DNA of 63,331 nucleotides from a virus (Duplodnaviria > Caudoviricetes): positions 1 through 63,331 of IMG/VR virus record IMGVR_UViG_3300021964_000059. One strand, given 5' to 3'. The position numbers were made by a program, and so were the translations under genes. Below the pieces are notes generated by a model that was given only the letters and a program-made list of their open reading frames with translations, was not told the origin of the DNA and searched no databases. Shown here one piece after another: positions 1 through 63,331 of the stretch. The first letter of the stretch is position 1. The number at the start of each line of letters is the position of its first letter.

Positions 1-1264
1 CAACAAGCACTTCACCAACAGAATCAATTTGACCTTGAGCATTAACAGTAAAGACTGGTATCTGAGTAGTTGAACCATAAGTTCCAGCGGATACACCTGT
101 GTTAGTAATACTTAAAGTATTTGTGGTAGAGTCATAGGATAATCCGGTACCATTTAATCCTGCTTCATCAAGTCCTACATTAAAGTCGGAATCAAAGTTG
201 ATTCGTTCATATGATTGAACATCAATACTAAATACACCAGTCGCAGAATCATAAGTTAAGTCGCCACCAGCACTAAAGTATCCACGTATTGATGTAATAG
301 AAGTCGCGTCACCAAGGGCCGAGTCAAATCTATTTCTTGTATAAAAAAGATTTGATCCTTCTACAAGATCAGTTGTTGATTTAGTTGCAAGTCTGATATC
401 AAAATCAGAGTCAGATCTAGCCGTTGTATAGTAAAGGTTAGTTCCTTCAGATACATCTGATGTAGATTTAGTTGCTAACCTTATATCAAAATCAGAATCA
501 GCGCGAGCTGTCGTATAATAAAGATTTGATCCTTCTGGCAATTGTCCAGTATTTGCATCCCCAAGGTCAGAATCAAAATTTGCTTTAGTATAAATCTGCT
601 CGACATCAATGGAAAATTCACCAGTAGATGAGTTATATGTCAAGTCACCACCGGCACTCAGTGCATTGCGAATCTCCGCAATACGGTCAGCTGAATCATG
701 GAACGTAGTATCAAAGGAGTTTCCATCCGCAGTATTAATTGTAAAGACACCAGTTGCGGAATCGTAACTAGTTGATAATATTCCTGCAACAGAAATAGTT
801 CCAATTGAATCAATCTGTCCTTGTGCATTAACAGTAATGACAGGAACTTCAGAAGCAGATCCGTATGTGGCAGCAACTACACCAGTTGCTGTAATAGAAA
901 GAGTATTTGTGGCTGAGTCGTAAGATAATCCAACACCATTTAATGCAGCCTCGTCAAGTGCTTGATTAAAATCAGAATCAAAATTTGCTTTTGTATAAAT
1001 TTCTTCAACATTAATTGAGAATTGACCAGTTGACGAATCGTATGTTAAGTCACCATCAGCACTAAAGTATCCACGTATCTGTTGAATTGCTCTCGAGAAC
1101 TTACGAGTACCGTCTGCATCAGATAGAATAAATGAATTATCGGAATTCGGTACACCAAAATTAGGTTCAGCCTGATCAATTGTTAAAAAATCATAGCGAT
1201 TTGAATCTAATTGATCAGCTGTTTTTGTTTTAGTTTTACCTGAAAGTAGTGTACCAAAAGCCAT
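1..1264 (-). CDS. Repetitive tail fibre-like virion protein (N-terminal part; runs off window start)
   Basis: Not in ORF track because truncated. ATG at 1262-1264 overlaps the upstream TAA (TAATG). Reads [26 protein letters not shown]... open to base 1, with [21 protein letters not shown] and YGS-x3-P-x2[10 protein letters not shown] repeats. Confidence 0.8.
20..1078 (-). repeat. Dispersed ~270-bp intragenic duplication (about 20-289 vs 806-1078)
   Basis: Exact cagcactaaagtatccacgtat at 268-289 and 1057-1078; both copies encode [16 protein letters not shown]...NFDSDFN-LDEA-LNG-GLSYDS-TNTLSIT...[10 protein letters not shown]. Confidence 0.8.
338..536 (-). repeat. Tandem 87-bp (29-aa) coding repeat, about 2.3 copies
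   Basis: gatttagttgc at 378 and 465; unit [29 protein letters not shown]. Confidence 0.85.
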
Positions 1265-1734
1265 TATTCTACTCCAGTGTGTTCACTAGCCAATTTTTCT
1301 TCTGCTGATACCCAGACATCAAATTTATTAGCTACTTGAGCTTTAATTTGTATTCTATCACCATTTTGTGCTGCAGCGGGCGATCTCTTTACAATACTTC
1401 TACCCTGAAGTGGAACAAATCCTGTATCCCCTGCAGGTACTTCAATTCTACCAAATTCGATCGAATCACCACCCTCTGTAACCAATACAGTATCTAACCA
1501 TAAATCAGAATCAGTTGATTTATTCTTACACGCCATTGGTGTTAAAAAGAAAATCTCACCTGGTCGAATTGCTCGTGTGTTATCTGCAGAATCTCTTTCC
1601 GTAAACTTATTTGACGTATCTGGAATTGAAAAATCAGGAGCTTCAATTAATGTAATAAAAGAATCACTTACATCACTCTGAGTAAGAATAAGTGATTTAC
1701 CAGTTGATGGAGTCCTACATGTAATTCTTGCCAT
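1264..1734 (-). CDS. Hypothetical virion-associated protein
   Basis: 156 aa ORF within tail operon, translationally coupled to downstream fibre gene. Confidence 0.65.
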
Positions 1735-1745
1735 TTTCTATTCTC

Positions 1746-3362
1746 CTAAAAATTCGTAGATAAAGCAGTACGAGTGGCAATTCTTCGTACTGCTGATTCA
1801 AACGGAGGGCCCGAAAGCTCACCTGTGTCAGCATCAATTTTCATACCACCAATAAATAATGCAGTACCTTCATCATCCTGACCCGATGCAATCACAACAC
1901 CACCATCAAGTTCTAAAATACTTTCTTCAATTGTCGTCTTATTTGCCGCCGGCGGTATTTGAGTTAATGCAACACCAGCCATTGTAGAATTAAATGTATG
2001 ACCAATTGCTGTAATTGTCGAAGGTTCTTTAATTAGTGTTGGACTATTTATTGTATTTTTTAGTGTAGTGAACATTTGATGAATATCAGAATCCGCTCCA
2101 GCACCGGTTTCAGTACCAAGAGCAGAATCTATGAAATCCCATGATGCAATATATGCATTTGTTTTGTCAGAGTCGATAATAGTAAGACCGACTCGATCAA
2201 AGAATCCCTCGATAGTATCAATCCATGGCTGCTCGTTCTGTGTTCTTAAAACCCAACTGATTGATTGCACCAATGTTCCTGTATCACGGCGAGTATACAA
2301 TTCATCAGCCTCAGTCCAACCTGTTGTATATCCTTCTGAGTCTAGGTAGTTCCACACATCATCTTTTAAGCCAGCCAGGAAATCTGAATCCATGATTGCA
2401 ACACCTGCAGTAGAATCCCTTGGTACTGTATAGCCTAATTTTTCTGGATCAACTCTATTTCTGGATCCATCAGCGACTAAGGTATAGTCACCAAATTGTG
2501 TTGAACAAGATGAAAGAATAATCTGGCCACCAGATAATGCAGTAAAATGTTTATGAGCCCAGATACTAATTGCGTTAACCGCGTTAATTAATGCGCCATT
2601 CTTTGCAACATACCCCATACCATTTTGAGTTGTTGGAGTTGCACCCCAAGTCATAAAGTTTGGATAGACTGAATACGGTGAAATAACTGCACCGTCTGCT
2701 AAACAAACACCACCACCCCTTGTGACAAACGGGTTAGCATTTTCTCTGTCTAATGGTGGAGCAACATAGAAAGGAAATGTAGATCTTACCGCGATTTTGT
2801 GGGCGTACGGCGTTCTCCTGATAACAGCGCCTGGTCTGAAAGCAACTGCAAATCCTTCGGTTGGGTTGTCAATATCATCGATTTGAAATCCTTCGAAGAC
2901 CGGACCTTGGAGGAAGCAACCCGATCCCATGCGAAAAACATTTCTTTGTTCATATCCTGCCTCTGGTTTAATAACACATGCTCGATAATCTGAATGAATA
3001 ATACAATCATCAGGCATATCAATATGCCCTTGAGTATAATAGGTACCTGGACCAATATGAATTACTGTTAACTCAGCTCTTGTTGTAGCTGCGGTCACAG
3101 CTGCTTCAATTGTTGCAAATGCCCTATCAAAGCTAGTACCATCATTACTATCACTGCCGGCTTTTTGAACATATAATGTATTTTCAACTGGTGCATGTGA
3201 AACAAATTTAAGAATTTCTTCTGCACCAGATTTATTTTGTTTTAAGAATATATTGCCATCATAGGTATTAACGGCCAATTCACCTAAAACAAGATCCCCT
3301 AGACCGGGTTCACTGCCGGTAGTATTTGAATTTTTCGAAATAATTGTTGAAATATCAACCAT
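1746..3362 (-). CDS. Tail fibre/spike protein with probable beta-helix domain
   Basis: N-terminal LGELAVNTYDGNIFLK fibre-attachment-like motif, then LYVQKAGSDSNDGTSFDRAFATIEAAV...IHIGPGTY typical of pectin-lyase-fold starts. Confidence 0.7.
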   Translation of the reverse strand: MVDISTIISKNSNTTGSEPGLGDLVLGELAVNTYDGNIFLKQNKSGAEEILKFVSHAPVENTLYVQKAGSDSNDGTSFDRAFATIEAAVTAATTRAELTVIHIGPGTYYTQGHIDMPDDCIIHSDYRACVIKPEAGYEQRNVFRMGSGCFLQGPVFEGFQIDDIDNPTEGFAVAFRPGAVIRRTPYAHKIAVRSTFPFYVAPPLDRENANPFVTRGGGVCLADGAVISPYSVYPNFMTWGATPTTQNGMGYVAKNGALINAVNAISIWAHKHFTALSGGQIILSSCSTQFGDYTLVADGSRNRVDPEKLGYTVPRDSTAGVAIMDSDFLAGLKDDVWNYLDSEGYTTGWTEADELYTRRDTGTLVQSISWVLRTQNEQPWIDTIEGFFDRVGLTIIDSDKTNAYIASWDFIDSALGTETGAGADSDIHQMFTTLKNTINSPTLIKEPSTITAIGHTFNSTMAGVALTQIPPAANKTTIEESILELDGGVVIASGQDDEGTALFIGGMKIDADTGELSGPPFESAVRRIATRTALSTNF

Positions 3363-3364
3363 GA

Positions 3365-5527
3365 CTAGAATGTCCCACCGTTAATTGTTGTTGGTCTACT
3401 AGATAATAGATAATAATCTAAGCCAGTTGCATGGAGTTGAACATAATCTGAATCAACTAATGCACTCACACCATTTGAATCCAGGCCAGAAATGCTTCCT
3501 GCAATCAGCGACACGTCGGCTGAATCAAGGACATTTGGTCTACCTGTTAAAATATTATAACTCAAACCGACTGCATGCAATTGCACGTAGGCTGAGTCAA
3601 CCTCATCCGCAATGATTGCAGCAACGTCAGCTGAATCAATAAGGTCTGTGTTTACAATAATACTTGATACGTTTGCCGAATCCAGTATATTCGGCGTACC
3701 TGTAAAGTTTGCGTAATCTAAATAGTATGTACCATTTTGATTATCAAGGGTATCAGCATCTATATTTAGATTATCAACAAACGTCTTATTAACAAGAGCA
3801 GTAACATCAGAATCGACTCGAGCTGTTGTATAGTAAAGATTAGATCCTTCGGTTAAATCAGAAGTGGATCTAGCGCTGAAATCTGAATCAAATCCTTGGT
3901 AATCACCTACTAGTGTATCACCTTGTAAGTTCGTCGCGTAGATATTACCAACATTAAGATCTGATAACGCAAAGCCAGTACCATTTCTGTCAATTACGTT
4001 AGTTGGTATAGCCGAATCAAGGGCTGAGTCAATTAGTCCAGCAAAGAGATAATACTGTGAGTTGGATGCATCGCGGAAGAAACCAGTGTGTCTCTTTGTA
4101 ACTCCACCATCGGGGGAGTAGTGAGCAACAAAACCAATATCAACCACATCAGAAAATTCGTTACTATCAGCAAGATGGAATAGTGGATCTGTTACTACAT
4201 ATGAAATGGTACTGACACTAGTTGTTCCACCATTAACACTCAAGTCACCATCAACCGTAAGGTTTGTGCCTATAAGGACTGATCCAGTTGTTGTGATTGA
4301 ATCGAATGTTACGCCCGCGTTTGTTGCAACAGATTGTCCGATTGCAATTTCACCGTCTGTGATCGTAACACCAGTTCCACCAGAGAAATGAGCTCTTACT
4401 TCAGTAGCGCTTGGTCCTGTGTAAGTAAATTTACCAGAAGCTGAATCGTAACGGAATGCACCATCACCACCTTGATCTTCTACGCTGTGGCTACTGCGCG
4501 CAAGTTCGATTATACCAGCAGAGTCAATTGCCTGGGCAACACCAACTGTTGAAATATCTGTTACAAGACCTGTAGAGTCAACAGTAACAACAGGAATTGC
4601 ACTTGTTGAACCAAATTGACCTGGAGTAACACCGCTGGCATCCAGAGCATAAGAAACCTCTACTCCGCTGACTGTTGCTGTCAATCCGACACCACTGAAA
4701 GTCATATCTGAGTTTGCAAGTGATATGGATCCTGTTCCCGTATCCCCAGTTGTGCTTAGTGTAATCCCTACACCACCAGTGATCCCGTCAACATAACCTT
4801 TTGTTGCAGCATCATCTGTGTCGGTTGGAGACGAGATGTTTACAATTCTTGAACTATTAACATCAACAGTTCCAGATCCGTTTGGATTAATACTAACATT
4901 ACCATCAGTGTTCGTTGATGCGATTTCATTTCCATCAATTGTAATATTGTCGACAAGTAACTCGTTTAGTTTCTTATTTGAATCAACAATTAGGGCACTT
5001 GATGCAGTAGTAATCCCGGGTGTATGATCTAAGAGAGAATCTCCACTACCACCAGATAATGTGGCAAAGGTAAAGTTTCCTAGTCCGTCTGTGGTTAGGA
5101 CTTGACCATCTGTACCGTCACTAATTCCTAAATCGGTTAAATCTGCAGGGGCATCTGTAATACCGTAGCCGCTTAGGGTTGTAGGTGTGTTTGAAAGACT
5201 GTCAAAATCACCATTGAACGCATCTGTAATTCCGTAGCCCGATAGAGTAGTCGGTGTACTTGTTAGATCTGCAAATGAAACACTGTCAAGAACTGCTGGT
5301 GTATTAGTAAAATTATTATAGTCTAAATAGTAGGTACCTTCAAAACCATCTAATGTGTCTGCATCATCAGCGGTCACGTTGGTAAATGTTAGATTCCCAT
5401 TACCATCAGTAGATAGAACTTGTCCACTTGTTCCATCAGTCGTCGGATATAATAACCCAACAATTGTAGCTGAATCAGTGACAACAAGTCCACCTTCAAT
5501 TTTAAAGGGTTTCCTTATTGCTGCCAC
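3365..5527 (-). CDS. Long tail fibre-like protein with internal repeats
   Basis: 720 aa G/S/T/D-rich; DGTSGQVLSTDGNG, TPTTLSGYGITDA x2, DAATKGYVD, VDSxYVQLHAxGL x2. Confidence 0.8.
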   Translation of the reverse strand: MAAIRKPFKIEGGLVVTDSATIVGLLYPTTDGTSGQVLSTDGNGNLTFTNVTADDADTLDGFEGTYYLDYNNFTNTPAVLDSVSFADLTSTPTTLSGYGITDAFNGDFDSLSNTPTTLSGYGITDAPADLTDLGISDGTDGQVLTTDGLGNFTFATLSGGSGDSLLDHTPGITTASSALIVDSNKKLNELLVDNITIDGNEIASTNTDGNVSINPNGSGTVDVNSSRIVNISSPTDTDDAATKGYVDGITGGVGITLSTTGDTGTGSISLANSDMTFSGVGLTATVSGVEVSYALDASGVTPGQFGSTSAIPVVTVDSTGLVTDISTVGVAQAIDSAGIIELARSSHSVEDQGGDGAFRYDSASGKFTYTGPSATEVRAHFSGGTGVTITDGEIAIGQSVATNAGVTFDSITTTGSVLIGTNLTVDGDLSVNGGTTSVSTISYVVTDPLFHLADSNEFSDVVDIGFVAHYSPDGGVTKRHTGFFRDASNSQYYLFAGLIDSALDSAIPTNVIDRNGTGFALSDLNVGNIYATNLQGDTLVGDYQGFDSDFSARSTSDLTEGSNLYYTTARVDSDVTALVNKTFVDNLNIDADTLDNQNGTYYLDYANFTGTPNILDSANVSSIIVNTDLIDSADVAAIIADEVDSAYVQLHAVGLSYNILTGRPNVLDSADVSLIAGSISGLDSNGVSALVDSDYVQLHATGLDYYLLSSRPTTINGGTF

Positions 5528-5571
5528 AATAAACTCCTTGACTGTTGTAATTTACATTTAGGTAAAAACAT

Positions 5572-6525
5572 TTATATCCCGCTAATCAATCTTTTGGCTT
5601 TGACAGAAACATTGGATGCACTAGGTGTAAATAGTAACTTTACCTGATCATTATTAGAGTCTAAGATAGCATCAAAGGAACCCAAATCATCCCCTGTAAA
5701 CATTTTAGCAAATTCTTGCAAATACACATTTGAACTATCATGAATCAATAAAATTTCAGCTGCACCAAATTGATTAGTTGTATTCTGCTCCATTTGAATA
5801 AAATATTTGGCTGAACGCTGTGTAATAGTGGAGAACGTATCAAGAATCTCTTCTGTAATCCCACTAAAATCCTCGTCAACCACACTACTCAGGTTCTGAG
5901 CTGCATCAACGCCGGCCGACGAAATTGAACCAACCTCTTCTTCGACAATACCAAAACGATTGACCCGTTGAAAGGTCAATGTGCCATTAACATCCTTTAA
6001 TGCTATACTACCAATGTAAAGTGTATTTCCTGTCAGCCACAGATCTTTCCATCTGTTAAGTGGACTACCAAGAGATCTAACACTATCGACATCTGGAATC
6101 AGATCTACGTCTATAGAATCAAAATTTCGTCGAGCTTTGATATAATCGGAGTCAATAATATCACTAATTAAGTACTCAGCAGCTGTAATGACACGACCAA
6201 ACGAATCAATTTCAAATGCAGCTATTTCACTAGGACTACCATAACTACCAGCTGTCGCCAACTCTGGAAGATTAATCGAAAGTGTATTAGTAGCACTATC
6301 ATATGTTTCATTAATCTCACCACCGATTGCAAGTCGCGACGAAGTATACTTACCGGTGTTGGAATCATAGACAAAGATGTCAAGATGCTGTTTACCAGTA
6401 GTTTCCAAATCAGTAATCGAAGTAATGCTCTGCTGTGCCCCTGTCACGCTTCTAACAGGAGTACCAACTACAATCTTCTTGACAATAGTTCTAGATTTTA
6501 TGGTGGTTGATATTGTTTCTGACAT
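5572..6525 (-). CDS. Virion structural/fibre-associated protein
   Basis: 317 aa; LIPDVDSVRSLGSPLNRWKDLWL fibre motif and C-terminal RSAKYFIQ...EILLIHD domain recurrent in T4-like marine phage virion proteins. Confidence 0.65.
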   Translation of the reverse strand: MSETISTTIKSRTIVKKIVVGTPVRSVTGAQQSITSITDLETTGKQHLDIFVYDSNTGKYTSSRLAIGGEINETYDSATNTLSINLPELATAGSYGSPSEIAAFEIDSFGRVITAAEYLISDIIDSDYIKARRNFDSIDVDLIPDVDSVRSLGSPLNRWKDLWLTGNTLYIGSIALKDVNGTLTFQRVNRFGIVEEEVGSISSAGVDAAQNLSSVVDEDFSGITEEILDTFSTITQRSAKYFIQMEQNTTNQFGAAEILLIHDSSNVYLQEFAKMFTGDDLGSFDAILDSNNDQVKLLFTPSASNVSVKAKRLISGI

Positions 6526-6527
6526 CG

Positions 6528-6881
6528 CTACCTCGTGACAGATGGAGCCACTTGCACTCGGCCCTCTAAAATACGCTCAATGATAGTATTATCGTCACTG
6601 TCTGTATAAGAAATTTCCACGTCGTAAACATATCTTCCTTTGGTTAACGCATCCGTTTGTGTATTTGTTAAAGAAAGTGTGATGACTCCGTTTGTAGGAG
6701 GAGTAGCAACCAAAGTTGAGAAATTAGTTGTGTCGGAGCTATCACTGTTATAATTTTTCTTTAGTTTAGCTGACACGAGATGGTTAGTGAGGTCTTTGAC
6801 AGAGCCATCTACATTTATTAGATGCAATTCGACTGCTAGATCAGCTCCCTGATCTATTGTAAATTCTTCGTAAGCGGCCAT
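6528..6881 (-). CDS. Small virion structural protein (BppU/Ig-like fibre adaptor)
   Basis: 117 aa; IDQGAD...GVITLSLTNTQT...GRYVYDVEI...RILEG pattern. Confidence 0.65.
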   Translation of the reverse strand: MAAYEEFTIDQGADLAVELHLINVDGSVKDLTNHLVSAKLKKNYNSDSSDTTNFSTLVATPPTNGVITLSLTNTQTDALTKGRYVYDVEISYTDSDDNTIIERILEGRVQVAPSVTR

Positions 6882-6933
6882 GAAATACCTCGGTTATTTC
6901 TTTGTCGGACGTTATTGCCCCTGCCTATGGTTT

Positions 6934-6941
6934 TATTTATA
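6934..6941 (-). promoter_or_regulatory. T4-type late promoter TATAAATA
   Basis: Exact TATAAATA on minus strand upstream of the 6881 fibre operon. Confidence 0.75.
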
Positions 6942-6948
6942 ATAAATA
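6942..6948 (+). promoter_or_regulatory. Late promoter-like ATAAATA, divergent, upstream of inverted cassette
   Basis: aATAAATA back-to-back with the minus-strand TATAAATA, 30 nt before ATG 6979. Confidence 0.5.
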
Positions 6949-6978
6949 TGTTTGCAAGTTTCCGTAAAAGTAAACATA

Positions 6979-7512
6979 ATGTATAAAATAGTACAGTGGC
7001 GCCAAAATTTAAACTTGAGCACGTTTTATGAAAAGGCTTTAGCTAAACAATACATGAACAACATTAACCAAGAAGTGATGGTCAATCAATTGAAGAATGA
7101 AAATGTATGGAAAGGGTTTGTTCTATATCGTGATTTAGATCCAATTGGGTTTACATCTCTTCATAGCATTTTTGATATTGATCCTAAGGGGTACAGAATA
7201 TTGTGTAGAACTGCTTTGATTGAAAGTCCCGAACGAGTAATCAGTAGAGATTCGGTTAGAAAACATAAGCATCTCACATCCAGGTATCTTGCTCCTGCTT
7301 GTCTTAACTCAGTTGAAGGAAATTGTTACATTTCTACTAATAAAAGTAAAGTAGCCAGTCAACGGTTGGTTCATAATATCTTTATGCCTATATGGAAAGA
7401 GATGGGAATAGCAGAAGATGTATTTAAAACAAACTATCGCGGTCATGAACAAACATTTTGGTTGATAAACAAACAGGCGTTCTTAGAGAGTTTAGATGAA
7501 ACCAGTACATGA
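6979..7512 (+). CDS. Hypothetical protein (possibly GNAT-like fold)
   Basis: ORF track 6952-7512; ATG 6979 preferred. First gene of overlapping plus-strand operon; fold guess is weak. Confidence 0.55.
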   Translation: MYKIVQWRQNLNLSTFYEKALAKQYMNNINQEVMVNQLKNENVWKGFVLYRDLDPIGFTSLHSIFDIDPKGYRILCRTALIESPERVISRDSVRKHKHLTSRYLAPACLNSVEGNCYISTNKSKVASQRLVHNIFMPIWKEMGIAEDVFKTNYRGHEQTFWLINKQAFLESLDETST

Positions 7513-7972
7513 GATAAATTACCTGTTCAACAAACACTTGTTACTGACAGAGATAGAACATCTTAAAGGTCATAGTAAGGCCTATACGGACAATAGATAT
7601 TCTGCGGCCGCAGACAACTGGAGAATAATTAAAGAGACTAATCTGAAAGTAGGAGAAAAGGAAACACAGAGGTTCTTAGATTTCTATAACATTAGTAATA
7701 GCGGTTCCTGCAGATACTATATTCTTAAAAAAAATACAAGTTTGCAAATGCATGTGGATAACCATACAACGTGTTCAGTCAATGTAATTCTAAACAACAA
7801 TTGTGCTCCTGTCACAGTTGAGGACGTAGACTATTTTTACTCAACTGCAATTTTGAATACCCAAAAACGACATGGTGTGATCAATTCTGACACAGATAGG
7901 TTGTTATTTAAAATATCGTTCTTTGATTTGCCCTACGAGGAGTTAGTAAAAATTGTCTCTAGTGTACAGTGA
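7496..7972 (+). CDS. 2OG-Fe(II) oxygenase-like protein
   Basis: HxD (LQMHVD), distal His (KRHGVIN) and Arg (DRLLFKISF) of the double-stranded beta-helix fold. Confidence 0.7.
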   Translation: MKPVHEINYLFNKHLLLTEIEHLKGHSKAYTDNRYSAAADNWRIIKETNLKVGEKETQRFLDFYNISNSGSCRYYILKKNTSLQMHVDNHTTCSVNVILNNNCAPVTVEDVDYFYSTAILNTQKRHGVINSDTDRLLFKISFFDLPYEELVKIVSSVQ

Positions 7973-8579
7973 TATCACTCAATTTGGTAGAGTAATTCCT
8001 CTCAAGTTAAAGTTAGACCCAGCTAAACTTTTGAACGAAATATCCTCATTCAAGTGGTCAATCTATAATACAACAAAACAAGTACCCATTCCCAGGCTTG
8101 GGTTATCAATAACTCACAATAAAAAATATCCTTCACTTGATTTAGAATCTTTACTAGAATATAATCAAAAAAATAACACAAACCTCAATGATGAGGATTT
8201 CAATCAATTTACTGATGTGTTTTTTAAATCAAAAGAAATCAGAGATATTTCGAAAGAGTTCCATTCCCATCTTGCAAGGTCTCACATTTTAAAAATGCAA
8301 GAAGGGGGGTATTTTCCTCCACATCGGGATCCTGTTTTACCCTCTCACAATCTTAATTGTTTTAGAATACTTGTGCCAATATATGGTTGTAATCCTCCAA
8401 CAACATACTTCTTTATTGACGAAAAACTACAGCACTGGAATCATGGCCAGGCTTATTTCATTGATACAAATATGATGCATCATTTCTTCTCTTATAATGA
8501 GTCAATGATGATAGTATTCAACATTTCTATTAATGACGAGACAGTAAATACATTAATCCATAATATGGAAAAGATATGA
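7953..8579 (+). CDS. Aspartyl/asparaginyl beta-hydroxylase-like 2OG-Fe(II) oxygenase
   Basis: RSHILKMQEGGYFPPHRD...FRILVP...GQAYFIDTNMMH. Confidence 0.7.
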   Translation: MSLVYSDITQFGRVIPLKLKLDPAKLLNEISSFKWSIYNTTKQVPIPRLGLSITHNKKYPSLDLESLLEYNQKNNTNLNDEDFNQFTDVFFKSKEIRDISKEFHSHLARSHILKMQEGGYFPPHRDPVLPSHNLNCFRILVPIYGCNPPTTYFFIDEKLQHWNHGQAYFIDTNMMHHFFSYNESMMIVFNISINDETVNTLIHNMEKI

Positions 8580-9517
8580 ATATACTGTATTCTGTCTACA
8601 AAGACAATAGTCAAATAAAATTTAAAGAACCATTTAATTTAGAAAGTTCTAACGAGATTGTGTATGGTAATGATTTTCATAAGCTTGGTGAATTTATTAT
8701 TAATATTTCAGAGGTTCTTATAAAACTTAAGCTACTCAACTATACCAAAGAATTTAGAATTGGTATTTGTGTTCCTAGAGAAGTTAAAACAAAGTTCAAC
8801 ACTGATGATAAAGAAACGACTTTACAATCAATGATTGCTTTGGTCCATGAGCTTAAGGTATACAATCCTATACATTATGTGTTCTTTGAGTACAATGATT
8901 TCGAAGATAACCTCACAGACTCATTCAAGCCACTGAGAGCACCTATACACATCTGGCAGACGGAAACAAGATGGAGAGGGGATGGAAACTTCATATGTGT
9001 GAAAGAGAGTAGAAATAAAGATTGGATGTTGCCTGCAGACATGAGTCCGATCATCGATCAAGCTTGTGAATTGGGCTTGCAGGTCAAAACGATAAAATAT
9101 GGGATGACAATAGCAGATCAAATCGATCTTCTTTCTCGATGTAAGTGTCTTGTGACGGAAAGGGGTGGTCAAATATTATTGTCTACGTTGATAGGAACAC
9201 CGTTCATACTATGTTCTGCAGAACCGGAAGCTTTGTTTGAGAGAAACGGCGAATTAGGAACAATGATATTTGAGTCTGACACATTAGGAATGAATCCTGA
9301 CACCAAGACACTGGTTAATGATAAAGTTTGTAATAAGAGATTTGATAATTCAATAACTGTAGCTGACTATTGCAATAATGACAACATATTGAAACAATTT
9401 ATACAGTGTAGACATAAACCAGACTTACAGAAGCAATATGTGTTAAATAATTTTGAAATAGTTGATGTCGCCTCTGATTATTATGTTTCTGAGATAAAGA
9501 AGGTGTTAGGTGTATAG
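8576..9517 (+). CDS. Putative glycosyltransferase (GT-B; GT61/GT9-like C-terminal motif)
   Basis: MTIADQIDLLSRCKCLVTERGGQILLSTLIGTP resembles GT-B C-terminal motif; cluster context. Confidence 0.45.
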   Translation: MNILYSVYKDNSQIKFKEPFNLESSNEIVYGNDFHKLGEFIINISEVLIKLKLLNYTKEFRIGICVPREVKTKFNTDDKETTLQSMIALVHELKVYNPIHYVFFEYNDFEDNLTDSFKPLRAPIHIWQTETRWRGDGNFICVKESRNKDWMLPADMSPIIDQACELGLQVKTIKYGMTIADQIDLLSRCKCLVTERGGQILLSTLIGTPFILCSAEPEALFERNGELGTMIFESDTLGMNPDTKTLVNDKVCNKRFDNSITVADYCNNDNILKQFIQCRHKPDLQKQYVLNNFEIVDVASDYYVSEIKKVLGV

Positions 9518-10112
9518 TTTTCCTTATAAGGGTGATAGTTATTCAATAATTGTATCTGGTGGTGTAGATAGCGCACTAGTATTATATTATTTGTTATTAA
9601 AAAACAAACCAGTTAACGTATACACAACAGCTTCAGAGAAGACATTGTACAAGAACGCGATAACGAGTGTCAATGTAATACAAAAATGTATGGAGCTGAC
9701 AAATAACTATCAAGTTACCCATCAGGTTTTTTATCAACGTTCTGGGGACATAAAAACTATAATGAGGCCACTGATACAAAAATTCAACAGTGGAGAGATG
9801 CGATACTTATATACAGGTGTTACAGCAAATCCGCCGGCAGGTACAATTGATATGATTTCCGGTCAAGAGTCTCAGAGAGACCCGAACGAAACCAGAAATT
9901 TAGAGATACAACCATTCATCATTCAACCATTCACAAATTATGATAAACGTTGGATTGCAACTAAATACAAAGAACTCGGCCTGTTGGATACACTATTTCC
10001 TGTAACAAGGAGTTGTGAACATCAAGCTGAAGATCATGGTGATCCAGGTTATGGCCATTGTGGCTTATGTTGGTGGTGCAAAGAAAGATTGTGGGCTTTT
10101 GATCAATTATGA
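9510..10112 (+). CDS. QueC-like PP-loop ATPase
   Basis: SGGVDS PP-loop; C-terminal TRSC...HCGLCWWCKER zinc site. Confidence 0.8.
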   Translation: MYSFPYKGDSYSIIVSGGVDSALVLYYLLLKNKPVNVYTTASEKTLYKNAITSVNVIQKCMELTNNYQVTHQVFYQRSGDIKTIMRPLIQKFNSGEMRYLYTGVTANPPAGTIDMISGQESQRDPNETRNLEIQPFIIQPFTNYDKRWIATKYKELGLLDTLFPVTRSCEHQAEDHGDPGYGHCGLCWWCKERLWAFDQL

Positions 10113-10786
10113 GAGTAGATCCAAGGTCGCCCGGTCTTAATCTTGGAGACGATATTAGTGATCCCCATCTATATTTTAACAACCTAGATAAGTTAAACAT
10201 ATTGGGTGGGGGAAGTTATCCTATTCTGGAATCCTATTCTGAAAATACTATATTGTGGTCAGTTGGGTTATCTATTAAAAGTAAAGTCGAATACACAATC
10301 CACAAACTCCCATTCACTGTTGCTGGAATCAGAGATGAGTGTTTTGTTGATAAGTACCTTTTCCTTCCTTGTGTCAGTTGTATGAACAATGATATCACTA
10401 GTGAACCAGTGGGAAACGAGACTCTTTACTATTTAAATGCTTCACACCCAGTAAACCATCCTCATGCCCTATATAACAATTGTTCCCTAAATACCTTTTT
10501 AGATGCATGGAGACAAAGTGAAACTATTGTTACTAATAGTTATCATGGGATCTATTGGGCTCTGTTATCAAAGAGAAGGGTTATTCCGTTTGGATACTCT
10601 ACTAAATTTATCAGTGTGTTAAGAATGTTTGGACTAGAACTACCTACCAGCAACTTTTACGTTAAAGAAAAATCAGCTGATGTTTTGAATAAAATTGACT
10701 ATACAATTTTAGAATCCTCTGTTGATCGATTACAAGAGTTTAGAGATAGAAACAATGAATTTGCTGAGAAAGTTTTAAATGTATAA
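10109..10786 (+). CDS. Polysaccharide pyruvyl transferase family protein
   Basis: NLGD, ILGGG, WSVG, GIRD, PCVSC, VTNSYHGIYWALL motifs. Confidence 0.7.
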   Translation: MRVDPRSPGLNLGDDISDPHLYFNNLDKLNILGGGSYPILESYSENTILWSVGLSIKSKVEYTIHKLPFTVAGIRDECFVDKYLFLPCVSCMNNDITSEPVGNETLYYLNASHPVNHPHALYNNCSLNTFLDAWRQSETIVTNSYHGIYWALLSKRRVIPFGYSTKFISVLRMFGLELPTSNFYVKEKSADVLNKIDYTILESSVDRLQEFRDRNNEFAEKVLNV

Positions 10787-11822
10787 ACTAAACCGTTTGG
10801 ATATGGGATTAACAACTCGATGTAATGCTGCTTGTCCCCAATGCCCAAGAACAAATGCAGAAACTAATAAAGGATGGGATTGGCTTAAGCTTGAAGAACT
10901 GACCTTAGAAGATATTCAAAAGATTGTTCCCCCACAGTTTTTCAAAGACAACTTAATTTTAACAATTTCTATTTGTGGGGGATATGGAGATCCCCTGCTT
11001 GCATCCGAGTTATTTCCAATACTAGAATACTTTTTCCAATATGCTAACAAGGCTGATATCTTTATTGCAACCAACGGAGCTATGAAGAAACCTGTATCAT
11101 GGTGGCATCGTTTAGGAAAACTATTGGCGAAGGCTCCTCGTCGAGTAGAAGTTACATTTGGTTTAGATGGCATCAATCAAGAAATGCACGCTGCTTATAG
11201 AGTTCACACAGACTTTGATGTCGCATTAAGAAATGCTCAAATATTAAGAATGTACAATGTGGAGGTTTGCTGGCAATATATCATGTTTGATCACAATTAC
11301 GAATATGTCGATCAGGCTAGGGAAATGGCAAAAAAGTACCACTTCACAAGATTCAGTCCAATCACCTCAACCCGAACGCCAATTATGGATATAAGTCCAC
11401 CTAATGAGATCAAAGAGTTGTATACAACCAGAGGTGCTAGCTATAACCTGTTTACAAATAATGAAAATTATGATATAATTAAGTGTATCTCGGAGGAAGC
11501 CAGGGAAGTCCATATTCATTGTGATGGATATATTGTTCCCTGTTGTTTTTTGGATGAGAGATATTTTATGATGAAGTATAAGCGTGAACATATGAAAGTT
11601 CATGGGGTTCAGGAAAAGGATCTCATTGAACTCAAAGGGATTCCAGCTGTAGACGATATCTTTGAGTTATATGGGTCTGTGGATATTGAAATATTCAATG
11701 CAAAGGAAAGAGGCCTTCAAGCCGTCGTAGACGATCCTTGGTGGGACACATTCCTTGAAAAAAGAGATCAATTTAAAATTCACAAATGTAATGATATCTG
11801 CGGAAAATGTTCTACTGCTTAA
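10779..11822 (+). CDS. Radical SAM protein with SPASM/twitch-like domain
   Basis: CNAACPQC (CxxxCxxC), GGYGDP, TNG, C-terminal C...GYIVPCC...CNDIC. Confidence 0.85.
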   Translation: MYKLNRLDMGLTTRCNAACPQCPRTNAETNKGWDWLKLEELTLEDIQKIVPPQFFKDNLILTISICGGYGDPLLASELFPILEYFFQYANKADIFIATNGAMKKPVSWWHRLGKLLAKAPRRVEVTFGLDGINQEMHAAYRVHTDFDVALRNAQILRMYNVEVCWQYIMFDHNYEYVDQAREMAKKYHFTRFSPITSTRTPIMDISPPNEIKELYTTRGASYNLFTNNENYDIIKCISEEAREVHIHCDGYIVPCCFLDERYFMMKYKREHMKVHGVQEKDLIELKGIPAVDDIFELYGSVDIEIFNAKERGLQAVVDDPWWDTFLEKRDQFKIHKCNDICGKCSTA

Positions 11823-12385
11823 AAGTCGGTGATAAGTATACTGCCAATCATGTTAATCGTCTGAGAGATCATATTCCAGGGATCATGTGCTTAACTGATG
11901 ATCCCACTGGACTGAACGGTAATTATATGACTCTTCCTGATCTGCCTTTGCATGGTGTCTGGTGGAAAATGTATTTATTTCACTATAACTTTCCGCAGGG
12001 GACATTTCTTGATTTGGATATTGATATCAGAAAACCAATAGATGGAATTTTTAAACCGAAGAATGGTATGACCTTGCTTCGTACAGATTGGGAAGACTTG
12101 GATCAGTTGAATAAAAATACAATCGGGGACAGATACAAGTACTGTTCAATTAACTCTTCTGTTATGTCGTGGAGTACATGCACTCACCATATATGGAACG
12201 ATTTTATTAATAATTATGAAAAGATAATGAGTCTATTCAATGGAATTGATACGTACTTAGAACACAGACATATCAAAAGTCTATCATTCTTTGATGTTGG
12301 ACTAGTCGCATCGTATCGATGTAACCCAGATGCTGATGTTTATATTATGTCATATGATGGGGAAGGAAAACATGGATTTAACTAA
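11807..12385 (+). CDS. Putative glycosyltransferase (GT-A, GT8-like)
   Basis: CLKVGDKY, CLTDD, WWKMYLF, FLDLD (DxD), NSSVMSW. Confidence 0.7.
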   Translation: MFYCLKVGDKYTANHVNRLRDHIPGIMCLTDDPTGLNGNYMTLPDLPLHGVWWKMYLFHYNFPQGTFLDLDIDIRKPIDGIFKPKNGMTLLRTDWEDLDQLNKNTIGDRYKYCSINSSVMSWSTCTHHIWNDFINNYEKIMSLFNGIDTYLEHRHIKSLSFFDVGLVASYRCNPDADVYIMSYDGEGKHGFN

Positions 12386-13001
12386 TACGATGAAAAGGAT
12401 TCCAATCCCTTTTTGGGAATGGACTCGGATCATTCATTTATTATACCACGATTATCCTCACAGAGTCAAGGATTTTTCTCAATCATTTTCAAAAAACCAA
12501 GTGTATGCCAAATCGTGGTTAGTAGAAAGATTAATGATGCACAGCATCTGCAATGTAAAAGATAAAGAAGTGTGGATTCTTGGATCGTGGTATGGTACAA
12601 TTCTTGTATACCTATTATACAATAAAATTCCAAATATTAAAACAATTCATCTGGTGGATTATGATATGGAAGCTCTGAAGATAGCCAATGATCTTTTCAG
12701 AGATTACAATATTAAAACTCACCATTACGATATCAACTTCGATTGGCCAAAGATCAAAGGTGATATAATCATCAACACCTCTTGTGAACACATGTGGCCA
12801 ATGAAAGATTATAATTTTAATGGTCTGTGTGTATTCCAGTCTAATAATTTTAGAGAAGAACCAGCCCATATCAATTGTGTTGACTCCCTGGAAGAATTTG
12901 TTAAACAAACAGGAATAAGTCAAATAGACTATAAAGGTGAGATAGACTTTCATGAGTACGATAATTATCACAAACGATATATGATAATTGGAAGAAAATG
13001 A
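12372..13001 (+). CDS. Class I SAM-dependent methyltransferase-like protein
   Basis: ILGSWYG glycine motif, LVDYD, IINTSCEHM; ATG 12372 follows GAAGGA. Confidence 0.65.
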   Translation: MDLTNTMKRIPIPFWEWTRIIHLLYHDYPHRVKDFSQSFSKNQVYAKSWLVERLMMHSICNVKDKEVWILGSWYGTILVYLLYNKIPNIKTIHLVDYDMEALKIANDLFRDYNIKTHHYDINFDWPKIKGDIIINTSCEHMWPMKDYNFNGLCVFQSNNFREEPAHINCVDSLEEFVKQTGISQIDYKGEIDFHEYDNYHKRYMIIGRK

Positions 13002-13753
13002 TTCATGTAGTGTGTAGCAAGTGGGGAGACAAGTATCCAATCGAGTATGTCAACCGGTTGCATGATATGGTCGACAAATATCTTCCAAGTAGGTTTCAGT
13101 TTTATTGTCAAACCGATAATACGGATGGTATGCTCCCGTGGATTGAACACATCCCCTTCTCCAATGATTTACCAGAGAATGAACCGAAGTACACTAGAGA
13201 TACCTTATGGGATAGACCTAAACTAAACTACTTCAACCCTGATTTCCTTAAGAAGAATGATATTAAAATTGCCTTGGACCTGGATCTGATTATTCATAAT
13301 AGTATGAGACCTCTACTAGATTTGTTCAATGATAAACCAATCACTGGAAGATCATGGTGGCATAATATGGATTGGGAAAGAGAGCCTGAATGGAAAAGAA
13401 GATATGGTGCCAGAAATAATGGTGGTTTTTATATGTGGCAAGGTGAACAAACAAAACCGATATGGGACGATCTAGTGGAGAATTGGCAACGAATCTATTT
13501 TTGTTTTCGGGGTGGATCTGACAACTTTATTACAACCCGACATCTTGATTTATTTGATTTTGTTCCTTCATCGATGTATTATTCTTTTAACAGAGGGTGT
13601 CAGTGGCCACATGATATTAGTAAGCATATAGTAAGAGGAGATAAAATAATCTGCCTATTTAATACAGATCCAGGTGACCCAACCAATCTTGACATTCATG
13701 ATGCTATTAAACTTTATCCTCAGGTAGAGAAGTTGTGGAAATTAGAGCAGTAA
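12998..13753 (+). CDS. Putative glycosyltransferase (GT-A, GT8-like)
   Basis: VCSKWGDKY...YVNRL, CQTDN, LDLD, NGGFYMW; paralog of 11807 ORF. Confidence 0.7.
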   Translation: MIHVVCSKWGDKYPIEYVNRLHDMVDKYLPSRFQFYCQTDNTDGMLPWIEHIPFSNDLPENEPKYTRDTLWDRPKLNYFNPDFLKKNDIKIALDLDLIIHNSMRPLLDLFNDKPITGRSWWHNMDWEREPEWKRRYGARNNGGFYMWQGEQTKPIWDDLVENWQRIYFCFRGGSDNFITTRHLDLFDFVPSSMYYSFNRGCQWPHDISKHIVRGDKIICLFNTDPGDPTNLDIHDAIKLYPQVEKLWKLEQ

Positions 13754-14367
13754 GAATTGGAAACAGGTATGGACCTGAATACGAGGATTACCTTAAAAGC
13801 AAATTGCCTGAGATAAAGTTCTTAAACGAACAACAAAATAATCTGTGGTTGCAGTGGAATAAGTTAAACTTTTTTGCACTGGACTATAATGAACCAATAT
13901 GCGTCATTGACATTGATATCCTTTTGATTAATGATTATATAGAGATTTTCAACTATCCAATAGAGCGCGGTGAGTTTTTGACGGTCAAGCAGTGGTGGGA
14001 TCCTGAAGCAGCAACAGAACTCAATGGGGTGTTCTACAAATTTTATCCAAGCGACACAAAATACATCTTTGATAAACTTATCGAGTCACCAAGATATTGG
14101 ATGGAATATTTTATTAAGAATAAAATCAAACCGGGCCCAATTAATGGGGAGGAGAACTTTGTTGAGATGATGGCTAAGAAGAGATTGAAAATCAAGTACT
14201 TACCGGAAACATGGTGTTGCAGAATGAGTAATAATAAAGAGTTCAAAGCCAAGATTAATGCTTTGTCCCCTTTACCATATGTTCACTTAGACAAGTATCA
14301 TCCTGATATAAAATTAGTCCATTTCAGCGACGTTAACAATCATATCGATCACAGCAGCCAACTCTAA
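13735..14367 (+). CDS. Putative glycosyltransferase (GT-A, GT8-like)
   Basis: VRIGNRYG, WNKLNFF, IDID, NGVFYKF, GEENFV, LVHF. Confidence 0.7.
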   Translation: MEIRAVRIGNRYGPEYEDYLKSKLPEIKFLNEQQNNLWLQWNKLNFFALDYNEPICVIDIDILLINDYIEIFNYPIERGEFLTVKQWWDPEAATELNGVFYKFYPSDTKYIFDKLIESPRYWMEYFIKNKIKPGPINGEENFVEMMAKKRLKIKYLPETWCCRMSNNKEFKAKINALSPLPYVHLDKYHPDIKLVHFSDVNNHIDHSSQL

Positions 14368-14805
14368 TGGAGTTTCTGCTAGTCTGACTAATTCTTTATT
14401 GTCATCTGAGGCCTCAGAGATTCTTTCATCCTCAAATGCATTAATTTTTAGACCAAATAAAATTTCCGAGTGCTTATCATTATTCGGGTCATAATCCATG
14501 AATAAAGCAGAGATTTTGTCGACAAGGTCGCTGTAGTCATCTTCTTGAGCTTCTGTGTTCTGTCCGTATTTAGTAAACAGCTTCGAAAGAACATCCTCAT
14601 ACCCCCTGACTCTATCAGTTGTTTGGGCTTCAATGTCATCAATTGTTACAATCTCTAACAGTTGTTGAAACTGGACGTCCTCAGGATTGACCTCGATATA
14701 ATATGGTCTATTGACACCATCATCGCCCGTGTATACAACTTCTACTACATTTCTTTCGTTACCGCTGAATGCAGCACTAACAATATTGTCTTTGTTAAAT
14801 TCCAT
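14314..14805 (-). CDS. Hypothetical acidic protein (possible fibre assembly chaperone)
   Basis: 163 aa, last gene of minus-strand structural operon; overlaps the converging GT gene by 54 bp. Confidence 0.55.
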   Translation of the reverse strand: MEFNKDNIVSAAFSGNERNVVEVVYTGDDGVNRPYYIEVNPEDVQFQQLLEIVTIDDIEAQTTDRVRGYEDVLSKLFTKYGQNTEAQEDDYSDLVDKISALFMDYDPNNDKHSEILFGLKINAFEDERISEASDDNKELVRLAETPLELAAVIDMIVNVAEMD

Positions 14806-14807
14806 AA

Positions 14808-15743
14808 TTACACCTGATTAATCTTTAAGAAATATGTATCTGCCGTTGAAGGCGTACCCGTTACAAATTGTTGTCTTGCATATGAATTTACATTAGCCTT
14901 GTAGTAATATTCTGTAAATGTTACATCGGTAAGAATGGTATTTGCCATCCCTGTTCCTCTATTATTTCCAGATCCATTAATGTTATATGTAATTTGATAA
15001 CCTGTTTCATTTGTTGTCGCATATCTAATAGCATTCTGCAAAACATTATCAAAATTCGTTCCACCAAACCTTTGAATGTTACCGCTTGATAAAGCAAGCA
15101 TCGGTCTTTCTATTGTTGTTTCCACACCATTAATTCTATGCAAATAATAGTTTGTAATCGTTTCTGGTTGATCGGGTGTCTCTGGAATCCCAGTTCTTGT
15201 AAACGCATCCTGATCAATTCTTGTATCCCTGAATACTGGATTAGCATTAACCAATGTGCTTCCATCGACGGATGTGCTTGTTGAGATAAAATATGTTCCG
15301 CCTTGTTGAGCTCCTGTTGAACCAACTGTTAATGTGGAGACGGCGGGAAAGACAAATGTGTCATAGAAATCAGCAATTGTCATCGCACGGAGATCATTAC
15401 TACCATCTTTATATAAAGGTAGAGAAATATTGTCTGTATTTGTAATCTGACTAACACTGGCACTTGATTGATCAATTTTATCCCATGATATTGATGTCGT
15501 CGTTGGATCAGCCGATGAACCAGCCCCTGGATCTGATGTAGCGGATACATTAGCCACACCAGCCTTATATCTCGTATCACTTATTGCATCCAAACTACCA
15601 GTATCGGAAACATAATCTAATGTTACAGACGGATTAAGAGAATACAAGTAACGAGCTCTGGCCTGAACATTCTCAACATCACTAGTGGACATTTCTCTAA
15701 TTTGTCCACCACTTGTAACATAAACTGGATTTCTTACGGCCAT
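14808..15743 (-). CDS. Virion structural protein (hypothetical)
   Basis: 311 aa S/T/G-rich with three related P-x(5-7)-G-x-I/L-R/Q segments; in tail operon. Confidence 0.6.
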   Translation of the reverse strand: MAVRNPVYVTSGGQIREMSTSDVENVQARARYLYSLNPSVTLDYVSDTGSLDAISDTRYKAGVANVSATSDPGAGSSADPTTTSISWDKIDQSSASVSQITNTDNISLPLYKDGSNDLRAMTIADFYDTFVFPAVSTLTVGSTGAQQGGTYFISTSTSVDGSTLVNANPVFRDTRIDQDAFTRTGIPETPDQPETITNYYLHRINGVETTIERPMLALSSGNIQRFGGTNFDNVLQNAIRYATTNETGYQITYNINGSGNNRGTGMANTILTDVTFTEYYYKANVNSYARQQFVTGTPSTADTYFLKINQV

Positions 15744-15744
15744 A

Positions 15745-16233
15745 CTATGAACCTGGACTATAAAGAGTTTTCAATACTGAGCCATCAGAGGCTAGAATAT
15801 TTAATGTTACTCTGTTTGCAAATTTGGATGAGGTAAGACTACTGTCCAAAATCATTGCATTTGTTATCACACCATTAGTTACAGAAAACCTTCCTGCAGT
15901 GGAGTCATATGTGACACCAGGGCCACTTACAAAATGAGCTCTGGTTTCAGCTGCAGATGGGCCCGTATACGTTATTACACCTGTATCTGAGTCATAACTA
16001 ACAGATCCATCCCCACTAGCATTAATAATAGAAATTGCACTACGAGCAATACCAACTATGTCAGCGGAATCATCAAAATCAGCAAGTAATGTTTTAAGAG
16101 TATTGATGGCAGATACAACATCAGAGTCACCTGTCAGCAATGTGGATACATCTCCAACATTACCAGATATCTCGTTAATTTTTCTAACATGAGATACAAA
16201 ATTATCAGATAAGTTTATAGTTGTAATTGCCAT
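15745..16233 (-). CDS. Short fibre-like virion protein (paralog A)
   Basis: MAITTINLSD...YTGPSAAETRAHF...DGSVLKTLYSP. Confidence 0.6.
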   Translation of the reverse strand: MAITTINLSDNFVSHVRKINEISGNVGDVSTLLTGDSDVVSAINTLKTLLADFDDSADIVGIARSAISIINASGDGSVSYDSDTGVITYTGPSAAETRAHFVSGPGVTYDSTAGRFSVTNGVITNAMILDSSLTSSKFANRVTLNILASDGSVLKTLYSPGS

Positions 16234-16244
16234 TTTTATCCTCG

Positions 16245-16727
16245 TTACAGCTTAGGGCTATTGATGGTTTTGATTACCGACCCATCACTATCAAATATCG
16301 TGAAACTTTCCGCGGAGTCTAATTTTACCAACGTGAATGATCCATCTGCAAATCCTGCATTGGCAATAGGATTACTTGAATCTAATAATAAAGCCCCAGC
16401 CGAAAATTCTAAACCAATACCAGTAACTAACTCAGCTCTGACTTCACCAGCACTAGCCCCAGTATATGTTATTGCTCCTGATCCATCAGTATATACAATT
16501 GTTCCATTGTTGCTAGAGGTTGCACTGAAAGCAGATGTTCTAATTAACTCGAACTGTTCAGCTGATTCATTGAATCTAATCAACCTATTATAATAACGAT
16601 TAATAGCATCAACAGTGTTGCTGTCGCCAACGACTAACTCTACGTCTCCTAAATCGGTAGAAATCGAGTTTACGTCCTCGACAACTTTCCCTAAAGAGTC
16701 AGTTATACTAACTGTTGTTATTGCCAT
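16245..16727 (-). CDS. Short fibre-like virion protein (paralog B)
   Basis: MAITTVSITD...YTGASAGEVRAEL...DGSVIKTINSP; colinear with 15745 ORF. Confidence 0.6.
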   Translation of the reverse strand: MAITTVSITDSLGKVVEDVNSISTDLGDVELVVGDSNTVDAINRYYNRLIRFNESAEQFELIRTSAFSATSSNNGTIVYTDGSGAITYTGASAGEVRAELVTGIGLEFSAGALLLDSSNPIANAGFADGSFTLVKLDSAESFTIFDSDGSVIKTINSPKL

Positions 16728-16947
16728 TGACTAATTGCACCAACAAATCTTTGATTTCCTTTATCTCACTTTTAAGATCCTCGACCTCATCAGCAAGTAC
16801 CAGCTGTTGTTCTTTTTGCTGCCTCATTAACTGTTTTCTCTTTCGGGCAGCTTCAATTTCAGCTTTATTTGTATTGATAACAACATTTGTTTCAACATCT
16901 CTTACATAACCCGAAAGATTTTCCACTTCCTTATACTGCAAGTGCAA
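16708..16947 (-). CDS. Small coiled-coil hypothetical protein
   Basis: RDVETNVVINTN...EVEDLKSEIKEIKDLL, of the type that follows the large structural gene in T4-like marine phages. Confidence 0.65.
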   Translation of the reverse strand: MHLQYKEVENLSGYVRDVETNVVINTNKAEIEAARKRKQLMRQQKEQQLVLADEVEDLKSEIKEIKDLLVQLVNGNNNS

Positions 16948-19900
16948 TGGCCCTCAAGTCCTTCAATACTGGAATGTATGAAGTACTTGTGGATTCCATT
17001 ACAATCTTAATCTGGAATGATGTGAATGCTGGCAATTGACCACCTTCACCACCAATCAAGTACTCATACTCTCTGAACACTAATACCTCATCAGAAGGTA
17101 CAGTAGTTGTAGCGCTAGCGAGCTGCCAACTAGTATCTCTAATTGTTTCAGCATTAGTTGAAGTTCTATAGTATACCTTGAAGTTACCTGCAGATGGTCT
17201 GTATGCTGCAAAGAACAACTTAATACCAACTGCCTCTTCTGCCAACGTTGCAACTGTTGTAATGTGCTTCGAAGCAGATGAACCATTGTATGGATCGGTT
17301 TCATCGACAATTGAAATTGGCACATTGAAACCAGAAGTTGAAGATGAATCTTGCTTATCAATTGAGTTTTCAATAAATGTCATCGAAGCTCTTTGAAGAT
17401 CCAGAATTGGTGATACTTTAGTATCACTTGTCGACAATGTCAACTTAATTGTAGCCGCATCAGCAACTTGGTTCTTTGAGTTGGGGATTAACTTAGGAGC
17501 CTGCGTTCCATTGACCTCATTGATAATAATAGGGGTGAAAGAAGAGGCCACACTATAAGCAGAATTTGTTGCTTCATTACGATCACTGGCCCAAGAAGCC
17601 CCACTGGTCAACTTAATGTTACCAGAGATACCTGTATTGTTAGGTGTCAAGGTTTGTACTGAAGTGAAGAACTCATTAAACATAAATTGCTGAGTAGCCT
17701 TGACGTTTGTTCCACCTGTCCGAATCGATCCAGTAGCTGCTGAATCAGCTGCAAAGGTGTAACCAGTCCAGTCTGTATTAACAACTGTTCTATCACCAAG
17801 TATCGAAGCGCCAGAGATTCCTGCATATGTTGATCCTGAATCTAAGCCATACAAAGCGACTGTATCATTCTTAACAAATCCGTGACCTTCATGGAACACA
17901 CGAATTGTAGTAGAACCCGAATCAGTTAGAATTGGATCACTACCAAGTAAATACAAAGATGGTTGTGCATTGGTTAGGTAAGCATCACCTGAGCTACTAA
18001 ATTCAGCACGATTAATTCTAAACATCAAATCTCTGTTCTGATCTGGTGTCCAAGTAGTACCGTTTTGCGATCTATACAATGAACCAAGAGTTGGTTGCTT
18101 CGATACTCTCGCGTCTGTTGATCCAAGAACAAAATCATATGTCTTGGCAACATAAACTGTATAGTCTGTTGTCTCTGCTGCTACAACAATTGCATACTCT
18201 TGGCCAGGTGCCAGATAAATTGGCTCGTCAAATGTAAATGTTGTTGGAGCTGCCCTTACGCTAGCGATATCTTCTAAATCCCCTGGAATTGATACTTCTG
18301 AAGGGGATAGATACTTAACTGCACCCGGAATTGGATACGCTAAAGGTGTACCATTCTCCACTCCGCGAATTTGAACCTGTACAGGTTGCCCGCCAGTTTG
18401 AGCTTTCGTTCTAAAGAATATGTCGACACTTGTTACAAAGATGCCCGAAGGATTCTCTGTCTGTGATACAAAGAACGATTGAGCAAGCGGGTCCCAGAAA
18501 CAGAACACTGACTTCTTCTTAACAATAACAGTTTGAACATCAATCTCTCGTGTTACTTTAAGTGTTCTTTCTCTTACTTCAAGAACACCTGTTGAGGTAA
18601 AGATATCTTGACATAACGAGGTTGCGTTGTCCTCATTATCAGCCGTAATATCAAGAAGCTTAAGAATCTTTGATCCAGTCCTAAATTTAATTGCATTAGT
18701 AGAAGGAATGAAGAATGATCCCTCAATTCTGCCTTCAGCATCTGAGATTAAAGAACTCTTGCCTTCAGGATGCTCAGTTGCCTTTTGATAAACATTACCA
18801 AAATCTTCAGTAGTAGAACTGTATCTGACAAAGGATTCCTCGCGAACCCAATCAGCAACACTGACACCATTAAAGAAGGCAAAGTGCTCTGTATTCGGTT
18901 TTAACCCTTGAGCCTTGAAGTAAACTTTCTTCGATCTCATGTAAGGAATGAGGAATGTTTCAAGTACTCTGTTACCAACTTGTTCAATGATAACATCATC
19001 TCTAACTACAGCTTCATTTGAGGCAATCGATACACTTGGTTGATCATCAATCAAAGAGTTCACCGCGCCCGCCGTAGCAGCACCTGCAGCTGCAAGACTG
19101 GCTGCAGTGAGATAGTTACCTGCCATTAACTGACCGATTGCAGTCGTCGAAAGTGAGAATCCGGTTGCTGCAGCACCACCGGTTGCAGCTGCTCCGGCAG
19201 TAGTACCAAGTAGACCAAATCCGCCTGTGGCTGCTCCTACAACTAGTGCAGCTGCAATACCGAACCAACCACCAAATGTTCTTTGAGTAACTGTTCGTGT
19301 ACCTACATTTCTCTTCTTAACACCGCCATCAATTAGAACATCTGGTAAAAATGCTTGTTCAATCCAGTCGTCTGAGGCGGGTGAAAGCTGAAGTGTGCCA
19401 GTGTTAATAATAACTTCAAATGGGTTAACATTAAGAGCCTCATTACACAAATTCTGATATGAGAACTGAGTTTCTGTATACGGAAGAGTAACAAGATCCC
19501 CTGTCTTATTAGTTGTTTGACTGACGTCAGCTGAATCGAAGAACAACCGTACATTACCATAGTAAATGGCTGGTGTAATAACTTTAGCAGATGGATCCAA
19601 AGCAGCTCTGTAGCTGACGTTATCCACATCAGAGAAAACAAAGTCCTTGAAGTTGTCCGCAAAGAATCCAGACTTTGTTCTTTGTAATCCGTTTGAATCG
19701 AGTACCGATAGCGTGGATGTATTTAACTCGAGTAGACTCAACGAGGTAACATCCGCTAATTTGTTTATCCTCTTTTCTAAATTACCAATGTCTTGCATTG
19801 TGTATCTTTTGTTAGGAATAAACGAGAGGCCCACATCAGAATCACTTAATGTATAAGCTGGAAGGGTTATATTGTAAAGTGGCATCGCTCCAGATGGTGT

Positions 19901-22174
19901 CTCCGGAAGAGAGGCCTCTGTTGAAGAAATCCCTTGTGTAACTCTAACTTCACCCACACCCTGATTACCTTCGGCATCCAAGGATGATACGATTAGTTGG
20001 TCTCTTCTTGGAAGATAATACTCTGCATCAAGTGTTACAATATCAGTTGATTGAGGAATATTATTAACATTAGCCTCAGGGTAAGCGCCTGAAGAGTTTT
20101 GAATAGATCTAAAGTCTAGTACATCTCTTAAACTTACACCACCAAAACTCGGTATACTCGTATAGCCTACAACGCCGTTGTAAGAGTTGATAGCAAACAG
20201 ATCCCCGGCCCCGTGAGTAAAGTAATCATACTGGACAAGAATATTACCGGTTGGAATAGATGTCCCAGCTTTTTCAACAAGTCTTCCTAGTCCATAGTAA
20301 TTTGCTCTTTGACCATTATCCACGATAAAGTTATTGGATAAATCTGCTCCATTAGAATCTGCTTGTGTGATGCTTGTTACTCTATAGACGTCAGCTACAC
20401 CAAGATCAATATATCTGAGACCACTTCCATCTGAATCAGCTTCTGAAGGCCAAGCCTTTGTTAAACTATTTCCTGTCGATAAAGATTTTGTACGAATAAC
20501 AGGAGTGTCCACTTGGACATAAGCAATCAACTCGTAATCTGTTGCTGATTCTAATCCAGTGATATCTACTTGAGAACCAACAGGAGACCCGGCCAGAGTA
20601 AATGTGGCACTAGTGTCACTTACTGCCCCATCGGTTTTAGCAATAATCCAATCACCAGTATTTGTAAATGTATCTCCACCACCAGCAGAGAGTGTGTACG
20701 AAGTACCTGTAGTAGTAAATGCATACCGCTTTCTTGTTGTCAATACAATGTCAGAAATACCATCGATCACTGGACGAGATCTTGGAAGTGGGAACACCAT
20801 GGTGTTGATTGAGCTCTGCTTGAGATTAGTAATCCCCGCCTCAACTACTGTATTGACATAATCAGTTGTACCGTTACCAAAACTTCTGACATTACGGAAT
20901 GATTGACCCGAATTCATTTGAATATCAAACAGATAGAATCTTAGGTTACCACCGTCCTCATCAATTCCTCTGACTCTAGCAGTACCAATACTGTCACCAG
21001 TCCATTCTTTAGCACTCATCAAGTCAACTTGCTCGAGAGTGTTAATATTTGGTAGTCCTGAACAACTATCTGGATTTCCTAGTACATAATTACCATATTG
21101 AACGACAATTGGTTCGTTATTTACTGTTTCTGTGTCTCTTGCCTTTGGAACAGTAATTTTAGTAGGGGCAATATCCAAACGATAACCATCGACATATGCA
21201 ACACCACTTGAAACATCCAGAGTCAAGTTGGAATCATTGAGATCGTCAAACTTCGCTCTGAACGCCTTAACCACATAGTCGCCCGACTCTTCTTTCGTTC
21301 TCCGAGCAAGCGCTTTATTAATCTGATTATAGTTATCAGCTCCACCAACTTCTTTTGTGATTAATCCATTTGTTACTTTGGCTACTAGTACGAAGTTCTG
21401 GTCAGAATCAACCTCACTGCGCGTAGTGAGAATTAAACGAATACGGTATCTGTCAGCACCCGGAGCAGCAATGTTTGGTGTTGTCCCTTGATTATCATAC
21501 AAACGATTGTCATCATCCACAGTGACAATATCTTCGACAATTCTGAAACCAATATCGTCTGTTGGTGTAGAGCTATATTTGTCTATGAATGTGGATTGGG
21601 GCGTAGCGTAGATAAAATGGCCCTGAGCAAAGAATTCGCCCTCACCCACGGACGCAAGTGTTCCTCGACCTGTGGCGCTGGCATTTGCTGCCTTAAGAGT
21701 CGCCAATCCCGCCGATGTAAAAATAGCACCGTTCTGTACTCTAATTGGATCCGCAGTTGCTGTACCAGCAGTTGTATCAGTATATCTAACATACAGGGTA
21801 GCTGGATCTGTAGCAGTAGCAGCCTCTACACGAATAATCTTAAACTTGATTGCGGCGTTTGGTGCATTTACCGTATACTCTGCCCCAACAAGAGCTGATG
21901 TGTCAGCTGGTAAAGGAAATGTAATCGTATCGAGTTTAATAAATTCAAATCGATTATTGACTGTCACTCCACCAGGTGTGACTGTGGCACCTTCAGTAAA
22001 GATATTTCTACCAAACCGTGCAATTTCTTCTTGAATAATTGTTTGCATCTGAGTAAGCTCTCTTGCCTGAAGAGCTCTACCAGAATTAAACAGAATACGA
22101 TGGAAGTTATCACTATCGCGATAATCATCCTTATATGTTGAAGAAAATGTGGTATCTTTAACCGTTGTTGCCAT
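16931..22174 (-). CDS. Large baseplate-associated structural protein (VrlC/DUF4815-like)
   Basis: 1747 aa; YKDDY...RILF...QARELTQMQT, APGADRY, ARRTKEESGDY, DPLAQSFFV, PVLKDLRAIA. Confidence 0.8.
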   Translation of the reverse strand: MATTVKDTTFSSTYKDDYRDSDNFHRILFNSGRALQARELTQMQTIIQEEIARFGRNIFTEGATVTPGGVTVNNRFEFIKLDTITFPLPADTSALVGAEYTVNAPNAAIKFKIIRVEAATATDPATLYVRYTDTTAGTATADPIRVQNGAIFTSAGLATLKAANASATGRGTLASVGEGEFFAQGHFIYATPQSTFIDKYSSTPTDDIGFRIVEDIVTVDDDNRLYDNQGTTPNIAAPGADRYRIRLILTTRSEVDSDQNFVLVAKVTNGLITKEVGGADNYNQINKALARRTKEESGDYVVKAFRAKFDDLNDSNLTLDVSSGVAYVDGYRLDIAPTKITVPKARDTETVNNEPIVVQYGNYVLGNPDSCSGLPNINTLEQVDLMSAKEWTGDSIGTARVRGIDEDGGNLRFYLFDIQMNSGQSFRNVRSFGNGTTDYVNTVVEAGITNLKQSSINTMVFPLPRSRPVIDGISDIVLTTRKRYAFTTTGTSYTLSAGGGDTFTNTGDWIIAKTDGAVSDTSATFTLAGSPVGSQVDITGLESATDYELIAYVQVDTPVIRTKSLSTGNSLTKAWPSEADSDGSGLRYIDLGVADVYRVTSITQADSNGADLSNNFIVDNGQRANYYGLGRLVEKAGTSIPTGNILVQYDYFTHGAGDLFAINSYNGVVGYTSIPSFGGVSLRDVLDFRSIQNSSGAYPEANVNNIPQSTDIVTLDAEYYLPRRDQLIVSSLDAEGNQGVGEVRVTQGISSTEASLPETPSGAMPLYNITLPAYTLSDSDVGLSFIPNKRYTMQDIGNLEKRINKLADVTSLSLLELNTSTLSVLDSNGLQRTKSGFFADNFKDFVFSDVDNVSYRAALDPSAKVITPAIYYGNVRLFFDSADVSQTTNKTGDLVTLPYTETQFSYQNLCNEALNVNPFEVIINTGTLQLSPASDDWIEQAFLPDVLIDGGVKKRNVGTRTVTQRTFGGWFGIAAALVVGAATGGFGLLGTTAGAAATGGAAATGFSLSTTAIGQLMAGNYLTAASLAAAGAATAGAVNSLIDDQPSVSIASNEAVVRDDVIIEQVGNRVLETFLIPYMRSKKVYFKAQGLKPNTEHFAFFNGVSVADWVREESFVRYSSTTEDFGNVYQKATEHPEGKSSLISDAEGRIEGSFFIPSTNAIKFRTGSKILKLLDITADNEDNATSLCQDIFTSTGVLEVRERTLKVTREIDVQTVIVKKKSVFCFWDPLAQSFFVSQTENPSGIFVTSVDIFFRTKAQTGGQPVQVQIRGVENGTPLAYPIPGAVKYLSPSEVSIPGDLEDIASVRAAPTTFTFDEPIYLAPGQEYAIVVAAETTDYTVYVAKTYDFVLGSTDARVSKQPTLGSLYRSQNGTTWTPDQNRDLMFRINRAEFSSSGDAYLTNAQPSLYLLGSDPILTDSGSTTIRVFHEGHGFVKNDTVALYGLDSGSTYAGISGASILGDRTVVNTDWTGYTFAADSAATGSIRTGGTNVKATQQFMFNEFFTSVQTLTPNNTGISGNIKLTSGASWASDRNEATNSAYSVASSFTPIIINEVNGTQAPKLIPNSKNQVADAATIKLTLSTSDTKVSPILDLQRASMTFIENSIDKQDSSSTSGFNVPISIVDETDPYNGSSASKHITTVATLAEEAVGIKLFFAAYRPSAGNFKVYYRTSTNAETIRDTSWQLASATTTVPSDEVLVFREYEYLIGGEGGQLPAFTSFQIKIVMESTSTSYIPVLKDLRAIALAV

Positions 22175-22184
22175 TTTTAAAACC

Positions 22185-23543
22185 TTAAATTGTAATAACT
22201 ACTTTGATATCTTCTGTTTGAAGAGCATCGCGCACAATTCTTGCTCTATTTTCAATGTACAATACTTCACCTGAGTAAGGATCAAAAGAAGTAGACAGAC
22301 CTGCACTATCAATTGTACCTGATCCAGAACCATCACTTTCACCGAGGGTTTCACCATTCTGGAAGGACTTGAATCCTGTATTTTCATTCTGATGATAGTA
22401 AATGTAATCACTATCTATCTCATCAATAAATGCACCGGCTCCAGAAACAGCACCTCTGATAAATTTGTCGACCGTAAAAGAAGTCGCAGGAGTAGTCATT
22501 CTGTGGTATTTCAATCCTCGAGCTGTGAGAGATGTGAGCAATGTGTCACTATCAGGTAATGTAATATTACGCATTACTGTAATTTGTCTGAAATCATTAC
22601 CAAGAACAAATGCACCGGATTCGGAACCATCTGGCTTTGCATTTAGCATGATTGTGGATGCTTTAAGATCATCCCTAATATCAGCGCCAATACCATCCAA
22701 AGGACCAATAATTGGTCTTGCTGTTGCACCGGTTCCACCACCACCTGAAATAACAATATCGGCGTGGTCATAACCCGATCCAAGACCTGCGGACTCATTA
22801 TTCATTTCGATCTTAACAACAGCACCCCCGGAAACTGTTGCAGTCGCAGCAGCACTAGAACCATTTCCGTTGATTGTCACAGTAGGAGCTGAAGTGTAAC
22901 TAGAACCACCACTTGTTAATGTGACTCCAAGAATCTGGCCAGGTGTTGCTGCCTCTTTAACTAAAGCCTGGTCTCTTTCCAAACCTGTGTAAGCTCCGGA
23001 GGAATCATCTAAAAACTGAACAGGAAGGTAATTAGCTGATAAGAACGAGTTTGCTCTGGCAGCTGAAATCTGAAACAAGAATTTCCACCTGTATCCATCA
23101 GAAGTCTGGAATGCCTGTATTTGATTAACACCAGCTGTAGAATAATTTGGTAGAACTGTTGATGGAACAGCTTGTCCAAGAGCATTCTTTCCTTGCTGTA
23201 GACAAATGTATACATCGTTATTTTCAGTTAAAACATAGTATGGATTTGTGGGTATTCCCACAACATTATCATTGTATCCCGTATAGGTTGTACCTGATGT
23301 CCAATTGTATCTCGGGACAACAAAACTCGAACTGGCTACTTTTTTAACCGACTGAATATTATCCCTAACTTCCCTCTCTGACCGAATAGTTCTCAGAAGT
23401 GAAGTTGGGGTATCAGTCTCATTGTACTCATCAGACTTTCCAATACCAATGTAATATTCATTAGTATCAGAAGTACTTGAAATTTCAGTTAATAATAGAT
23501 TCGTTAAAATTCTCTTTAGTGAATCTGTTACAATTGCAGCCAT
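22185..23543 (-). CDS. gp8: Baseplate wedge subunit
   Basis: VVPRYNWTSG, YYVLT..VYICL, DGYRWKFLF, SGEVLYIENR...QTEDIKVVI. Confidence 0.85.
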   Translation of the reverse strand: MAAIVTDSLKRILTNLLLTEISSTSDTNEYYIGIGKSDEYNETDTPTSLLRTIRSEREVRDNIQSVKKVASSSFVVPRYNWTSGTTYTGYNDNVVGIPTNPYYVLTENNDVYICLQQGKNALGQAVPSTVLPNYSTAGVNQIQAFQTSDGYRWKFLFQISAARANSFLSANYLPVQFLDDSSGAYTGLERDQALVKEAATPGQILGVTLTSGGSSYTSAPTVTINGNGSSAAATATVSGGAVVKIEMNNESAGLGSGYDHADIVISGGGGTGATARPIIGPLDGIGADIRDDLKASTIMLNAKPDGSESGAFVLGNDFRQITVMRNITLPDSDTLLTSLTARGLKYHRMTTPATSFTVDKFIRGAVSGAGAFIDEIDSDYIYYHQNENTGFKSFQNGETLGESDGSGSGTIDSAGLSTSFDPYSGEVLYIENRARIVRDALQTEDIKVVITI

Positions 23544-23559
23544 TTGTATTTCCTATTGA

Positions 23560-24366
23560 TTATACGATGATCAATTCATCTCGGCCGACCAGATACCACT
23601 CTGATCCATCCCAAATACATTGAGCACCAGTACTTACCGGTAATGAGAATGAAGATCCTTGGGCAAAGGCCGACGGTGTTACTACCGCGGTGTTTCCACC
23701 TTTATTAGTGAAGAACTTGAGTTCCCCTACACTTGATCCTGAATCCAATGTTACCAACAATGCCCCTGGTTTATTACATATAACATAAGTAGCAGTTGCT
23801 GGTACAGTACCATCAGCATCCAACTCAATCGAACTAAATGAAATTAAACCAAGTTGAACCGATCCTGATCCCTTACCAACAAGACTCAAGTTTACGTTTG
23901 AGTCCTCACCGGATGCGCTGATAATAGGAGGATTTCCTGTCGCAGCATTTGTCACCGTGATCTCATTAACAGCAGAAGATGCAGCTGTAAATTTAACCAA
24001 CTCATTGGAATTGCTATCAAGAATCTCATTAGTGATTGTTGGTGAGGTGATAGTTGGTGTTGTTAATATTTTATTCGTAAGCGTCTGGTTAGCAGTATCT
24101 ACAACTGCAATACCACCAGAATCAGGTAAAGTGATAGTAATGTTTTCAGCAAGAACATCGGAGGCAATCAACGATGTTGTAAATACTGATCCTGAGAATG
24201 AAACACCACTATCTTGAAATGACACGACATTAGACAAGTTATCGCTGTCACCAAACTTCTGATAGATCTCTAGTAGAGTTTCATTGATCTTCTGGCCTGC
24301 CTGACGAAGAGTATCACCCGTTCCGTCATTTGCTGAAGATCCTAAACTGATATTTTGTCTAGCCAT
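23560..24366 (-). CDS. Baseplate/fibre connector with gp9/gp10-like N-terminus
   Basis: MARQNISLGSSANDGTGDTLRQAGQKINE is the T4 gp9/gp10-type N-terminal motif. Confidence 0.7.
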   Translation of the reverse strand: MARQNISLGSSANDGTGDTLRQAGQKINETLLEIYQKFGDSDNLSNVVSFQDSGVSFSGSVFTTSLIASDVLAENITITLPDSGGIAVVDTANQTLTNKILTTPTITSPTITNEILDSNSNELVKFTAASSAVNEITVTNAATGNPPIISASGEDSNVNLSLVGKGSGSVQLGLISFSSIELDADGTVPATATYVICNKPGALLVTLDSGSSVGELKFFTNKGGNTAVVTPSAFAQGSSFSLPVSTGAQCIWDGSEWYLVGRDELIIV

Positions 24367-24393
24367 TCTTTTACCCGTAAAAGACTTTAGTTT

Positions 24394-24401
24394 TATTTAT
24401 A
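24394..24401 (-). promoter_or_regulatory. T4-type late promoter TATAAATA
   Basis: Exact motif, intergenic, upstream of 24366 ATG. Confidence 0.75.
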
Positions 24402-25361
24402 TCAAATTGCCGAGTCACTTAGGTATCTTGTGAACATTGTATTGTCCATTGTCTCGGTATTCAATGACATATCCGGTCTGATTGTAACATCACTATCATC
24501 AAACTTGAAGCTGTTTGGTGACAACAACTCGCTAATATCTTGATAGAAACTATCAAGTTGCGTAGAAGAGATGTCTTCGTACGTGCTGATGATTTGTGAT
24601 AGATCAATTCGCATATCATCTCCCTGCGAGTCGTACAATCCTGTAAGTTGTGTAAATCCAGTAATAGGTGTAGCCGATGGGGCAATATCTGCTGTAAGAA
24701 CTCTTAGGTTCTCAGCAGAATCCAATGGTTCTTCTGAATTTGGCATACTATCAAATCCAATATCAACAATCCCTTCAAGCTGGGCTTGGCCTGCAAAAAA
24801 GAATCCAGCTGGGTGTGCAAACCGCTTGTACAATTCTTCATAATCGGAAACAGAAATACCTGACTTAATCAAAATGGAAAATGTTTGGTACAAAGTATCA
24901 CTAATAATAAACTTTAACGATTCAGCCCCAATTTCCGATTCACTGACAATAAAAATTTGATCCTTTGGATATTCTACTACTACTTCACTATTGAAAAATG
25001 CTCTGAAAAAACCTTCAACTGATACTACAGAACCTTTTGATCTATAAAAACTTGATAGTAGTTTGGTCATCAACCTAGGTTCATCGAAGAAAGAGGCGAC
25101 CTGCAATCCGTTACCAATTTCACTGATCAGGGCATCGAGATACTGTTCTTCTGTAACACTAATATCACGGATAGAAAACAGATTGTTGATTTCTGTGCCA
25201 AAGGATCCTGTAGTACTACTGTCCAGGTAATTGTAATATTTTTCTAAAAACGTGACAAGTGTGGGATACTCACTAAGATAAAACTCAGGAAGAACTTCTC
25301 TAACCTTTCTGTTAGCAAAGTTAATATCTCTTCTGTTGTTGTCATCCAGAATATGTGTCAT
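24402..25361 (-). CDS. Baseplate wedge protein (gp7-like)
   Basis: LPEF...YPTLVTFLEKYY, FYRSKGS...FFRAFF, HPAGF; immediately after gp6. Confidence 0.7.
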   Translation of the reverse strand: MTHILDDNNRRDINFANRKVREVLPEFYLSEYPTLVTFLEKYYNYLDSSTTGSFGTEINNLFSIRDISVTEEQYLDALISEIGNGLQVASFFDEPRLMTKLLSSFYRSKGSVVSVEGFFRAFFNSEVVVEYPKDQIFIVSESEIGAESLKFIISDTLYQTFSILIKSGISVSDYEELYKRFAHPAGFFFAGQAQLEGIVDIGFDSMPNSEEPLDSAENLRVLTADIAPSATPITGFTQLTGLYDSQGDDMRIDLSQIISTYEDISSTQLDSFYQDISELLSPNSFKFDDSDVTIRPDMSLNTETMDNTMFTRYLSDSAI

Positions 25362-27187
25362 GTTGTTAACGATACCGCTGTATTCTGATAATCAATTACG
25401 GACTGAGCAAACGACAGGGCTGGATCAAGTGCCAGAATGTAGTTTCTTAATGGTTTAATAGTACTCTGGTTTGCTGGTGTCACCGACACCTTGATTGCCG
25501 TCCCTTCATATGCAGTAGGAAGGAACCCAGCAAGACTAACTGTTCCATTTGTAGCATTAAAAGAACCAACATTATCAAGTTGTACTACCCCGGACAGATT
25601 GACAATCTGTAGTTTTGTCGAACTAAGTTGATTTCTAATAAAACATGATTGATCGTTGTATGTAAATCTGGAGGATGTTACAATGTAGTTGACATCATCC
25701 GCAGCTGCAATTGCGGTTGGGTACGAAAGAGTATAATCACTCACTGTCGTCAACGATGGTGTAATTCTTTGTTGCAACTTAATATTCATCCTTGAGTTTA
25801 GAATAGCAGGTGCTAGTCCGTCAATCTCTGCGAGAAGATTAGATCTTCTAAATGTTTTACCAAACGAATTCAGATTTGCTGTAAAGTAAGATTCCACAGT
25901 GTCCTGCACATCATTCTCAACCGCCTTTGGCGATAAGCCAGTTTGATCCGGATCGAGGTTGAATATTGTTTCAATTTCTATAAATGTATTAGTCGGATCT
26001 GTATACACAGTATCAATCGACATAATGGCCAAGTTATCAGAAAGATTGGTTACAATTTGATCCTTGATGGTTTGTTGTACACTGGCAGAGATATTATCCT
26101 TGAATTTTAATGAAACATACACTCGGCCATACACAGGTGGAACATTATCATTTCCACCCCAAGCAATTACATCTTCCAAATACGAAGAGTAATTCTCGAG
26201 AATCAAAGCTTTATAATCTTCAGCCGTAACCATTCTTTGCTGAGATGCAAAGGATAAAGGAGCATTTCCTTTGATGGAGGCGATTGACTCTTTGGCATCT
26301 CCACCTGACGATTCAGAAACAACCGTCGTTGTCAGAGTATAATCTGTCCCACTAATTGTTACCGACTCATCAGCTAAGAATGTATCAGCTCCATTGCCAG
26401 CCGCACCTGCTGTAGAAAGATAAGTAATTACAATTTTGTTTCCTGCTACTGGTGCCTTTCCGAGAACATTGCCGTTGGAGAATGTTACCTCATAGTATCC
26501 ATTTGGAGCCTCTCTGATAATATAAATTATAGAATCATTGTCAATTCTCACAGCACGATTTACATCAATATAAGTTTCAAATGAAGAAGAGGTGGCAGTG
26601 TCGTATACATTAACGACCATCGTTGAGGTGTCAATTGTTTCATCGGGAATTACATATACTTGATCATCAGTAGTGTCCCCTACTAAAAACGTTTTTGTTT
26701 TCAGCGTACCCTCTGTTATTTCAATACTCGTTGAACCACCTGTTGTTTCGAATGTAAATAACCCACTTCCGTTATTGTATCCAATATATTCCTCTAATGT
26801 CTGAAAGCTGTATGATACATTATCAATCTCAGTAGTAAAGGTTGTGTTAGCCGGTAGCGAAATGAAGGTTGGGGATGAAAGGGCTGTTGAAACACTCAAG
26901 TTGACAGTTGCGGAGGACCCTGTTCTAGATCTAGAATAATAACCAAGAGTCTCAGCGTGAGAAAGAACAGAAGATCTCAACTGGGCAGTTGATAAGAAGG
27001 ATTCATTGATAGCAAGGTTAGCAATCAATCCATTAAGATGAGTGTTGTATGCCAGAACATCCAAAATGTTTGAAAGACCAGAGGCCTCAAAATCATAGTC
27101 AGCGAATTCATCTTGCTGCTGCAAAAATGTTTTTAGATTTTCTTTGATTACATCAAAATCAAGATCGCTCGATCTGATAACCGCCAT
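25358..27187 (-). CDS. gp6: Baseplate wedge subunit
   Basis: LDFDVIKENLKTFL..DYDFEASGLS.ILDVLAYNTH, QQRMVTAEDY, PPVYGRVYVS. Confidence 0.9.
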   Translation of the reverse strand: MAVIRSSDLDFDVIKENLKTFLQQQDEFADYDFEASGLSNILDVLAYNTHLNGLIANLAINESFLSTAQLRSSVLSHAETLGYYSRSRTGSSATVNLSVSTALSSPTFISLPANTTFTTEIDNVSYSFQTLEEYIGYNNGSGLFTFETTGGSTSIEITEGTLKTKTFLVGDTTDDQVYVIPDETIDTSTMVVNVYDTATSSSFETYIDVNRAVRIDNDSIIYIIREAPNGYYEVTFSNGNVLGKAPVAGNKIVITYLSTAGAAGNGADTFLADESVTISGTDYTLTTTVVSESSGGDAKESIASIKGNAPLSFASQQRMVTAEDYKALILENYSSYLEDVIAWGGNDNVPPVYGRVYVSLKFKDNISASVQQTIKDQIVTNLSDNLAIMSIDTVYTDPTNTFIEIETIFNLDPDQTGLSPKAVENDVQDTVESYFTANLNSFGKTFRRSNLLAEIDGLAPAILNSRMNIKLQQRITPSLTTVSDYTLSYPTAIAAADDVNYIVTSSRFTYNDQSCFIRNQLSSTKLQIVNLSGVVQLDNVGSFNATNGTVSLAGFLPTAYEGTAIKVSVTPANQSTIKPLRNYILALDPALSFAQSVIDYQNTAVSLTT

Positions 27188-27627
27188 TATCTCACCCTCG
27201 TTAGTGATACATCTACTTGCACTTGTTCTTCAGTTGAAACCACTTGACAGGTAACTGTTACTCCAATAGAATTGTAATCTGGAGATGGTTCAACATTGAC
27301 TAACTTAACTCTTGCTCTTGGTTCATAGTTATTAATAACATTAGAGACTCTCTCTTGTATATCCAATTCATCAAACTCTTGATCAAGAGAAAATAAAAAA
27401 TCATTCAATCCTCCCCCATAATTAGGATCAAATGGTTTTTCGAATCTGTTAGTAAGAAGAAGATTCTTAATCGCCTGCCTTACAGCAGCACCTTCTGTTT
27501 TCTTATAGATGTCACCTGATGGCCGATTCTGAAAAGTCAGATCGATATCTTTATACGAAACAGACCTACTACTAATGAGAGGAACATTCGATAAGTTTCC
27601 ATCTTCTATTGAAAATCTTCTTGCCAT
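27187..27627 (-). CDS. gp25: Baseplate wedge subunit
   Basis: YKDIDL, AVRQAIKNLLLTN..EKPFDP.YG, NYEPR. Confidence 0.9.
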   Translation of the reverse strand: MARRFSIEDGNLSNVPLISSRSVSYKDIDLTFQNRPSGDIYKKTEGAAVRQAIKNLLLTNRFEKPFDPNYGGGLNDFLFSLDQEFDELDIQERVSNVINNYEPRARVKLVNVEPSPDYNSIGVTVTCQVVSTEEQVQVDVSLTRVR

Positions 27628-27646
27628 TTTAGAATCTCTTTTCTTT

Positions 27647-27654
27647 TATTTATA
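27647..27654 (-). promoter_or_regulatory. T4-type late promoter TATAAATA
   Basis: Exact motif upstream of gp25. Confidence 0.75.
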
Positions 27655-27661
27655 TTACAAA

Positions 27662-30283
27662 TTAAGCTGAATCAGGTACAACATAAATAAATGCTGTTCC
27701 TGAATTCACAGGTGCACCGTCCTTCGGGGCCCCGATAATAGCTCTATTGCCACTTATAGCAACTGAATGACCAAATTGATCACCAGCAGCTGGCTGTGGA
27801 TTAGAAATATTTATCGACTGTGACCAGATGCTATCAGATCTTGTAAAGATGTAAGCTGATCCAGCATCAGTCGCACTTGAATCTTCTAGGGGAGCCCCAA
27901 CAATAATCGTATCGCCTTCTAGGTCAATACTGTAGCCTACATATCCATTAGAAGATGCTGGAGACCGAGTTAATTTCGCCTGTTGGGACCACGTAGAATC
28001 TGATCTCGTAAATACATAAATTGCGCCTTCATTACTACCAGATGAATCATCTAAGGTAGCAGTAATAGCTATTGTATTACTGTTACTATCTACAGCAACA
28101 CTATAGCCAAACCTATCATTAACGCCAATATCACCAAGTGGGGCAGTTAGTTTCGCAGTCTGAGACCAACTATCGTTGTTCCTTGTAAATACGTAGGCGG
28201 CCCCAGCACTAAACACACCATTTGTCTGCTTTGAATGAGCACCTACAACAATAGTGTCCCCCGATATGTCAACAGAATTATTCTCTTGGCCAAGCAGATC
28301 TTGCCCCGATGCATCGGAAGCAACTAATTTTTGTTGTTCTGTCCAATTACTTTGTGATCCTGTAAATACATATACGGCTCCTTCGTTACCAGAACCGAGA
28401 TCATGAAATGGTGCACTCGCGACGATTGTATTCCCATCAATTGCAACAGCGCGACCGAATTGATCAGTCTGTGCAACATCTGATGCAGTGAAGGATGTAC
28501 GGTAATTCCAACTATCATACAATCTCGTATATACATTAACTTCTCCTGCTGTTAATATCGAAGGAGCTCCCCCTGTGCCGACCTTTGTTGCTAAGGGTGC
28601 ACTAGCAACAATGGTATCCCCATCTATATCGACTGACCAACCAAAATTGGTATTCGAAGCAGGGTTTTTACCCTTTTGAAGAATTTGTTGTGTTGACCAA
28701 GTACTTGAAGGTCCCACCGAGTCTTTAACAAAGTCGTAAAAATTTGATAATTGAATTGTACCAGATGTGGGTGGGGGGGATCCTTGATCTGCTGCCCCTG
28801 GAAATGTGAGTACATAAACAGCTCCGTAATTAGCTCCGATGGGCCCCGTCGGCTCATCGAGCCGGGATCCGATAATCGCTGTATTACCTGACATACCCAC
28901 ACTATAACCAAAATCTTCGGCCGAGTCCAAAATTGTAGGCCTAAAACTATCCTCTAATTCAACATTAGACCAATCTACTATTTGTGGACTACTAACAACG
29001 CTATCACTATAATATTCCGACAACGATATTGGATTAGTTCCTCCCTGGTAATCTTGCACTTCTGATAAACTGATTGAGGGAAATGACCAACCAAATCCCC
29101 AATTCAATGGCCCAAGATAAATTGTACCTGTTGGTCCTTCTATCGAATCTAGTGACCGTACTAAACTACCATCATAATTATAAAAGTTAACACCTTCATT
29201 GTTATTGACAACAGCAAATTGATTTTTGATTGGGGCAATAGCATTTCCAAATTTAACAACATGTATTCCAACACCATGATTGTATTCTGTAGCTGAATCC
29301 CCCTCTATTATTATTTCATTGGAACCATCAGAGTCGTAAATGTATATTCCACCAAAATCAGAATCATAACCTCTATAAGGTGATCCCACTATTAACTTAC
29401 CTACGTCATCCTGATAGTGTACGCTGATACCAAAGTAATTCCAATTACTATCATCACTTGGATTAATAGTATTCAAATGGGTCCCAGAGTCAGCAGTGTA
29501 GACATAAACACTTCCGGAAGTGAGTTCACTGAAAGACTTGACACCTCCAACATACACCTTATTATTGGAACTTATGGCAATCATCCTCGATAAACCATCT
29601 CCTGTTCCACTCTGTACTACGCCACCAAATCCAATTCCAGATCCAGCTGCAGCTGGTATAGAACATGTTCTAGTGTTAGTGAATCCAGAATCAAACAATC
29701 TAACTCTTCCTTGCCCCTCGACTGTATCAGTTTCCTGTGCAGCAATTATGCCGTGAGATATTTCAACATTTCTTCCGAGGAAGGTTCCAGGAACAAGGCC
29801 TCTATAAGTATAATCGTAGGAGGAATCAGCACTTGGATTAGATACAATACCTTCAATACTATACTGATAAAGTCTTCCATAATCATTAATGCTGCTGCCG
29901 GTTGCACTTACTATTAAGGTATCGCCCTCAATCGAAATAGCGCTCCCAAAGCCATCACCATTAGCATCGGCGACTTCTGTGATATGGGCGATGGGTTGTT
30001 GTCTCCGAGCTATGTACTCGAAAGTGGTTGCATCAAATACATGTATGAGTCCAGAGTTATTATAAACATCATTCCACAGCGGTTCAGATATAACAATATA
30101 TTCGTCATTGAAATCAATAGAACTTCCAAAATTAGCACCTGAACCATATACAGGAGAAATCAGCTGTCTAATTTGCTCACCTGTTTCATAATTTATAACA
30201 CTAACTATTCCTGCCCCATTGTTTCCATCAACAGCATCTTTTGGGTTATTCCCTATGAGGAAACGATATTTGGGTAAAGCCAT
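27662..30283 (-). CDS. FG-GAP/integrin-like beta-propeller repeat protein (putative adhesin)
   Basis: Many FG.SV.I.GDTIVVGAP...GA.YVF blades in two blocks. Confidence 0.8.
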   Translation of the reverse strand: MALPKYRFLIGNNPKDAVDGNNGAGIVSVINYETGEQIRQLISPVYGSGANFGSSIDFNDEYIVISEPLWNDVYNNSGLIHVFDATTFEYIARRQQPIAHITEVADANGDGFGSAISIEGDTLIVSATGSSINDYGRLYQYSIEGIVSNPSADSSYDYTYRGLVPGTFLGRNVEISHGIIAAQETDTVEGQGRVRLFDSGFTNTRTCSIPAAAGSGIGFGGVVQSGTGDGLSRMIAISSNNKVYVGGVKSFSELTSGSVYVYTADSGTHLNTINPSDDSNWNYFGISVHYQDDVGKLIVGSPYRGYDSDFGGIYIYDSDGSNEIIIEGDSATEYNHGVGIHVVKFGNAIAPIKNQFAVVNNNEGVNFYNYDGSLVRSLDSIEGPTGTIYLGPLNWGFGWSFPSISLSEVQDYQGGTNPISLSEYYSDSVVSSPQIVDWSNVELEDSFRPTILDSAEDFGYSVGMSGNTAIIGSRLDEPTGPIGANYGAVYVLTFPGAADQGSPPPTSGTIQLSNFYDFVKDSVGPSSTWSTQQILQKGKNPASNTNFGWSVDIDGDTIVASAPLATKVGTGGAPSILTAGEVNVYTRLYDSWNYRTSFTASDVAQTDQFGRAVAIDGNTIVASAPFHDLGSGNEGAVYVFTGSQSNWTEQQKLVASDASGQDLLGQENNSVDISGDTIVVGAHSKQTNGVFSAGAAYVFTRNNDSWSQTAKLTAPLGDIGVNDRFGYSVAVDSNSNTIAITATLDDSSGSNEGAIYVFTRSDSTWSQQAKLTRSPASSNGYVGYSIDLEGDTIIVGAPLEDSSATDAGSAYIFTRSDSIWSQSINISNPQPAAGDQFGHSVAISGNRAIIGAPKDGAPVNSGTAFIYVVPDSA

Positions 30284-30897
30284 TAGGGAGCTCCAAATGC
30301 CGTAACGTCGTCTGCAGAAACAATTTCACCCGTAGAACTAATCGAAGCTTTAACAACATCGTTGTAAGAGAATGAAAGCTTGTCACTAACAACGGATATT
30401 TTCCAATTTCCAATAGTTAATGCAGTCGCATCCCCAAAAGCATTACTAATTCTATCATCTGCAATTAGAACAACTTGAGCAGAGTCTGTTCCAACTACAC
30501 CTAGGGATGTAACATAATCGGCATCGATTAGGGATAATACATTAGACGAATCTAAAATATTAGGGGTGTTTAATAAGGAACTGTATCTAAAATCCTGTCT
30601 CGCCGCCACATAATCAGAGTCGATAACAACTTCTCCAACAGATAAATCAACAGCAACATACTTCGTACCATCAAATGACAAAACTTGGCCTGCGGTTGCA
30701 CTATCAACTGAGCTATCGACGTTTGCCAGCTGGCCAATATTTGCTCCAGCGACTCCATCAGAAAAGAATAAATTCCCACTGGCGTCGATAGTAATGACCT
30801 GATTATTTGTACCAGCTTCGGTCGGAAGGGTGTACAACGTATTCCCGTTGTCATCAATATAAATTACTGTACTTCCCGACTGTCTTAAATCTGCCAT
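30283..30897 (-). CDS. Short fibre-like virion protein
   Basis: GTNNQVITIDASGNL, AGQVLSFDG, IDSDYVAAR; C-terminal GEIVSADDVTAFG. Confidence 0.6.
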   Translation of the reverse strand: MADLRQSGSTVIYIDDNGNTLYTLPTEAGTNNQVITIDASGNLFFSDGVAGANIGQLANVDSSVDSATAGQVLSFDGTKYVAVDLSVGEVVIDSDYVAARQDFRYSSLLNTPNILDSSNVLSLIDADYVTSLGVVGTDSAQVVLIADDRISNAFGDATALTIGNWKISVVSDKLSFSYNDVVKASISSTGEIVSADDVTAFGAP

Positions 30898-30899
30898 CT

Positions 30900-31691
30900 C
30901 TACACCTTATTCGGTTTTTGTGTCGTGCCAACCGTAGCTGCCAAGCCTGGACCATCTATATGCTGATGAGTATGGTTAACAAGCGACACACCATCCACCA
31001 CGACATCTCCACTGGTACCCGTAACATTCACTGTATCACTTGTTACTGTTGAAGTGGTAGAAGTTACTGTCACATCAGTCGCTTCAACGTTGACATTAGT
31101 TGCCTTTATGTTAGCATTTGTTCCGGCATCAATGTATGTGTTTGTTGTTTTAATGACCAACGATCCGTCTGGATGAAATTCAATAAACGATCCTGATTTA
31201 TGACGTATGTGAATTCTCTCGCCCTCTGGGGTGTCATCAATTTCAATAACATGGCCAGAAGTCGTTTGTGTTACCTTATTGTGAGGATATTCCGCAGCAT
31301 ATGGATCGCTAGGTGCTCCTGTTACGGTAACAGTTTTATCAAGGGATGATTCACCTCTAATTAATGGATTGACGTCTCCTTCCTTTGGCATCGAACCAAC
31401 AACCAATGGGAGCTGAGAGTGGGTCCCATCAAGAAAGATACCAAAGACATTCGAACCAACTTGAACACCAAGATTGTTTCCGAGACCATCTGTTCCACCT
31501 TCTGTAATTGGAGCAACAACCTGAGCCCAAGGTAAATCACTGTCGGGAATGTCAATTGTATTTTCACTATGAACACCAAAGATCCTGACCTTTATTCGCC
31601 CAAGATAAAGAGGGTCGGTGATACTAACAACGCGTCCAATGAACCACCTTGTTTGATCTCCATAAAAGTCAATGTACGGTTTTGGTATCAT
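30900..31691 (-). CDS. gp5: Baseplate hub/spike protein, lysozyme-less
   Basis: WFIGRV...DP..LGRIKVRIFG.H...LPWA OB-fold; YPHNKV..T.SGH.IEIDDTP..ERI; C-terminal HTHQH. Confidence 0.85.
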   Translation of the reverse strand: MIPKPYIDFYGDQTRWFIGRVVSITDPLYLGRIKVRIFGVHSENTIDIPDSDLPWAQVVAPITEGGTDGLGNNLGVQVGSNVFGIFLDGTHSQLPLVVGSMPKEGDVNPLIRGESSLDKTVTVTGAPSDPYAAEYPHNKVTQTTSGHVIEIDDTPEGERIHIRHKSGSFIEFHPDGSLVIKTTNTYIDAGTNANIKATNVNVEATDVTVTSTTSTVTSDTVNVTGTSGDVVVDGVSLVNHTHQHIDGPGLAATVGTTQKPNKV

Positions 31692-33037
31692 ACAATATCC
31701 GTATAGTTCGCAAGTTTAGATCCAGTCATCTTTACATAATGTTTAAAAGTATCTGTATCCTTTTTGAATGTATGGTGTGTAGCAAATATCAAATAGTCAC
31801 CAGACTTTTTCTGATCCAGTAATTGATCAGCAAGAGTAGGATCAGGATTTGGGAATGTAAAATGAATTCTCAGATTGTTCCCAACAGTGGAGTGTTCCTC
31901 CCCACCAATAAAATCTAGACCCTTTACAGCAAATGTGATTGGAGCATTGGCGAGAAGCTCTTTCATTGCCTGACTTGTTACATTGTTTTTATAGTCAGAT
32001 AACAACTCACTTTCTTTGTAACTATTAAAAGACGTTTGATCGACATACGCAGAGCTTCCGCCTATCCGTGTAATCTTTCTACTACTAAGTTGATTATATG
32101 GCTTCTCATTTAACTTATATCTTGGACCATACATGATGTTGTTTTGATTTCTTGGTAGTACACTGTTCTTAACAAGAGGGTCTAATAGATCTTTAGTCAC
32201 ATCAAATTGAAATGTGTTTCTTCTATTCTTGACAGTATCAATGTATTCATATTGAGCCCCGATCAATCCCCTTTGAATATATCTGTAGAGATTATTAATT
32301 TCATTTTGATCAAAACCAAGAAGGATTCTTCGCTTGGCTGTTTCATCATCTGAAAAAAATGGTGTACTCGAATATCGATAAGGTACATCTGGGTTGATTA
32401 CTGGTGTATTAATAAGTGTTCCTAAATCAACATACTTCAGAGTGTCTGTTATCAATGTTGAAAATAAATAAAACGGATACCCATTAATGGTTGTTGCTCT
32501 ATCACGAATCCACATCATAGCTTCGATTGGGCTGAGGTTAGGAACAATCAGTTTTACACTTTGAGTATCAACACCAAATTTAGTAATATCTTTGTTCAAG
32601 AAATTTGATGCTATTTTTTCAATGATTGTCCCGCATTTGCCATTGTACGACTTATTTAAATTTTGAAGATTGGATTCAAACCCAATGTCCTCAATCAGAT
32701 TAAAAATATGACCTTCCGATATCTCATTGACCTTTGATGTGGAAAGAATCTCGCTAATGTAAAATGTTTTACTAAAAGGTTTTGCATCTTTACTGCTACA
32801 GGTAATTTTGATGAATATTGTCTCACCGCCGATCACATCAGCATTGGTGAGAAATCCTGAATCATCCACCAGCATAATCCTTCCTGTGAGGTATGGAAAA
32901 TTCAGGTCTTCAAAAATCTCAAGATCCGTTACATTATTTTTCAATTCAATGGAACGATCTAAAAATGGCGATGTGAACAATACCGTATCAAATACAAAAT
33001 CAGAGATCGTCTCTGGTGCACCCGTAAAACTACTCAA
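31688..33037 (-). CDS. Baseplate hub protein (gp27-like)
   Basis: 449 aa between gp53 and gp5; IFEDL..PYLTG, IVPNLSPIEA, SGDYLI...H.F. Confidence 0.65.
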   Translation of the reverse strand: MSSFTGAPETISDFVFDTVLFTSPFLDRSIELKNNVTDLEIFEDLNFPYLTGRIMLVDDSGFLTNADVIGGETIFIKITCSSKDAKPFSKTFYISEILSTSKVNEISEGHIFNLIEDIGFESNLQNLNKSYNGKCGTIIEKIASNFLNKDITKFGVDTQSVKLIVPNLSPIEAMMWIRDRATTINGYPFYLFSTLITDTLKYVDLGTLINTPVINPDVPYRYSSTPFFSDDETAKRRILLGFDQNEINNLYRYIQRGLIGAQYEYIDTVKNRRNTFQFDVTKDLLDPLVKNSVLPRNQNNIMYGPRYKLNEKPYNQLSSRKITRIGGSSAYVDQTSFNSYKESELLSDYKNNVTSQAMKELLANAPITFAVKGLDFIGGEEHSTVGNNLRIHFTFPNPDPTLADQLLDQKKSGDYLIFATHHTFKKDTDTFKHYVKMTGSKLANYTDIV

Positions 33038-33762
33038 CTTCCAACCGCCTCTCTAAAGGATGCAACGACCGTAGGCATAGCTGAAGGTTTGATAATTCGA
33101 ATCTGTTTTAGATCATCATTTTGAGTAAACATCCTATCAAGATAAGTTATCTCAGTAAGCAAAGCCCCGGGTCCAACTTCAGGATCAATATCAATAGTTT
33201 CTCCCGATGCATTTTCATAGTGATGGGCAGATAGGTATTCGAGACCGGTGCTAACTAGTACGATCGATTCCAACTCTTCATCTGAATTTGTGGATGTAAT
33301 CGTTTCACCCGCAGTAAACTGATTCGTCAGCTGACCGACGACAAGCTGACCAAGGTCTAGGTGTCTGTGATTGATAACAGCTGTTGCACCAGACGTAGAC
33401 CCTTGAATTGTCTGACCAACCTTAAACTTATCAGTTAGCCTTGTCCTTGTTGTGAGTGTGGTTAAACTGTAATCCTTTTGAGCTTTTGCAATTAACTCCT
33501 GATTGGTCACAGGCCATCCACGACCTCTAATTTTGTCGTTTATCAAATAAAATGTCCAATGCAATGTTGGGGTATCATATAAGAAGTAAGACAGACGATC
33601 AGGTCTTTGTCCTTCTTCAATATAATAATCCTGGTAAAAGGCAACATTGTTTTTGATTTCATCAAAGATGCTAGAATATACTGAGATGTTTTGAAAGACA
33701 TCAGGTGTAGTTTCATCCCCAAAGAAATATTCTACATATGGAAAATATCTAAAATAACTCAT
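33034..33762 (-). CDS. gp53: Baseplate wedge subunit
   Basis: YFRYFPYVEY, GQRPD.LS..LY....HWTFYLIN, KQIRIIKP. Confidence 0.85.
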   Translation of the reverse strand: MSYFRYFPYVEYFFGDETTPDVFQNISVYSSIFDEIKNNVAFYQDYYIEEGQRPDRLSYFLYDTPTLHWTFYLINDKIRGRGWPVTNQELIAKAQKDYSLTTLTTRTRLTDKFKVGQTIQGSTSGATAVINHRHLDLGQLVVGQLTNQFTAGETITSTNSDEELESIVLVSTGLEYLSAHHYENASGETIDIDPEVGPGALLTEITYLDRMFTQNDDLKQIRIIKPSAMPTVVASFREAVGS

Positions 33763-34763
33763 TAGAATGACCCGGATTGTTGCTGTGCTTGTTCATTGGT
33801 TGCAAACCCCAGTGTCTTCTCAATATCACTTCTGGCCAATGGTCTGTGTTCCATAAAGTTCAAGGTTAGATCAGTTTCAATTGGCTCACCGTCATAATGG
33901 TAGACACCAGCTGTAGGATTGGTTGTTACTGTAATAGAGTTTAGGAAGCAGTCCAATAATTTACTACCGATTGGAACATATCTCAAATTACCGTCCTCAA
34001 ATACTCGGGAGAACAATTTAATCCTAAACATGTCTGGATACTTATACGCAATTGGAATAGCTCCACCAATAGGTAGTTCCTCTGGATATGCATGGAATCT
34101 AAAATAATTAATTATCTGTTTGACAACTACAGCCTCATCCCGAGACCTTGGGATAAATTTAAATTGAAAAGTAAATTGTCTTATACCAACGTTGGAAAAT
34201 GTTGTTCTCAAATTAGGGTGAATACTAGCCTGAGCAATCAGTCCCACAGCATCTCTCACACCCTGAGGAATAGGAGCAAAAGAAGCTGCCCTTACAGCTG
34301 CGGCCTGAGTCAGAGCCTGACCACCAAAAGCTTTTAAAACATCATCCACCCCTTTAATAAATCCTTCTTTCATCGCAGTTGATGCTGCTTGAGCAACTGA
34401 TCCACCTTGCTGCATTGTATTGAGAAAACCAGCTCCCGCAATACCCAATGAGGCTGCGTTATTATAACTAAACACATCTGTAACCGTATGCGCCTGAGGA
34501 ACATACAGATCGACCTTTTTTCCAGTTGCATCAACTTGATAGCCCGAGGCCTTGAGAGACTTAGTTTCTGGAGGATCTACTCGATTTCCAGTGGCATCAA
34601 TATCCTGATCCCCTTCTCTTTTCCATTTCAATAAGGATTTGAAGTCACCCCGAATTGTGGGAGGATTAGTTTTGATGATCTCAAATTGGATCTTTGCATT
34701 GTACCTGTCTCTGTCGTCAATCGGATACTCATATCGACCAGGCTTATAATCTTCAACGGCCAT
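33762..34763 (-). CDS. gp48: Baseplate tail-tube cap
   Basis: LYVP, PNLRTTF...RQFTFQFKFIPRSRDEA..VKQII..FR, YPD.F, LTLNFME. Confidence 0.8.
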   Translation of the reverse strand: MAVEDYKPGRYEYPIDDRDRYNAKIQFEIIKTNPPTIRGDFKSLLKWKREGDQDIDATGNRVDPPETKSLKASGYQVDATGKKVDLYVPQAHTVTDVFSYNNAASLGIAGAGFLNTMQQGGSVAQAASTAMKEGFIKGVDDVLKAFGGQALTQAAAVRAASFAPIPQGVRDAVGLIAQASIHPNLRTTFSNVGIRQFTFQFKFIPRSRDEAVVVKQIINYFRFHAYPEELPIGGAIPIAYKYPDMFRIKLFSRVFEDGNLRYVPIGSKLLDCFLNSITVTTNPTAGVYHYDGEPIETDLTLNFMEHRPLARSDIEKTLGFATNEQAQQQSGSF

Positions 34764-34796
34764 GTAGAAAACCTATAGATAGAATTAGTTTAGTTT

Positions 34797-34804
34797 TATT
34801 TATA
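34797..34804 (-). promoter_or_regulatory. T4-type late promoter TATAAATA
   Basis: Exact motif in the gp48/gp4 divergent gap; a one-mismatch TATAGATA at 34774-34781 faces gp4. Confidence 0.7.
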
Positions 34805-34811
34805 ATCAAAT

Positions 34812-35315
34812 ATGGCATATTCAGGTAAATACCAAGTTATCAATCGAGACAAGTATAAAGGCGATCCTGATAAGATCGTCTACAGATCCCTGTGGGAAAA
34901 ATATTGTTTCATCTGGTGTGACACGAATCCAAAGGTCAAGGCTTGGAGCTCTGAAGAAATCATCATCCCATACTATTATGATGTAGACAAAAAATACCAT
35001 CGGTATTTTCCTGATTTAAAAATTGTGACAGAAGAGAAAACACTTCTTATTGAAATCAAGCCAGACAAAGAAACCAAACCTCCAACAGGAGAGAGACGGA
35101 CGAAAAGATACATCAATGAAGGTTTGACATATATTAAGAATATGAACAAGTGGGAAGCTGCCGAAGAATTTTGCAACGATCGCAATTGGGAGTTTCAGAT
35201 CTGGACTGAAGATACGTTGATTGAGATGGGATTGCTTCCTAAGAAAATGCCTGGTAAAATTAAAAAGCCTCTAAAAAGAATGCAGCCATACCGTAAGAAA
35301 AAATCTAAAAAATAA
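34812..35315 (+). CDS. gp4: Head completion nuclease (TnsA-like)
   Basis: MAYSGKY...KYKGDP..IVYRSLWE, WSSEE, HRYFPD, IEIKP, KWEAA. Confidence 0.9.
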   Translation: MAYSGKYQVINRDKYKGDPDKIVYRSLWEKYCFIWCDTNPKVKAWSSEEIIIPYYYDVDKKYHRYFPDLKIVTEEKTLLIEIKPDKETKPPTGERRTKRYINEGLTYIKNMNKWEAAEEFCNDRNWEFQIWTEDTLIEMGLLPKKMPGKIKKPLKRMQPYRKKKSKK

Positions 35316-35316
35316 C

Positions 35317-35324
35317 TATAAATA
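35317..35324 (+). promoter_or_regulatory. T4-type late promoter TATAAATA
   Basis: Exact motif just before gp2 ATG. Confidence 0.7.
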
Positions 35325-35329
35325 CTTTC

Positions 35330-35881
35330 ATGAGCAACCTATTTCAAAAGCTAGAAATCGAGGCATTCCGAGCTGGTATTCAGCCTCGTACAAAAGAATC
35401 TATGGATTGGTTTCGAAGGAAAGCAACTCAGCTAGGCCGCGTCGGTAAATCTGTTATGAATGATGAGGCTGTTAAGCTCCAAAGCAGCATGAGGGATCCA
35501 GTTGGAAATATGTACATGTTCTTCTATGATCCCAAACATAAGAAGACATTGCCATACTATGATAAATTTCCCTTGATCCTTATGATTGGTCCAGCTGACG
35601 GAGGATTCTATGGATTGAATCTTCATTATCTTCCTCCCGTGCTCAGGGCAAAGGTTCTAGATGCTGTATTGGCGGAAGATAATAAAGGGGTTGCTGTCAA
35701 AAGAATTCCTAAGAAGTATATTCAACCAATGATTAAGCATTATCTTAACAGTCATGTAAAAAGTAGATTTGCCTTGGTTGATAAACCTGAATGGGAAATT
35801 GCAACATTTTTACCAACTGCACAGTTTGAGAAACTAACAGCGTCTCAGGTGTACACTAGATCGAAGAGAATGATAAAGTAA
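35330..35881 (+). CDS. gp2: DNA end protector protein
   Basis: FFYDPKHKKTLPYYDKFPL, GLNLHYLPP..R, KHYL..HV.S, FLPTAQF. Confidence 0.9.
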   Translation: MSNLFQKLEIEAFRAGIQPRTKESMDWFRRKATQLGRVGKSVMNDEAVKLQSSMRDPVGNMYMFFYDPKHKKTLPYYDKFPLILMIGPADGGFYGLNLHYLPPVLRAKVLDAVLAEDNKGVAVKRIPKKYIQPMIKHYLNSHVKSRFALVDKPEWEIATFLPTAQFEKLTASQVYTRSKRMIK

Positions 35882-35882
35882 T

Positions 35883-36530
35883 ATGGCAAACATAAGCGAA
35901 CTCAAATCACTTGCTTCCGTTACATTTGGTTTTGCCAGAAGCAATAACTTTCTCGTTGAACTTCCGTCAATCGGAGGTGCTGGAGGATCAAGTTCTAGTC
36001 AAAAAAGAGAACTCAATCTTCTTTGTAAAAATGCCCAGCTTCCAGGTAAGCAAATTTTAACTGTTGATCGTGTTATTGGTATGCAGGCAGAAAAAATTGC
36101 ATATGGATATGCTGTTGCTCCTGTTAGTTTCTCATTCTATGCCATGAATGATTATTTCATTCGCAAATATTTTGACAGATGGCTTGACCTAATGATGAAT
36201 GAGGATAATGGATTAGTGGGATATAAGAAGCCATCTGGGTATGGTGGATACAGAAGTACAGGATATGCTGCCGCAATAAAAATTCATCAATTAAGAAAAC
36301 CTCAGATTGGTATCAATGCTAATGTTGGACCAATCCAGATTAACGTTGGGGCAGGTGGAGGTTCAGTATACAGTATTGAGCTCGAAGATGCATTTCCGAC
36401 TCAAATCCAATCAGTAGAATTTTCAAATGACTTGGACGGTCTTGTTGAAGTGTTTGTTGAATTTTCATATACGAAGTGGAAGGCAATTAAGCCTTCACAA
36501 AACTTTATCAATGTAAACGTGGGTGTATAA
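35883..36530 (+). CDS. Tail tube initiator (gp54-like, tube fold)
   Basis: GFARSNNF.V, LC..AQLPG, DAFPT.I..VEFS, VEFSY; position before gp26. Confidence 0.7.
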   Translation: MANISELKSLASVTFGFARSNNFLVELPSIGGAGGSSSSQKRELNLLCKNAQLPGKQILTVDRVIGMQAEKIAYGYAVAPVSFSFYAMNDYFIRKYFDRWLDLMMNEDNGLVGYKKPSGYGGYRSTGYAAAIKIHQLRKPQIGINANVGPIQINVGAGGGSVYSIELEDAFPTQIQSVEFSNDLDGLVEVFVEFSYTKWKAIKPSQNFINVNVGV

Positions 36531-36540
36531 TGGAGAAATT

Positions 36541-37251
36541 ATGGCTATACCATCACTAAATTCGTCACCAAAGTATACGGTACAAATTCCGTCTACTGGT
36601 GAAACAGTAAGGTTTCGACCTTTCCTTGTGAAAGAACAAAAGGTCTTGTTGTTGGCCTATGAGTCACAAGACAAGAAACAAATTATTGGAGCAATCCTTG
36701 ATACGATTAAATCATGTGTTGAGGGTGATATTGATGTTTATCAATTGGCTACCTTTGATGTTGATTATCTGTTTACTCAGATCAGAGCAAAGTCGGTTGG
36801 AGAAAAAGTAGATATTGGATTAAAGTGTAGTCATTGCGAGACTCAAAATAATCAAGAGATCAATCTTGAGGATGTAAAGATTGATGGTAAGAAAGAGTCT
36901 AGTGTGATCAAACTTACTGACGAAATTTCAATTAAAATGAAATATCCTAACTACGAGAAGTTCATGAAGAACAATGATATCTTTGAATCGAAGACATCAA
37001 CTGACATCATTATGAACATCATCATCGCAAGCATTGAATCGATTATGACAGAAGAAGAGAATGTTCTTGCTGCAGATGAAAGTAGTGAAGACCTGATGAA
37101 CTTTGTTGAGTCGATGACTGCAGCTCAGTTCCAATTGGTATCTGACTTTATGGAAGAGATGCCAACAATGAAGTTGGATGTAAACTTTAAGTGTGTAAAC
37201 TGCAGCAAAGACAATACAGTAACATTACAAGGAATTGACGATTTTTTTTAA
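36541..37251 (+). CDS. gp26: Baseplate hub assembly chaperone
   Basis: PKY...PSTGETVRFRPFLVKEQKVLL, FD..YLF.QIRAKSVGE, two CxxC; ATG 36541 follows GGAG. Confidence 0.85.
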   Translation: MAIPSLNSSPKYTVQIPSTGETVRFRPFLVKEQKVLLLAYESQDKKQIIGAILDTIKSCVEGDIDVYQLATFDVDYLFTQIRAKSVGEKVDIGLKCSHCETQNNQEINLEDVKIDGKKESSVIKLTDEISIKMKYPNYEKFMKNNDIFESKTSTDIIMNIIIASIESIMTEEENVLAADESSEDLMNFVESMTAAQFQLVSDFMEEMPTMKLDVNFKCVNCSKDNTVTLQGIDDFF

Positions 37252-37433
37252 TAAGTCTCTCTCATGAATCGCTGGAAAACTATTTTAAAACAAACTTCCA
37301 GCTGTTGCAGAATTTTCATTATTCTCTACATGAGATCGAAGATATGATCCCTTGGGAGAGAGAAATTTACTTAACAATGTTAATTACAGACATTCAAGAA
37401 AAGAACGAAAGAGCACAACAAGGAATGCAATAA
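37251..37433 (+). CDS. Start-less gp51-like ORF, probable -1 frameshift extension of gp26
   Basis: -1 frame reads ISLSHESLENYFKTNFQLLQNFHYSLHEIEDMIPWEREIYLTML...*, preceded by T TTT TTT slippery run at 37242-37248; its TAA overlaps the tape measure ATG. Confidence 0.75.
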   Translation: MSLSHESLENYFKTNFQLLQNFHYSLHEIEDMIPWEREIYLTMLITDIQEKNERAQQGMQ

Positions 37434-39169
37434 TGGCAATAACTCTTGCTGATGTAAACGCACAGCTAGTCAAGCAGAACGAGCTCCAGGAAGAACAGAA
37501 CAATCTTTCTGCCGCACAGGTCGGCGCTATTGCTGGGATGGCCAGTGGACTATCCTCTTTAATTGATACGTTTAAATCTGATCAAATGGATCAGCTTGAG
37601 GCTGATCGGGAAAAACGAGCAGAAGAACGTAGGGTAGTGAAAAGTACTACTCCTAAGGCCGATAACAAGAAAGGACTTTTTGACTTCTTACCCGAGGGTG
37701 GCTTATTTGGTTTAGGTGCAGGGCTTGCCAAATTCTTACCGAAGTTTCTTTTGGGCAGAGCTCTGCCAGCGTTATTGGCAAAAATGTTTGCAGATGAAAT
37801 TGCTGACTATGTTGAGTCAGCCACAGGCAGTAAAGATTTAGGCGATGCAATCTATAGAGGATTGAATCTTGGAGCATTGGGTCTTCTTGTAAGTAGAAAA
37901 TTAGGAATAGTAGGGTTTTTTGCCGGTGCCTTGCTCACAAGTGAAAACAGACAAAAGTTAGAAACTCTGGGTGGGTCTCTCACAGAATTAGGTACTAAGA
38001 TAGGACAGTTTTTTGATCCTGAATTTGGATTACCATCATTTGATCAAGCTTTTAAATTTGTAACTGAAACATTTGGTAGAGCATTAGATTTCTTGATATC
38101 TGGTACCTCATACATAACAAATTTAATGAAGGATGACAAGACAGAAGAAGATCTAAAAAAGATGGATCAAGATCTGGATATCTTGGGTGACAATTGGGAT
38201 GACTTTGGAATTGCTATTGCTGGCCTTGCTGTAATGTTTAAACCGTTTGGTACCGTAAGCTTAATATTAAAAGCAATAGCCGCTCCATTTAAGATGGCAT
38301 ATAAAGGACTTAAAGGATTAGCTGGTCTAGTTCTTGGTGGTACGGCTATCAAAGAATTTGGTAAAACACAAATGGGTGAGATGAGCAAAGGTGAATTGCA
38401 AAAGATGAATACCAAGCAGATTCAAGGAATGTCTGCAGATGATATTAAAAAATTGGAAGGTGAAGGCTATAAGGTCAATCAAAAGACCGGCGCTGTAACA
38501 AATCTCAAAGGACAAGCCGTATCGGCTGATCAGGTTCGTGGCTCCATGTCCCGACTGGGTATGGAAAATCCATTAAACCAAGCCGCAGCTAAAAAATATA
38601 GCAGATTCGGAAAACTCCTCAAGGTTGGGAAGAGTATACCATTCCTTGGCAGTCTGTTATCAGCAGGATATCTTGGTGCAATCTTACTGAGTGATGCATC
38701 CGACGAAGAAAAAATAAAAACCATCGGTGGATTATTTGGTGGTGTTGCTGGTTCATTAGCCCTTGCCGGAATAGGTTCTTTAGCAGGTCCATTCGGTACA
38801 ATTGCTGGAGCGATTGGTGGTGGATTGGCAGGTGATCAATTGGGTCAATGGTTTGCTGGATGGTTAATGAATAATAATGGCAAGCAAGCTGGTACTGAAA
38901 GTGTTGGGGACTATGGTGAGTTTGGTAATTTAGGTAACGACCTTAGTGCACCCACTTCCCAAGCATCCGCTCCATATGCACCAATGTCAGGAACAATACT
39001 AAGAGATGTTGCAGATCAAAGTGTGGCAATGCAGAATACATCCGGTGGAGTTAATATGCTTGACACTAGTGATAAGAGTATTACAGTTAACAACAGTAGT
39101 GGGGTAACCATGGCAGGACCAATGGGTACCCCATTTGATACTTACAACAAGTATGTACTGTACGCTTAG
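37433..39169 (+). CDS. Tape measure protein (gp29-like)
   Basis: About 578 aa helical protein with Gly/Ala-rich hydrophobic segments, directly after gp26/gp51-like; ATG in TAATG at 37433. Confidence 0.7.
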   Translation: MAITLADVNAQLVKQNELQEEQNNLSAAQVGAIAGMASGLSSLIDTFKSDQMDQLEADREKRAEERRVVKSTTPKADNKKGLFDFLPEGGLFGLGAGLAKFLPKFLLGRALPALLAKMFADEIADYVESATGSKDLGDAIYRGLNLGALGLLVSRKLGIVGFFAGALLTSENRQKLETLGGSLTELGTKIGQFFDPEFGLPSFDQAFKFVTETFGRALDFLISGTSYITNLMKDDKTEEDLKKMDQDLDILGDNWDDFGIAIAGLAVMFKPFGTVSLILKAIAAPFKMAYKGLKGLAGLVLGGTAIKEFGKTQMGEMSKGELQKMNTKQIQGMSADDIKKLEGEGYKVNQKTGAVTNLKGQAVSADQVRGSMSRLGMENPLNQAAAKKYSRFGKLLKVGKSIPFLGSLLSAGYLGAILLSDASDEEKIKTIGGLFGGVAGSLALAGIGSLAGPFGTIAGAIGGGLAGDQLGQWFAGWLMNNNGKQAGTESVGDYGEFGNLGNDLSAPTSQASAPYAPMSGTILRDVADQSVAMQNTSGGVNMLDTSDKSITVNNSSGVTMAGPMGTPFDTYNKYVLYA

Positions 39170-40056
39170 TCGTCGTTAGCCAATTTGGCGAAGTACGACA
39201 TAGTGTCGTCTTCATCAGTGTCAAACGGAATATCATCCGCTGTGACAGGTTCTAACTTAGCCGGAACAGGTTCATTCATTTGAGCCTCTTGCTTCATAGT
39301 AAGAGTGCCAGCTTCTGCCTCTTCACCAAGAACCTTCATTAACTTAGCCTTCAACTCATCATAAGTCTTGTAGTTAGTAGGATCATTGAACTCCTGTAGA
39401 GGATTCAGTTGACTATAGATTGCTTCCAATTCTTCATCAGATGCAAGCTGTGATGGAGACTCAAACTCAGACTTATCATAGTTGCGATAGCCTTCTACGT
39501 TACGAATCTTCAACTTAAAGTTTGCACCTTGCCAAAAGTCAAATGGATTGATTGGATCTTCATCTTGGAATGAAGGCTGCATAACATCCATAATCATGTC
39601 AAAGATTTTCTTACCAAACTGATAGAGGAATACCTTACCCTCATTCTCAGGATTAGATGGATCACTAATAACCTGGATATTGGTTACGTAATGAAGACGG
39701 CGCTTCTGATCACGAGCCTTCTCTTTGTTAGCCTCAATACCTGAGTTCCACAGACGTGAATTCAACTCACCGACGGGATCTGGTTGACCGACAGAAGTCA
39801 AAGACTTCTCAATGTACCACATTCCTGTAGGACCCTTGAATCCATGATCCCAGTAACGTACCCATGGAAGGTCTTCACCTTCTGGTGCAGGTAGGAAACG
39901 GAAGACTGCATATCCATTACCAGCCTTGTCAACTGTAGGCTTCCAGAATCGGTCATCCCCATAGGATTTCTTTTCTTGGGTTCCACCGACTGCATCGGCT
40001 GCTTGAACAAGCTTAGAGATTTGATCGCGATTACGCTTTAGATTTTCGAATGACAT
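39166..40056 (-). CDS. gp32: Single-stranded DNA binding protein
   Basis: DDRFWKP.VDKAGNGYAVFRFLP, HGFKGPTG.WYIE, PFDFWQGANFKLK, acidic tail. Confidence 0.95.
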   Translation of the reverse strand: MSFENLKRNRDQISKLVQAADAVGGTQEKKSYGDDRFWKPTVDKAGNGYAVFRFLPAPEGEDLPWVRYWDHGFKGPTGMWYIEKSLTSVGQPDPVGELNSRLWNSGIEANKEKARDQKRRLHYVTNIQVISDPSNPENEGKVFLYQFGKKIFDMIMDVMQPSFQDEDPINPFDFWQGANFKLKIRNVEGYRNYDKSEFESPSQLASDEELEAIYSQLNPLQEFNDPTNYKTYDELKAKLMKVLGEEAEAGTLTMKQEAQMNEPVPAKLEPVTADDIPFDTDEDDTMSYFAKLANDD

Positions 40057-40134
40057 CGTATTGTCCTTATATTGCTGAAATATGTTACTGTATTATACAC
40101 TATATTTGTACCGATGGGTACACTATTATATAGA

Positions 40135-40368
40135 CTAGTCGAACCTAAGTTCATTAGTTCTTGGCAAGAAATTTAATCGTCTTGCCTCCGCTTCAAGTTT
40201 ATCCTTAATAATTGGATTAATAAACTTTTTGCAGTCTTCAATCTCAATGGAGTTCTGTTCACATAACCATACTATTGCATCCATGTAAGAGAGTTTTTTT
40301 TCAATCACCGTTCTTTCGACAAGCTTTGAAAATTTTGCTCTGGTTAAGAAGTTTTCCTCTACACTCAT
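40135..40368 (-). CDS. gp33: Late transcription coactivator
   Basis: FSKLVE...SYMDAIV..CE...IE.E...K.I...IKDKLEAEA..LNFL. Confidence 0.85.
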   Translation of the reverse strand: MSVEENFLTRAKFSKLVERTVIEKKLSYMDAIVWLCEQNSIEIEDCKKFINPIIKDKLEAEARRLNFLPRTNELRFD

Positions 40369-41090
40369 TTTGTTCTCTTCTTCCTCTTCGCTTTTTGATT
40401 GTCCTTAAATTGCTCAAGGTCTGTAATCATTTTATTGACACACTTGATTCTCCGAGACAACTCTCGCTTACCAAGGTGTCCGTAGGCAGCCTTTGCATCC
40501 TTACATGCTCCATTATGAGCATCTTGATACTCAGGTAATAGACGTTTGAGATATTCAATAACAGGTCCAACAGCCATACCTTTCAGCTCATGGATACGGA
40601 AGGCTGCAACAATATCAAGACATGTACCTTCATCATTAATCCACTCCTCTTCCAGCTGATCAATATCCCGCATTATCGTATTATTGATCTTCATCGCAAG
40701 CCGTTGTTGTGGGGTATATACTTTTTTATTCTTTTCCTCACTAAGAGCAGCTTTTGTGCGTTGAATACCCTTGCCTTTTGCTACCAATGTGTCAATATAT
40801 TCTTTGACCTTATCGCCCAGGTCCTTATATTTTTCCGGAAATTCATATCCATTATTCATCCAATAACAAGCAGCGACAATGCTACCGTACGCAGAGAAAT
40901 TCCACTCGGCATTTAACATAGCAGCACTATAATCTTCTTTTGAATAATTATTTTTGATATAGTTTTTGAGAAGCTTTGATCTGTCCTTCTCATCCAAGCT
41001 GTAGTGAAAATAATAATCAACTTTATTCCAATCACCATCAGTGGGAATATTACGGATACCTGTTTTCAATACACCTTTGTTAGTAGCCAT
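40365..41090 (-). CDS. Hypothetical protein
   Basis: 241 aa coupled ORF. Confidence 0.7.
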   Translation of the reverse strand: MATNKGVLKTGIRNIPTDGDWNKVDYYFHYSLDEKDRSKLLKNYIKNNYSKEDYSAAMLNAEWNFSAYGSIVAACYWMNNGYEFPEKYKDLGDKVKEYIDTLVAKGKGIQRTKAALSEEKNKKVYTPQQRLAMKINNTIMRDIDQLEEEWINDEGTCLDIVAAFRIHELKGMAVGPVIEYLKRLLPEYQDAHNGACKDAKAAYGHLGKRELSRRIKCVNKMITDLEQFKDNQKAKRKKRTK

Positions 41091-41419
41091 CAGTTACGTC
41101 TCATCGTTGCATAATCTACTGGATCATCATCCTTTCCTACTGGGACGATATTGCTTTTGTGGAGGGTGGCGAGACCGATAATGTAGTCCCCTGAATATTG
41201 TTTTCTTTCTCTTTTTGCGGTGCTTTGTGAGTAGAGTTGGTATTGGGTGAGGGACGGAGTGTGCTCAGGTGTGCGTACATATTTCCTGCTCGGAACATAT
41301 TCTTTGAATTCCTCGATCTTTGAAGTTGGAGCTTCGAACTTCTTAGCTCGTTTTAGCTCACTACTATATATACGTAACGCATTTTCACGCGCAAGCTTTT
41401 TCCGTCTGCTTACTGCCAT
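41090..41419 (-). CDS. Conserved-type hypothetical protein
   Basis: C-terminal YSGDYIIGLATLHKSNIVPV...A.MRR. Confidence 0.7.
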   Translation of the reverse strand: MAVSRRKKLARENALRIYSSELKRAKKFEAPTSKIEEFKEYVPSRKYVRTPEHTPSLTQYQLYSQSTAKRERKQYSGDYIIGLATLHKSNIVPVGKDDDPVDYATMRRN

Positions 41420-41601
41420 TCATCATATCCTTTCATTGCCTGGTAGGTATCTATAACACCTGATCCTTCCAAAGCATTATACACTTCCTTTTCGTCCATG
41501 TAAACAGAATTTTCAATAGCTAGGCGAGCGGCCACTTTGCGCTCACGGTCAACTTTCTTAGCAACCCTCTTGATTAGCTGGAGCCGTTGTGATTTTGTCA
41601 T
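41410..41601 (-). CDS. Hypothetical protein
   Basis: MTKSQRLQLIK; ATG 41601 follows GAGAGG. Confidence 0.55.
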   Translation of the reverse strand: MTKSQRLQLIKRVAKKVDRERKVAARLAIENSVYMDEKEVYNALEGSGVIDTYQAMKGYDEWQ

Positions 41602-41749
41602 AATGTAATTTCCTCTCATATTCATGTCTAAGTTCTCTGAGGTTTTTGATCATCTCTTCCACCTCAGATGTTTTATTACTAACCTCTTCTAGGAATCCAA
41701 GTTCCTCGTCAACTTGATCTATTTTTTTAATAATTTCTTCATGCGTCAT
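41558..41749 (-). CDS. Hypothetical coiled-coil protein
   Basis: 63 aa, ATGA-coupled to upstream gene. Confidence 0.55.
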   Translation of the reverse strand: MTHEEIIKKIDQVDEELGFLEEVSNKTSEVEEMIKNLRELRHEYERKLHYDKITTAPANQEGC

Positions 41750-42012
41750 ATTACCAGACCAGTTACAGCTTGAACATAAGCCTTCTGGAATTCCTCATTT
41801 GTTGGAGTGATAAACACATAGTTGCTGATTGTGATCTTTCGAGTCTGTAATTGACCAGAAACACAAACACCTTTTGCAAAACCTAGCCCTTGCTCGTTCT
41901 GCATCAATACACGTGGATCTTCAAGAGAGATCTCCCCGTCCTTTCCATTAATGTATTTACCTACAATTTCTCCTGCTAGAGAAAAAACTGTTACAATATC
42001 ACCTTTTTGCAT
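41746..42012 (-). CDS. Small beta-rich (Sm-like) hypothetical protein
   Basis: KGDIVTV...GEIVGKY...LEDPR; RBS AAGGA. Confidence 0.6.
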   Translation of the reverse strand: MQKGDIVTVFSLAGEIVGKYINGKDGEISLEDPRVLMQNEQGLGFAKGVCVSGQLQTRKITISNYVFITPTNEEFQKAYVQAVTGLVI

Positions 42013-42033
42013 TACTCATTCCTTCTTACATAT

Positions 42034-42107
42034 TGGCCCCGGTGGAGGGAATCGAACCCCCATTAAGGGTTTTGGAGACCCCTGTGTTGCCATTACACCA
42101 CACCGGA
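42034..42107 (-). tRNA. trnW: tRNA-Trp (CCA)
   Basis: Cloverleaf; anticodon arm GGGGT-CTCCAAA-ACCCT; GTTCGATTC; encoded CCA. Confidence 0.92.
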
Positions 42108-42150
42108 AATGGGACTGTCTTTATGGCGCAGTCATTCCAAAAATAAAAGC

Positions 42151-42304
42151 GGAACGGGTGGATTAGGGTAACCACCAAGGGGGTACGATCAGATGTACCT
42201 TTCTACATAGACCCCCAACAACTCGCAACCCCGCTAAGGGTGTGGACGCTATCCCTTTGAGTCTACCTTACCCGCCATCTGCGACAGGCATTCGGTCACG
42301 TTCC
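42151..42304 (-). ncRNA. Expanded tRNA-like structured RNA (~154 nt)
   Basis: Terminal stem GGAACG/CGTTCC stacked on GGTGG/CCACC hairpin, plus internal stems ACC/GGT, AGACTC/GGGTCT, GGTAC/GTACC; GC-rich, lies between tRNAs. Confidence 0.7.
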
Positions 42305-42329
42305 TATCGGTGTTGCAATCACCGAACTC

Positions 42330-42406
42330 TGGTCGGAGTAGATGGATTCGAACCACCGACATCTGCCTCCCAAAGGCAGCGGTCTACCAGACTGACCTAT
42401 ACTCCG
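42330..42406 (-). tRNA. trnP: tRNA-Pro (UGG)
   Basis: Anticodon arm CTGCC-TTTGGGA-GGCAG; GTTCGAATC; CCA end. Confidence 0.95.
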
Positions 42407-42411
42407 TAAAA

Positions 42412-42600
42412 AGTGAACAGTTTGTATGCACATGTTCAGGTGCAGCCTGTTGTCAGGTCTTCAAGCCTGATGCCTAAGCAGCGCAGGAACATAGAATTAG
42501 TGAAGGTTCCGATATCACCCATCGTCACCTACAACCGTTGAGAGAGGTACGAGGTCCCACCTTACGATCGGTGGGTTCGTGGTCCAAAGACCTCTCTGAT
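42412..42600 (-). ncRNA. Structured RNA with 3' H-type pseudoknot (manA-motif candidate)
   Basis: AGAGAGGT/ACCTCTCT enclosing CCCACC/GGTGGG; 3' TGCAC/GTGCA stem whose loop TGAACA pairs with downstream TGTTCA; between two tRNAs. Confidence 0.6.
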
Positions 42601-42606
42601 TTGCTC

Positions 42607-42681
42607 TGGAGTGGACGACAGGAATCGAACCTGCCTAAAACTGATTTGCAGTCAGTCGCCTAACCTATCAGCCACGTCCAC
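42607..42681 (-). tRNA. trnC: tRNA-Cys (GCA)
   Basis: Anticodon arm ACTGA-CTGCAAA-TCAGT; GTTCGATTC; CCA end. Confidence 0.93.
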
Positions 42682-42691
42682 GAAAATGTTT

Positions 42692-42767
42692 TGGCTGGCA
42701 TGACAGGGTTCGAACCTGTGACCGGACGGTTAACAGCCGTCTACTCTACCAACTGAGCTACATGCCA
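42692..42767 (-). tRNA. trnN: tRNA-Asn (GUU)
   Basis: Anticodon arm GACGG-CTGTTAA-CCGTC; GTTCGAACC; CCA end. Confidence 0.95.
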
Positions 42768-42822
42768 CCAAAACACTCTAAACTACCAAATGAGGATGAG
42801 GACTTATTTTGGCTGCCTCGTT

Positions 42823-42872
42823 TCCTCATTTGATGTAAACATTATAATGTAGTTCAATACAAAAGTAAACAA
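42823..42872 (-). promoter_or_regulatory. Early-type (sigma70-like) promoter for tRNA cluster
   Basis: GTTTAC-N18-TATAAT followed by conserved leader TACATCAAATGAGGA. Confidence 0.75.
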
Positions 42873-42929
42873 TTATTTTTAAGTATTTTATTTATTATTT
42901 TTCAATGGTTTACAACATATTATTAAATA

Positions 42930-43006
42930 TGGTGCCCTCACCCCGATTCGAACGGGGAACCCCAAACTTAGAAGGTTTGTGCTCTGTCCAATTGAGCTAT
43001 GAGGAC
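42930..43006 (-). tRNA. trnR: tRNA-Arg (UCU)
   Basis: Anticodon arm CAAAC-CTTCTAA-GTTTG; GTTCGAATC; CCA end. Confidence 0.93.
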
Positions 43007-43008
43007 AA

Positions 43009-43242
43009 TTATCGTTCGAACCGAGTTACTTCTGTAATGATCATATCTATAATATCATTAACCCAAGTAACATCAACCCCGGCTCCCTTAAACATAAAAT
43101 AAGCTGCTGCTAAAAGTACAATAAACAAACCATATTGAGCAACAAATTTAACAACAGCTGAAAATAGACCAATTAGGACTGCTACCACCACTACGAGAGA
43201 GGAGAGAGATATTAGCAGTGATAACAGTTCTGATTGATCCAT
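43009..43242 (-). CDS. Small membrane protein
   Basis: 77 aa, two hydrophobic segments, TAATG-coupled. Confidence 0.65.
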   Translation of the reverse strand: MDQSELLSLLISLSSLVVVVAVLIGLFSAVVKFVAQYGLFIVLLAAAYFMFKGAGVDVTWVNDIIDMIITEVTRFER

Positions 43243-43436
43243 TACACAGGCTCTGTATTCAAATAAGTATCAACAATTTCTTTAAAATCTTCGAGAGATA
43301 TTTCTCCGTACATATCCAGATCTATCTGCTCTCCCGAATCCCTAAAACGCATCTGACGCTTCACAATTTGCCCAGTATTGTTGGACACAACCTCATACGT
43401 CAAACCTTTATATGCATATATTGGATTACCCTTCAT
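43242..43436 (-). CDS. Hypothetical protein
   Basis: MKGNPIYAYK..., 64 aa; ATGA-coupled start at 43436 (ORF track extends it to 43568). Confidence 0.6.
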   Translation of the reverse strand: MKGNPIYAYKGLTYEVVSNNTGQIVKRQMRFRDSGEQIDLDMYGEISLEDFKEIVDTYLNTEPV

Positions 43437-43498
43437 AATGCTGACACTACAACATATTCTACAACGGCAACCACAATCATCAAACCTAAAAATTCCAT
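43433..43498 (-). CDS. 21-aa hydrophobic microprotein
   Basis: MEFLGLMIVVAVVEYVVVSAL; coupled at both ends (TAATG, ATGA) with GGAGG upstream. Confidence 0.5.
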   Translation of the reverse strand: MEFLGLMIVVAVVEYVVVSAL

Positions 43499-43692
43499 TA
43501 CACTCCCTCCAAAAGTTCATAATATTTTTTAACAACTTCATCATACTCGATGTTGAAGTTAAGGGCAACCTTATTAAAAGCCTCTACTGGCTCACCGAGG
43601 TCTTCATAATTCTCTGTTTGAGAAATGATTGCTTCCCTGATCGCATCTTCGCGAATAGATTGTACAAGATCCATAAATTCGTTACCTCTCAT
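43498..43692 (-). CDS. Hypothetical protein
   Basis: 64 aa, TAATG-coupled, GGAGG upstream. Confidence 0.6.
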   Translation of the reverse strand: MRGNEFMDLVQSIREDAIREAIISQTENYEDLGEPVEAFNKVALNFNIEYDEVVKKYYELLEGV

Positions 43693-44087
43693 TACACTTC
43701 CTCCAAATATGCATACTCTTCGTAAGGAAGAGGCTCACAATCATCAGGCAAGCCCTTCTTACACTCAGCCATGAAAGCCTCTGCGGCCTTCTCCTCTTCG
43801 TACTGAAGACGAAGCTGGTAACAGATATTCTCGTAGGTCTGTTCCAGATCTTCAATATCCATCTCGTCCCAAGCAAGACGCATGCGGCAACCGTACAAGT
43901 CCTTTGACGCGTCGCTGATACCATTGATCAGCTCGTTACGCTTGAAATCTTCGGCCGTAAAGACACCGATATCAGCCCAATAGCTCATGTCGTCTGTATA
44001 GTGCGACATCCACAGCCCAGGCTCCTGAGCCATCATCAGGTCCGCTTTAGCGTTCAAGGATTCGATGTGCTGAAGTAATGTAGTCAT
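43692..44087 (-). CDS. Early hypothetical protein
   Basis: MTTLLQHIESLN...; ATG 44087 follows GAGGAG and an early promoter. Confidence 0.7.
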   Translation of the reverse strand: MTTLLQHIESLNAKADLMMAQEPGLWMSHYTDDMSYWADIGVFTAEDFKRNELINGISDASKDLYGCRMRLAWDEMDIEDLEQTYENICYQLRLQYEEEKAAEAFMAECKKGLPDDCEPLPYEEYAYLEEV

Positions 44088-44093
44088 AATTGC

Positions 44094-44145
44094 TCTCCTC
44101 ATTTGATGTAACCATTATCTTACCACTCAAAGAAAATGTCTACAA
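44094..44145 (-). promoter_or_regulatory. Early-type promoter with conserved leader
   Basis: TTGTAGAC-N18-GATAAT-GGTTACATCAAATGAGGAGAG. Confidence 0.7.
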
Positions 44146-44149
44146 CTTT

Positions 44150-44608
44150 TTAACTTTTTTTGCTGAAAACTTTTTTGTTAGATTTCAACAGTTTATATTC
44201 ATCTCGAAGAATAGTTTCAAGTTCATAAGCTTCTTTTTCCCATGGAAGATTCATGTACTCATCTAATGTAGTGTACATGGCAATATGTTCTTCACCTTTC
44301 CATTTTTTTAATGCTATGAACTTTGTATCTTTGAGCTCATTTCTGGCATGCTGCTTGACATGAACCATTTCATGACAAACAGTCTCAATCATGTCGTCTG
44401 TACTTTCTTTTGCATCAATCTCAATGACAAACTCTCTGTTTGTGACAGAGAGACAGAAACCACTATGATATTCTAAATCATTTGATAATTGGATACAAAT
44501 GTCAAGTGTCTTCATTCGAGGCATCAGTCGTTCAATACAAAAATTGACTACATCTTCTGCTAATGCTCGTTTCTTTTTTGTGGAACCCCAAGCGATAATT
44601 TGATTCAT
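44150..44608 (-). CDS. HExxH zinc metallopeptidase-like protein
   Basis: TVCHEMVHVKQ...PWEKEAY; ATG 44608 follows AGGAGAG. Confidence 0.75.
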   Translation of the reverse strand: MNQIIAWGSTKKKRALAEDVVNFCIERLMPRMKTLDICIQLSNDLEYHSGFCLSVTNREFVIEIDAKESTDDMIETVCHEMVHVKQHARNELKDTKFIALKKWKGEEHIAMYTTLDEYMNLPWEKEAYELETILRDEYKLLKSNKKVFSKKS

Positions 44609-44781
44609 ATTCTCTCTCCTTTTATAGGAGTATAAACGATCGTATCCTGAATTACAACCCCTTGCTTGTATTTTTTCAAAGTTTTTTTGATTGCATCTTC
44701 CGGTGAAGTGTTCATCCACTTCAAGTGATGCCAGTCATCACATCCCGGCATTGTGAAGAATACTTTACAGACTGTATTCAT
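44605..44781 (-). CDS. Hypothetical protein
   Basis: MNTVCKVFFTMPG..., ATGA-coupled on both sides. Confidence 0.5.
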   Translation of the reverse strand: MNTVCKVFFTMPGCDDWHHLKWMNTSPEDAIKKTLKKYKQGVVIQDTIVYTPIKGERI

Positions 44782-44945
44782 ACAATCAGTTCTTCTGCAT
44801 TGAGCTTGAGAACCATCAGGTTGGCATAGATCTCTTTGATAAGAGGAGCCACATCTTCCTTTTCCAGGATGTCGGTCAAAGGCCATTCGACTCGACGCTC
44901 TAACATTGATTCAATTTCTTCGATTGTGTTTATCACTTCATTCAT
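44778..44945 (-). CDS. Hypothetical protein (55 aa, missed by ORF track)
   Basis: MNEVINTIEEIESMLERRVEWPLTDILEKEDVAPLIKEIYANLMVLKLNAEELIV; ATGA-coupled, GGAG upstream. Confidence 0.6.
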   Translation of the reverse strand: MNEVINTIEEIESMLERRVEWPLTDILEKEDVAPLIKEIYANLMVLKLNAEELIV

Positions 44946-45427
44946 GCTACATTCTCCAAACGCTTTTGTTCAATCATAGGGTTAACTAGGTCGCGGCGAA
45001 GGTATCGATAGATTGTCTGAAAACATTCACCATGGCCTCGATCTGAGTTCTGCTTGTTCTTTATGTACTCAGGGAACCAGCAGTAGTACGTGTACTGAAT
45101 AAAATGGGATACCTCATGCGCTACAAGACAAAGAAGAATGTCATGATTGTCCTTTACTTCAATACGACCAATGACAGGATCTTTATTGAATCGAGCATAC
45201 TCTGACCATGCAGAGTTACCAAACTGCCAGCACAATGCATTGATCTTGATCATATTCTGACCAGCCCATGAACGTCCATCGCGACGAGCATAGACTTTGA
45301 GACACTTGACAGCATTTTTTACTGCTGTCTTAGGAAGATTCAATTCATACTGTTTCTTCGAAAGATGACGAACACAAAGCTTGACAATGTCCTCGACGAT
45401 CTTTTCTTTTTCGCGTGCAATGCTCAT
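44942..45427 (-). CDS. SprT-like HExxH protein
   Basis: LVAHEVSHFIQY...GHGECFQ. Confidence 0.7.
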   Translation of the reverse strand: MSIAREKEKIVEDIVKLCVRHLSKKQYELNLPKTAVKNAVKCLKVYARRDGRSWAGQNMIKINALCWQFGNSAWSEYARFNKDPVIGRIEVKDNHDILLCLVAHEVSHFIQYTYYCWFPEYIKNKQNSDRGHGECFQTIYRYLRRDLVNPMIEQKRLENVA

Positions 45428-45594
45428 TAGCGAACCACCTTAGCAGTTGCATGAATTTCACCAGCAACATTATCACACAAACGAGCTAGTCGAATACCTT
45501 TCTTCATCGCTTCCAGCTTAGTACGGGCAAAGAGAATAAACGACTCACAGTACATTGCATCTTTACCATTCACTCGAACATCAAACTTACTCAT
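45427..45594 (-). CDS. Early hypothetical protein
   Basis: MSKFDVRVNGK; follows AAGGAGAG and early promoter. Confidence 0.6.
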   Translation of the reverse strand: MSKFDVRVNGKDAMYCESFILFARTKLEAMKKGIRLARLCDNVAGEIHATAKVVR

Positions 45595-45598
45595 ATAT

Positions 45599-45651
45599 CT
45601 CTCCTTCATTTGATGTAGCCATTATCCTACATTATAAAAAAAAGAAAACAT
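45599..45651 (-). promoter_or_regulatory. Early-type promoter with conserved leader
   Basis: GTTTTC-N17-GATAAT-GGCTACATCAAATGAAGGAGAG. Confidence 0.65.
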
Positions 45652-45688
45652 GTTTTTAATAAAAACAAATGATAAAGAAATCAAGTGG

Positions 45689-46309
45689 TTATGAAGCTTT
45701 CTTACCTTTGCTGTGAAGTTCTACTCTAACATTGTCGGAAACAGGGAACTTAATATTATTATGATTATGGTGCAAAACAAATTCCACCTGGTTAAATTCT
45801 TTGAACATATTTGTCCAGATCGGTCTCCAGTTGTTGGCCAACCGGTTTGTGTTCATGTCATCGCGAGGAGAAGGAAGATAAAAATCTGTGCACGATCTCA
45901 AATTGAAATCAAACATCGAATCAAATCCCCACATATGAACAATATCTGGTTTGAACTTTGTGCAGCCAAAGTGAGTACACATGTGGCCACAGTTGAAATC
46001 AGTATAGTTTGCAACATACTTAGGAAGTGTTAGATAAAATTCTTTGATCCTAGGTGCAACCTTCATGTAAAACCCAGGATTCTTTTCCATCCAAATCTTT
46101 GGTCTCATCCCAAGAATCCAGTTACCTGGAGCTTCAATCTCCCCTTCTGTAATTGCTTTCATCATCTTAAAATCAACAATTATGGTTCCATAAGCATTCT
46201 CTACAGGAAATGGTGGAATGTTACAGGTCAGGTTTAGCCCTTTGCGAGGTGCCTCGTTATAAAAATGTGCATTGTCACCATTGCCAACAATGTGTACAAC
46301 CCTAGGCAT
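45689..46309 (-). CDS. Putative sugar transferase (DUF115/GT29-GT42-like Rossmann motif)
   Basis: VHIVGNG, TCN, FNCGH, VHMWGFD motifs; last gene of glycan cluster. Confidence 0.5.
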   Translation of the reverse strand: MPRVVHIVGNGDNAHFYNEAPRKGLNLTCNIPPFPVENAYGTIIVDFKMMKAITEGEIEAPGNWILGMRPKIWMEKNPGFYMKVAPRIKEFYLTLPKYVANYTDFNCGHMCTHFGCTKFKPDIVHMWGFDSMFDFNLRSCTDFYLPSPRDDMNTNRLANNWRPIWTNMFKEFNQVEFVLHHNHNNIKFPVSDNVRVELHSKGKKAS

Positions 46310-46943
46310 TCATTTGTCTCCTAATTTCATCTTTGCCTTTCTGACCTGTCCAGTGAGTTATTAGTTCACCTTTTGGCCTTCGGCCATCAATAATATCTAA
46401 TCTGAGCACATTATATTTGTGCGGAAGGTCTTTTATATATGACATCTTTGTAATTGGATTTAACATTGTGTGGAGGACTTCTTGGTCTCCCCGAACAGTT
46501 GTTTCTTCCACCTGTTGGTCCCACAGTTTAAGAATCTGTGGCTTACCTTGAAAGGCGACAATTCCTGAATTATGCCAAATCTCTTGTCGGCGCTTTGTCC
46601 AAGGATGGTCGATAACCATAGACAACTTCTCCGGCTCAACCTCTTCGAAGATGCTACTGATATCCCCGTGGACCTGACAGTCTGTATCAATCCAACAGGT
46701 TTTATCTGCTGGACAATGAACCATTGATTTTGGTTTGAGGAACCATCCCTTGCCTTTGAACTTCGATAAGTCTAAGACACCGACTGCTTTGGTTTGAATG
46801 TATTTTAGCATATCGGAGGAGATGCCAAAGTTTGCAAAGACCAACGGAGTATTATTATGTTTTTCGTAGTTCTCTACAAACCATGGCAACATCCATTCTG
46901 TATTCTCATCACATCCTGTTAAAAAGGCTTCAGAGTATCTCAT
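46302..46943 (-). CDS. Putative glycosyltransferase (GT8-like)
   Basis: GWFLKP, WIDTDC, HNSGIV, GDQEVL, YNVLR, HWTG. Confidence 0.75.
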   Translation of the reverse strand: MRYSEAFLTGCDENTEWMLPWFVENYEKHNNTPLVFANFGISSDMLKYIQTKAVGVLDLSKFKGKGWFLKPKSMVHCPADKTCWIDTDCQVHGDISSIFEEVEPEKLSMVIDHPWTKRRQEIWHNSGIVAFQGKPQILKLWDQQVEETTVRGDQEVLHTMLNPITKMSYIKDLPHKYNVLRLDIIDGRRPKGELITHWTGQKGKDEIRRQMNA

Positions 46944-47571
46944 ATGTTTCACCATAATTATGTTTTGCCTGGCAGCCCACTTCATTCTGAATAGTTGTGA
47001 ATGTATCACGAGCTTCCACCGGCCATGGATAAAATTCTTTCAGGTTAGGAAAGTTATCAAGATTGATAAAAACATCTGTCGGTCCAGCATTTCTCAACGC
47101 CTTCTCGATCAGCTGCCGAGCTCCGGCCGGTTCAATATAATATCCATGAGCTCCTGGAAAGTATCTCTTGGAAACAAGAGGACCTTCTCCTAATACTTGA
47201 GGAGTATTAAACCGACCATAAGAAGGCTTACCAAGATTGACAATTGGACTTTGAAATAGAGAGGGCAATGAGTTAACAAAAATTGCATCGTGTTCAAGAA
47301 TTACAAATGGTTCTTTACTCTCAGCACATTTTTCCCATAAGGCAAAATGAGAAAGAAATGCAGCCAAACAATTATTGAACCGAGAATACTTTTCTTCAAA
47401 ATTGTCGATTGGTATTTGTTTTTCTGATGAAATCTTTACGGGACTATCACTCGGGGTGAATGCCCTATACTTGATTACATCGATACCAAATAACTTTCCG
47501 GACTGAATACAACGATCGGCCGACTTTACAGATTTATCATTATCAAAGATTGTAATTACATATGCTTTCAT
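46930..47571 (-). CDS. Glycosyltransferase family 25-like
   Basis: KAYVI, AFLSHFALWEKC, ILEHDA, GAHGYYIEP.GA..L. Confidence 0.8.
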   Translation of the reverse strand: MKAYVITIFDNDKSVKSADRCIQSGKLFGIDVIKYRAFTPSDSPVKISSEKQIPIDNFEEKYSRFNNCLAAFLSHFALWEKCAESKEPFVILEHDAIFVNSLPSLFQSPIVNLGKPSYGRFNTPQVLGEGPLVSKRYFPGAHGYYIEPAGARQLIEKALRNAGPTDVFINLDNFPNLKEFYPWPVEARDTFTTIQNEVGCQAKHNYGETYEIL

Positions 47572-48248
47572 GATGTTGTTGAGGGTGTTCCCTGCACCTT
47601 TGTATAAAATGTCTTTGTTACACCAAGCATGCTACCAACAAGTTGTTTGCACATTAATGCATCATTTGGCCACGCTCCATACTCATCCACGAGCTCGAGC
47701 ATCTTTCTAGCACCTTTTGGTTTAATTATATATGCACTATTTCCAGCCAGACCTTGAGGAACTGTAACCTCATCAATTACTGGAACTTGTTGAATAAAGT
47801 CATTATTTCTTCGAATAACGTCATAGTATTGCTGTGATCTTCTCGTTGCACCAAGAGGATTGTTGATTCCAACAATTTGATACTTGTTATCCAATATTCT
47901 AAGAAGATCGAGGTCTCTGACGAAAATAGCATCATGCTCAAGAATCATATACGGATCCTTACCTTGGGAACATTCCTTCCAAAGAATATAATGACTAAGG
48001 AAGCATGCAATCCGTGTCTTTGGGTTGGGTGTTTGGTATGGATTGAGCTTCAAGCCTGAAGCAAAGTCGATTGTAGGACTGTCCCAAGGATACGTCCATT
48101 TGATTCCATACTCTTCCATCAGATCGTCAACTTGATCTGGAGTGATAGCATCAAATGTTTCAATGAAGATCTTTGTAGACTTCATACATTTCTCAGCAGC
48201 TGCTTCAGAAACTTTATTATCTTTAATTACGATAATACTTGACTTCAC
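47568..48248 (-). CDS. Glycosyltransferase family 25-like
   Basis: FDAITP, ACFLSHYILWKEC, ILEHDA, GNSAYIIKPKGA. Confidence 0.8.
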   Translation of the reverse strand: MKSSIIVIKDNKVSEAAAEKCMKSTKIFIETFDAITPDQVDDLMEEYGIKWTYPWDSPTIDFASGLKLNPYQTPNPKTRIACFLSHYILWKECSQGKDPYMILEHDAIFVRDLDLLRILDNKYQIVGINNPLGATRRSQQYYDVIRRNNDFIQQVPVIDEVTVPQGLAGNSAYIIKPKGARKMLELVDEYGAWPNDALMCKQLVGSMLGVTKTFYTKVQGTPSTTS

Positions 48249-48838
48249 TTTGTACCTTCGACAACAATCGATTCGTATTCACGCAGACCGTCAACCAGAT
48301 CAACCCCGTCTAGTTCTTTGTGTTCACTCTTTGCATACCAACATTGTTTGACATCTTGGAATCCTACTTTTTCATGTTGGTTAATAAGCATCTCAAGTGT
48401 GGGTACCCAATAGTGACCCTGTTCTGTTAGACTACGTTGAGAGATTCGATTTGCGGCACCAAGGAATGTATCGCGATTCCAGATCTTACGGCAATAGTTC
48501 TTTGTAAACTCACTATGATCATCGCGATGGTTTTCATAGAAAGTTCTACTCGGTGCAACAGTACGAATAATACCACCGGGCTTTAATACACGAAGACACT
48601 CGGTTAAACAATGGATCCCTTGTTTCTCATATACATGTTCAATCATATGTTCACTAAAGATGTAATCGATTGAGTTATCTTCGAATGGAAATGTTTCTGT
48701 AACATTGAGCTCAATGATCTCATATCCCTCTGCTCTCATCTCTTCAAACCAGTCGAGTGTCTTTTGTTTCTTTGTATGGTCAGAATTAATCCAACCTTTC
48801 TTTGGTTCTCTGCCACAACCAAGGACAAGCTTTTTCAT
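48245..48838 (-). CDS. Class I SAM-dependent methyltransferase
   Basis: LVLGCG, FPFEDNSIDYIFSEHMIEH, ECLRVLKPGG. Confidence 0.85.
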   Translation of the reverse strand: MKKLVLGCGREPKKGWINSDHTKKQKTLDWFEEMRAEGYEIIELNVTETFPFEDNSIDYIFSEHMIEHVYEKQGIHCLTECLRVLKPGGIIRTVAPSRTFYENHRDDHSEFTKNYCRKIWNRDTFLGAANRISQRSLTEQGHYWVPTLEMLINQHEKVGFQDVKQCWYAKSEHKELDGVDLVDGLREYESIVVEGTK

Positions 48839-48839
48839 T

Positions 48840-49493
48840 TTAAACTCCAAAATGTCTATCAAAAAGTGGAATGTTACTGTTATATATTTGCCTGCATCGA
48901 CCAGCAACATGTACTACAGGCGTATGTTGAGAATATTCATTCTCTCTTAGAAAGCACGCATCTCGGCGATCAATCATTTGATAATCTCCTAATACCTTCT
49001 CAGTCATTAGATTAAGAGCATATTGATCTCTACCTGGGATCGTATTTCTATATTGTTTACGATAAGCCTGTGGATCAATCTCACGAAGTTTTTCAATTGA
49101 TTCGCGTGTAAATATTATGATTCCACTGTTAAAGTAGGTATTCCCCCATTTCTGGTACTCCGGCCGGGACTTTGGAAGTGGATCATCTACTTCTTTACAT
49201 GCTGAAAATGTATTATATTTTTCGAATACATTTACCTTGACGTCTTGGATAAAAACATCAGCGTCAAGAAATACAATACGATCATAGTCGTCATATTCAT
49301 TTGTTTCAAGTACGCGAAAGACTTCCCACTGAGGATCAAATCCCTTGAAGTAGTTTTGCGTTTCGCGCTGGTAATCCCATTGAATATTGGATGCATACCT
49401 TTGAACTGTACCAACCGCTTTTTCATATAATGATGCTTTTGATTCGTGTAGATTTTTTTCAACACTAAAATGCTGTAGAATTAAATTTTTCAT
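48840..49493 (-). CDS. Putative glycosyltransferase (GT8/GT34-like)
   Basis: YDRIVFLDAD, YFNSGII, DQYALN, VVH. Confidence 0.75.
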   Translation of the reverse strand: MKNLILQHFSVEKNLHESKASLYEKAVGTVQRYASNIQWDYQRETQNYFKGFDPQWEVFRVLETNEYDDYDRIVFLDADVFIQDVKVNVFEKYNTFSACKEVDDPLPKSRPEYQKWGNTYFNSGIIIFTRESIEKLREIDPQAYRKQYRNTIPGRDQYALNLMTEKVLGDYQMIDRRDACFLRENEYSQHTPVVHVAGRCRQIYNSNIPLFDRHFGV

Positions 49494-49494
49494 A

Positions 49495-50640
49495 TTACCA
49501 TTTAGGTGAGTTTGTTACATTGTCAAACAACAGGTAGTCCTTACACTGCTCAGCAATGAACTTAACATCATCAATCAATCCTTCATTTAAAGTGATTGGT
49601 TCAAAACCAAGGGACTTCAAACCTTCGTTGACAACACTAAGGTCGTTAACAGGAGCCTCCTTACGAGGGTTGTCCAAATACTGAATTGCTGCCCCATACC
49701 TAGTTGCAATCATGTCAGCCAACTCATTGACCTCTTGGACTTCAGAAACCTGGTTAAAGATTCTCACTCTTGATGTATCTTCAGGTGGTGTCTGGCAAGC
49801 CAACATTACACAGTTTGCTGTATCTTCTATGTGGATAAATGCTCTCTTCTGTCCACCGACACCATAAACAGTCAACGGATGATCAACTGCAGCCTGAGAA
49901 ATAAATCTATTCAATACTGTACCGTAAAGACCATCGTAATCAAATCTGTTAACAAGTTGCGGATCAAGACGCGTCTCTTCAGTCTGTGTTCCCCAAACAA
50001 TTCCTTGATGGAGATCTGTAATCTTCAACTTCCAATTTTTGTTATAGAACTGAAAAAGAATCTGGTCGAGAGACTTCGTCATATGATAGACACTACCAGG
50101 ATTTGTTGGATATAAAATATCTACCTGTTCATTGGTCTGGTTGATAGTGATATCCAAATATCCTTCCGGAATATCCCCAAACTCTTTTGAATAACCATAG
50201 ACACCCATCGTTCCTAAATGGACGAGGTGAATATCTTGATCAACATCGACAATAGCATTTAATACATTATGTGTAGCAACAACATTATTATCAACTGTGT
50301 ATCGTCTCTCTTTGTTCGAGATCATTGAATAGGGAGCTGCCCGTTGTTCAGCAAAATGAACAATTGTGTCTGGTTTATGCTTCTCTACATGGCTAACGAA
50401 CATCTCGTAGTCTGTAACATCAACATTAATAAATTCAATATTGGCGTTGAGTATTTGATTAGCTACCTCGACTCGAGTGGTGATTGAGGAGATATTTGTT
50501 AACGAATTACTTTTTGTTTCAACATCAATCTGTCGTCGGGATAAGTTGTCAAGAATGAATACCTTATGGCCATTCTTGGCCAGTTTTAATGCTGTTGGCC
50601 ACCCACAGAATCCATCTCCGCCAAGAATAAATAATTTCAT
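49495..50640 (-). CDS. sqdB: UDP-sulfoquinovose synthase
   Basis: GGDGFCGWPTAL, DNLSRR, HFAEQRAAPYSM, HLGTMGVYGY, PGSVYHMTK, TDLHQGIVWG, RFDYDG.YGTVLNRF, NPRKEA are SqdB/SQD1 signature blocks. Confidence 0.9.
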   Translation of the reverse strand: MKLFILGGDGFCGWPTALKLAKNGHKVFILDNLSRRQIDVETKSNSLTNISSITTRVEVANQILNANIEFINVDVTDYEMFVSHVEKHKPDTIVHFAEQRAAPYSMISNKERRYTVDNNVVATHNVLNAIVDVDQDIHLVHLGTMGVYGYSKEFGDIPEGYLDITINQTNEQVDILYPTNPGSVYHMTKSLDQILFQFYNKNWKLKITDLHQGIVWGTQTEETRLDPQLVNRFDYDGLYGTVLNRFISQAAVDHPLTVYGVGGQKRAFIHIEDTANCVMLACQTPPEDTSRVRIFNQVSEVQEVNELADMIATRYGAAIQYLDNPRKEAPVNDLSVVNEGLKSLGFEPITLNEGLIDDVKFIAEQCKDYLLFDNVTNSPKW

Positions 50641-51332
50641 GTGTATAATTCCTTAATGTATTGCTTTTTTCCACCAGTATAATGTACAAAATTTATTTCT
50701 TCTGGTATGAATCCTTCATTGAATCTCATTCGAGGAAAGCAGTTCCATTTCAATGGTAGTTCCTTATAGTTCAGGTGTTTGATGATCTGTCCGTTGAAAT
50801 ATGGTTGATCAAGAGAAAAATGATCAACGTTCTTTATCCACTCGGTGCACGGCAAGAATTTTTCTTTTGCTTTATTCAGTCCTTCTCTCGACCAAAGCAT
50901 TACACCACTATTGAACATTAAATATTCAGCTTTCACTGTCTGAGGTTGAATAAATGGTATATTATATACCTTTGTGATAAGCTCCCAGGTATTAACATAT
51001 TCTGGTTTCATGAATAGAGGTTCAACCTTCATTCCATTTGCTCGATGCTCTGGGACTAGAGCAGCGTCCTCAATCTCTATATCAAAAATGTTTTCAATAA
51101 AGTTTTCAACAATAACATCGGTGTCAACATATAATACTCGATCATAATATTTAAATGTATCGAGGTAGATCATCTTGAGCTTTTCGAAGTAGTGGTTATT
51201 GCAGAATTCATATTTTTCGAAGAAGAAATAATCTGCGCCAGTTACTTCTGCATACTTTTTAAATTTTTGTTGACTGATACCTACCCACTCTGGTTTTGGG
51301 CCCATATGATATTGAAATATAGCTTTCTTCAT
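50637..51332 (-). CDS. Putative glycosyltransferase (GT8/GT34-like)
   Basis: YDRVLYVDTD, FNSGVMLWS, DQPYFN, WN, FVHY. Confidence 0.75.
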   Translation of the reverse strand: MKKAIFQYHMGPKPEWVGISQQKFKKYAEVTGADYFFFEKYEFCNNHYFEKLKMIYLDTFKYYDRVLYVDTDVIVENFIENIFDIEIEDAALVPEHRANGMKVEPLFMKPEYVNTWELITKVYNIPFIQPQTVKAEYLMFNSGVMLWSREGLNKAKEKFLPCTEWIKNVDHFSLDQPYFNGQIIKHLNYKELPLKWNCFPRMRFNEGFIPEEINFVHYTGGKKQYIKELYT

Positions 51333-52054
51333 CGAAAAGTTGATACCACAGACTTGTCTGGGTTTGCCCACCCAGAAATGCATCGATGGTTATTATCTCC
51401 ACTGAGTATTTGCCACCAACCATATTCAGCAGCAATTAATTTCTTTTCTTCGTGCAGCTTATATACCCGATCAATATCTAATAGATCGTTATGATGGATA
51501 ATCAATTGATCAAATAGAAAATGATTATGGTAGTTATTACCACGCTGCTCCTGTATCTTTGTAAATCCTGAATCACTAATCGAAAGACAGGCAAACCCTA
51601 TTGCTCTTTTATTTTGATAACTATCCTTGACATATTGTCCGAACATAGCCTGTCTATAGGTAAGAGTATCATATCTACACCTGACTATTATATCATACTT
51701 TTGTGGTAAAGTGCTAACTAATTTACAATGGGCAAGTATTTGTTTTGTTTGGTGAGAAGAAGTTTCCTTGAATTTTGGATTTATTTTTGCCTGACGAACT
51801 GCTTTAGCAAGTTTACCGGATTCCTTTGCAACTTCTATATCAATAAAGGGGTGGTAATGCATCTTCGGTTCGTCAAAGAATTCAACAGCAAAGTCTCGGA
51901 AGTACTTTTCAATAATGGACTCATATCCTTTCCATGATCCATAGTAAAAATCAGCATCAGGAAAGTTAATTTTGAGGTTGTCATAATTTCTTCTTAGGTC
52001 TCTGTTGTTTACTCCTGATCTGGGAGCACCAGAGACACATACTGCTACTTTCAT
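51329..52054 (-). CDS. Putative glycosyltransferase
   Basis: MKVAVCVSG.PR, YDIIVRCRYD motif; cluster context. Confidence 0.6.
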   Translation of the reverse strand: MKVAVCVSGAPRSGVNNRDLRRNYDNLKINFPDADFYYGSWKGYESIIEKYFRDFAVEFFDEPKMHYHPFIDIEVAKESGKLAKAVRQAKINPKFKETSSHQTKQILAHCKLVSTLPQKYDIIVRCRYDTLTYRQAMFGQYVKDSYQNKRAIGFACLSISDSGFTKIQEQRGNNYHNHFLFDQLIIHHNDLLDIDRVYKLHEEKKLIAAEYGWWQILSGDNNHRCISGWANPDKSVVSTFR

Positions 52055-52824
52055 CGTAAGTCTTTAAAGATCTTTGGTATTTGGTATCTACTGTCATTGA
52101 CATAATGTGCAAAGTTACAAGGATAATCCTCGTTTCTTGTTGGGAATCTATTCCATTCAATTCCAAGCTCAAGGACATCAAAATTGTGTCTACTCCACAT
52201 TGCGTTCATGTATGGCTGATCCAAACAATGTGAACTGTGGCCACCAACATTAACCCACTTCTTATCTAACCACGCATTTCTAAACTCGAACCATTCTTCA
52301 TGATCGACAAACAGTTCTCTTGCTTTTAGTCTAGCCTGCTTTGACCATAACATTACACCCGAGTTGATCATCCTCAAAGGAGCATTTGTACTCTTTGCTG
52401 GAATGATCGGAGCTCCAAAATGAGCAAATCTTTGAGTCAGTGGTCCTGATGGCTGCCAATTAATCTGAGCTGTAATGTCCGGGTGTCTATACTCAGGCCA
52501 ACCAGCAACATCGATTACAGGCAAGTTGAACACGTTTGCGTCCATGTTTTTTGGCATGACATCTACATCACAATACAGTACATTCTCATATTGATCAAAG
52601 ATAGGATCTTTAAATATTCTTGTCACTTCAAAATAATTGGAACGAGACTCAACAAATCTATCTGTCATGAAGTGATGATCAGCATCATGTTTCTTAGCAT
52701 ATTCTTTGAAGTGTGCAACTGAATATTCAGCCCACTCAGGCATTCCCTCTGTAGGATAATGTCTACTCTGCTTACCTATCCCATTATAGTTTAGATAATA
52801 TTGGAAGATTGCATTCTTAGCCAT
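52051..52824 (-). CDS. Putative glycosyltransferase (GT8/GT34-like)
   Basis: VLYCDVD, INSGVMLWS, DQPYMN, WNRFP, FAHY; paralog of 50637 ORF. Confidence 0.75.
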   Translation of the reverse strand: MAKNAIFQYYLNYNGIGKQSRHYPTEGMPEWAEYSVAHFKEYAKKHDADHHFMTDRFVESRSNYFEVTRIFKDPIFDQYENVLYCDVDVMPKNMDANVFNLPVIDVAGWPEYRHPDITAQINWQPSGPLTQRFAHFGAPIIPAKSTNAPLRMINSGVMLWSKQARLKARELFVDHEEWFEFRNAWLDKKWVNVGGHSSHCLDQPYMNAMWSRHNFDVLELGIEWNRFPTRNEDYPCNFAHYVNDSRYQIPKIFKDLR

Positions 52825-53461
52825 TCTTTTTCAACTCTATAATAAAACTATCTGGCTCTCCAGTCTTTGATCTAAAGTCGTGTTCCGTCATTTCCAGATT
52901 ATATTGTTCTTTGAGATTGTTCAACGAGTTGATAAACATATCCTGTTGAAATTGATTATACCTCTCAGGATATTTTTGAATCCAGGCGTGCTTCATCTCA
53001 CCCATCGTCATTTTGTCAATCGGCCAAACATCTTCGATGACATACGTACCCCCGGCTGCAAGAAATGAAATAAAGTTTTCTAGTGTTTTCTTGTTTGCTT
53101 CTGGAAAATGAGCTCCGTCATCAATAATAATATCAAATTTGACATTGCCAAATAATTTCATTGCTTTAGCAACGGACTGACTATCCATAGAATTACATTG
53201 CGCAAATGCAACAGGATCATTAGCGGCAAACTTACTCTGACATTCTTCAATTGAGGCGCGTTGAAACAAATCAACTCCATACAAAGAAGCCTCTGGAATA
53301 CCCTCAAGAAATGCTTTGGTAGAATCTGCCCTGAACACACCAATCTCAAGAATATTGATTGGTTGACCACTATATACATCAATCAATGGTTGATAGAATA
53401 TATCGTAGCGATGCTTTCTACTTTTATCACAACCGTACTTATTAAATAATTCTTTAATCAT
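52817..53461 (-). CDS. Class I SAM-dependent (sugar O-)methyltransferase
   Basis: DK...H.Y...Y, ILEIGV, FDIIIDDGAH, GGTYVIED. Confidence 0.8.
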   Translation of the reverse strand: MIKELFNKYGCDKSRKHRYDIFYQPLIDVYSGQPINILEIGVFRADSTKAFLEGIPEASLYGVDLFQRASIEECQSKFAANDPVAFAQCNSMDSQSVAKAMKLFGNVKFDIIIDDGAHFPEANKKTLENFISFLAAGGTYVIEDVWPIDKMTMGEMKHAWIQKYPERYNQFQQDMFINSLNNLKEQYNLEMTEHDFRSKTGEPDSFIIELKKNG

Positions 53462-53464
53462 ATT

Positions 53465-54301
53465 TCATTTCCTATCTGTGTGCATTAACATGAACACGTT
53501 ATCCATCAAGTCTTGGTCAATTAATTTTTTAATCCACATTGGCTTATATTTAGCAAACGCTTTCTTAAAGAAAACAGGATCAATTCTCGTCTGAGATTCT
53601 AAAAAGCTTCCTCTGTCACCCTGAGGAGCATGAGTATTGTCTACGTTAATGATCTCAATCCTACAGTCGTCCTGAGTAATTAAATAGTAGAAAAATAAAA
53701 TGAAATCAAATGATTCGTATGTTAGTTTGGATCTGACATTTGGGTTGTCATAATCAATGTATTCCAGAAAGGCATAAAATCTATCGCGGTCATACACTGG
53801 AACATCATTGAACCAAATGTAGCTGTGGAAGTTATCAGTTATCCGTTTAATCTTCTCATAATCCTCTTGAATGAAAAATTCTCTAGCGGTCCGGTTGCCA
53901 ATCATGTCATTGATTCCTCGGTTAACTACCTTGCTTGCAGTATAGACCTTTTCATTGACTTGTTGTTTAAACAAAGCATCATAATCTTTATTCATAATAA
54001 ATTTTGAGTCAACATCAATAACGGCGGCATAATCAAAGTCAGTGTTATTGAATACCCATCGGGCTCCAAACAACTTCTTCTGGGTAATTGGTTTTGAACC
54101 AAGAAGCTTTTCTGTGCAGACAATAGACTGATATTTTAGGTGTTCTGTCTTAGATTCAAACAGATCCTTCTCATCTTTATTGGTGAATACAATAAACAGG
54201 TCTCTATCATCAAAGTGATTATTATATGATTGTATAAATTCAATCCCTCGATCCATGTGTTTTCCAACATGAATTGGTGCTACAAAACAAGAATTTTTCA
54301 T
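53465..54301 (-). CDS. Putative glycosyltransferase-like protein
   Basis: KKLFG...DYAAVIDVD (DxD); cluster context. Confidence 0.5.
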   Translation of the reverse strand: MKNSCFVAPIHVGKHMDRGIEFIQSYNNHFDDRDLFIVFTNKDEKDLFESKTEHLKYQSIVCTEKLLGSKPITQKKLFGARWVFNNTDFDYAAVIDVDSKFIMNKDYDALFKQQVNEKVYTASKVVNRGINDMIGNRTAREFFIQEDYEKIKRITDNFHSYIWFNDVPVYDRDRFYAFLEYIDYDNPNVRSKLTYESFDFILFFYYLITQDDCRIEIINVDNTHAPQGDRGSFLESQTRIDPVFFKKAFAKYKPMWIKKLIDQDLMDNVFMLMHTDRK

Positions 54302-55644
54302 GTGTTATGCTTCAAATAAGTCTCTAAATCTTCTGGTGTTCCTAGACCCCACATACCAGATGCTGTGTATGTTCGAATCTCTTTACTATCTTCAATTGCC
54401 TCATTGAACACTGGACAAACGTAGAATTCGTTATTAACCCGAATATCTTTCTCAATCATCTGTTCAGCATACTTGACGAAGTCAGAGCCCTTCTTCCAAT
54501 AGTAGTATCCTACCGTAGCATTATCCGATATTGGTTTCTTTTCGGCAACCTCTGTTACACAACCTTTTTCATTTATTTTTGCAAATGACCATTTAGGATG
54601 TGTTGCCTTGAATGTAACAATACCACCATCAGCACTCTTTTCTTGCATGTTGTACATAAATTCAATTGGATCCCACTCGACATACTGATCGGAGTTGGCA
54701 AAAAATAATGGTCGGTCATTATTAATAAACTCTTTTGCAAGCAACGCTGTACATGCAGCTCCTTCAGTGATTCCATCAGTCTCTACTACTTTACAATCGG
54801 GTGCAATTAAGTTTAGCATTGTATCAAGCTGATATTTTTCTCTGTGCTCTTTTTGTACTACAAAGATATAATTAGCATCCAAGCCAAGATTGTCAACCAC
54901 AACCTGAATCATCGGTTTGCCATTTACATCAATTAGAGGTTTAGGGAATGTGTATCCGGCCTGAGCGAATCTACTTCCAGCTCCTGCCATCGGAATCAAA
55001 ACATTTAATTTATCATCAGACCATTTCTTTTGCATTGGTTCACCTTTCAAATGAGGAAATATTTTATTACAATTCACTTCATATGGATTTGCCACTCTGA
55101 TGTACTTAGCCCTTGACCTAGAGGCAGCTAATAGTCCCGGAGGAGAATCTTCTACAATCAAGGTTTCTTCGGGTAAGACACCCATCATAGACATTGCCTT
55201 CCAATAGATCTCAGGGTGTGGTTTGGAATTCTTGACGTCATCATTTGACAAAATAATCGAACAATGTTCAATCAAATCAGTCTTCGCTAAAGCTGTCAAA
55301 GCAGTACGACGAATAGAATTTGTACAAACACCAATCTTATAGTCGTTGATCTCAAGCTCTTCAAATAAGAACTTAATATCTCGGATTGGTTTAAGTTCAC
55401 TGAGCTTATCAATTGTCAGGGCTTGTTTCTTTTCAAAGATTGTTTGATGAAGATCGAGTGGAAGTCCTTTTGCATCAGAAAGCATGTCGAGCTTTTCGCG
55501 AGTCTTTCTACCATCGTAGATATTATGATGCTCATCATCTGTAATTGCATACTGAGGTCCAAGAGCCTCGTTGAGAGCTTCATAATGAATTTGTTTGGCA
55601 TCAATCAGTACACCATCCAAATCAAACAATACCAACTTGATCAC
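54298..55644 (-). CDS. HAD phosphatase / sugar-phosphate nucleotidyltransferase fusion
   Basis: N-terminal FDLDGVLID, KPHPEIY, VEDS; C-terminal LIPMAGAGSRF...PKPLI, EKKPIS, GLGTPEDL. Confidence 0.85.
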   Translation of the reverse strand: MIKLVLFDLDGVLIDAKQIHYEALNEALGPQYAITDDEHHNIYDGRKTREKLDMLSDAKGLPLDLHQTIFEKKQALTIDKLSELKPIRDIKFLFEELEINDYKIGVCTNSIRRTALTALAKTDLIEHCSIILSNDDVKNSKPHPEIYWKAMSMMGVLPEETLIVEDSPPGLLAASRSRAKYIRVANPYEVNCNKIFPHLKGEPMQKKWSDDKLNVLIPMAGAGSRFAQAGYTFPKPLIDVNGKPMIQVVVDNLGLDANYIFVVQKEHREKYQLDTMLNLIAPDCKVVETDGITEGAACTALLAKEFINNDRPLFFANSDQYVEWDPIEFMYNMQEKSADGGIVTFKATHPKWSFAKINEKGCVTEVAEKKPISDNATVGYYYWKKGSDFVKYAEQMIEKDIRVNNEFYVCPVFNEAIEDSKEIRTYTASGMWGLGTPEDLETYLKHNT

Positions 55645-56420
55645 ATCACGTCCTTCATTAGCTGAGTAACATTTTCTCCAGCACTTGGCAATTTATCTTT
55701 TAAGAAGAAATGTACAAAATGAGCCGAGGCTGGATCTTTAACTGCCGTATATAAGGCATTCCATCTCCAGTTCAGATGCTGCTGTTTCATTTTTTCTTTA
55801 CGGACCCAATAGTTCAAAAGTGTTTGATCTGTTGACCATTTCCATGGTCCTTGGCCATCCACAAAGTCTTTAAACTCGGGTCTTGTAATAAAGTCCTTTG
55901 CTGATTGATTGATATACTTATAGATTGATTTATTCATCATCATCAGACCCATGTTATAGAACTCAAATCCATGCTTACCCGGACTGAAGTCAACCTTACT
56001 GTGAAGGGATTGGTATTGCATTCTGGAATAGTTATCAATCTTTTGAGCATACCAAGGTTGGATAGGCATGTCGCGCTCGATTACTCCAGCAAAGTCTACA
56101 CTGGGATCAACGCTATCAAAAATATTAGGAGAATTAGGTCGAATCCAAATATCAGCGTCCACAATGCATATTTGATCATATCTGTCGAAGTAATCAAACG
56201 CATTTTCTTTTTCGTAGATTGGTAGGAACCCACCATGTTTTTCATAAGACTCTTTTGATCTATTTGTTGCAAAAACGTCTGGTTTGATTTTTAAGATCGG
56301 AGTTGTTTGAACTATATGATCAATACCGTGTTCTTGACAATACATTGCAACAGATGCTGTACAATGGTCATATAATCTAGAGGGTTTACCGACGTAAACC
56401 TGATATATCATTCGCTTCAT
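55641..56420 (-). CDS. Putative glycosyltransferase (GT8/GT34-like)
   Basis: YDQICIVDAD, FYNMG, DQTLLN, WNAL, FVHF. Confidence 0.75.
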   Translation of the reverse strand: MKRMIYQVYVGKPSRLYDHCTASVAMYCQEHGIDHIVQTTPILKIKPDVFATNRSKESYEKHGGFLPIYEKENAFDYFDRYDQICIVDADIWIRPNSPNIFDSVDPSVDFAGVIERDMPIQPWYAQKIDNYSRMQYQSLHSKVDFSPGKHGFEFYNMGLMMMNKSIYKYINQSAKDFITRPEFKDFVDGQGPWKWSTDQTLLNYWVRKEKMKQQHLNWRWNALYTAVKDPASAHFVHFFLKDKLPSAGENVTQLMKDVM

Positions 56421-56424
56421 TCAA

Positions 56425-56595
56425 TTATCGCTTTTTCCATTCAACACATGTATATGTATAGTTGCCGTCAAGTTCACTTGTCATCATCTTACCGACTTCA
56501 CGACATTCATTCCAGCTTGTGTACCATCCTTGGTCATAAGCTATGACCTCCGGATTAGACCCGGAAGTCATTATCATAACCAAAAGTACCCACAC
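56425..56595 (-). CDS. Small exported/membrane protein (56 aa, missed by ORF track)
   Basis: GTG start overlapping upstream TAG; MWVLLVMIMTSG...ECREVG...YTCVEWKKR. Confidence 0.55.
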   Translation of the reverse strand: MWVLLVMIMTSGSNPEVIAYDQGWYTSWNECREVGKMMTSELDGNYTYTCVEWKKR

Positions 56596-56933
56596 TATTT
56601 ACTTGCCTTTTTTCCTAATGCATCAGCACCAAAGAAAGCAGAAACTAAAACTGCGATTGACGCAAAGTAAGTTGGCGCAATATCAGCAATTAATTGTGCT
56701 GCTGTATCTAAACCAAATGCGGAAGTCAAGAAGATCCCGATTGGGTAAAGCAACAACCCAAATAATGCGAACCATGCCATTTTCCGAATAGCATCTCTTT
56801 GATTATCTGCATCTTCAAGTTCTTTACGTTTGAACTCAAGATACATCTGATGTTCTTCTGGTGTGACAATACCGTCACCATTACTATCAGCAGGATGGAA
56901 ACCTGCCTTTTCAATTTCTTCTGACATATCCAT
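56595..56933 (-). CDS. Two-TM membrane protein with EF-hand-like loop
   Basis: DSNGDGIVTPEE loop followed by two hydrophobic helices. Confidence 0.7.
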   Translation of the reverse strand: MDMSEEIEKAGFHPADSNGDGIVTPEEHQMYLEFKRKELEDADNQRDAIRKMAWFALFGLLLYPIGIFLTSAFGLDTAAQLIADIAPTYFASIAVLVSAFFGADALGKKASK

Positions 56934-56954
56934 CTCCTCTCATAGTGGATATGA

Positions 56955-57461
56955 CTATTTATACTTTAAGGCCTCTTCGAGCTGAACAAATAGGTACTCT
57001 TCCAAATCATCTTCATTAGCTTGATAGCGAATACCAATACCACCAGCATCGTTCCAACGCTTGATGTTGTCTGGTTTATCATCAATCAAAATGTTTGGAA
57101 GACCAGTAATACTTGAAGTTGCATACTTATGTTTGTTACTAGTAAAAATGCATTTTGAAACAGCTGGCATATACCCATTCTTTTCTAACCAGCGCCGCTT
57201 GTGGTAAGTTGAGTTTGCATAATCGTTACGAATCGGGGATGAACAAATACCCCAGTCTCCGTTGGACAACTCCCGAACAAAAGCAATCAATTGATCAGAC
57301 GTTTCGAATTTTTCTAAATTCTGAAAGAAGTCTGTATTACGAAGATCGATGATTCGCTCATCCACATCAAAAATATCTTTCCAGTGAAATGCCTTGAACT
57401 TCCGCTCTAAGCCACCAAAGAAGTCAGCGATGACTCCATCCATATCCACATATATTGTCAT
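56955..57461 (-). CDS. 5'(3')-deoxyribonucleotidase-like HAD protein (NT5C)
   Basis: IYVDMDGVIADF, ICSSP, K..W, LIDD.P.NI..W...GG.GI. Confidence 0.8.
   Translation of the reverse strand: MTIYVDMDGVIADFFGGLERKFKAFHWKDIFDVDERIIDLRNTDFFQNLEKFETSDQLIAFVRELSNGDWGICSSPIRNDYANSTYHKRRWLEKNGYMPAVSKCIFTSNKHKYATSSITGLPNILIDDKPDNIKRWNDAGGIGIRYQANEDDLEEYLFVQLEEALKYK
56956..56963 (-). promoter_or_regulatory. T4-type late promoter TATAAATA heading the glycan cluster
   Basis: Exact motif overlapping the nucleotidase stop, 22 nt before the 56933 ATG. Confidence 0.65.
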
Positions 57462-57847
57462 TATTCCTCTCTTATCCATACTGAATCGGTAGCCAATCGA
57501 AAGCTACCGAGAAATTCAAAATTGTAACTTGGGCCCCATTCATCGGGCCCGACCATACTTACCCACGTCTCTCCATCATCTTTCTGATATAGATGATATG
57601 TCCTACCAACAATAGGACTAAATCGAATCGATGCACTATAGATTAATTCATTGTCAGCCGCAGTCACAACAAGTTTTTTAAACTCAGCTTCCAGCTCTTC
57701 GTACTTAGACTTAAGCTTGTTCTGTGCTTCTTTGACCTTGACTTCGCGATAGTCTTTTGTATCCGGAAGAGTGATAGCCGGAGCGGCAACATTATCTCCG
57801 TACGGCATTGTCATTTTATTATCTGCTACGCGATCAGGTTTTCTCAA
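57461..57847 (-). CDS. DUF2452-like protein
   Basis: PYG....AP.I, IYSA...F.PIVG.TYHLY, P.EW. Confidence 0.65.
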   Translation of the reverse strand: MRKPDRVADNKMTMPYGDNVAAPAITLPDTKDYREVKVKEAQNKLKSKYEELEAEFKKLVVTAADNELIYSASIRFSPIVGRTYHLYQKDDGETWVSMVGPDEWGPSYNFEFLGSFRLATDSVWIREE

Positions 57848-58110
57848 AATACATACCTCAATAGTGCCGTGAATAACATGAAACCCATTACTGAGTTAAG
57901 AAGAATCAAGGCTCGATCTTTCCAAGCAAGTGAAACATATAACCAACCCGTAGTCCCGATCCAGGAGAATAAGACATCATAGATTCGGGGAATCTCTTCA
58001 ACGGATCGACATGATACTGCAATCAAAACAAATACGGTTGAGATCCACTTAATATAGTAGACCCAACCTGTTGTCTTAATTAGTGTTATATCATCAGACA
58101 GCTTTTTCAA
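57844..58110 (-). CDS. Small three-TM membrane protein
   Basis: KWIST...GW..V...WKDRALILLN; TTG start after GAGG. Confidence 0.6.
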   Translation of the reverse strand: MKKLSDDITLIKTTGWVYYIKWISTVFVLIAVSCRSVEEIPRIYDVLFSWIGTTGWLYVSLAWKDRALILLNSVMGFMLFTALLRYVF

Positions 58111-58318
58111 GGACTGACCCCTCAAGCTCTTTGATCCGCTTTGTAACCTCAATCTCTGAAATAATACTCATCTGACGAATAAAATCCATCTTTGCTGAGT
58201 GATAAGAATCCATGAACTGCTCAAGACGCTCTTTATCGGCAGTCGACAAATAACGTGAACGCTGAAGATACAAAAACTTGTTTACCATATTGTCTTCATC
58301 AAATCCAAAATTACTCAT
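58094..58318 (-). CDS. Hypothetical protein
   Basis: 74 aa, GAGGAG RBS. Confidence 0.65.
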   Translation of the reverse strand: MSNFGFDEDNMVNKFLYLQRSRYLSTADKERLEQFMDSYHSAKMDFIRQMSIISEIEVTKRIKELEGSVLEKAV

Positions 58319-58329
58319 AATCTATCTCC

Positions 58330-58524
58330 TCAATCATACTGAGCCATGTACATTTCACCGTAGGCTTCCTCAGCCAAAGCGCGCTGCTCCAAGCGATCTT
58401 CAAACTCTGTGATTTCATCACAAACTGCGGAAAGCAGAGCTCGGACTGTAGAACGATCTACAACCTCATTGGCCAAGATCTTTGATAGTTCACCGCGAAG
58501 TGCATAAATATCGTTAATGTGCAT
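58330..58524 (-). CDS. Early hypothetical protein
   Basis: MHINDIYALR; follows GAGGAG and early promoter. Confidence 0.6.
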   Translation of the reverse strand: MHINDIYALRGELSKILANEVVDRSTVRALLSAVCDEITEFEDRLEQRALAEEAYGEMYMAQYD

Positions 58525-58529
58525 ATCAA

Positions 58530-58580
58530 TCTCCTCATTCAATATAGACATTATCCTTTATTCTGAGGGAAAGTAAACAC
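58530..58580 (-). promoter_or_regulatory. Early-type promoter with related leader
   Basis: GTTTAC-N17-GATAAT-GTCTATATTGAATGAGGAGA. Confidence 0.7.
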
Positions 58581-58623
58581 CTTTTTGGATAAAAAATAAT
58601 TTAATTATATGAAGAGGTTATTA

Positions 58624-58893
58624 CTAACTTCTATAAATTTTCTGCAGGTGTGTCTCAAACTGCTCAACCTTTTCGATTCGGTTAGGCCAGTAGATGTATT
58701 CCTTCTCTGGGTTTGCCTTGAGATTATTGAGGAGTGGAGTGATTGCATTATAGAGATTATTTAATTTTTCTTGGGTAGCTTCAATTCCTGAACCAAGCCG
58801 TTCAGCCTGTGTTTGAGCTTGTTGTACTGCCTCGAGCTCGGTCTCGTCAACAGCTGTGAAACCAAAGTCAAAGTCTGGGTCTAAGTTGGCCAA
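58624..58893 (-). CDS. Conserved-type hypothetical protein
   Basis: FDFGFTAVDE...PLLNNLK.NPEKEYIYWPNR. Confidence 0.7.
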   Translation of the reverse strand: MANLDPDFDFGFTAVDETELEAVQQAQTQAERLGSGIEATQEKLNNLYNAITPLLNNLKANPEKEYIYWPNRIEKVEQFETHLQKIYRS

Positions 58894-59552
58894 AACTGCC
58901 TCCTTTTATATTCATTAATTGTGTCATGTAACATGGTCGTCCAGTTATCCCTGTGTTCTTTAAACACCAGAGGCTCGTGACCATCGACATCCATGACAAC
59001 AACAAGGTTAGTTATAGCCTTGCCTGTACGTTCTTCGAACATAATTGCATAAGCTGCCATCTGACAGAAATAGTTTGTAATCTTTTCTTTCTGCTTAGGG
59101 TATTTACTTGTCTTCCAGTCAACGATTGATGTTACACCATCGAATTCAGCAATACAATCGCAACGCCCAGCCAGACCCAAGTACTCACTATATAAAGGAA
59201 CTTCAATCCCAAAGATACGTCCAATCCTGGAGTCCAGGATCGGCTCAACATTGGCCAAACTTTGTCTGATATGCGGTAGATATTCTGACGTATCTTTTCC
59301 ATTCAAATAATCCTCAATGATTGAATGTACTAATGTCCCTCTCTGAGAGGCACGACCACTTACCCGATTCGCTTCTTCATCACCAACTCGCTTACGCCAG
59401 GCCTGAATGACATCTTCGGTTAATATACTCAGGACAGTAGTGACACTAGGAAAACTACCGCCAGGAGTCCTATATAGTCGACCAGAGGAGGTAGTCTCAG
59501 CATCCAAGTCGCTATATCCGAGCTCAATTGTTTCATGAATAAACTCCTTCAT
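58881..59552 (-). CDS. PD-(D/E)XK exonuclease
   Basis: GRLY.TP...PSVTTVL, RGT.VH, AGRCDCIA, IVDWKTS, Q..AYA.M..E. Confidence 0.85.
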   Translation of the reverse strand: MKEFIHETIELGYSDLDAETTSSGRLYRTPGGSFPSVTTVLSILTEDVIQAWRKRVGDEEANRVSGRASQRGTLVHSIIEDYLNGKDTSEYLPHIRQSLANVEPILDSRIGRIFGIEVPLYSEYLGLAGRCDCIAEFDGVTSIVDWKTSKYPKQKEKITNYFCQMAAYAIMFEERTGKAITNLVVVMDVDGHEPLVFKEHRDNWTTMLHDTINEYKRRQFWPT

Positions 59553-59559
59553 ATTTATA
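59552..59559 (-). promoter_or_regulatory. TATAAATA motif immediately before exonuclease ATG
   Basis: Exact motif but abuts the start codon, so may be fortuitous. Confidence 0.3.
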
Positions 59560-59788
59560 CCTTGATCGTGTTTCCTCGACCACTTCCTTTCTTAATATTT
59601 TTTAAATGATCTTGCCAATCCCCACCAGCCCTTGTCAAGGTGCTTTTTGTGTCTGAGATTGGATTTAATGGTTGCAGTTGAATTTTCAGCTGAGGATTAT
59701 CTTTCTTAAATTGATCAAGTTCAGCTATCTTCATAATATGCTCTTCCATCTGATCAGTCACTGTATCTCTAAAAACGTATGTCGGCAT
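59555..59788 (-). CDS. FmdB-like small hypothetical protein
   Basis: MPTY.F.D..T...E...M.I.E...F...NP. Confidence 0.65.
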   Translation of the reverse strand: MPTYVFRDTVTDQMEEHIMKIAELDQFKKDNPQLKIQLQPLNPISDTKSTLTRAGGDWQDHLKNIKKGSGRGNTIKV

Positions 59789-60003
59789 TATTTCTTCTCA
59801 GGGAGCTCCCATCTTATTTGTTCTTCCAGTGCATATCGTGACCCATCGATATAATCTTTATCTTCGTCACTCAACACTGACCAAAATTTACTGACAGAAT
59901 ATATATGTTCTGCAACTTCAGCTGGGCGCTCAAGGTGTACATTACTCTCCATCATTTCCTGAAGTTTGTCCATACGTTGATTAATCTTATCTTTGATAGC
60001 CAT
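59788..60003 (-). CDS. Hypothetical protein
   Basis: 71 aa coupled ORF. Confidence 0.65.
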   Translation of the reverse strand: MAIKDKINQRMDKLQEMMESNVHLERPAEVAEHIYSVSKFWSVLSDEDKDYIDGSRYALEEQIRWELPEKK

Positions 60004-60006
60004 AAT

Positions 60007-60423
60007 CTATTCCGGGAGCAATCCAGGAAAAGCTTCATTAACAATTGGCTTTGTCAATCCTTTTGGTGTCTTTTTATTGATCATGTCAATCACAAGTCTG
60101 GCATCATCCGGATGAATTGATTCCAACATCCCAATGAAAATATTTTCTCTTTTATACGAGGGCAAATCTTTTCCTTTACCACCTTTAACAAAATATGCAA
60201 ATTTTGTATTTTCTCGCATCAGATTAGTTGGTGTTGATTCAATCGGACAGGCTGTATAAGGTGGTTCACCTCCCGGGAGTAACCAAACAACCCTCGAGTC
60301 CATTGAACCACGAATAATATCTTTTAGTGCCCACGACTCATTATTCTTCAAGATTTCAACTTTATCTTTCTTTGACTTCTTTTTGGCTACCTCTTCCAGT
60401 ACCTCAAACACAAATTTAGCCAT
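60007..60423 (-). CDS. Conserved-type hypothetical protein (follows rnh)
   Basis: WLLP.G.PPY, KRE..FI.MLE.IHP.DA, V.EAFP.L. Confidence 0.7.
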   Translation of the reverse strand: MAKFVFEVLEEVAKKKSKKDKVEILKNNESWALKDIIRGSMDSRVVWLLPGGEPPYTACPIESTPTNLMRENTKFAYFVKGGKGKDLPSYKRENIFIGMLESIHPDDARLVIDMINKKTPKGLTKPIVNEAFPGLLPE

Positions 60424-61271
60424 TAAATAAACTCCTCAATGCATTCAATTAACATTTTACACTTTTTACTTATTAAGTAGGGAAGGACCTTGCCCCTATT
60501 TCCCCATGGATCCTGAGCCTGATACGACTCGAGAATTTTCTCTTTCAAATGCTGTGGTGTCTTTGTAAGATCAATCAGCATTTCATTTCGTTGCCAGTTT
60601 CTGTACCATGGTGGTAATTCTGAACTGGGGGAGTCGAAATAATTAAGTACTTCGACGACCTTTTTCTTTGATGCCGGTGTTTGTCTAAGTCCCTCGACAA
60701 ATACGTTATCATCGGAAAAGATATTAGGAACTCCATCTCCTGTATCACCTTTGATAATTTTTTCAGCAAGATGCAATCGAGGATGGTTTTCAACAACAAA
60801 CTTTTTCAATAAAGGAGAGAATTGTTTAACATTCTCATATCGTTGCAGTTGTTTGAAGTCCCCGTCCGCTGATACAATCATTACTGGTTCAAAGTTACCA
60901 AACTCCTGTGTGTTCTGTACCAATGTTCCAATAATATCATCCGCCTCACAGCCTTCTTCGTGGATCACTTTATATGGAAAGTTTTCGAGCAGCTCATCTC
61001 TCATCAAGTTGAGAATGCGGAAAGCCTCATTCCAATCAAAGTCGGATTTATCACGAGTTTTACGACGATTGGCCTTGTATTGTGGAAATGCACCTCGGCG
61101 CCAGTTATTAGCACCATCTGCAGTAATAATAACTTCTCCATATTCTTTATGGAACTTTGATCTATACATACGTATAGAGTTTAGAATCATATGACGAATC
61201 ATATCTTCATCTAGTGTTTTCTGTGCTACGATTGATCCTAACGCGATACCGGAATAGTCAATCAAAATCAT
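60423..61271 (-). CDS. rnh: RNase H / 5'-3' exonuclease
   Basis: MILID, NWRR..FP.YKANR, EADDIIG, S.DGDF.QLQ, GD.GDGVPN. Confidence 0.9.
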   Translation of the reverse strand: MILIDYSGIALGSIVAQKTLDEDMIRHMILNSIRMYRSKFHKEYGEVIITADGANNWRRGAFPQYKANRRKTRDKSDFDWNEAFRILNLMRDELLENFPYKVIHEEGCEADDIIGTLVQNTQEFGNFEPVMIVSADGDFKQLQRYENVKQFSPLLKKFVVENHPRLHLAEKIIKGDTGDGVPNIFSDDNVFVEGLRQTPASKKKVVEVLNYFDSPSSELPPWYRNWQRNEMLIDLTKTPQHLKEKILESYQAQDPWGNRGKVLPYLISKKCKMLIECIEEFI

Positions 61272-61301
61272 AATATTATCCTTTCCCCGAATGGCTCATC
61301 T

Positions 61302-61331
61302 ATTATACATCATTAAATCGGAATAGTAAAC
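61302..61331 (-). promoter_or_regulatory. Early/middle-type promoter for rnh
   Basis: GTTTAC-N18-TATAAT. Confidence 0.65.
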
Positions 61332-61733
61332 TTATTTCTTCAAATGGGACGCATGGATTTTACAACCGATAAATGCATTGTAGTATTGATCAGAAAGTAA
61401 GACATCGTGTTCGAATTGAAGCTTGGCTTCATAGTAAGAGCACTCACCTTTGGTACGACAAAGCTTTAAGATTTCACGTTTATAGTTAGATTGACCCTTG
61501 GATTCAACTAGTCGTTGTACTTCAATATTGGATCCAAAGTAGTCGCGCCAATCAGACTCTGTACGAGTCTTTACTCTGCGTCTGCGGGATTTTGTGACAG
61601 GTAAGGTCTTGGGCCGCCAGAAGAATTTCTTGCCAATATATTTCTTACCAGTATCAAGTTCTGTAATTTGATACACAAACCCCTGATATTCATCAGGGGT
61701 CTCTGTAAACGGTTCATTGTTGTATGTCCACAT
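61332..61733 (-). CDS. GIY-YIG (Seg-like) nuclease, short form
   Basis: GFVYQIT...KKYIGKK, W..Y.GS, REIL, YYN; start MWTYN at 61733. Confidence 0.75.
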   Translation of the reverse strand: MWTYNNEPFTETPDEYQGFVYQITELDTGKKYIGKKFFWRPKTLPVTKSRRRRVKTRTESDWRDYFGSNIEVQRLVESKGQSNYKREILKLCRTKGECSYYEAKLQFEHDVLLSDQYYNAFIGCKIHASHLKK

Positions 61734-61737
61734 ACAT

Positions 61738-61878
61738 TTATATATCATCCCCTTCGGATACGTCCTCTGGTTCCGCACGTCGCCCACAACACGGACAAAA
61801 CTCGACCACAACATACTCCTCAACGACAAGATGTGTTTCCATATCACATTCTTCACACATAATCCTCAATTGCTTCAT
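61738..61878 (-). CDS. 46-aa zinc-ribbon protein (missed by ORF track)
   Basis: MKQLRIMCEECD...FCPCCG...; ATGA-coupled to nrdB stop. Confidence 0.65.
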   Translation of the reverse strand: MKQLRIMCEECDMETHLVVEEYVVVEFCPCCGRRAEPEDVSEGDDI

Positions 61879-62834
61879 GCAGCTTCCCAGCCCCAGTCGC
61901 CTTCCATACCGACGACAGAGTATTCGGTGACACGCTTTTCAAAGAAGTTATCATGGGATGCACCGTTGAGTACCCAATCTAACCAAGGGAGTGGATTATC
62001 CTTCTGCTTGAACTTTGGCTTCATACCGAGTTGAAGTAAACGTCGATCAGCAATGTGACGGATGTAAAGCTTGACCTCGTCTTTAGTTAATCCTTGGACC
62101 TCATTAAATCCATTGAATGCTAGATCAATAAACTTATCTTCAAGTCTAACCGAATCCTTTGCCATCTGATAGATTTTAGATTTTAACTCATCATTGACAA
62201 TCCGCGGGTGTTCTTCTACAAATGTACGGAATAACTTTGCGTTACCTTGTACATGTAATGTCTCATCACGAATTGACCATTCAACAATTGTACCCATGCC
62301 TTTCATCTTACCGAAACGTTGGAAATTCAACAACATTACAAATGATGCAAACAACGACATCCCTTCATTAAACACAGACTGCGCTAGAGCGAGAGCAAGC
62401 CCTGTATGAGAGCTAGTATCCCCAGTAGACATAAAATCGATTTTATCAGCCATAGCTTTGTATTCCAGGAACGCATGGTATTCCTCGTCCGGTAACCCAA
62501 GTGTATCGTTAAGTAACGCATAGGCCCTTTGATGAACTCCCTCTCTGTTTGCAAACGATGATAACATATTACGGATTTCATTATTCTTAAATTTAGGAAT
62601 CAATAACTCATGATAATTCTCACCGACTTGAACATCCGATTGAGTAAATAGACGAAGAATCTGAGTAATAAACTCCTTCTCCCCATCGTTTAATTTTGTT
62701 CTCCAGTCTTGAACATCATCTGATAATTCAGCTTCATCCTCAATCCAATGAATCTCTTCGTGCTTCTTGGTCAGTTCAACAGCCCAAGGATATACGAATG
62801 GTTTATACGTTTTTGAAATATTTAATAGTGACAT
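61875..62834 (-). CDS. nrdB: Ribonucleotide reductase class Ia beta subunit
   Basis: FTQSD, EGVHQRAY, EGMSLFASF, RDETLH, NFFEKRVTEY. Confidence 0.95.
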   Translation of the reverse strand: MSLLNISKTYKPFVYPWAVELTKKHEEIHWIEDEAELSDDVQDWRTKLNDGEKEFITQILRLFTQSDVQVGENYHELLIPKFKNNEIRNMLSSFANREGVHQRAYALLNDTLGLPDEEYHAFLEYKAMADKIDFMSTGDTSSHTGLALALAQSVFNEGMSLFASFVMLLNFQRFGKMKGMGTIVEWSIRDETLHVQGNAKLFRTFVEEHPRIVNDELKSKIYQMAKDSVRLEDKFIDLAFNGFNEVQGLTKDEVKLYIRHIADRRLLQLGMKPKFKQKDNPLPWLDWVLNGASHDNFFEKRVTEYSVVGMEGDWGWEAA

Positions 62835-62835
62835 G

Positions 62836-63331
62836 TTATCCCTCGCAACTTCTGCATTCTTCTGTTTCTGTCGTAATTGGTTGGTTTAGAAAGGCCATTA
62901 ACTCGTCGTATCCACCAACATAGGTTCCCTCAATATAGATCTGTGGAACTGTCTTGACTTTACGACCCGTCACTTCAGCGGCTGTCTTTCCTATTTCTTC
63001 TAAATCAATATACTCATAATGTACGCCACGCATATCTAGTTCATCTTTTGCTTGAGCACAGAAAGGACAGTTAGCCTTACCATACACCAATGTTCTCATG
63101 TCGTCCTGGAGAGCAACACGTTCAACCTTCTCTGAAACATTCTCTGCTCGAGATTTTGCTTCCGTACGAAGGTAATATAATCCCTTAAGCTTTTCCTTCC
63201 ATGCTTTAAGGTGTACCTTATTAACGTAAGATTTTTCTGCACCCGACGGGAAGAAGAGATTAACCGACTGGCCCTGGCAGATAAACGGTTGTCGATCTGC
63301 TGCATGTTGCACAACCCAGTTTTGATCCAGC
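62836..63331 (-). CDS. nrdA: Ribonucleotide reductase alpha subunit C-terminus with fused glutaredoxin (partial)
   Basis: LDQNWVVQHAADRQPFICQGQSVNLFF, LKGLYYLR, then CPFC...TVPQI...GGYDEL and terminal CRSCEG. Confidence 0.9.
   Translation of the reverse strand, partial: LDQNWVVQHAADRQPFICQGQSVNLFFPSGAEKSYVNKVHLKAWKEKLKGLYYLRTEAKSRAENVSEKVERVALQDDMRTLVYGKANCPFCAQAKDELDMRGVHYEYIDLEEIGKTAAEVTGRKVKTVPQIYIEGTYVGGYDELMAFLNQPITTETEECRSCEG

Follow-up and report, generated by a model that had tools for sequence, protein, structure and literature searches.

Asp-Ser bias in distal virion proteins of an uncultured marine clade of T4-like phages

The outer tail and fibre proteins of a clade of uncultured marine T4-like phages carry the dipeptide Asp-Ser (DS) at about twice the level expected by chance. 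The bias is restricted to distal virion proteins, it recurs across the clade, and its real unit is the extended motif hydrophobic-D-S-(A/D/N/S), in which Ser alternates with Ala between lineages. The most likely reading, which we favour at somewhat less than even confidence, is that of a structural motif for capping or turns in which this clade prefers Ser. Sequence analysis cannot yet separate such a motif from a sugar-attachment tag.

Asp-Ser content of the virion proteins

The analysed sequence, called here the window, is the whole 63,331-nt stretch of the IMG/VR record IMGVR_UViG_3300021964_000059 (positions 1-63,331), and it derives from an uncultured T4-like myovirus of marine origin. 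A T4-like baseplate module (gp5, gp25, gp6, wedge, gp8, gp9/10, gp53 and gp48-like, in this order) was recognised with Pfam; several of these matches were weak or below the cut-off (gp8, 23.3 vs 25 bits; T4_tail_cap, 17.7 vs 20.2 bits). The gp6 of the window and that of Phage C48C1 share 47% identity, and the hosts of the nearest named phages are SAR11, Methylophilales and cyanobacteria. After the exclusion of 15 overlapping shadow ORFs, 68 ORFs remained for testing out of 83 with a length of 100 aa or more, and the expectation for each ORF was obtained from 2000 composition-preserving shuffles. The pooled virion set consisted of 17 ORFs (7520 aa). The main features, with observed and expected numbers of DS, were as follows.

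2..1264 (-): fibre protein fragment, 421 aa, ORF cut by the window edge; 15 vs 5.2, z 4.8, p 0.0005
1264..1734 (-): 156-aa ORF of the fibre block, without Pfam match; 4 vs 1.2
1746..3362 (-): 538-aa ORF of the fibre block, without Pfam match; 7 vs 2.7, p 0.013
3365..5527 (-): 720-aa tail fibre; 20 vs 8.6, z 4.5, with 8 of the reverse SD
5572..6525 (-): 317-aa fibre-module protein; 8 vs 3.0, p 0.002
15745..16727 (-): two small fibre-module paralogues of 162 and 160 aa that share 39% identity; 5 DS each (15745-16233, 5 vs 2.2, p 0.045; 16245-16727, 5 vs 1.6, p 0.009)
16931..22174 (-): 1747-aa DUF4815 outer baseplate protein; 14 vs 10.5, p 0.16, not significant in the window
22185..23543 (-): gp8-like wedge protein; 5 vs 3.1 in the window
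23560..24366 (-): gp9/10-like protein; 6 vs 2.0, p 0.01
24402..25361 (-): wedge protein (PF23786) in the gp7-like position; 7 vs 3.3, p 0.03
25358..27627 (-): gp6 and gp25 of the inner wedge, DS-poor; 1 vs 4.5 and 0 vs 1.0
27662..30283 (-): 873-aa FG-GAP_2 propeller protein; 20 vs 7.9, z 4.7
30283..30897 (-): 204-aa fibre-module protein; 5 vs 2.9, p 0.14, not significant alone

In the pooled set, DS occurred 124 times against 62.9 expected (z 8.7) and ranked first among the 400 dipeptides. This confirms the expectation of the initial annotation that DS would exceed shuffled sequences, and all its hand counts were reproduced exactly. Most of the proteins it had listed as DS-rich were individually significant, the exceptions being the DUF4815 protein and the 204-aa protein. 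The proteins it had named as DS-poor were indeed so: in addition to gp6, the 311-aa ORF (0 vs 2.2), gp32 (0 vs 1.5) and the ORF at 37352-39169 (0 vs 2.4). The reverse dipeptide SD was weakly enriched (79 vs 63.2), DT was not enriched (48 vs 59.3, z -1.7), nor were ES and NS, and the loop dipeptides ND, NS and DN were not raised in the pooled virion ORFs. AGY codons made up 28% of the Ser codons in DS and 30% of those overall. Since codon use in DS matches the overall use, the bias acts at the peptide level, as had been proposed; GANTC was not avoided.

The extended motif and its spread among relatives

The excess was concentrated in an extended context. Hydrophobic-D-S-(A/D/N/S) was found 50 times against 5.9 expected (z 17.9), while DS without either flank occurred 18 times against 25.2, and the corresponding hydrophobic-DT-[ADNS] once against 5.4. 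The residue most common after Ser was Ala (29 of the 123 sites), and Asp, which gives DSD, stood there in 28 of 123. N/E/Q/P/D followed Ser at 45 of the 123 sites, against a background of 0.24, and L/I/V/T/A/S at 63, the same as the background of 0.50. DS occurs as single sites whose flanks vary, and no metal-binding consensus was found around them in the context table.

Many of these sites belong to repeats. The fibre fragment at the window edge contains DS in YDSxTG, FDSDF and TTARxDSDFDIR repeats, and its modules were also found in cyanophage structural proteins; the 538-aa ORF gave a weak tblastn match to P-SSM2. The C-terminal shaft of the 720-aa fibre is built of PNxLDSxxV and xxDS(A/D)YVQ repeats. 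Fibre modules common to seven DS-rich proteins hold 62 of the 124 DS, which corrects the claim that DS sits in unrelated folds: not all of them are unrelated. The residues outside the shared modules are still enriched (62 vs 36.4), as is DS-[ADNS] in seven outer proteins without a detectable fibre module (37 vs 9.1).

The propeller protein consists of repeated FG-GAP_2 units (PF14312, E-value 2.8e-94, 8 stretches). The hairpin consensus of this family is FxRSGxxW, and the propeller has RSDSTW, RSDSIW, NNDSW and LYDSW; four DS occupy hairpin positions where the family has Gly-Ser. The observation that DS lies in FG-GAP turns where Gly is usual was thus correct. No DS excess is seen in FG-GAP_2 proteins at large (527 vs 565.9). 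Both the propeller and the gp7-like protein have conserved C-terminal DSA(I) ends.

The DS pattern holds in 63 related IMG/VR loci whose gp6 is 44-93% identical to that of the window, often at conserved columns. In the gp8-like protein of 44 relatives, 292 DS were counted against 130.8 expected, with three to four conserved DS columns; the gp9/10-like protein of 49 relatives gave 148 vs 62.5. Four columns of the gp7-like wedge protein carry DS in 35-40 of 47 relatives, and the DUF4815 protein reached 1.38 times the expectation across 43 relatives. The gp6 and gp25 of relatives are also DS-poor (144 vs 264 and 14 vs 39.7). Asp within DS is more conserved than other Asp (0.53-0.58 vs 0.40-0.51), and Ser within DS more than other Ser (0.38-0.58 vs 0.26-0.36). 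In three outer-wedge families about two thirds of the DS lie outside low-frequency (<20%) columns.

The bias is absent from T4, HTVC008M, S-SSM5 and P-SSM2, although lone outliers do arise in controls, such as T4 gp27 (6 vs 1.9, z 3.3) among 40 ORFs. The gp7-like and gp8-like orthologues of outgroups have other dipeptides at the conserved DS columns of the clade. In the outer proteins of HTVC008M, hydrophobic-DA-[ADNS] occurred 18 times against 3.9 expected (z 6.9), and the density of the motif with Ser and Ala combined was about 3.7 per 1000 aa, compared with about 3.9-4.3 in clade relatives. The Ala version at a similar combined density indicates that the hydroxyl is dispensable for the motif. 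The ratio of Ser to Ala was 117:11, 184:14 and 75:8 in three divergence bins of the clade, and 7:18, 18:15, 1:5 and 5:9 in outgroups; outside the fibres of the close relative G001 it was near parity (26:18). Homologous positions of the modules read ARADSDFD in the window but ARSDARFD and ARADARAD in S-SSM5, and LTYDSATG in the window but LSYNSGTG in CRP-207.

Possible structural role or possible serine modification

Helix N-caps with a hydrophobic staple and type I turns prefer a hydrophobic residue, then Asp, then small or polar residues. The motif in the window matches this pattern (50 vs 5.9), and Ala is tolerated at its second position, both in HTVC008M and in the S-SSM5 modules. The initial annotation had named a capping motif as an outcome that would speak against its proposal, and many DS do fit a capping or turn pattern, which HTVC008M writes with Ala. 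We suggest that the motif would act as a helix N-cap with a hydrophobic staple, or as a strand-to-turn junction of shaft repeats or surface hairpins, in which Asp would cap and the following residue would need only to be small. No enzyme would then read it. Duplication and shuffling of shaft repeats (xxDS(A/D)YVQ, PNVLDSxNV, YDSxTG, FDSDF) may have multiplied the motif and spread it among at least seven genes of the fibres and baseplate periphery, the second position becoming fixed as Ser in the clade and as Ala in the pelagiphage HTVC008M.

Several results argue for this structural reading. The excess lies in the extended motif and not in flankless DS, and half of the DS belong to mutually similar modules with stereotyped repeats. 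The 1406-aa fibre of G001 has 40 DS, nearly all within xxDS(A/D)YVQ or PNVLDSxNV units, and in the sole DS-rich protein of C48C1 they come from repeats of about 88 aa, each of which has four DS. The Ala version in HTVC008M and the substitutions in S-SSM5 and CRP-207 at homologous positions point the same way, as do the conserved DS columns with their extra-conserved Asp and Ser, and the propeller DS in place of the Gly-Ser of beta-hairpin turns. No solved homologues covering the DS repeats were found. The reading is weakened by the enrichment that persists in module-free outer proteins. It is also weakened by the weak enrichment of SD and the lack of it in NS and ES, although these would cap helices about equally well. 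A generic structural need fails to explain the clade difference, because the outgroup orthologues have other dipeptides at the conserved DS columns and the FG-GAP_2 family is not DS-rich. The Ser:Ala ratios show that Ser is held specifically in the outer proteins across deep divergence, which founder effects predict poorly.

The initial annotation had proposed instead that the DS are acceptor sites for modifying enzymes encoded nearby. The window does contain a sugar and glycosyltransferase locus, and a separate island within the fibre block.

45689..48248 (-): clade-conserved four-gene block of two unassigned ORFs, of 206 and 235 aa, and two GT25 genes (Pfam)
48245..56420 (-): variable part of the sugar locus, with two methyltransferases, GT8 and GT8-like ORFs, an NAD epimerase/dehydratase, a DUF6492/GT-A-like ORF and a HAD-nucleotidyltransferase fusion
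6952..14367 (+): window-specific island inside the fibre block, with a weak AspH-like cupin, a PP-loop ATPase, a radical SAM/SPASM enzyme, a PHROG glycosyltransferase and a weak methyltransferase

The two GT25 matches scored 43.3 and 60.8 bits (cut-off 24) and GT8 46.3 bits (cut-off 24.3); two further GT8 matches were below threshold. Altogether, five ORFs matched Pfam glycosyltransferase families, three with scores beyond the curated cut-off, and there were about three more leads, so the figure of roughly a dozen glycosyltransferases was too high. The four-gene block was found on all four clade contigs that reach the region (the window, G001, G004 and G005), in synteny and at 94-99% identity in G001 and 48-60% in G004 and G005; it is absent from HTVC008M, S-SSM5, T4 and C48C1. 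In G004, different sugar genes replace the variable part of the window. The locus thus has a conserved and a variable part. With regard to expression of the transferases alongside the late structural genes, a TATAAATA sequence at 56956-56963 (-) precedes a 112-aa ORF, the first of the run that leads into the sugar locus; this motif occurs in the window at chance frequency (7 vs 5.1), and no clear terminator follows. The island stands apart from the DS pattern of the clade. Its ORFs had no match in G001, a 93%-identical relative, its radical SAM gene was absent from the five records searched, and its ORF at 11807-12385 had a weak match in C48C1. The alternative of AspH-like hydroxylases is not supported, as the sole match lies in this island and is below threshold (18.7 vs 22.6 bits). 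Nothing found here connects the sugar locus with DS.

A phage-directed modification of Ser with D-S-(A/D/N/S) as the acceptor motif is possible but, judged from these sequences, rather unlikely. Its most plausible form would be cytoplasmic O-glycosylation, started by the GT25 pair and extended by the adjoining variable sugar genes, which would leave fibres and outer baseplate coated with glycan. The glycosyltransferases and sugar-nucleotide enzymes expected for virion glycosylation are present. A bias that is clade-specific, limited to the outer virion, directional (DS, not SD) and Ser-specific is in line with it, as are the DS excess in proteins without a detectable common module, lineage-specific gains at exposed hairpins and the retention of Ser over Ala across the whole range of gp6 identities. 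The syntenic GT25 pair with its two neighbours and the conserved and variable parts of the locus also count in its favour, as do the enrichment itself, a recognised hallmark of general sequon systems, and the precedent of the DSD-reading transferase SdgB described below. On the other hand, the co-occurrence of locus and DS is a single evolutionary event in one clade. Among relatives, HTVC008M, S-SSM5 and T4 lack both the locus and the bias, as the proposal would have it, but P-SSM2 has a glycosyltransferase cluster including GT25 and no DS bias in its outer proteins, which again favours the structural reading. Among the 60 of 68 ORFs scanned with Pfam, none matched GT-B/DUF1975 or another transferase known to initiate on proteins. 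The position of most outer-wedge DS outside low-frequency columns is unlike a drifting glycan shield, Ser lost from DS gives way to Thr and Ala in proportions no different from those at ordinary Ser columns, and avoidance of DS in the remaining proteome was not robust. Moreover, GT8, GT9-like and GT25 are classic families of lipo-oligosaccharide core synthesis. The acceptor-site proposal is partly supported: the real, peptide-level and distal bias, its absence from relatives without the locus and the presence of a sugar locus bear it out, while the failed sequon analogy, P-SSM2 and the fit to capping speak against it.

Spelled out in full, the proposal would be a new phage-encoded cytoplasmic Ser-O-glycosylation system with the sequon D-S-(A/D/N/S), usually after a hydrophobic residue; on the sequence comparisons we regard it as unlikely. 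Glycan synthesis would begin with the GT25 pair and its two unassigned neighbours and be completed by a strain-variable set of GT8, GT9-like and DUF6492 transferases together with methyltransferases and sugar-nucleotide enzymes. Throughout the clade, fibres, outer wedge and propeller would thereby receive a variable glycan coat, for which a prior Asp-Ala capping motif would have been turned into Asp-Ser to provide acceptor sites.

It is doubtful that the motif is read by a non-modifying agent, such as a divalent cation (bound by the Asp carboxylate and Ser hydroxyl), a ligand on the host surface, or a chaperone or assembly partner of the fibres that is specific to the clade. That the pattern is limited to one clade and one compartment speaks for a cause acting in trans, and the conserved DSA(I) ends would suit one. 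However, the DS lack a metal-binding consensus, HTVC008M uses Ala although its habitat is marine like that of the clade, and no candidate partner gene was identified.

It is very improbable that the DS are sequons D-(S/T)-(hydrophobic) for the general O-glycosylation system of a flavobacterial host, the analogy on which the initial annotation relied. Asp does precede Ser, Ala is the commonest next residue, and one homologous fibre module of a Polaribacter phage also has DS, yet that fibre is not DS-rich (5 vs 7.3), DT is unenriched, and T4-like virions assemble in the cytoplasm. As a review describes the Bacteroidota system, both Ser and Thr are acceptors after Asp in the sequon D-(S/T)-(L/I/V/T/A/S), these six residues follow at about 90% of the sites and N/E/Q/P/D at less than 1% each, and the system acts on non-cytoplasmic proteins in the periplasm (PMC12871550). 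The window thus contradicts the sequon on two defining features, Thr use and the residue after Ser. Chance, composition or a nucleotide-level artefact has a negligible probability, since lone outliers such as T4 gp27 do arise but the shuffles, the recurrence in relatives, the Ser codon use, the lack of GANTC avoidance and the unraised ND, NS and DN refute it.

No report of a DS bias in phage fibres was found in the literature on tail fibres, phage virion glycosylation and cyanophage glycosyltransferases. If only structural, the motif is a marker for a large uncultured marine T4-like phage clade and for its fibre repeat grammar, and it illustrates how sister lineages can fix different residues at one position of a capping motif. 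Were the Ser modified, the clade would provide the first phage system for protein glycosylation with a defined sequon, with sites predictable from sequence and a bearing on host range, receptor masking and virion persistence in seawater. It would also give the first evidence on the targets of the large glycosyltransferase islands of marine T4-like phages, which the cyanophage literature, as represented by PMC12801897, leaves open between host surface and DNA.

Comparison with known systems

The motif resembles known helix caps and turns also in that the xxDS(A/D)YVQ repeat has a hydrophobic residue four positions after Asp; these motifs are generic, however, and leave unexplained why this clade alone writes them with Ser, why SD is weak and why NS is unraised. 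The fibres of S-SSM5, Syn9, P-TIM40, HTVC008M, CRP-207 and P12002L share NLYYT-AR-xD(S/A), YDSxTG-like and DAATKGYVD modules with the window but, unlike it, are not DS-enriched; HTVC008M has the same motif class with Ala. In mycobacteriophage work of 2023 by Freeman et al., phage-encoded glycosyltransferases were reportedly proposed or shown to decorate virion proteins, at sites said to lie in C-terminal stretches of capsid and tail-tube proteins and to have no dipeptide sequon.

The Bacteroidota system, in the account of PMC12871550, shares with the window an Asp directly before the hydroxyl residue, over-representation of the motif in presumed targets, which marks general sequon systems, and a locus with conserved and variable parts. 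It differs in that it transfers a lipid-linked glycan to exported proteins in the periplasm, whereas in the window Thr is unused, Asp and Asn are favoured after Ser, and the proteins are virion parts assembled in the cytoplasm. A soluble glycosyltransferase that reads a minimal DSD on surface adhesin-like proteins does exist: SdgB, which with SdgA carries out O-GlcNAcylation of staphylococcal Ser-Asp repeats, as described in PMC8561734 and PMC3794999, and DSD makes up 28 of the 123 sites here. Its targets are long SD tracts and the enzyme is a GT-B protein with a DUF1975 insert, while the DS of the window are isolated sites in folded repeats and its transferases are of the GT-A type (GT8, GT25, DUF6492-like). 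Both features of the SdgB type were looked for and not found: a GT-B/DUF1975 match, in the 60 of 68 ORFs scanned with Pfam, and long uninterrupted SD tracts. The sugar locus resembles the 'cell wall synthesis and modification' clusters of the cyanomyoviruses S-SCSM2R, S-SCSM1 and P-SSM2, also T4-like marine phages, which hold many glycosyltransferases including GT25 and NDP-sugar epimerases and are assigned in PMC12801897 to modification of the host surface or DNA, an assignment that counts against virion proteins as the target. Whereas the outer proteins of P-SSM2 are unbiased, the clade of the window combines a conserved four-gene GT25 block with the DS bias.

The contig and its relatives

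The 63-kb contig is the entire viral record. A T4-like baseplate and fibre module lies on its minus strand, with the following content.

Content of the baseplate and fibre module (all minus strand)
gp5 OB domain
gp25
gp6
wedge protein
gp8
gp9/10 N-domain
1747-aa DUF4815 protein
873-aa FG-GAP_2 protein (the propeller)
gp53
tail-tube cap
gp32

By gp6, the closest named phage is Phage C48C1 (47% identical), followed by pelagiphage HTVC008M, the Melnitz phages and cyanomyoviruses (31-34%). No close record to the baseplate was found by megablast against phages. A gp6 query of IMG/VR returned 63 related loci with gp6 44-93% identical, and one protein query with the propeller returned no close relatives there. 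The clade relative G001, a contig of 141 kb at 84% completeness, is collinear with the window. A literature search on Phage C48C1, as a route to the host, gave nothing relevant.

The propeller region is hypervariable between the window (27662-30897) and G001 (64787-68733). The propeller itself is 45% identical, the fibre-module gene beside it has a partial G001 match (68% over 82 aa), and the baseplate genes flanking this cassette are 93-95% identical. Judging from this comparison, the propeller and the adjoining gene form a hypervariable cassette that is likely to determine host range. Elsewhere, five tRNA genes predicted by ARAGORN (Trp-CCA, Pro-TGG, Cys-GCA, Asn-GTT and Arg-TCT) are clustered at 42034-43006 on the minus strand. 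A SegE-like GIY-YIG homing endonuclease (61332-61856) lies amid ribonucleotide reductase genes, and the last ORF (62836-63330) is the end of the RNR large-subunit barrel domain joined to a glutaredoxin domain.

Asp-Ser enrichment in the virion proteins

The Asp-Ser (DS) signature is real, strong and conserved, and was new to us. Counts are given as observed against expected from composition-preserving shuffles, a test that covered 68 of the 83 ORFs of the window. Pooled over 17 virion ORFs, DS occurs 124 times against 62.9 (z 8.7), ranking first of the 400 dipeptides. In the same ORFs SD is barely raised, and DT (48 against 59.3), ES and NS are under expectation. The hand counts of the initial annotation were all exact on recount. 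Of the 11 proteins in its DS-rich list, nine exceed the shuffled expectation when taken singly; the exceptions are the 1747-aa and 204-aa proteins. Its view that the bias acts on the peptide also held, because TCN and AGY encode Ser within DS in the proportions seen elsewhere, and GANTC, which is always contained in GAY-TCN, is at or above Markov expectation and thus not avoided. A nucleotide-level effect was rejected on these grounds.

DS is the most depleted dipeptide in the 54 other ORFs of the window (27 against 51.8, z -3.7). Proteome-wide avoidance would favour a sequon. However, the whole-genome baseline is about 0.87 in three complete T4-like marine phages (C48C1, 209/242.9; HTVC008M, 169/195.9; P-SSM2, 310/351.9), and the 102-141 kb part of G001, with genes absent from the window, has 47 against 45.6. 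The avoidance is not robust and is therefore no longer used as evidence.

The residue before DS is usually hydrophobic and the residue after it is usually A, D, N or S. The form hydrophobic-DS-[ADNS] occurs 50 times against 5.9, non-hydrophobic-DS-[ADNS] 35 against 12.5, and DS with neither flank 18 against 25.2. The proteins had been described as unrelated folds. This was correct only in part, since all-against-all BLAST showed that seven of them (the first ORF, the 720-aa fibre and the 317-, 162-, 160-, 268- and 204-aa proteins) have modules in common. These fibre modules hold 62 of the 124 DS (25.9 expected), in stereotyped units such as YDSxTG, FDSDF, ARxDSDF, PNxLDSxxV and xxDS(A/D)YVQ. 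The unmasked remainder is still enriched (62 against 36.4), with 20 of its 62 DS in the propeller, whose internal repeats were left unmasked because BLAST self-comparison gave no off-diagonal hits. In seven outer proteins with no detectable shared fibre module, the hydrophobic form occurs 14 times against 2.9 and the non-hydrophobic form 23 against 6.2. A search for solved structures over the DS repeats returned none, the sole matches being a generic fibre N-terminal motif and a coiled-coil motif.

Outer orthologues from the 63 loci carry about twice the expected DS, namely gp8-like (292 against 130.8, n=44), gp9/10-like (148 against 62.5, n=49) and gp7-like proteins (340 against 146.5, n=58), and the inner wedge is DS-poor (gp6, 144 against 264; gp25, 14 against 39.7). 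These counts are of X-free ORFs with a length of 120 aa or more, assigned by blastp at E <= 1e-5. The outer-rich and inner-poor pattern is present in almost every locus, as far as 44% gp6 identity. Further fibres of G001 are biased, among them one of 1406 aa (40 DS against 10.5). For the analysis of alignment columns we kept non-duplicate rows that covered 70% or more of the reference and stayed below 1.3 times its length, which left 47, 40 and 28 rows. Several columns have DS in 25-40 of 40-47 sequences, and about one-third of DS falls in low-frequency columns. Both D and S are more conserved inside DS than elsewhere, in a test that excluded record L005. Ser at DS columns is replaced by T in 20 and by A in 16 of 53 cases. 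The ratio is as at other Ser columns (0.26 and 0.20), which makes this comparison uninformative.

Outgroups and the serine and alanine forms

The contrast between outer and inner proteins is absent from T4 (62 against 59.3 over 50 kb), from HTVC008M genome-wide (169 against 195.9), and from S-SSM5, roseophage CRP-207 and Polaribacter phage P12002L, even with shared fibre modules. The sole outlier among 40 T4 ORFs is gp27 (47228-48403 of the T4 record; 6 against 1.9, z 3.3), a reminder of how a chance match looks at the z threshold used. C48C1 has one DS-rich protein, a gp10-like protein of 1568 aa (22801-27507 of its record), in which a repeat about 88 aa long accounts for all DS. About eight copies are estimated from the spacing of DS, and every copy contains four (EIRTDSEVNA, NALIDSKITE, DLVTDSDITS and AQLIDSADAT). 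Outgroup orthologues carry other dipeptides at the conserved DS columns of the clade. In the case of the propeller, three of 86 FG-GAP_2 homologues exceed z 2.5, namely those of the window (P0001), a clade orthologue (P0004) and P0034; the G001 orthologue has z 2.1, and rows 6-86 of the set together have 527 DS against 565.9. The family hairpin RSGSTW is RSDSTW in the window only.

The outer baseplate and fibre proteins of HTVC008M (33.4-55 kb) are enriched in hydrophobic-D-A-[ADNS] (18 against 3.9, z 6.9), the alanine counterpart of the clade motif. Next to the fibre genes of this phage, four 2OG-Fe(II) oxygenase genes form a block. Taken together, the Ser and Ala forms have a similar density in HTVC008M and in the clade relatives. 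Three divergence bins of the clade have Ser:Ala ratios of 117:11, 184:14 and 75:8, and the ratios are 7:18, 18:15, 1:5 and 5:9 in HTVC008M, C48C1, P-SSM2 and S-SSM5, respectively. These data indicate that the motif class pre-exists and that the hydroxyl is dispensable for folding. The clade keeps Ser at the motif, in outer proteins only.

Readings of the motif and candidate enzymes

The explanation that we rate highest, while giving it somewhat less than an even chance, is structural: repeat shuffling would have multiplied a cap or turn motif in which the clade fixed Ser. It accounts for the fibre half of DS and for the HTVC008M result. It leaves unexplained the retention of Ser in unrelated outer proteins and deep branches, which gives room for an enzyme that reads Ser and acts on DS sites; we regard such an enzyme as possible but rather unlikely. 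Candidate genes for it lie in a sugar locus at 45.7-56.4 kb.

Genes of the sugar locus (45.7-56.4 kb)
two GT25 transferases
one clear and two weak GT8 transferases
GT8 paralogue
DUF6492/GT-A-like ORF
two methyltransferases
epimerase/dehydratase
HAD-nucleotidyltransferase

Two unknowns and the GT25 pair keep their synteny in the four clade contigs extending to this side, namely the window, G001, G004 and G005. Among five other clade contigs searched for the GT25 block, G002, G003 and G006 gave no match, and their coordinates suggest that they stop short of this side. Downstream of the GT25 pair, G004 (14500-19762 of record L124) has two FkbM-type methyltransferases, two weak GT9-like ORFs and a UDP-glucose/GDP-mannose dehydrogenase-like ORF. 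Because these genes differ from those of the window, the head of the locus is conserved and its tail variable. The GT8 gene at 50637-51383 falls in a gap of the collinear G001 sequence (window 50654-51345) and is missing there. This gene and 52051-52824 are paralogues, as they share their matching gene in G001 and also in C48C1.

GT25 is absent from HTVC008M, S-SSM5, T4 and C48C1. Its co-occurrence with the DS bias is suggestive and represents a single phylogenetic event; with GT25 in 4 of 50,697 records, sequenced phages offer too few cases for independent contrasts. A general rule that a glycosyltransferase cluster implies DS bias is contradicted by P-SSM2, which has GT25 and many other transferases, yet no bias.

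An 11-ORF island, most ORFs of which have no family, lies on the opposite strand within the fibre block (6952-14367, plus strand).

Assigned ORFs of the island
7953-8579, plus strand, weak AspH-like cupin
9510-10112, plus strand, QueC-like PP-loop ATPase
10779-11822, plus strand, radical SAM/SPASM enzyme
11807-12385, plus strand, PHROG glycosyltransferase with a weak C48C1 match
within the island, plus strand, weak methyltransferase

The island was rejected as the cause of the bias, as none of its ORFs matches G001, the 93%-identical relative that shows it. The proposal of an AspH-like hydroxylase as the DS modifier is not supported, its match being sub-threshold and in this window-only island. 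The radical SAM gene is absent from the five records searched. The island looks like a peptide- or nucleotide-modifying cassette. Between it and the fibre operon, back-to-back late-promoter-like motifs at 6934-6948 (TATAAATA on the minus strand, ATAAATA on the plus strand) suggest divergent late transcription; the late-promoter motif search and the promoter/terminator scan of the window were at chance level and give positional hints only.

That another partner reads the motif, for which the same unexplained Ser retention leaves room, is improbable. With regard to known systems, the Bacteroidota O-glycosylation sequon proposed for DS does not fit in two respects, the use of Thr and the residue that follows Ser, as compared with the frequencies in the main text of PMC12871550, which its Fig. 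S1 may refine. No SdgB-type enzyme is detectable among the 60 of 68 ORFs of the window scanned with Pfam, and the window differs in this respect from systems with SdgB, a soluble enzyme able to read DSD (PMC8561734).
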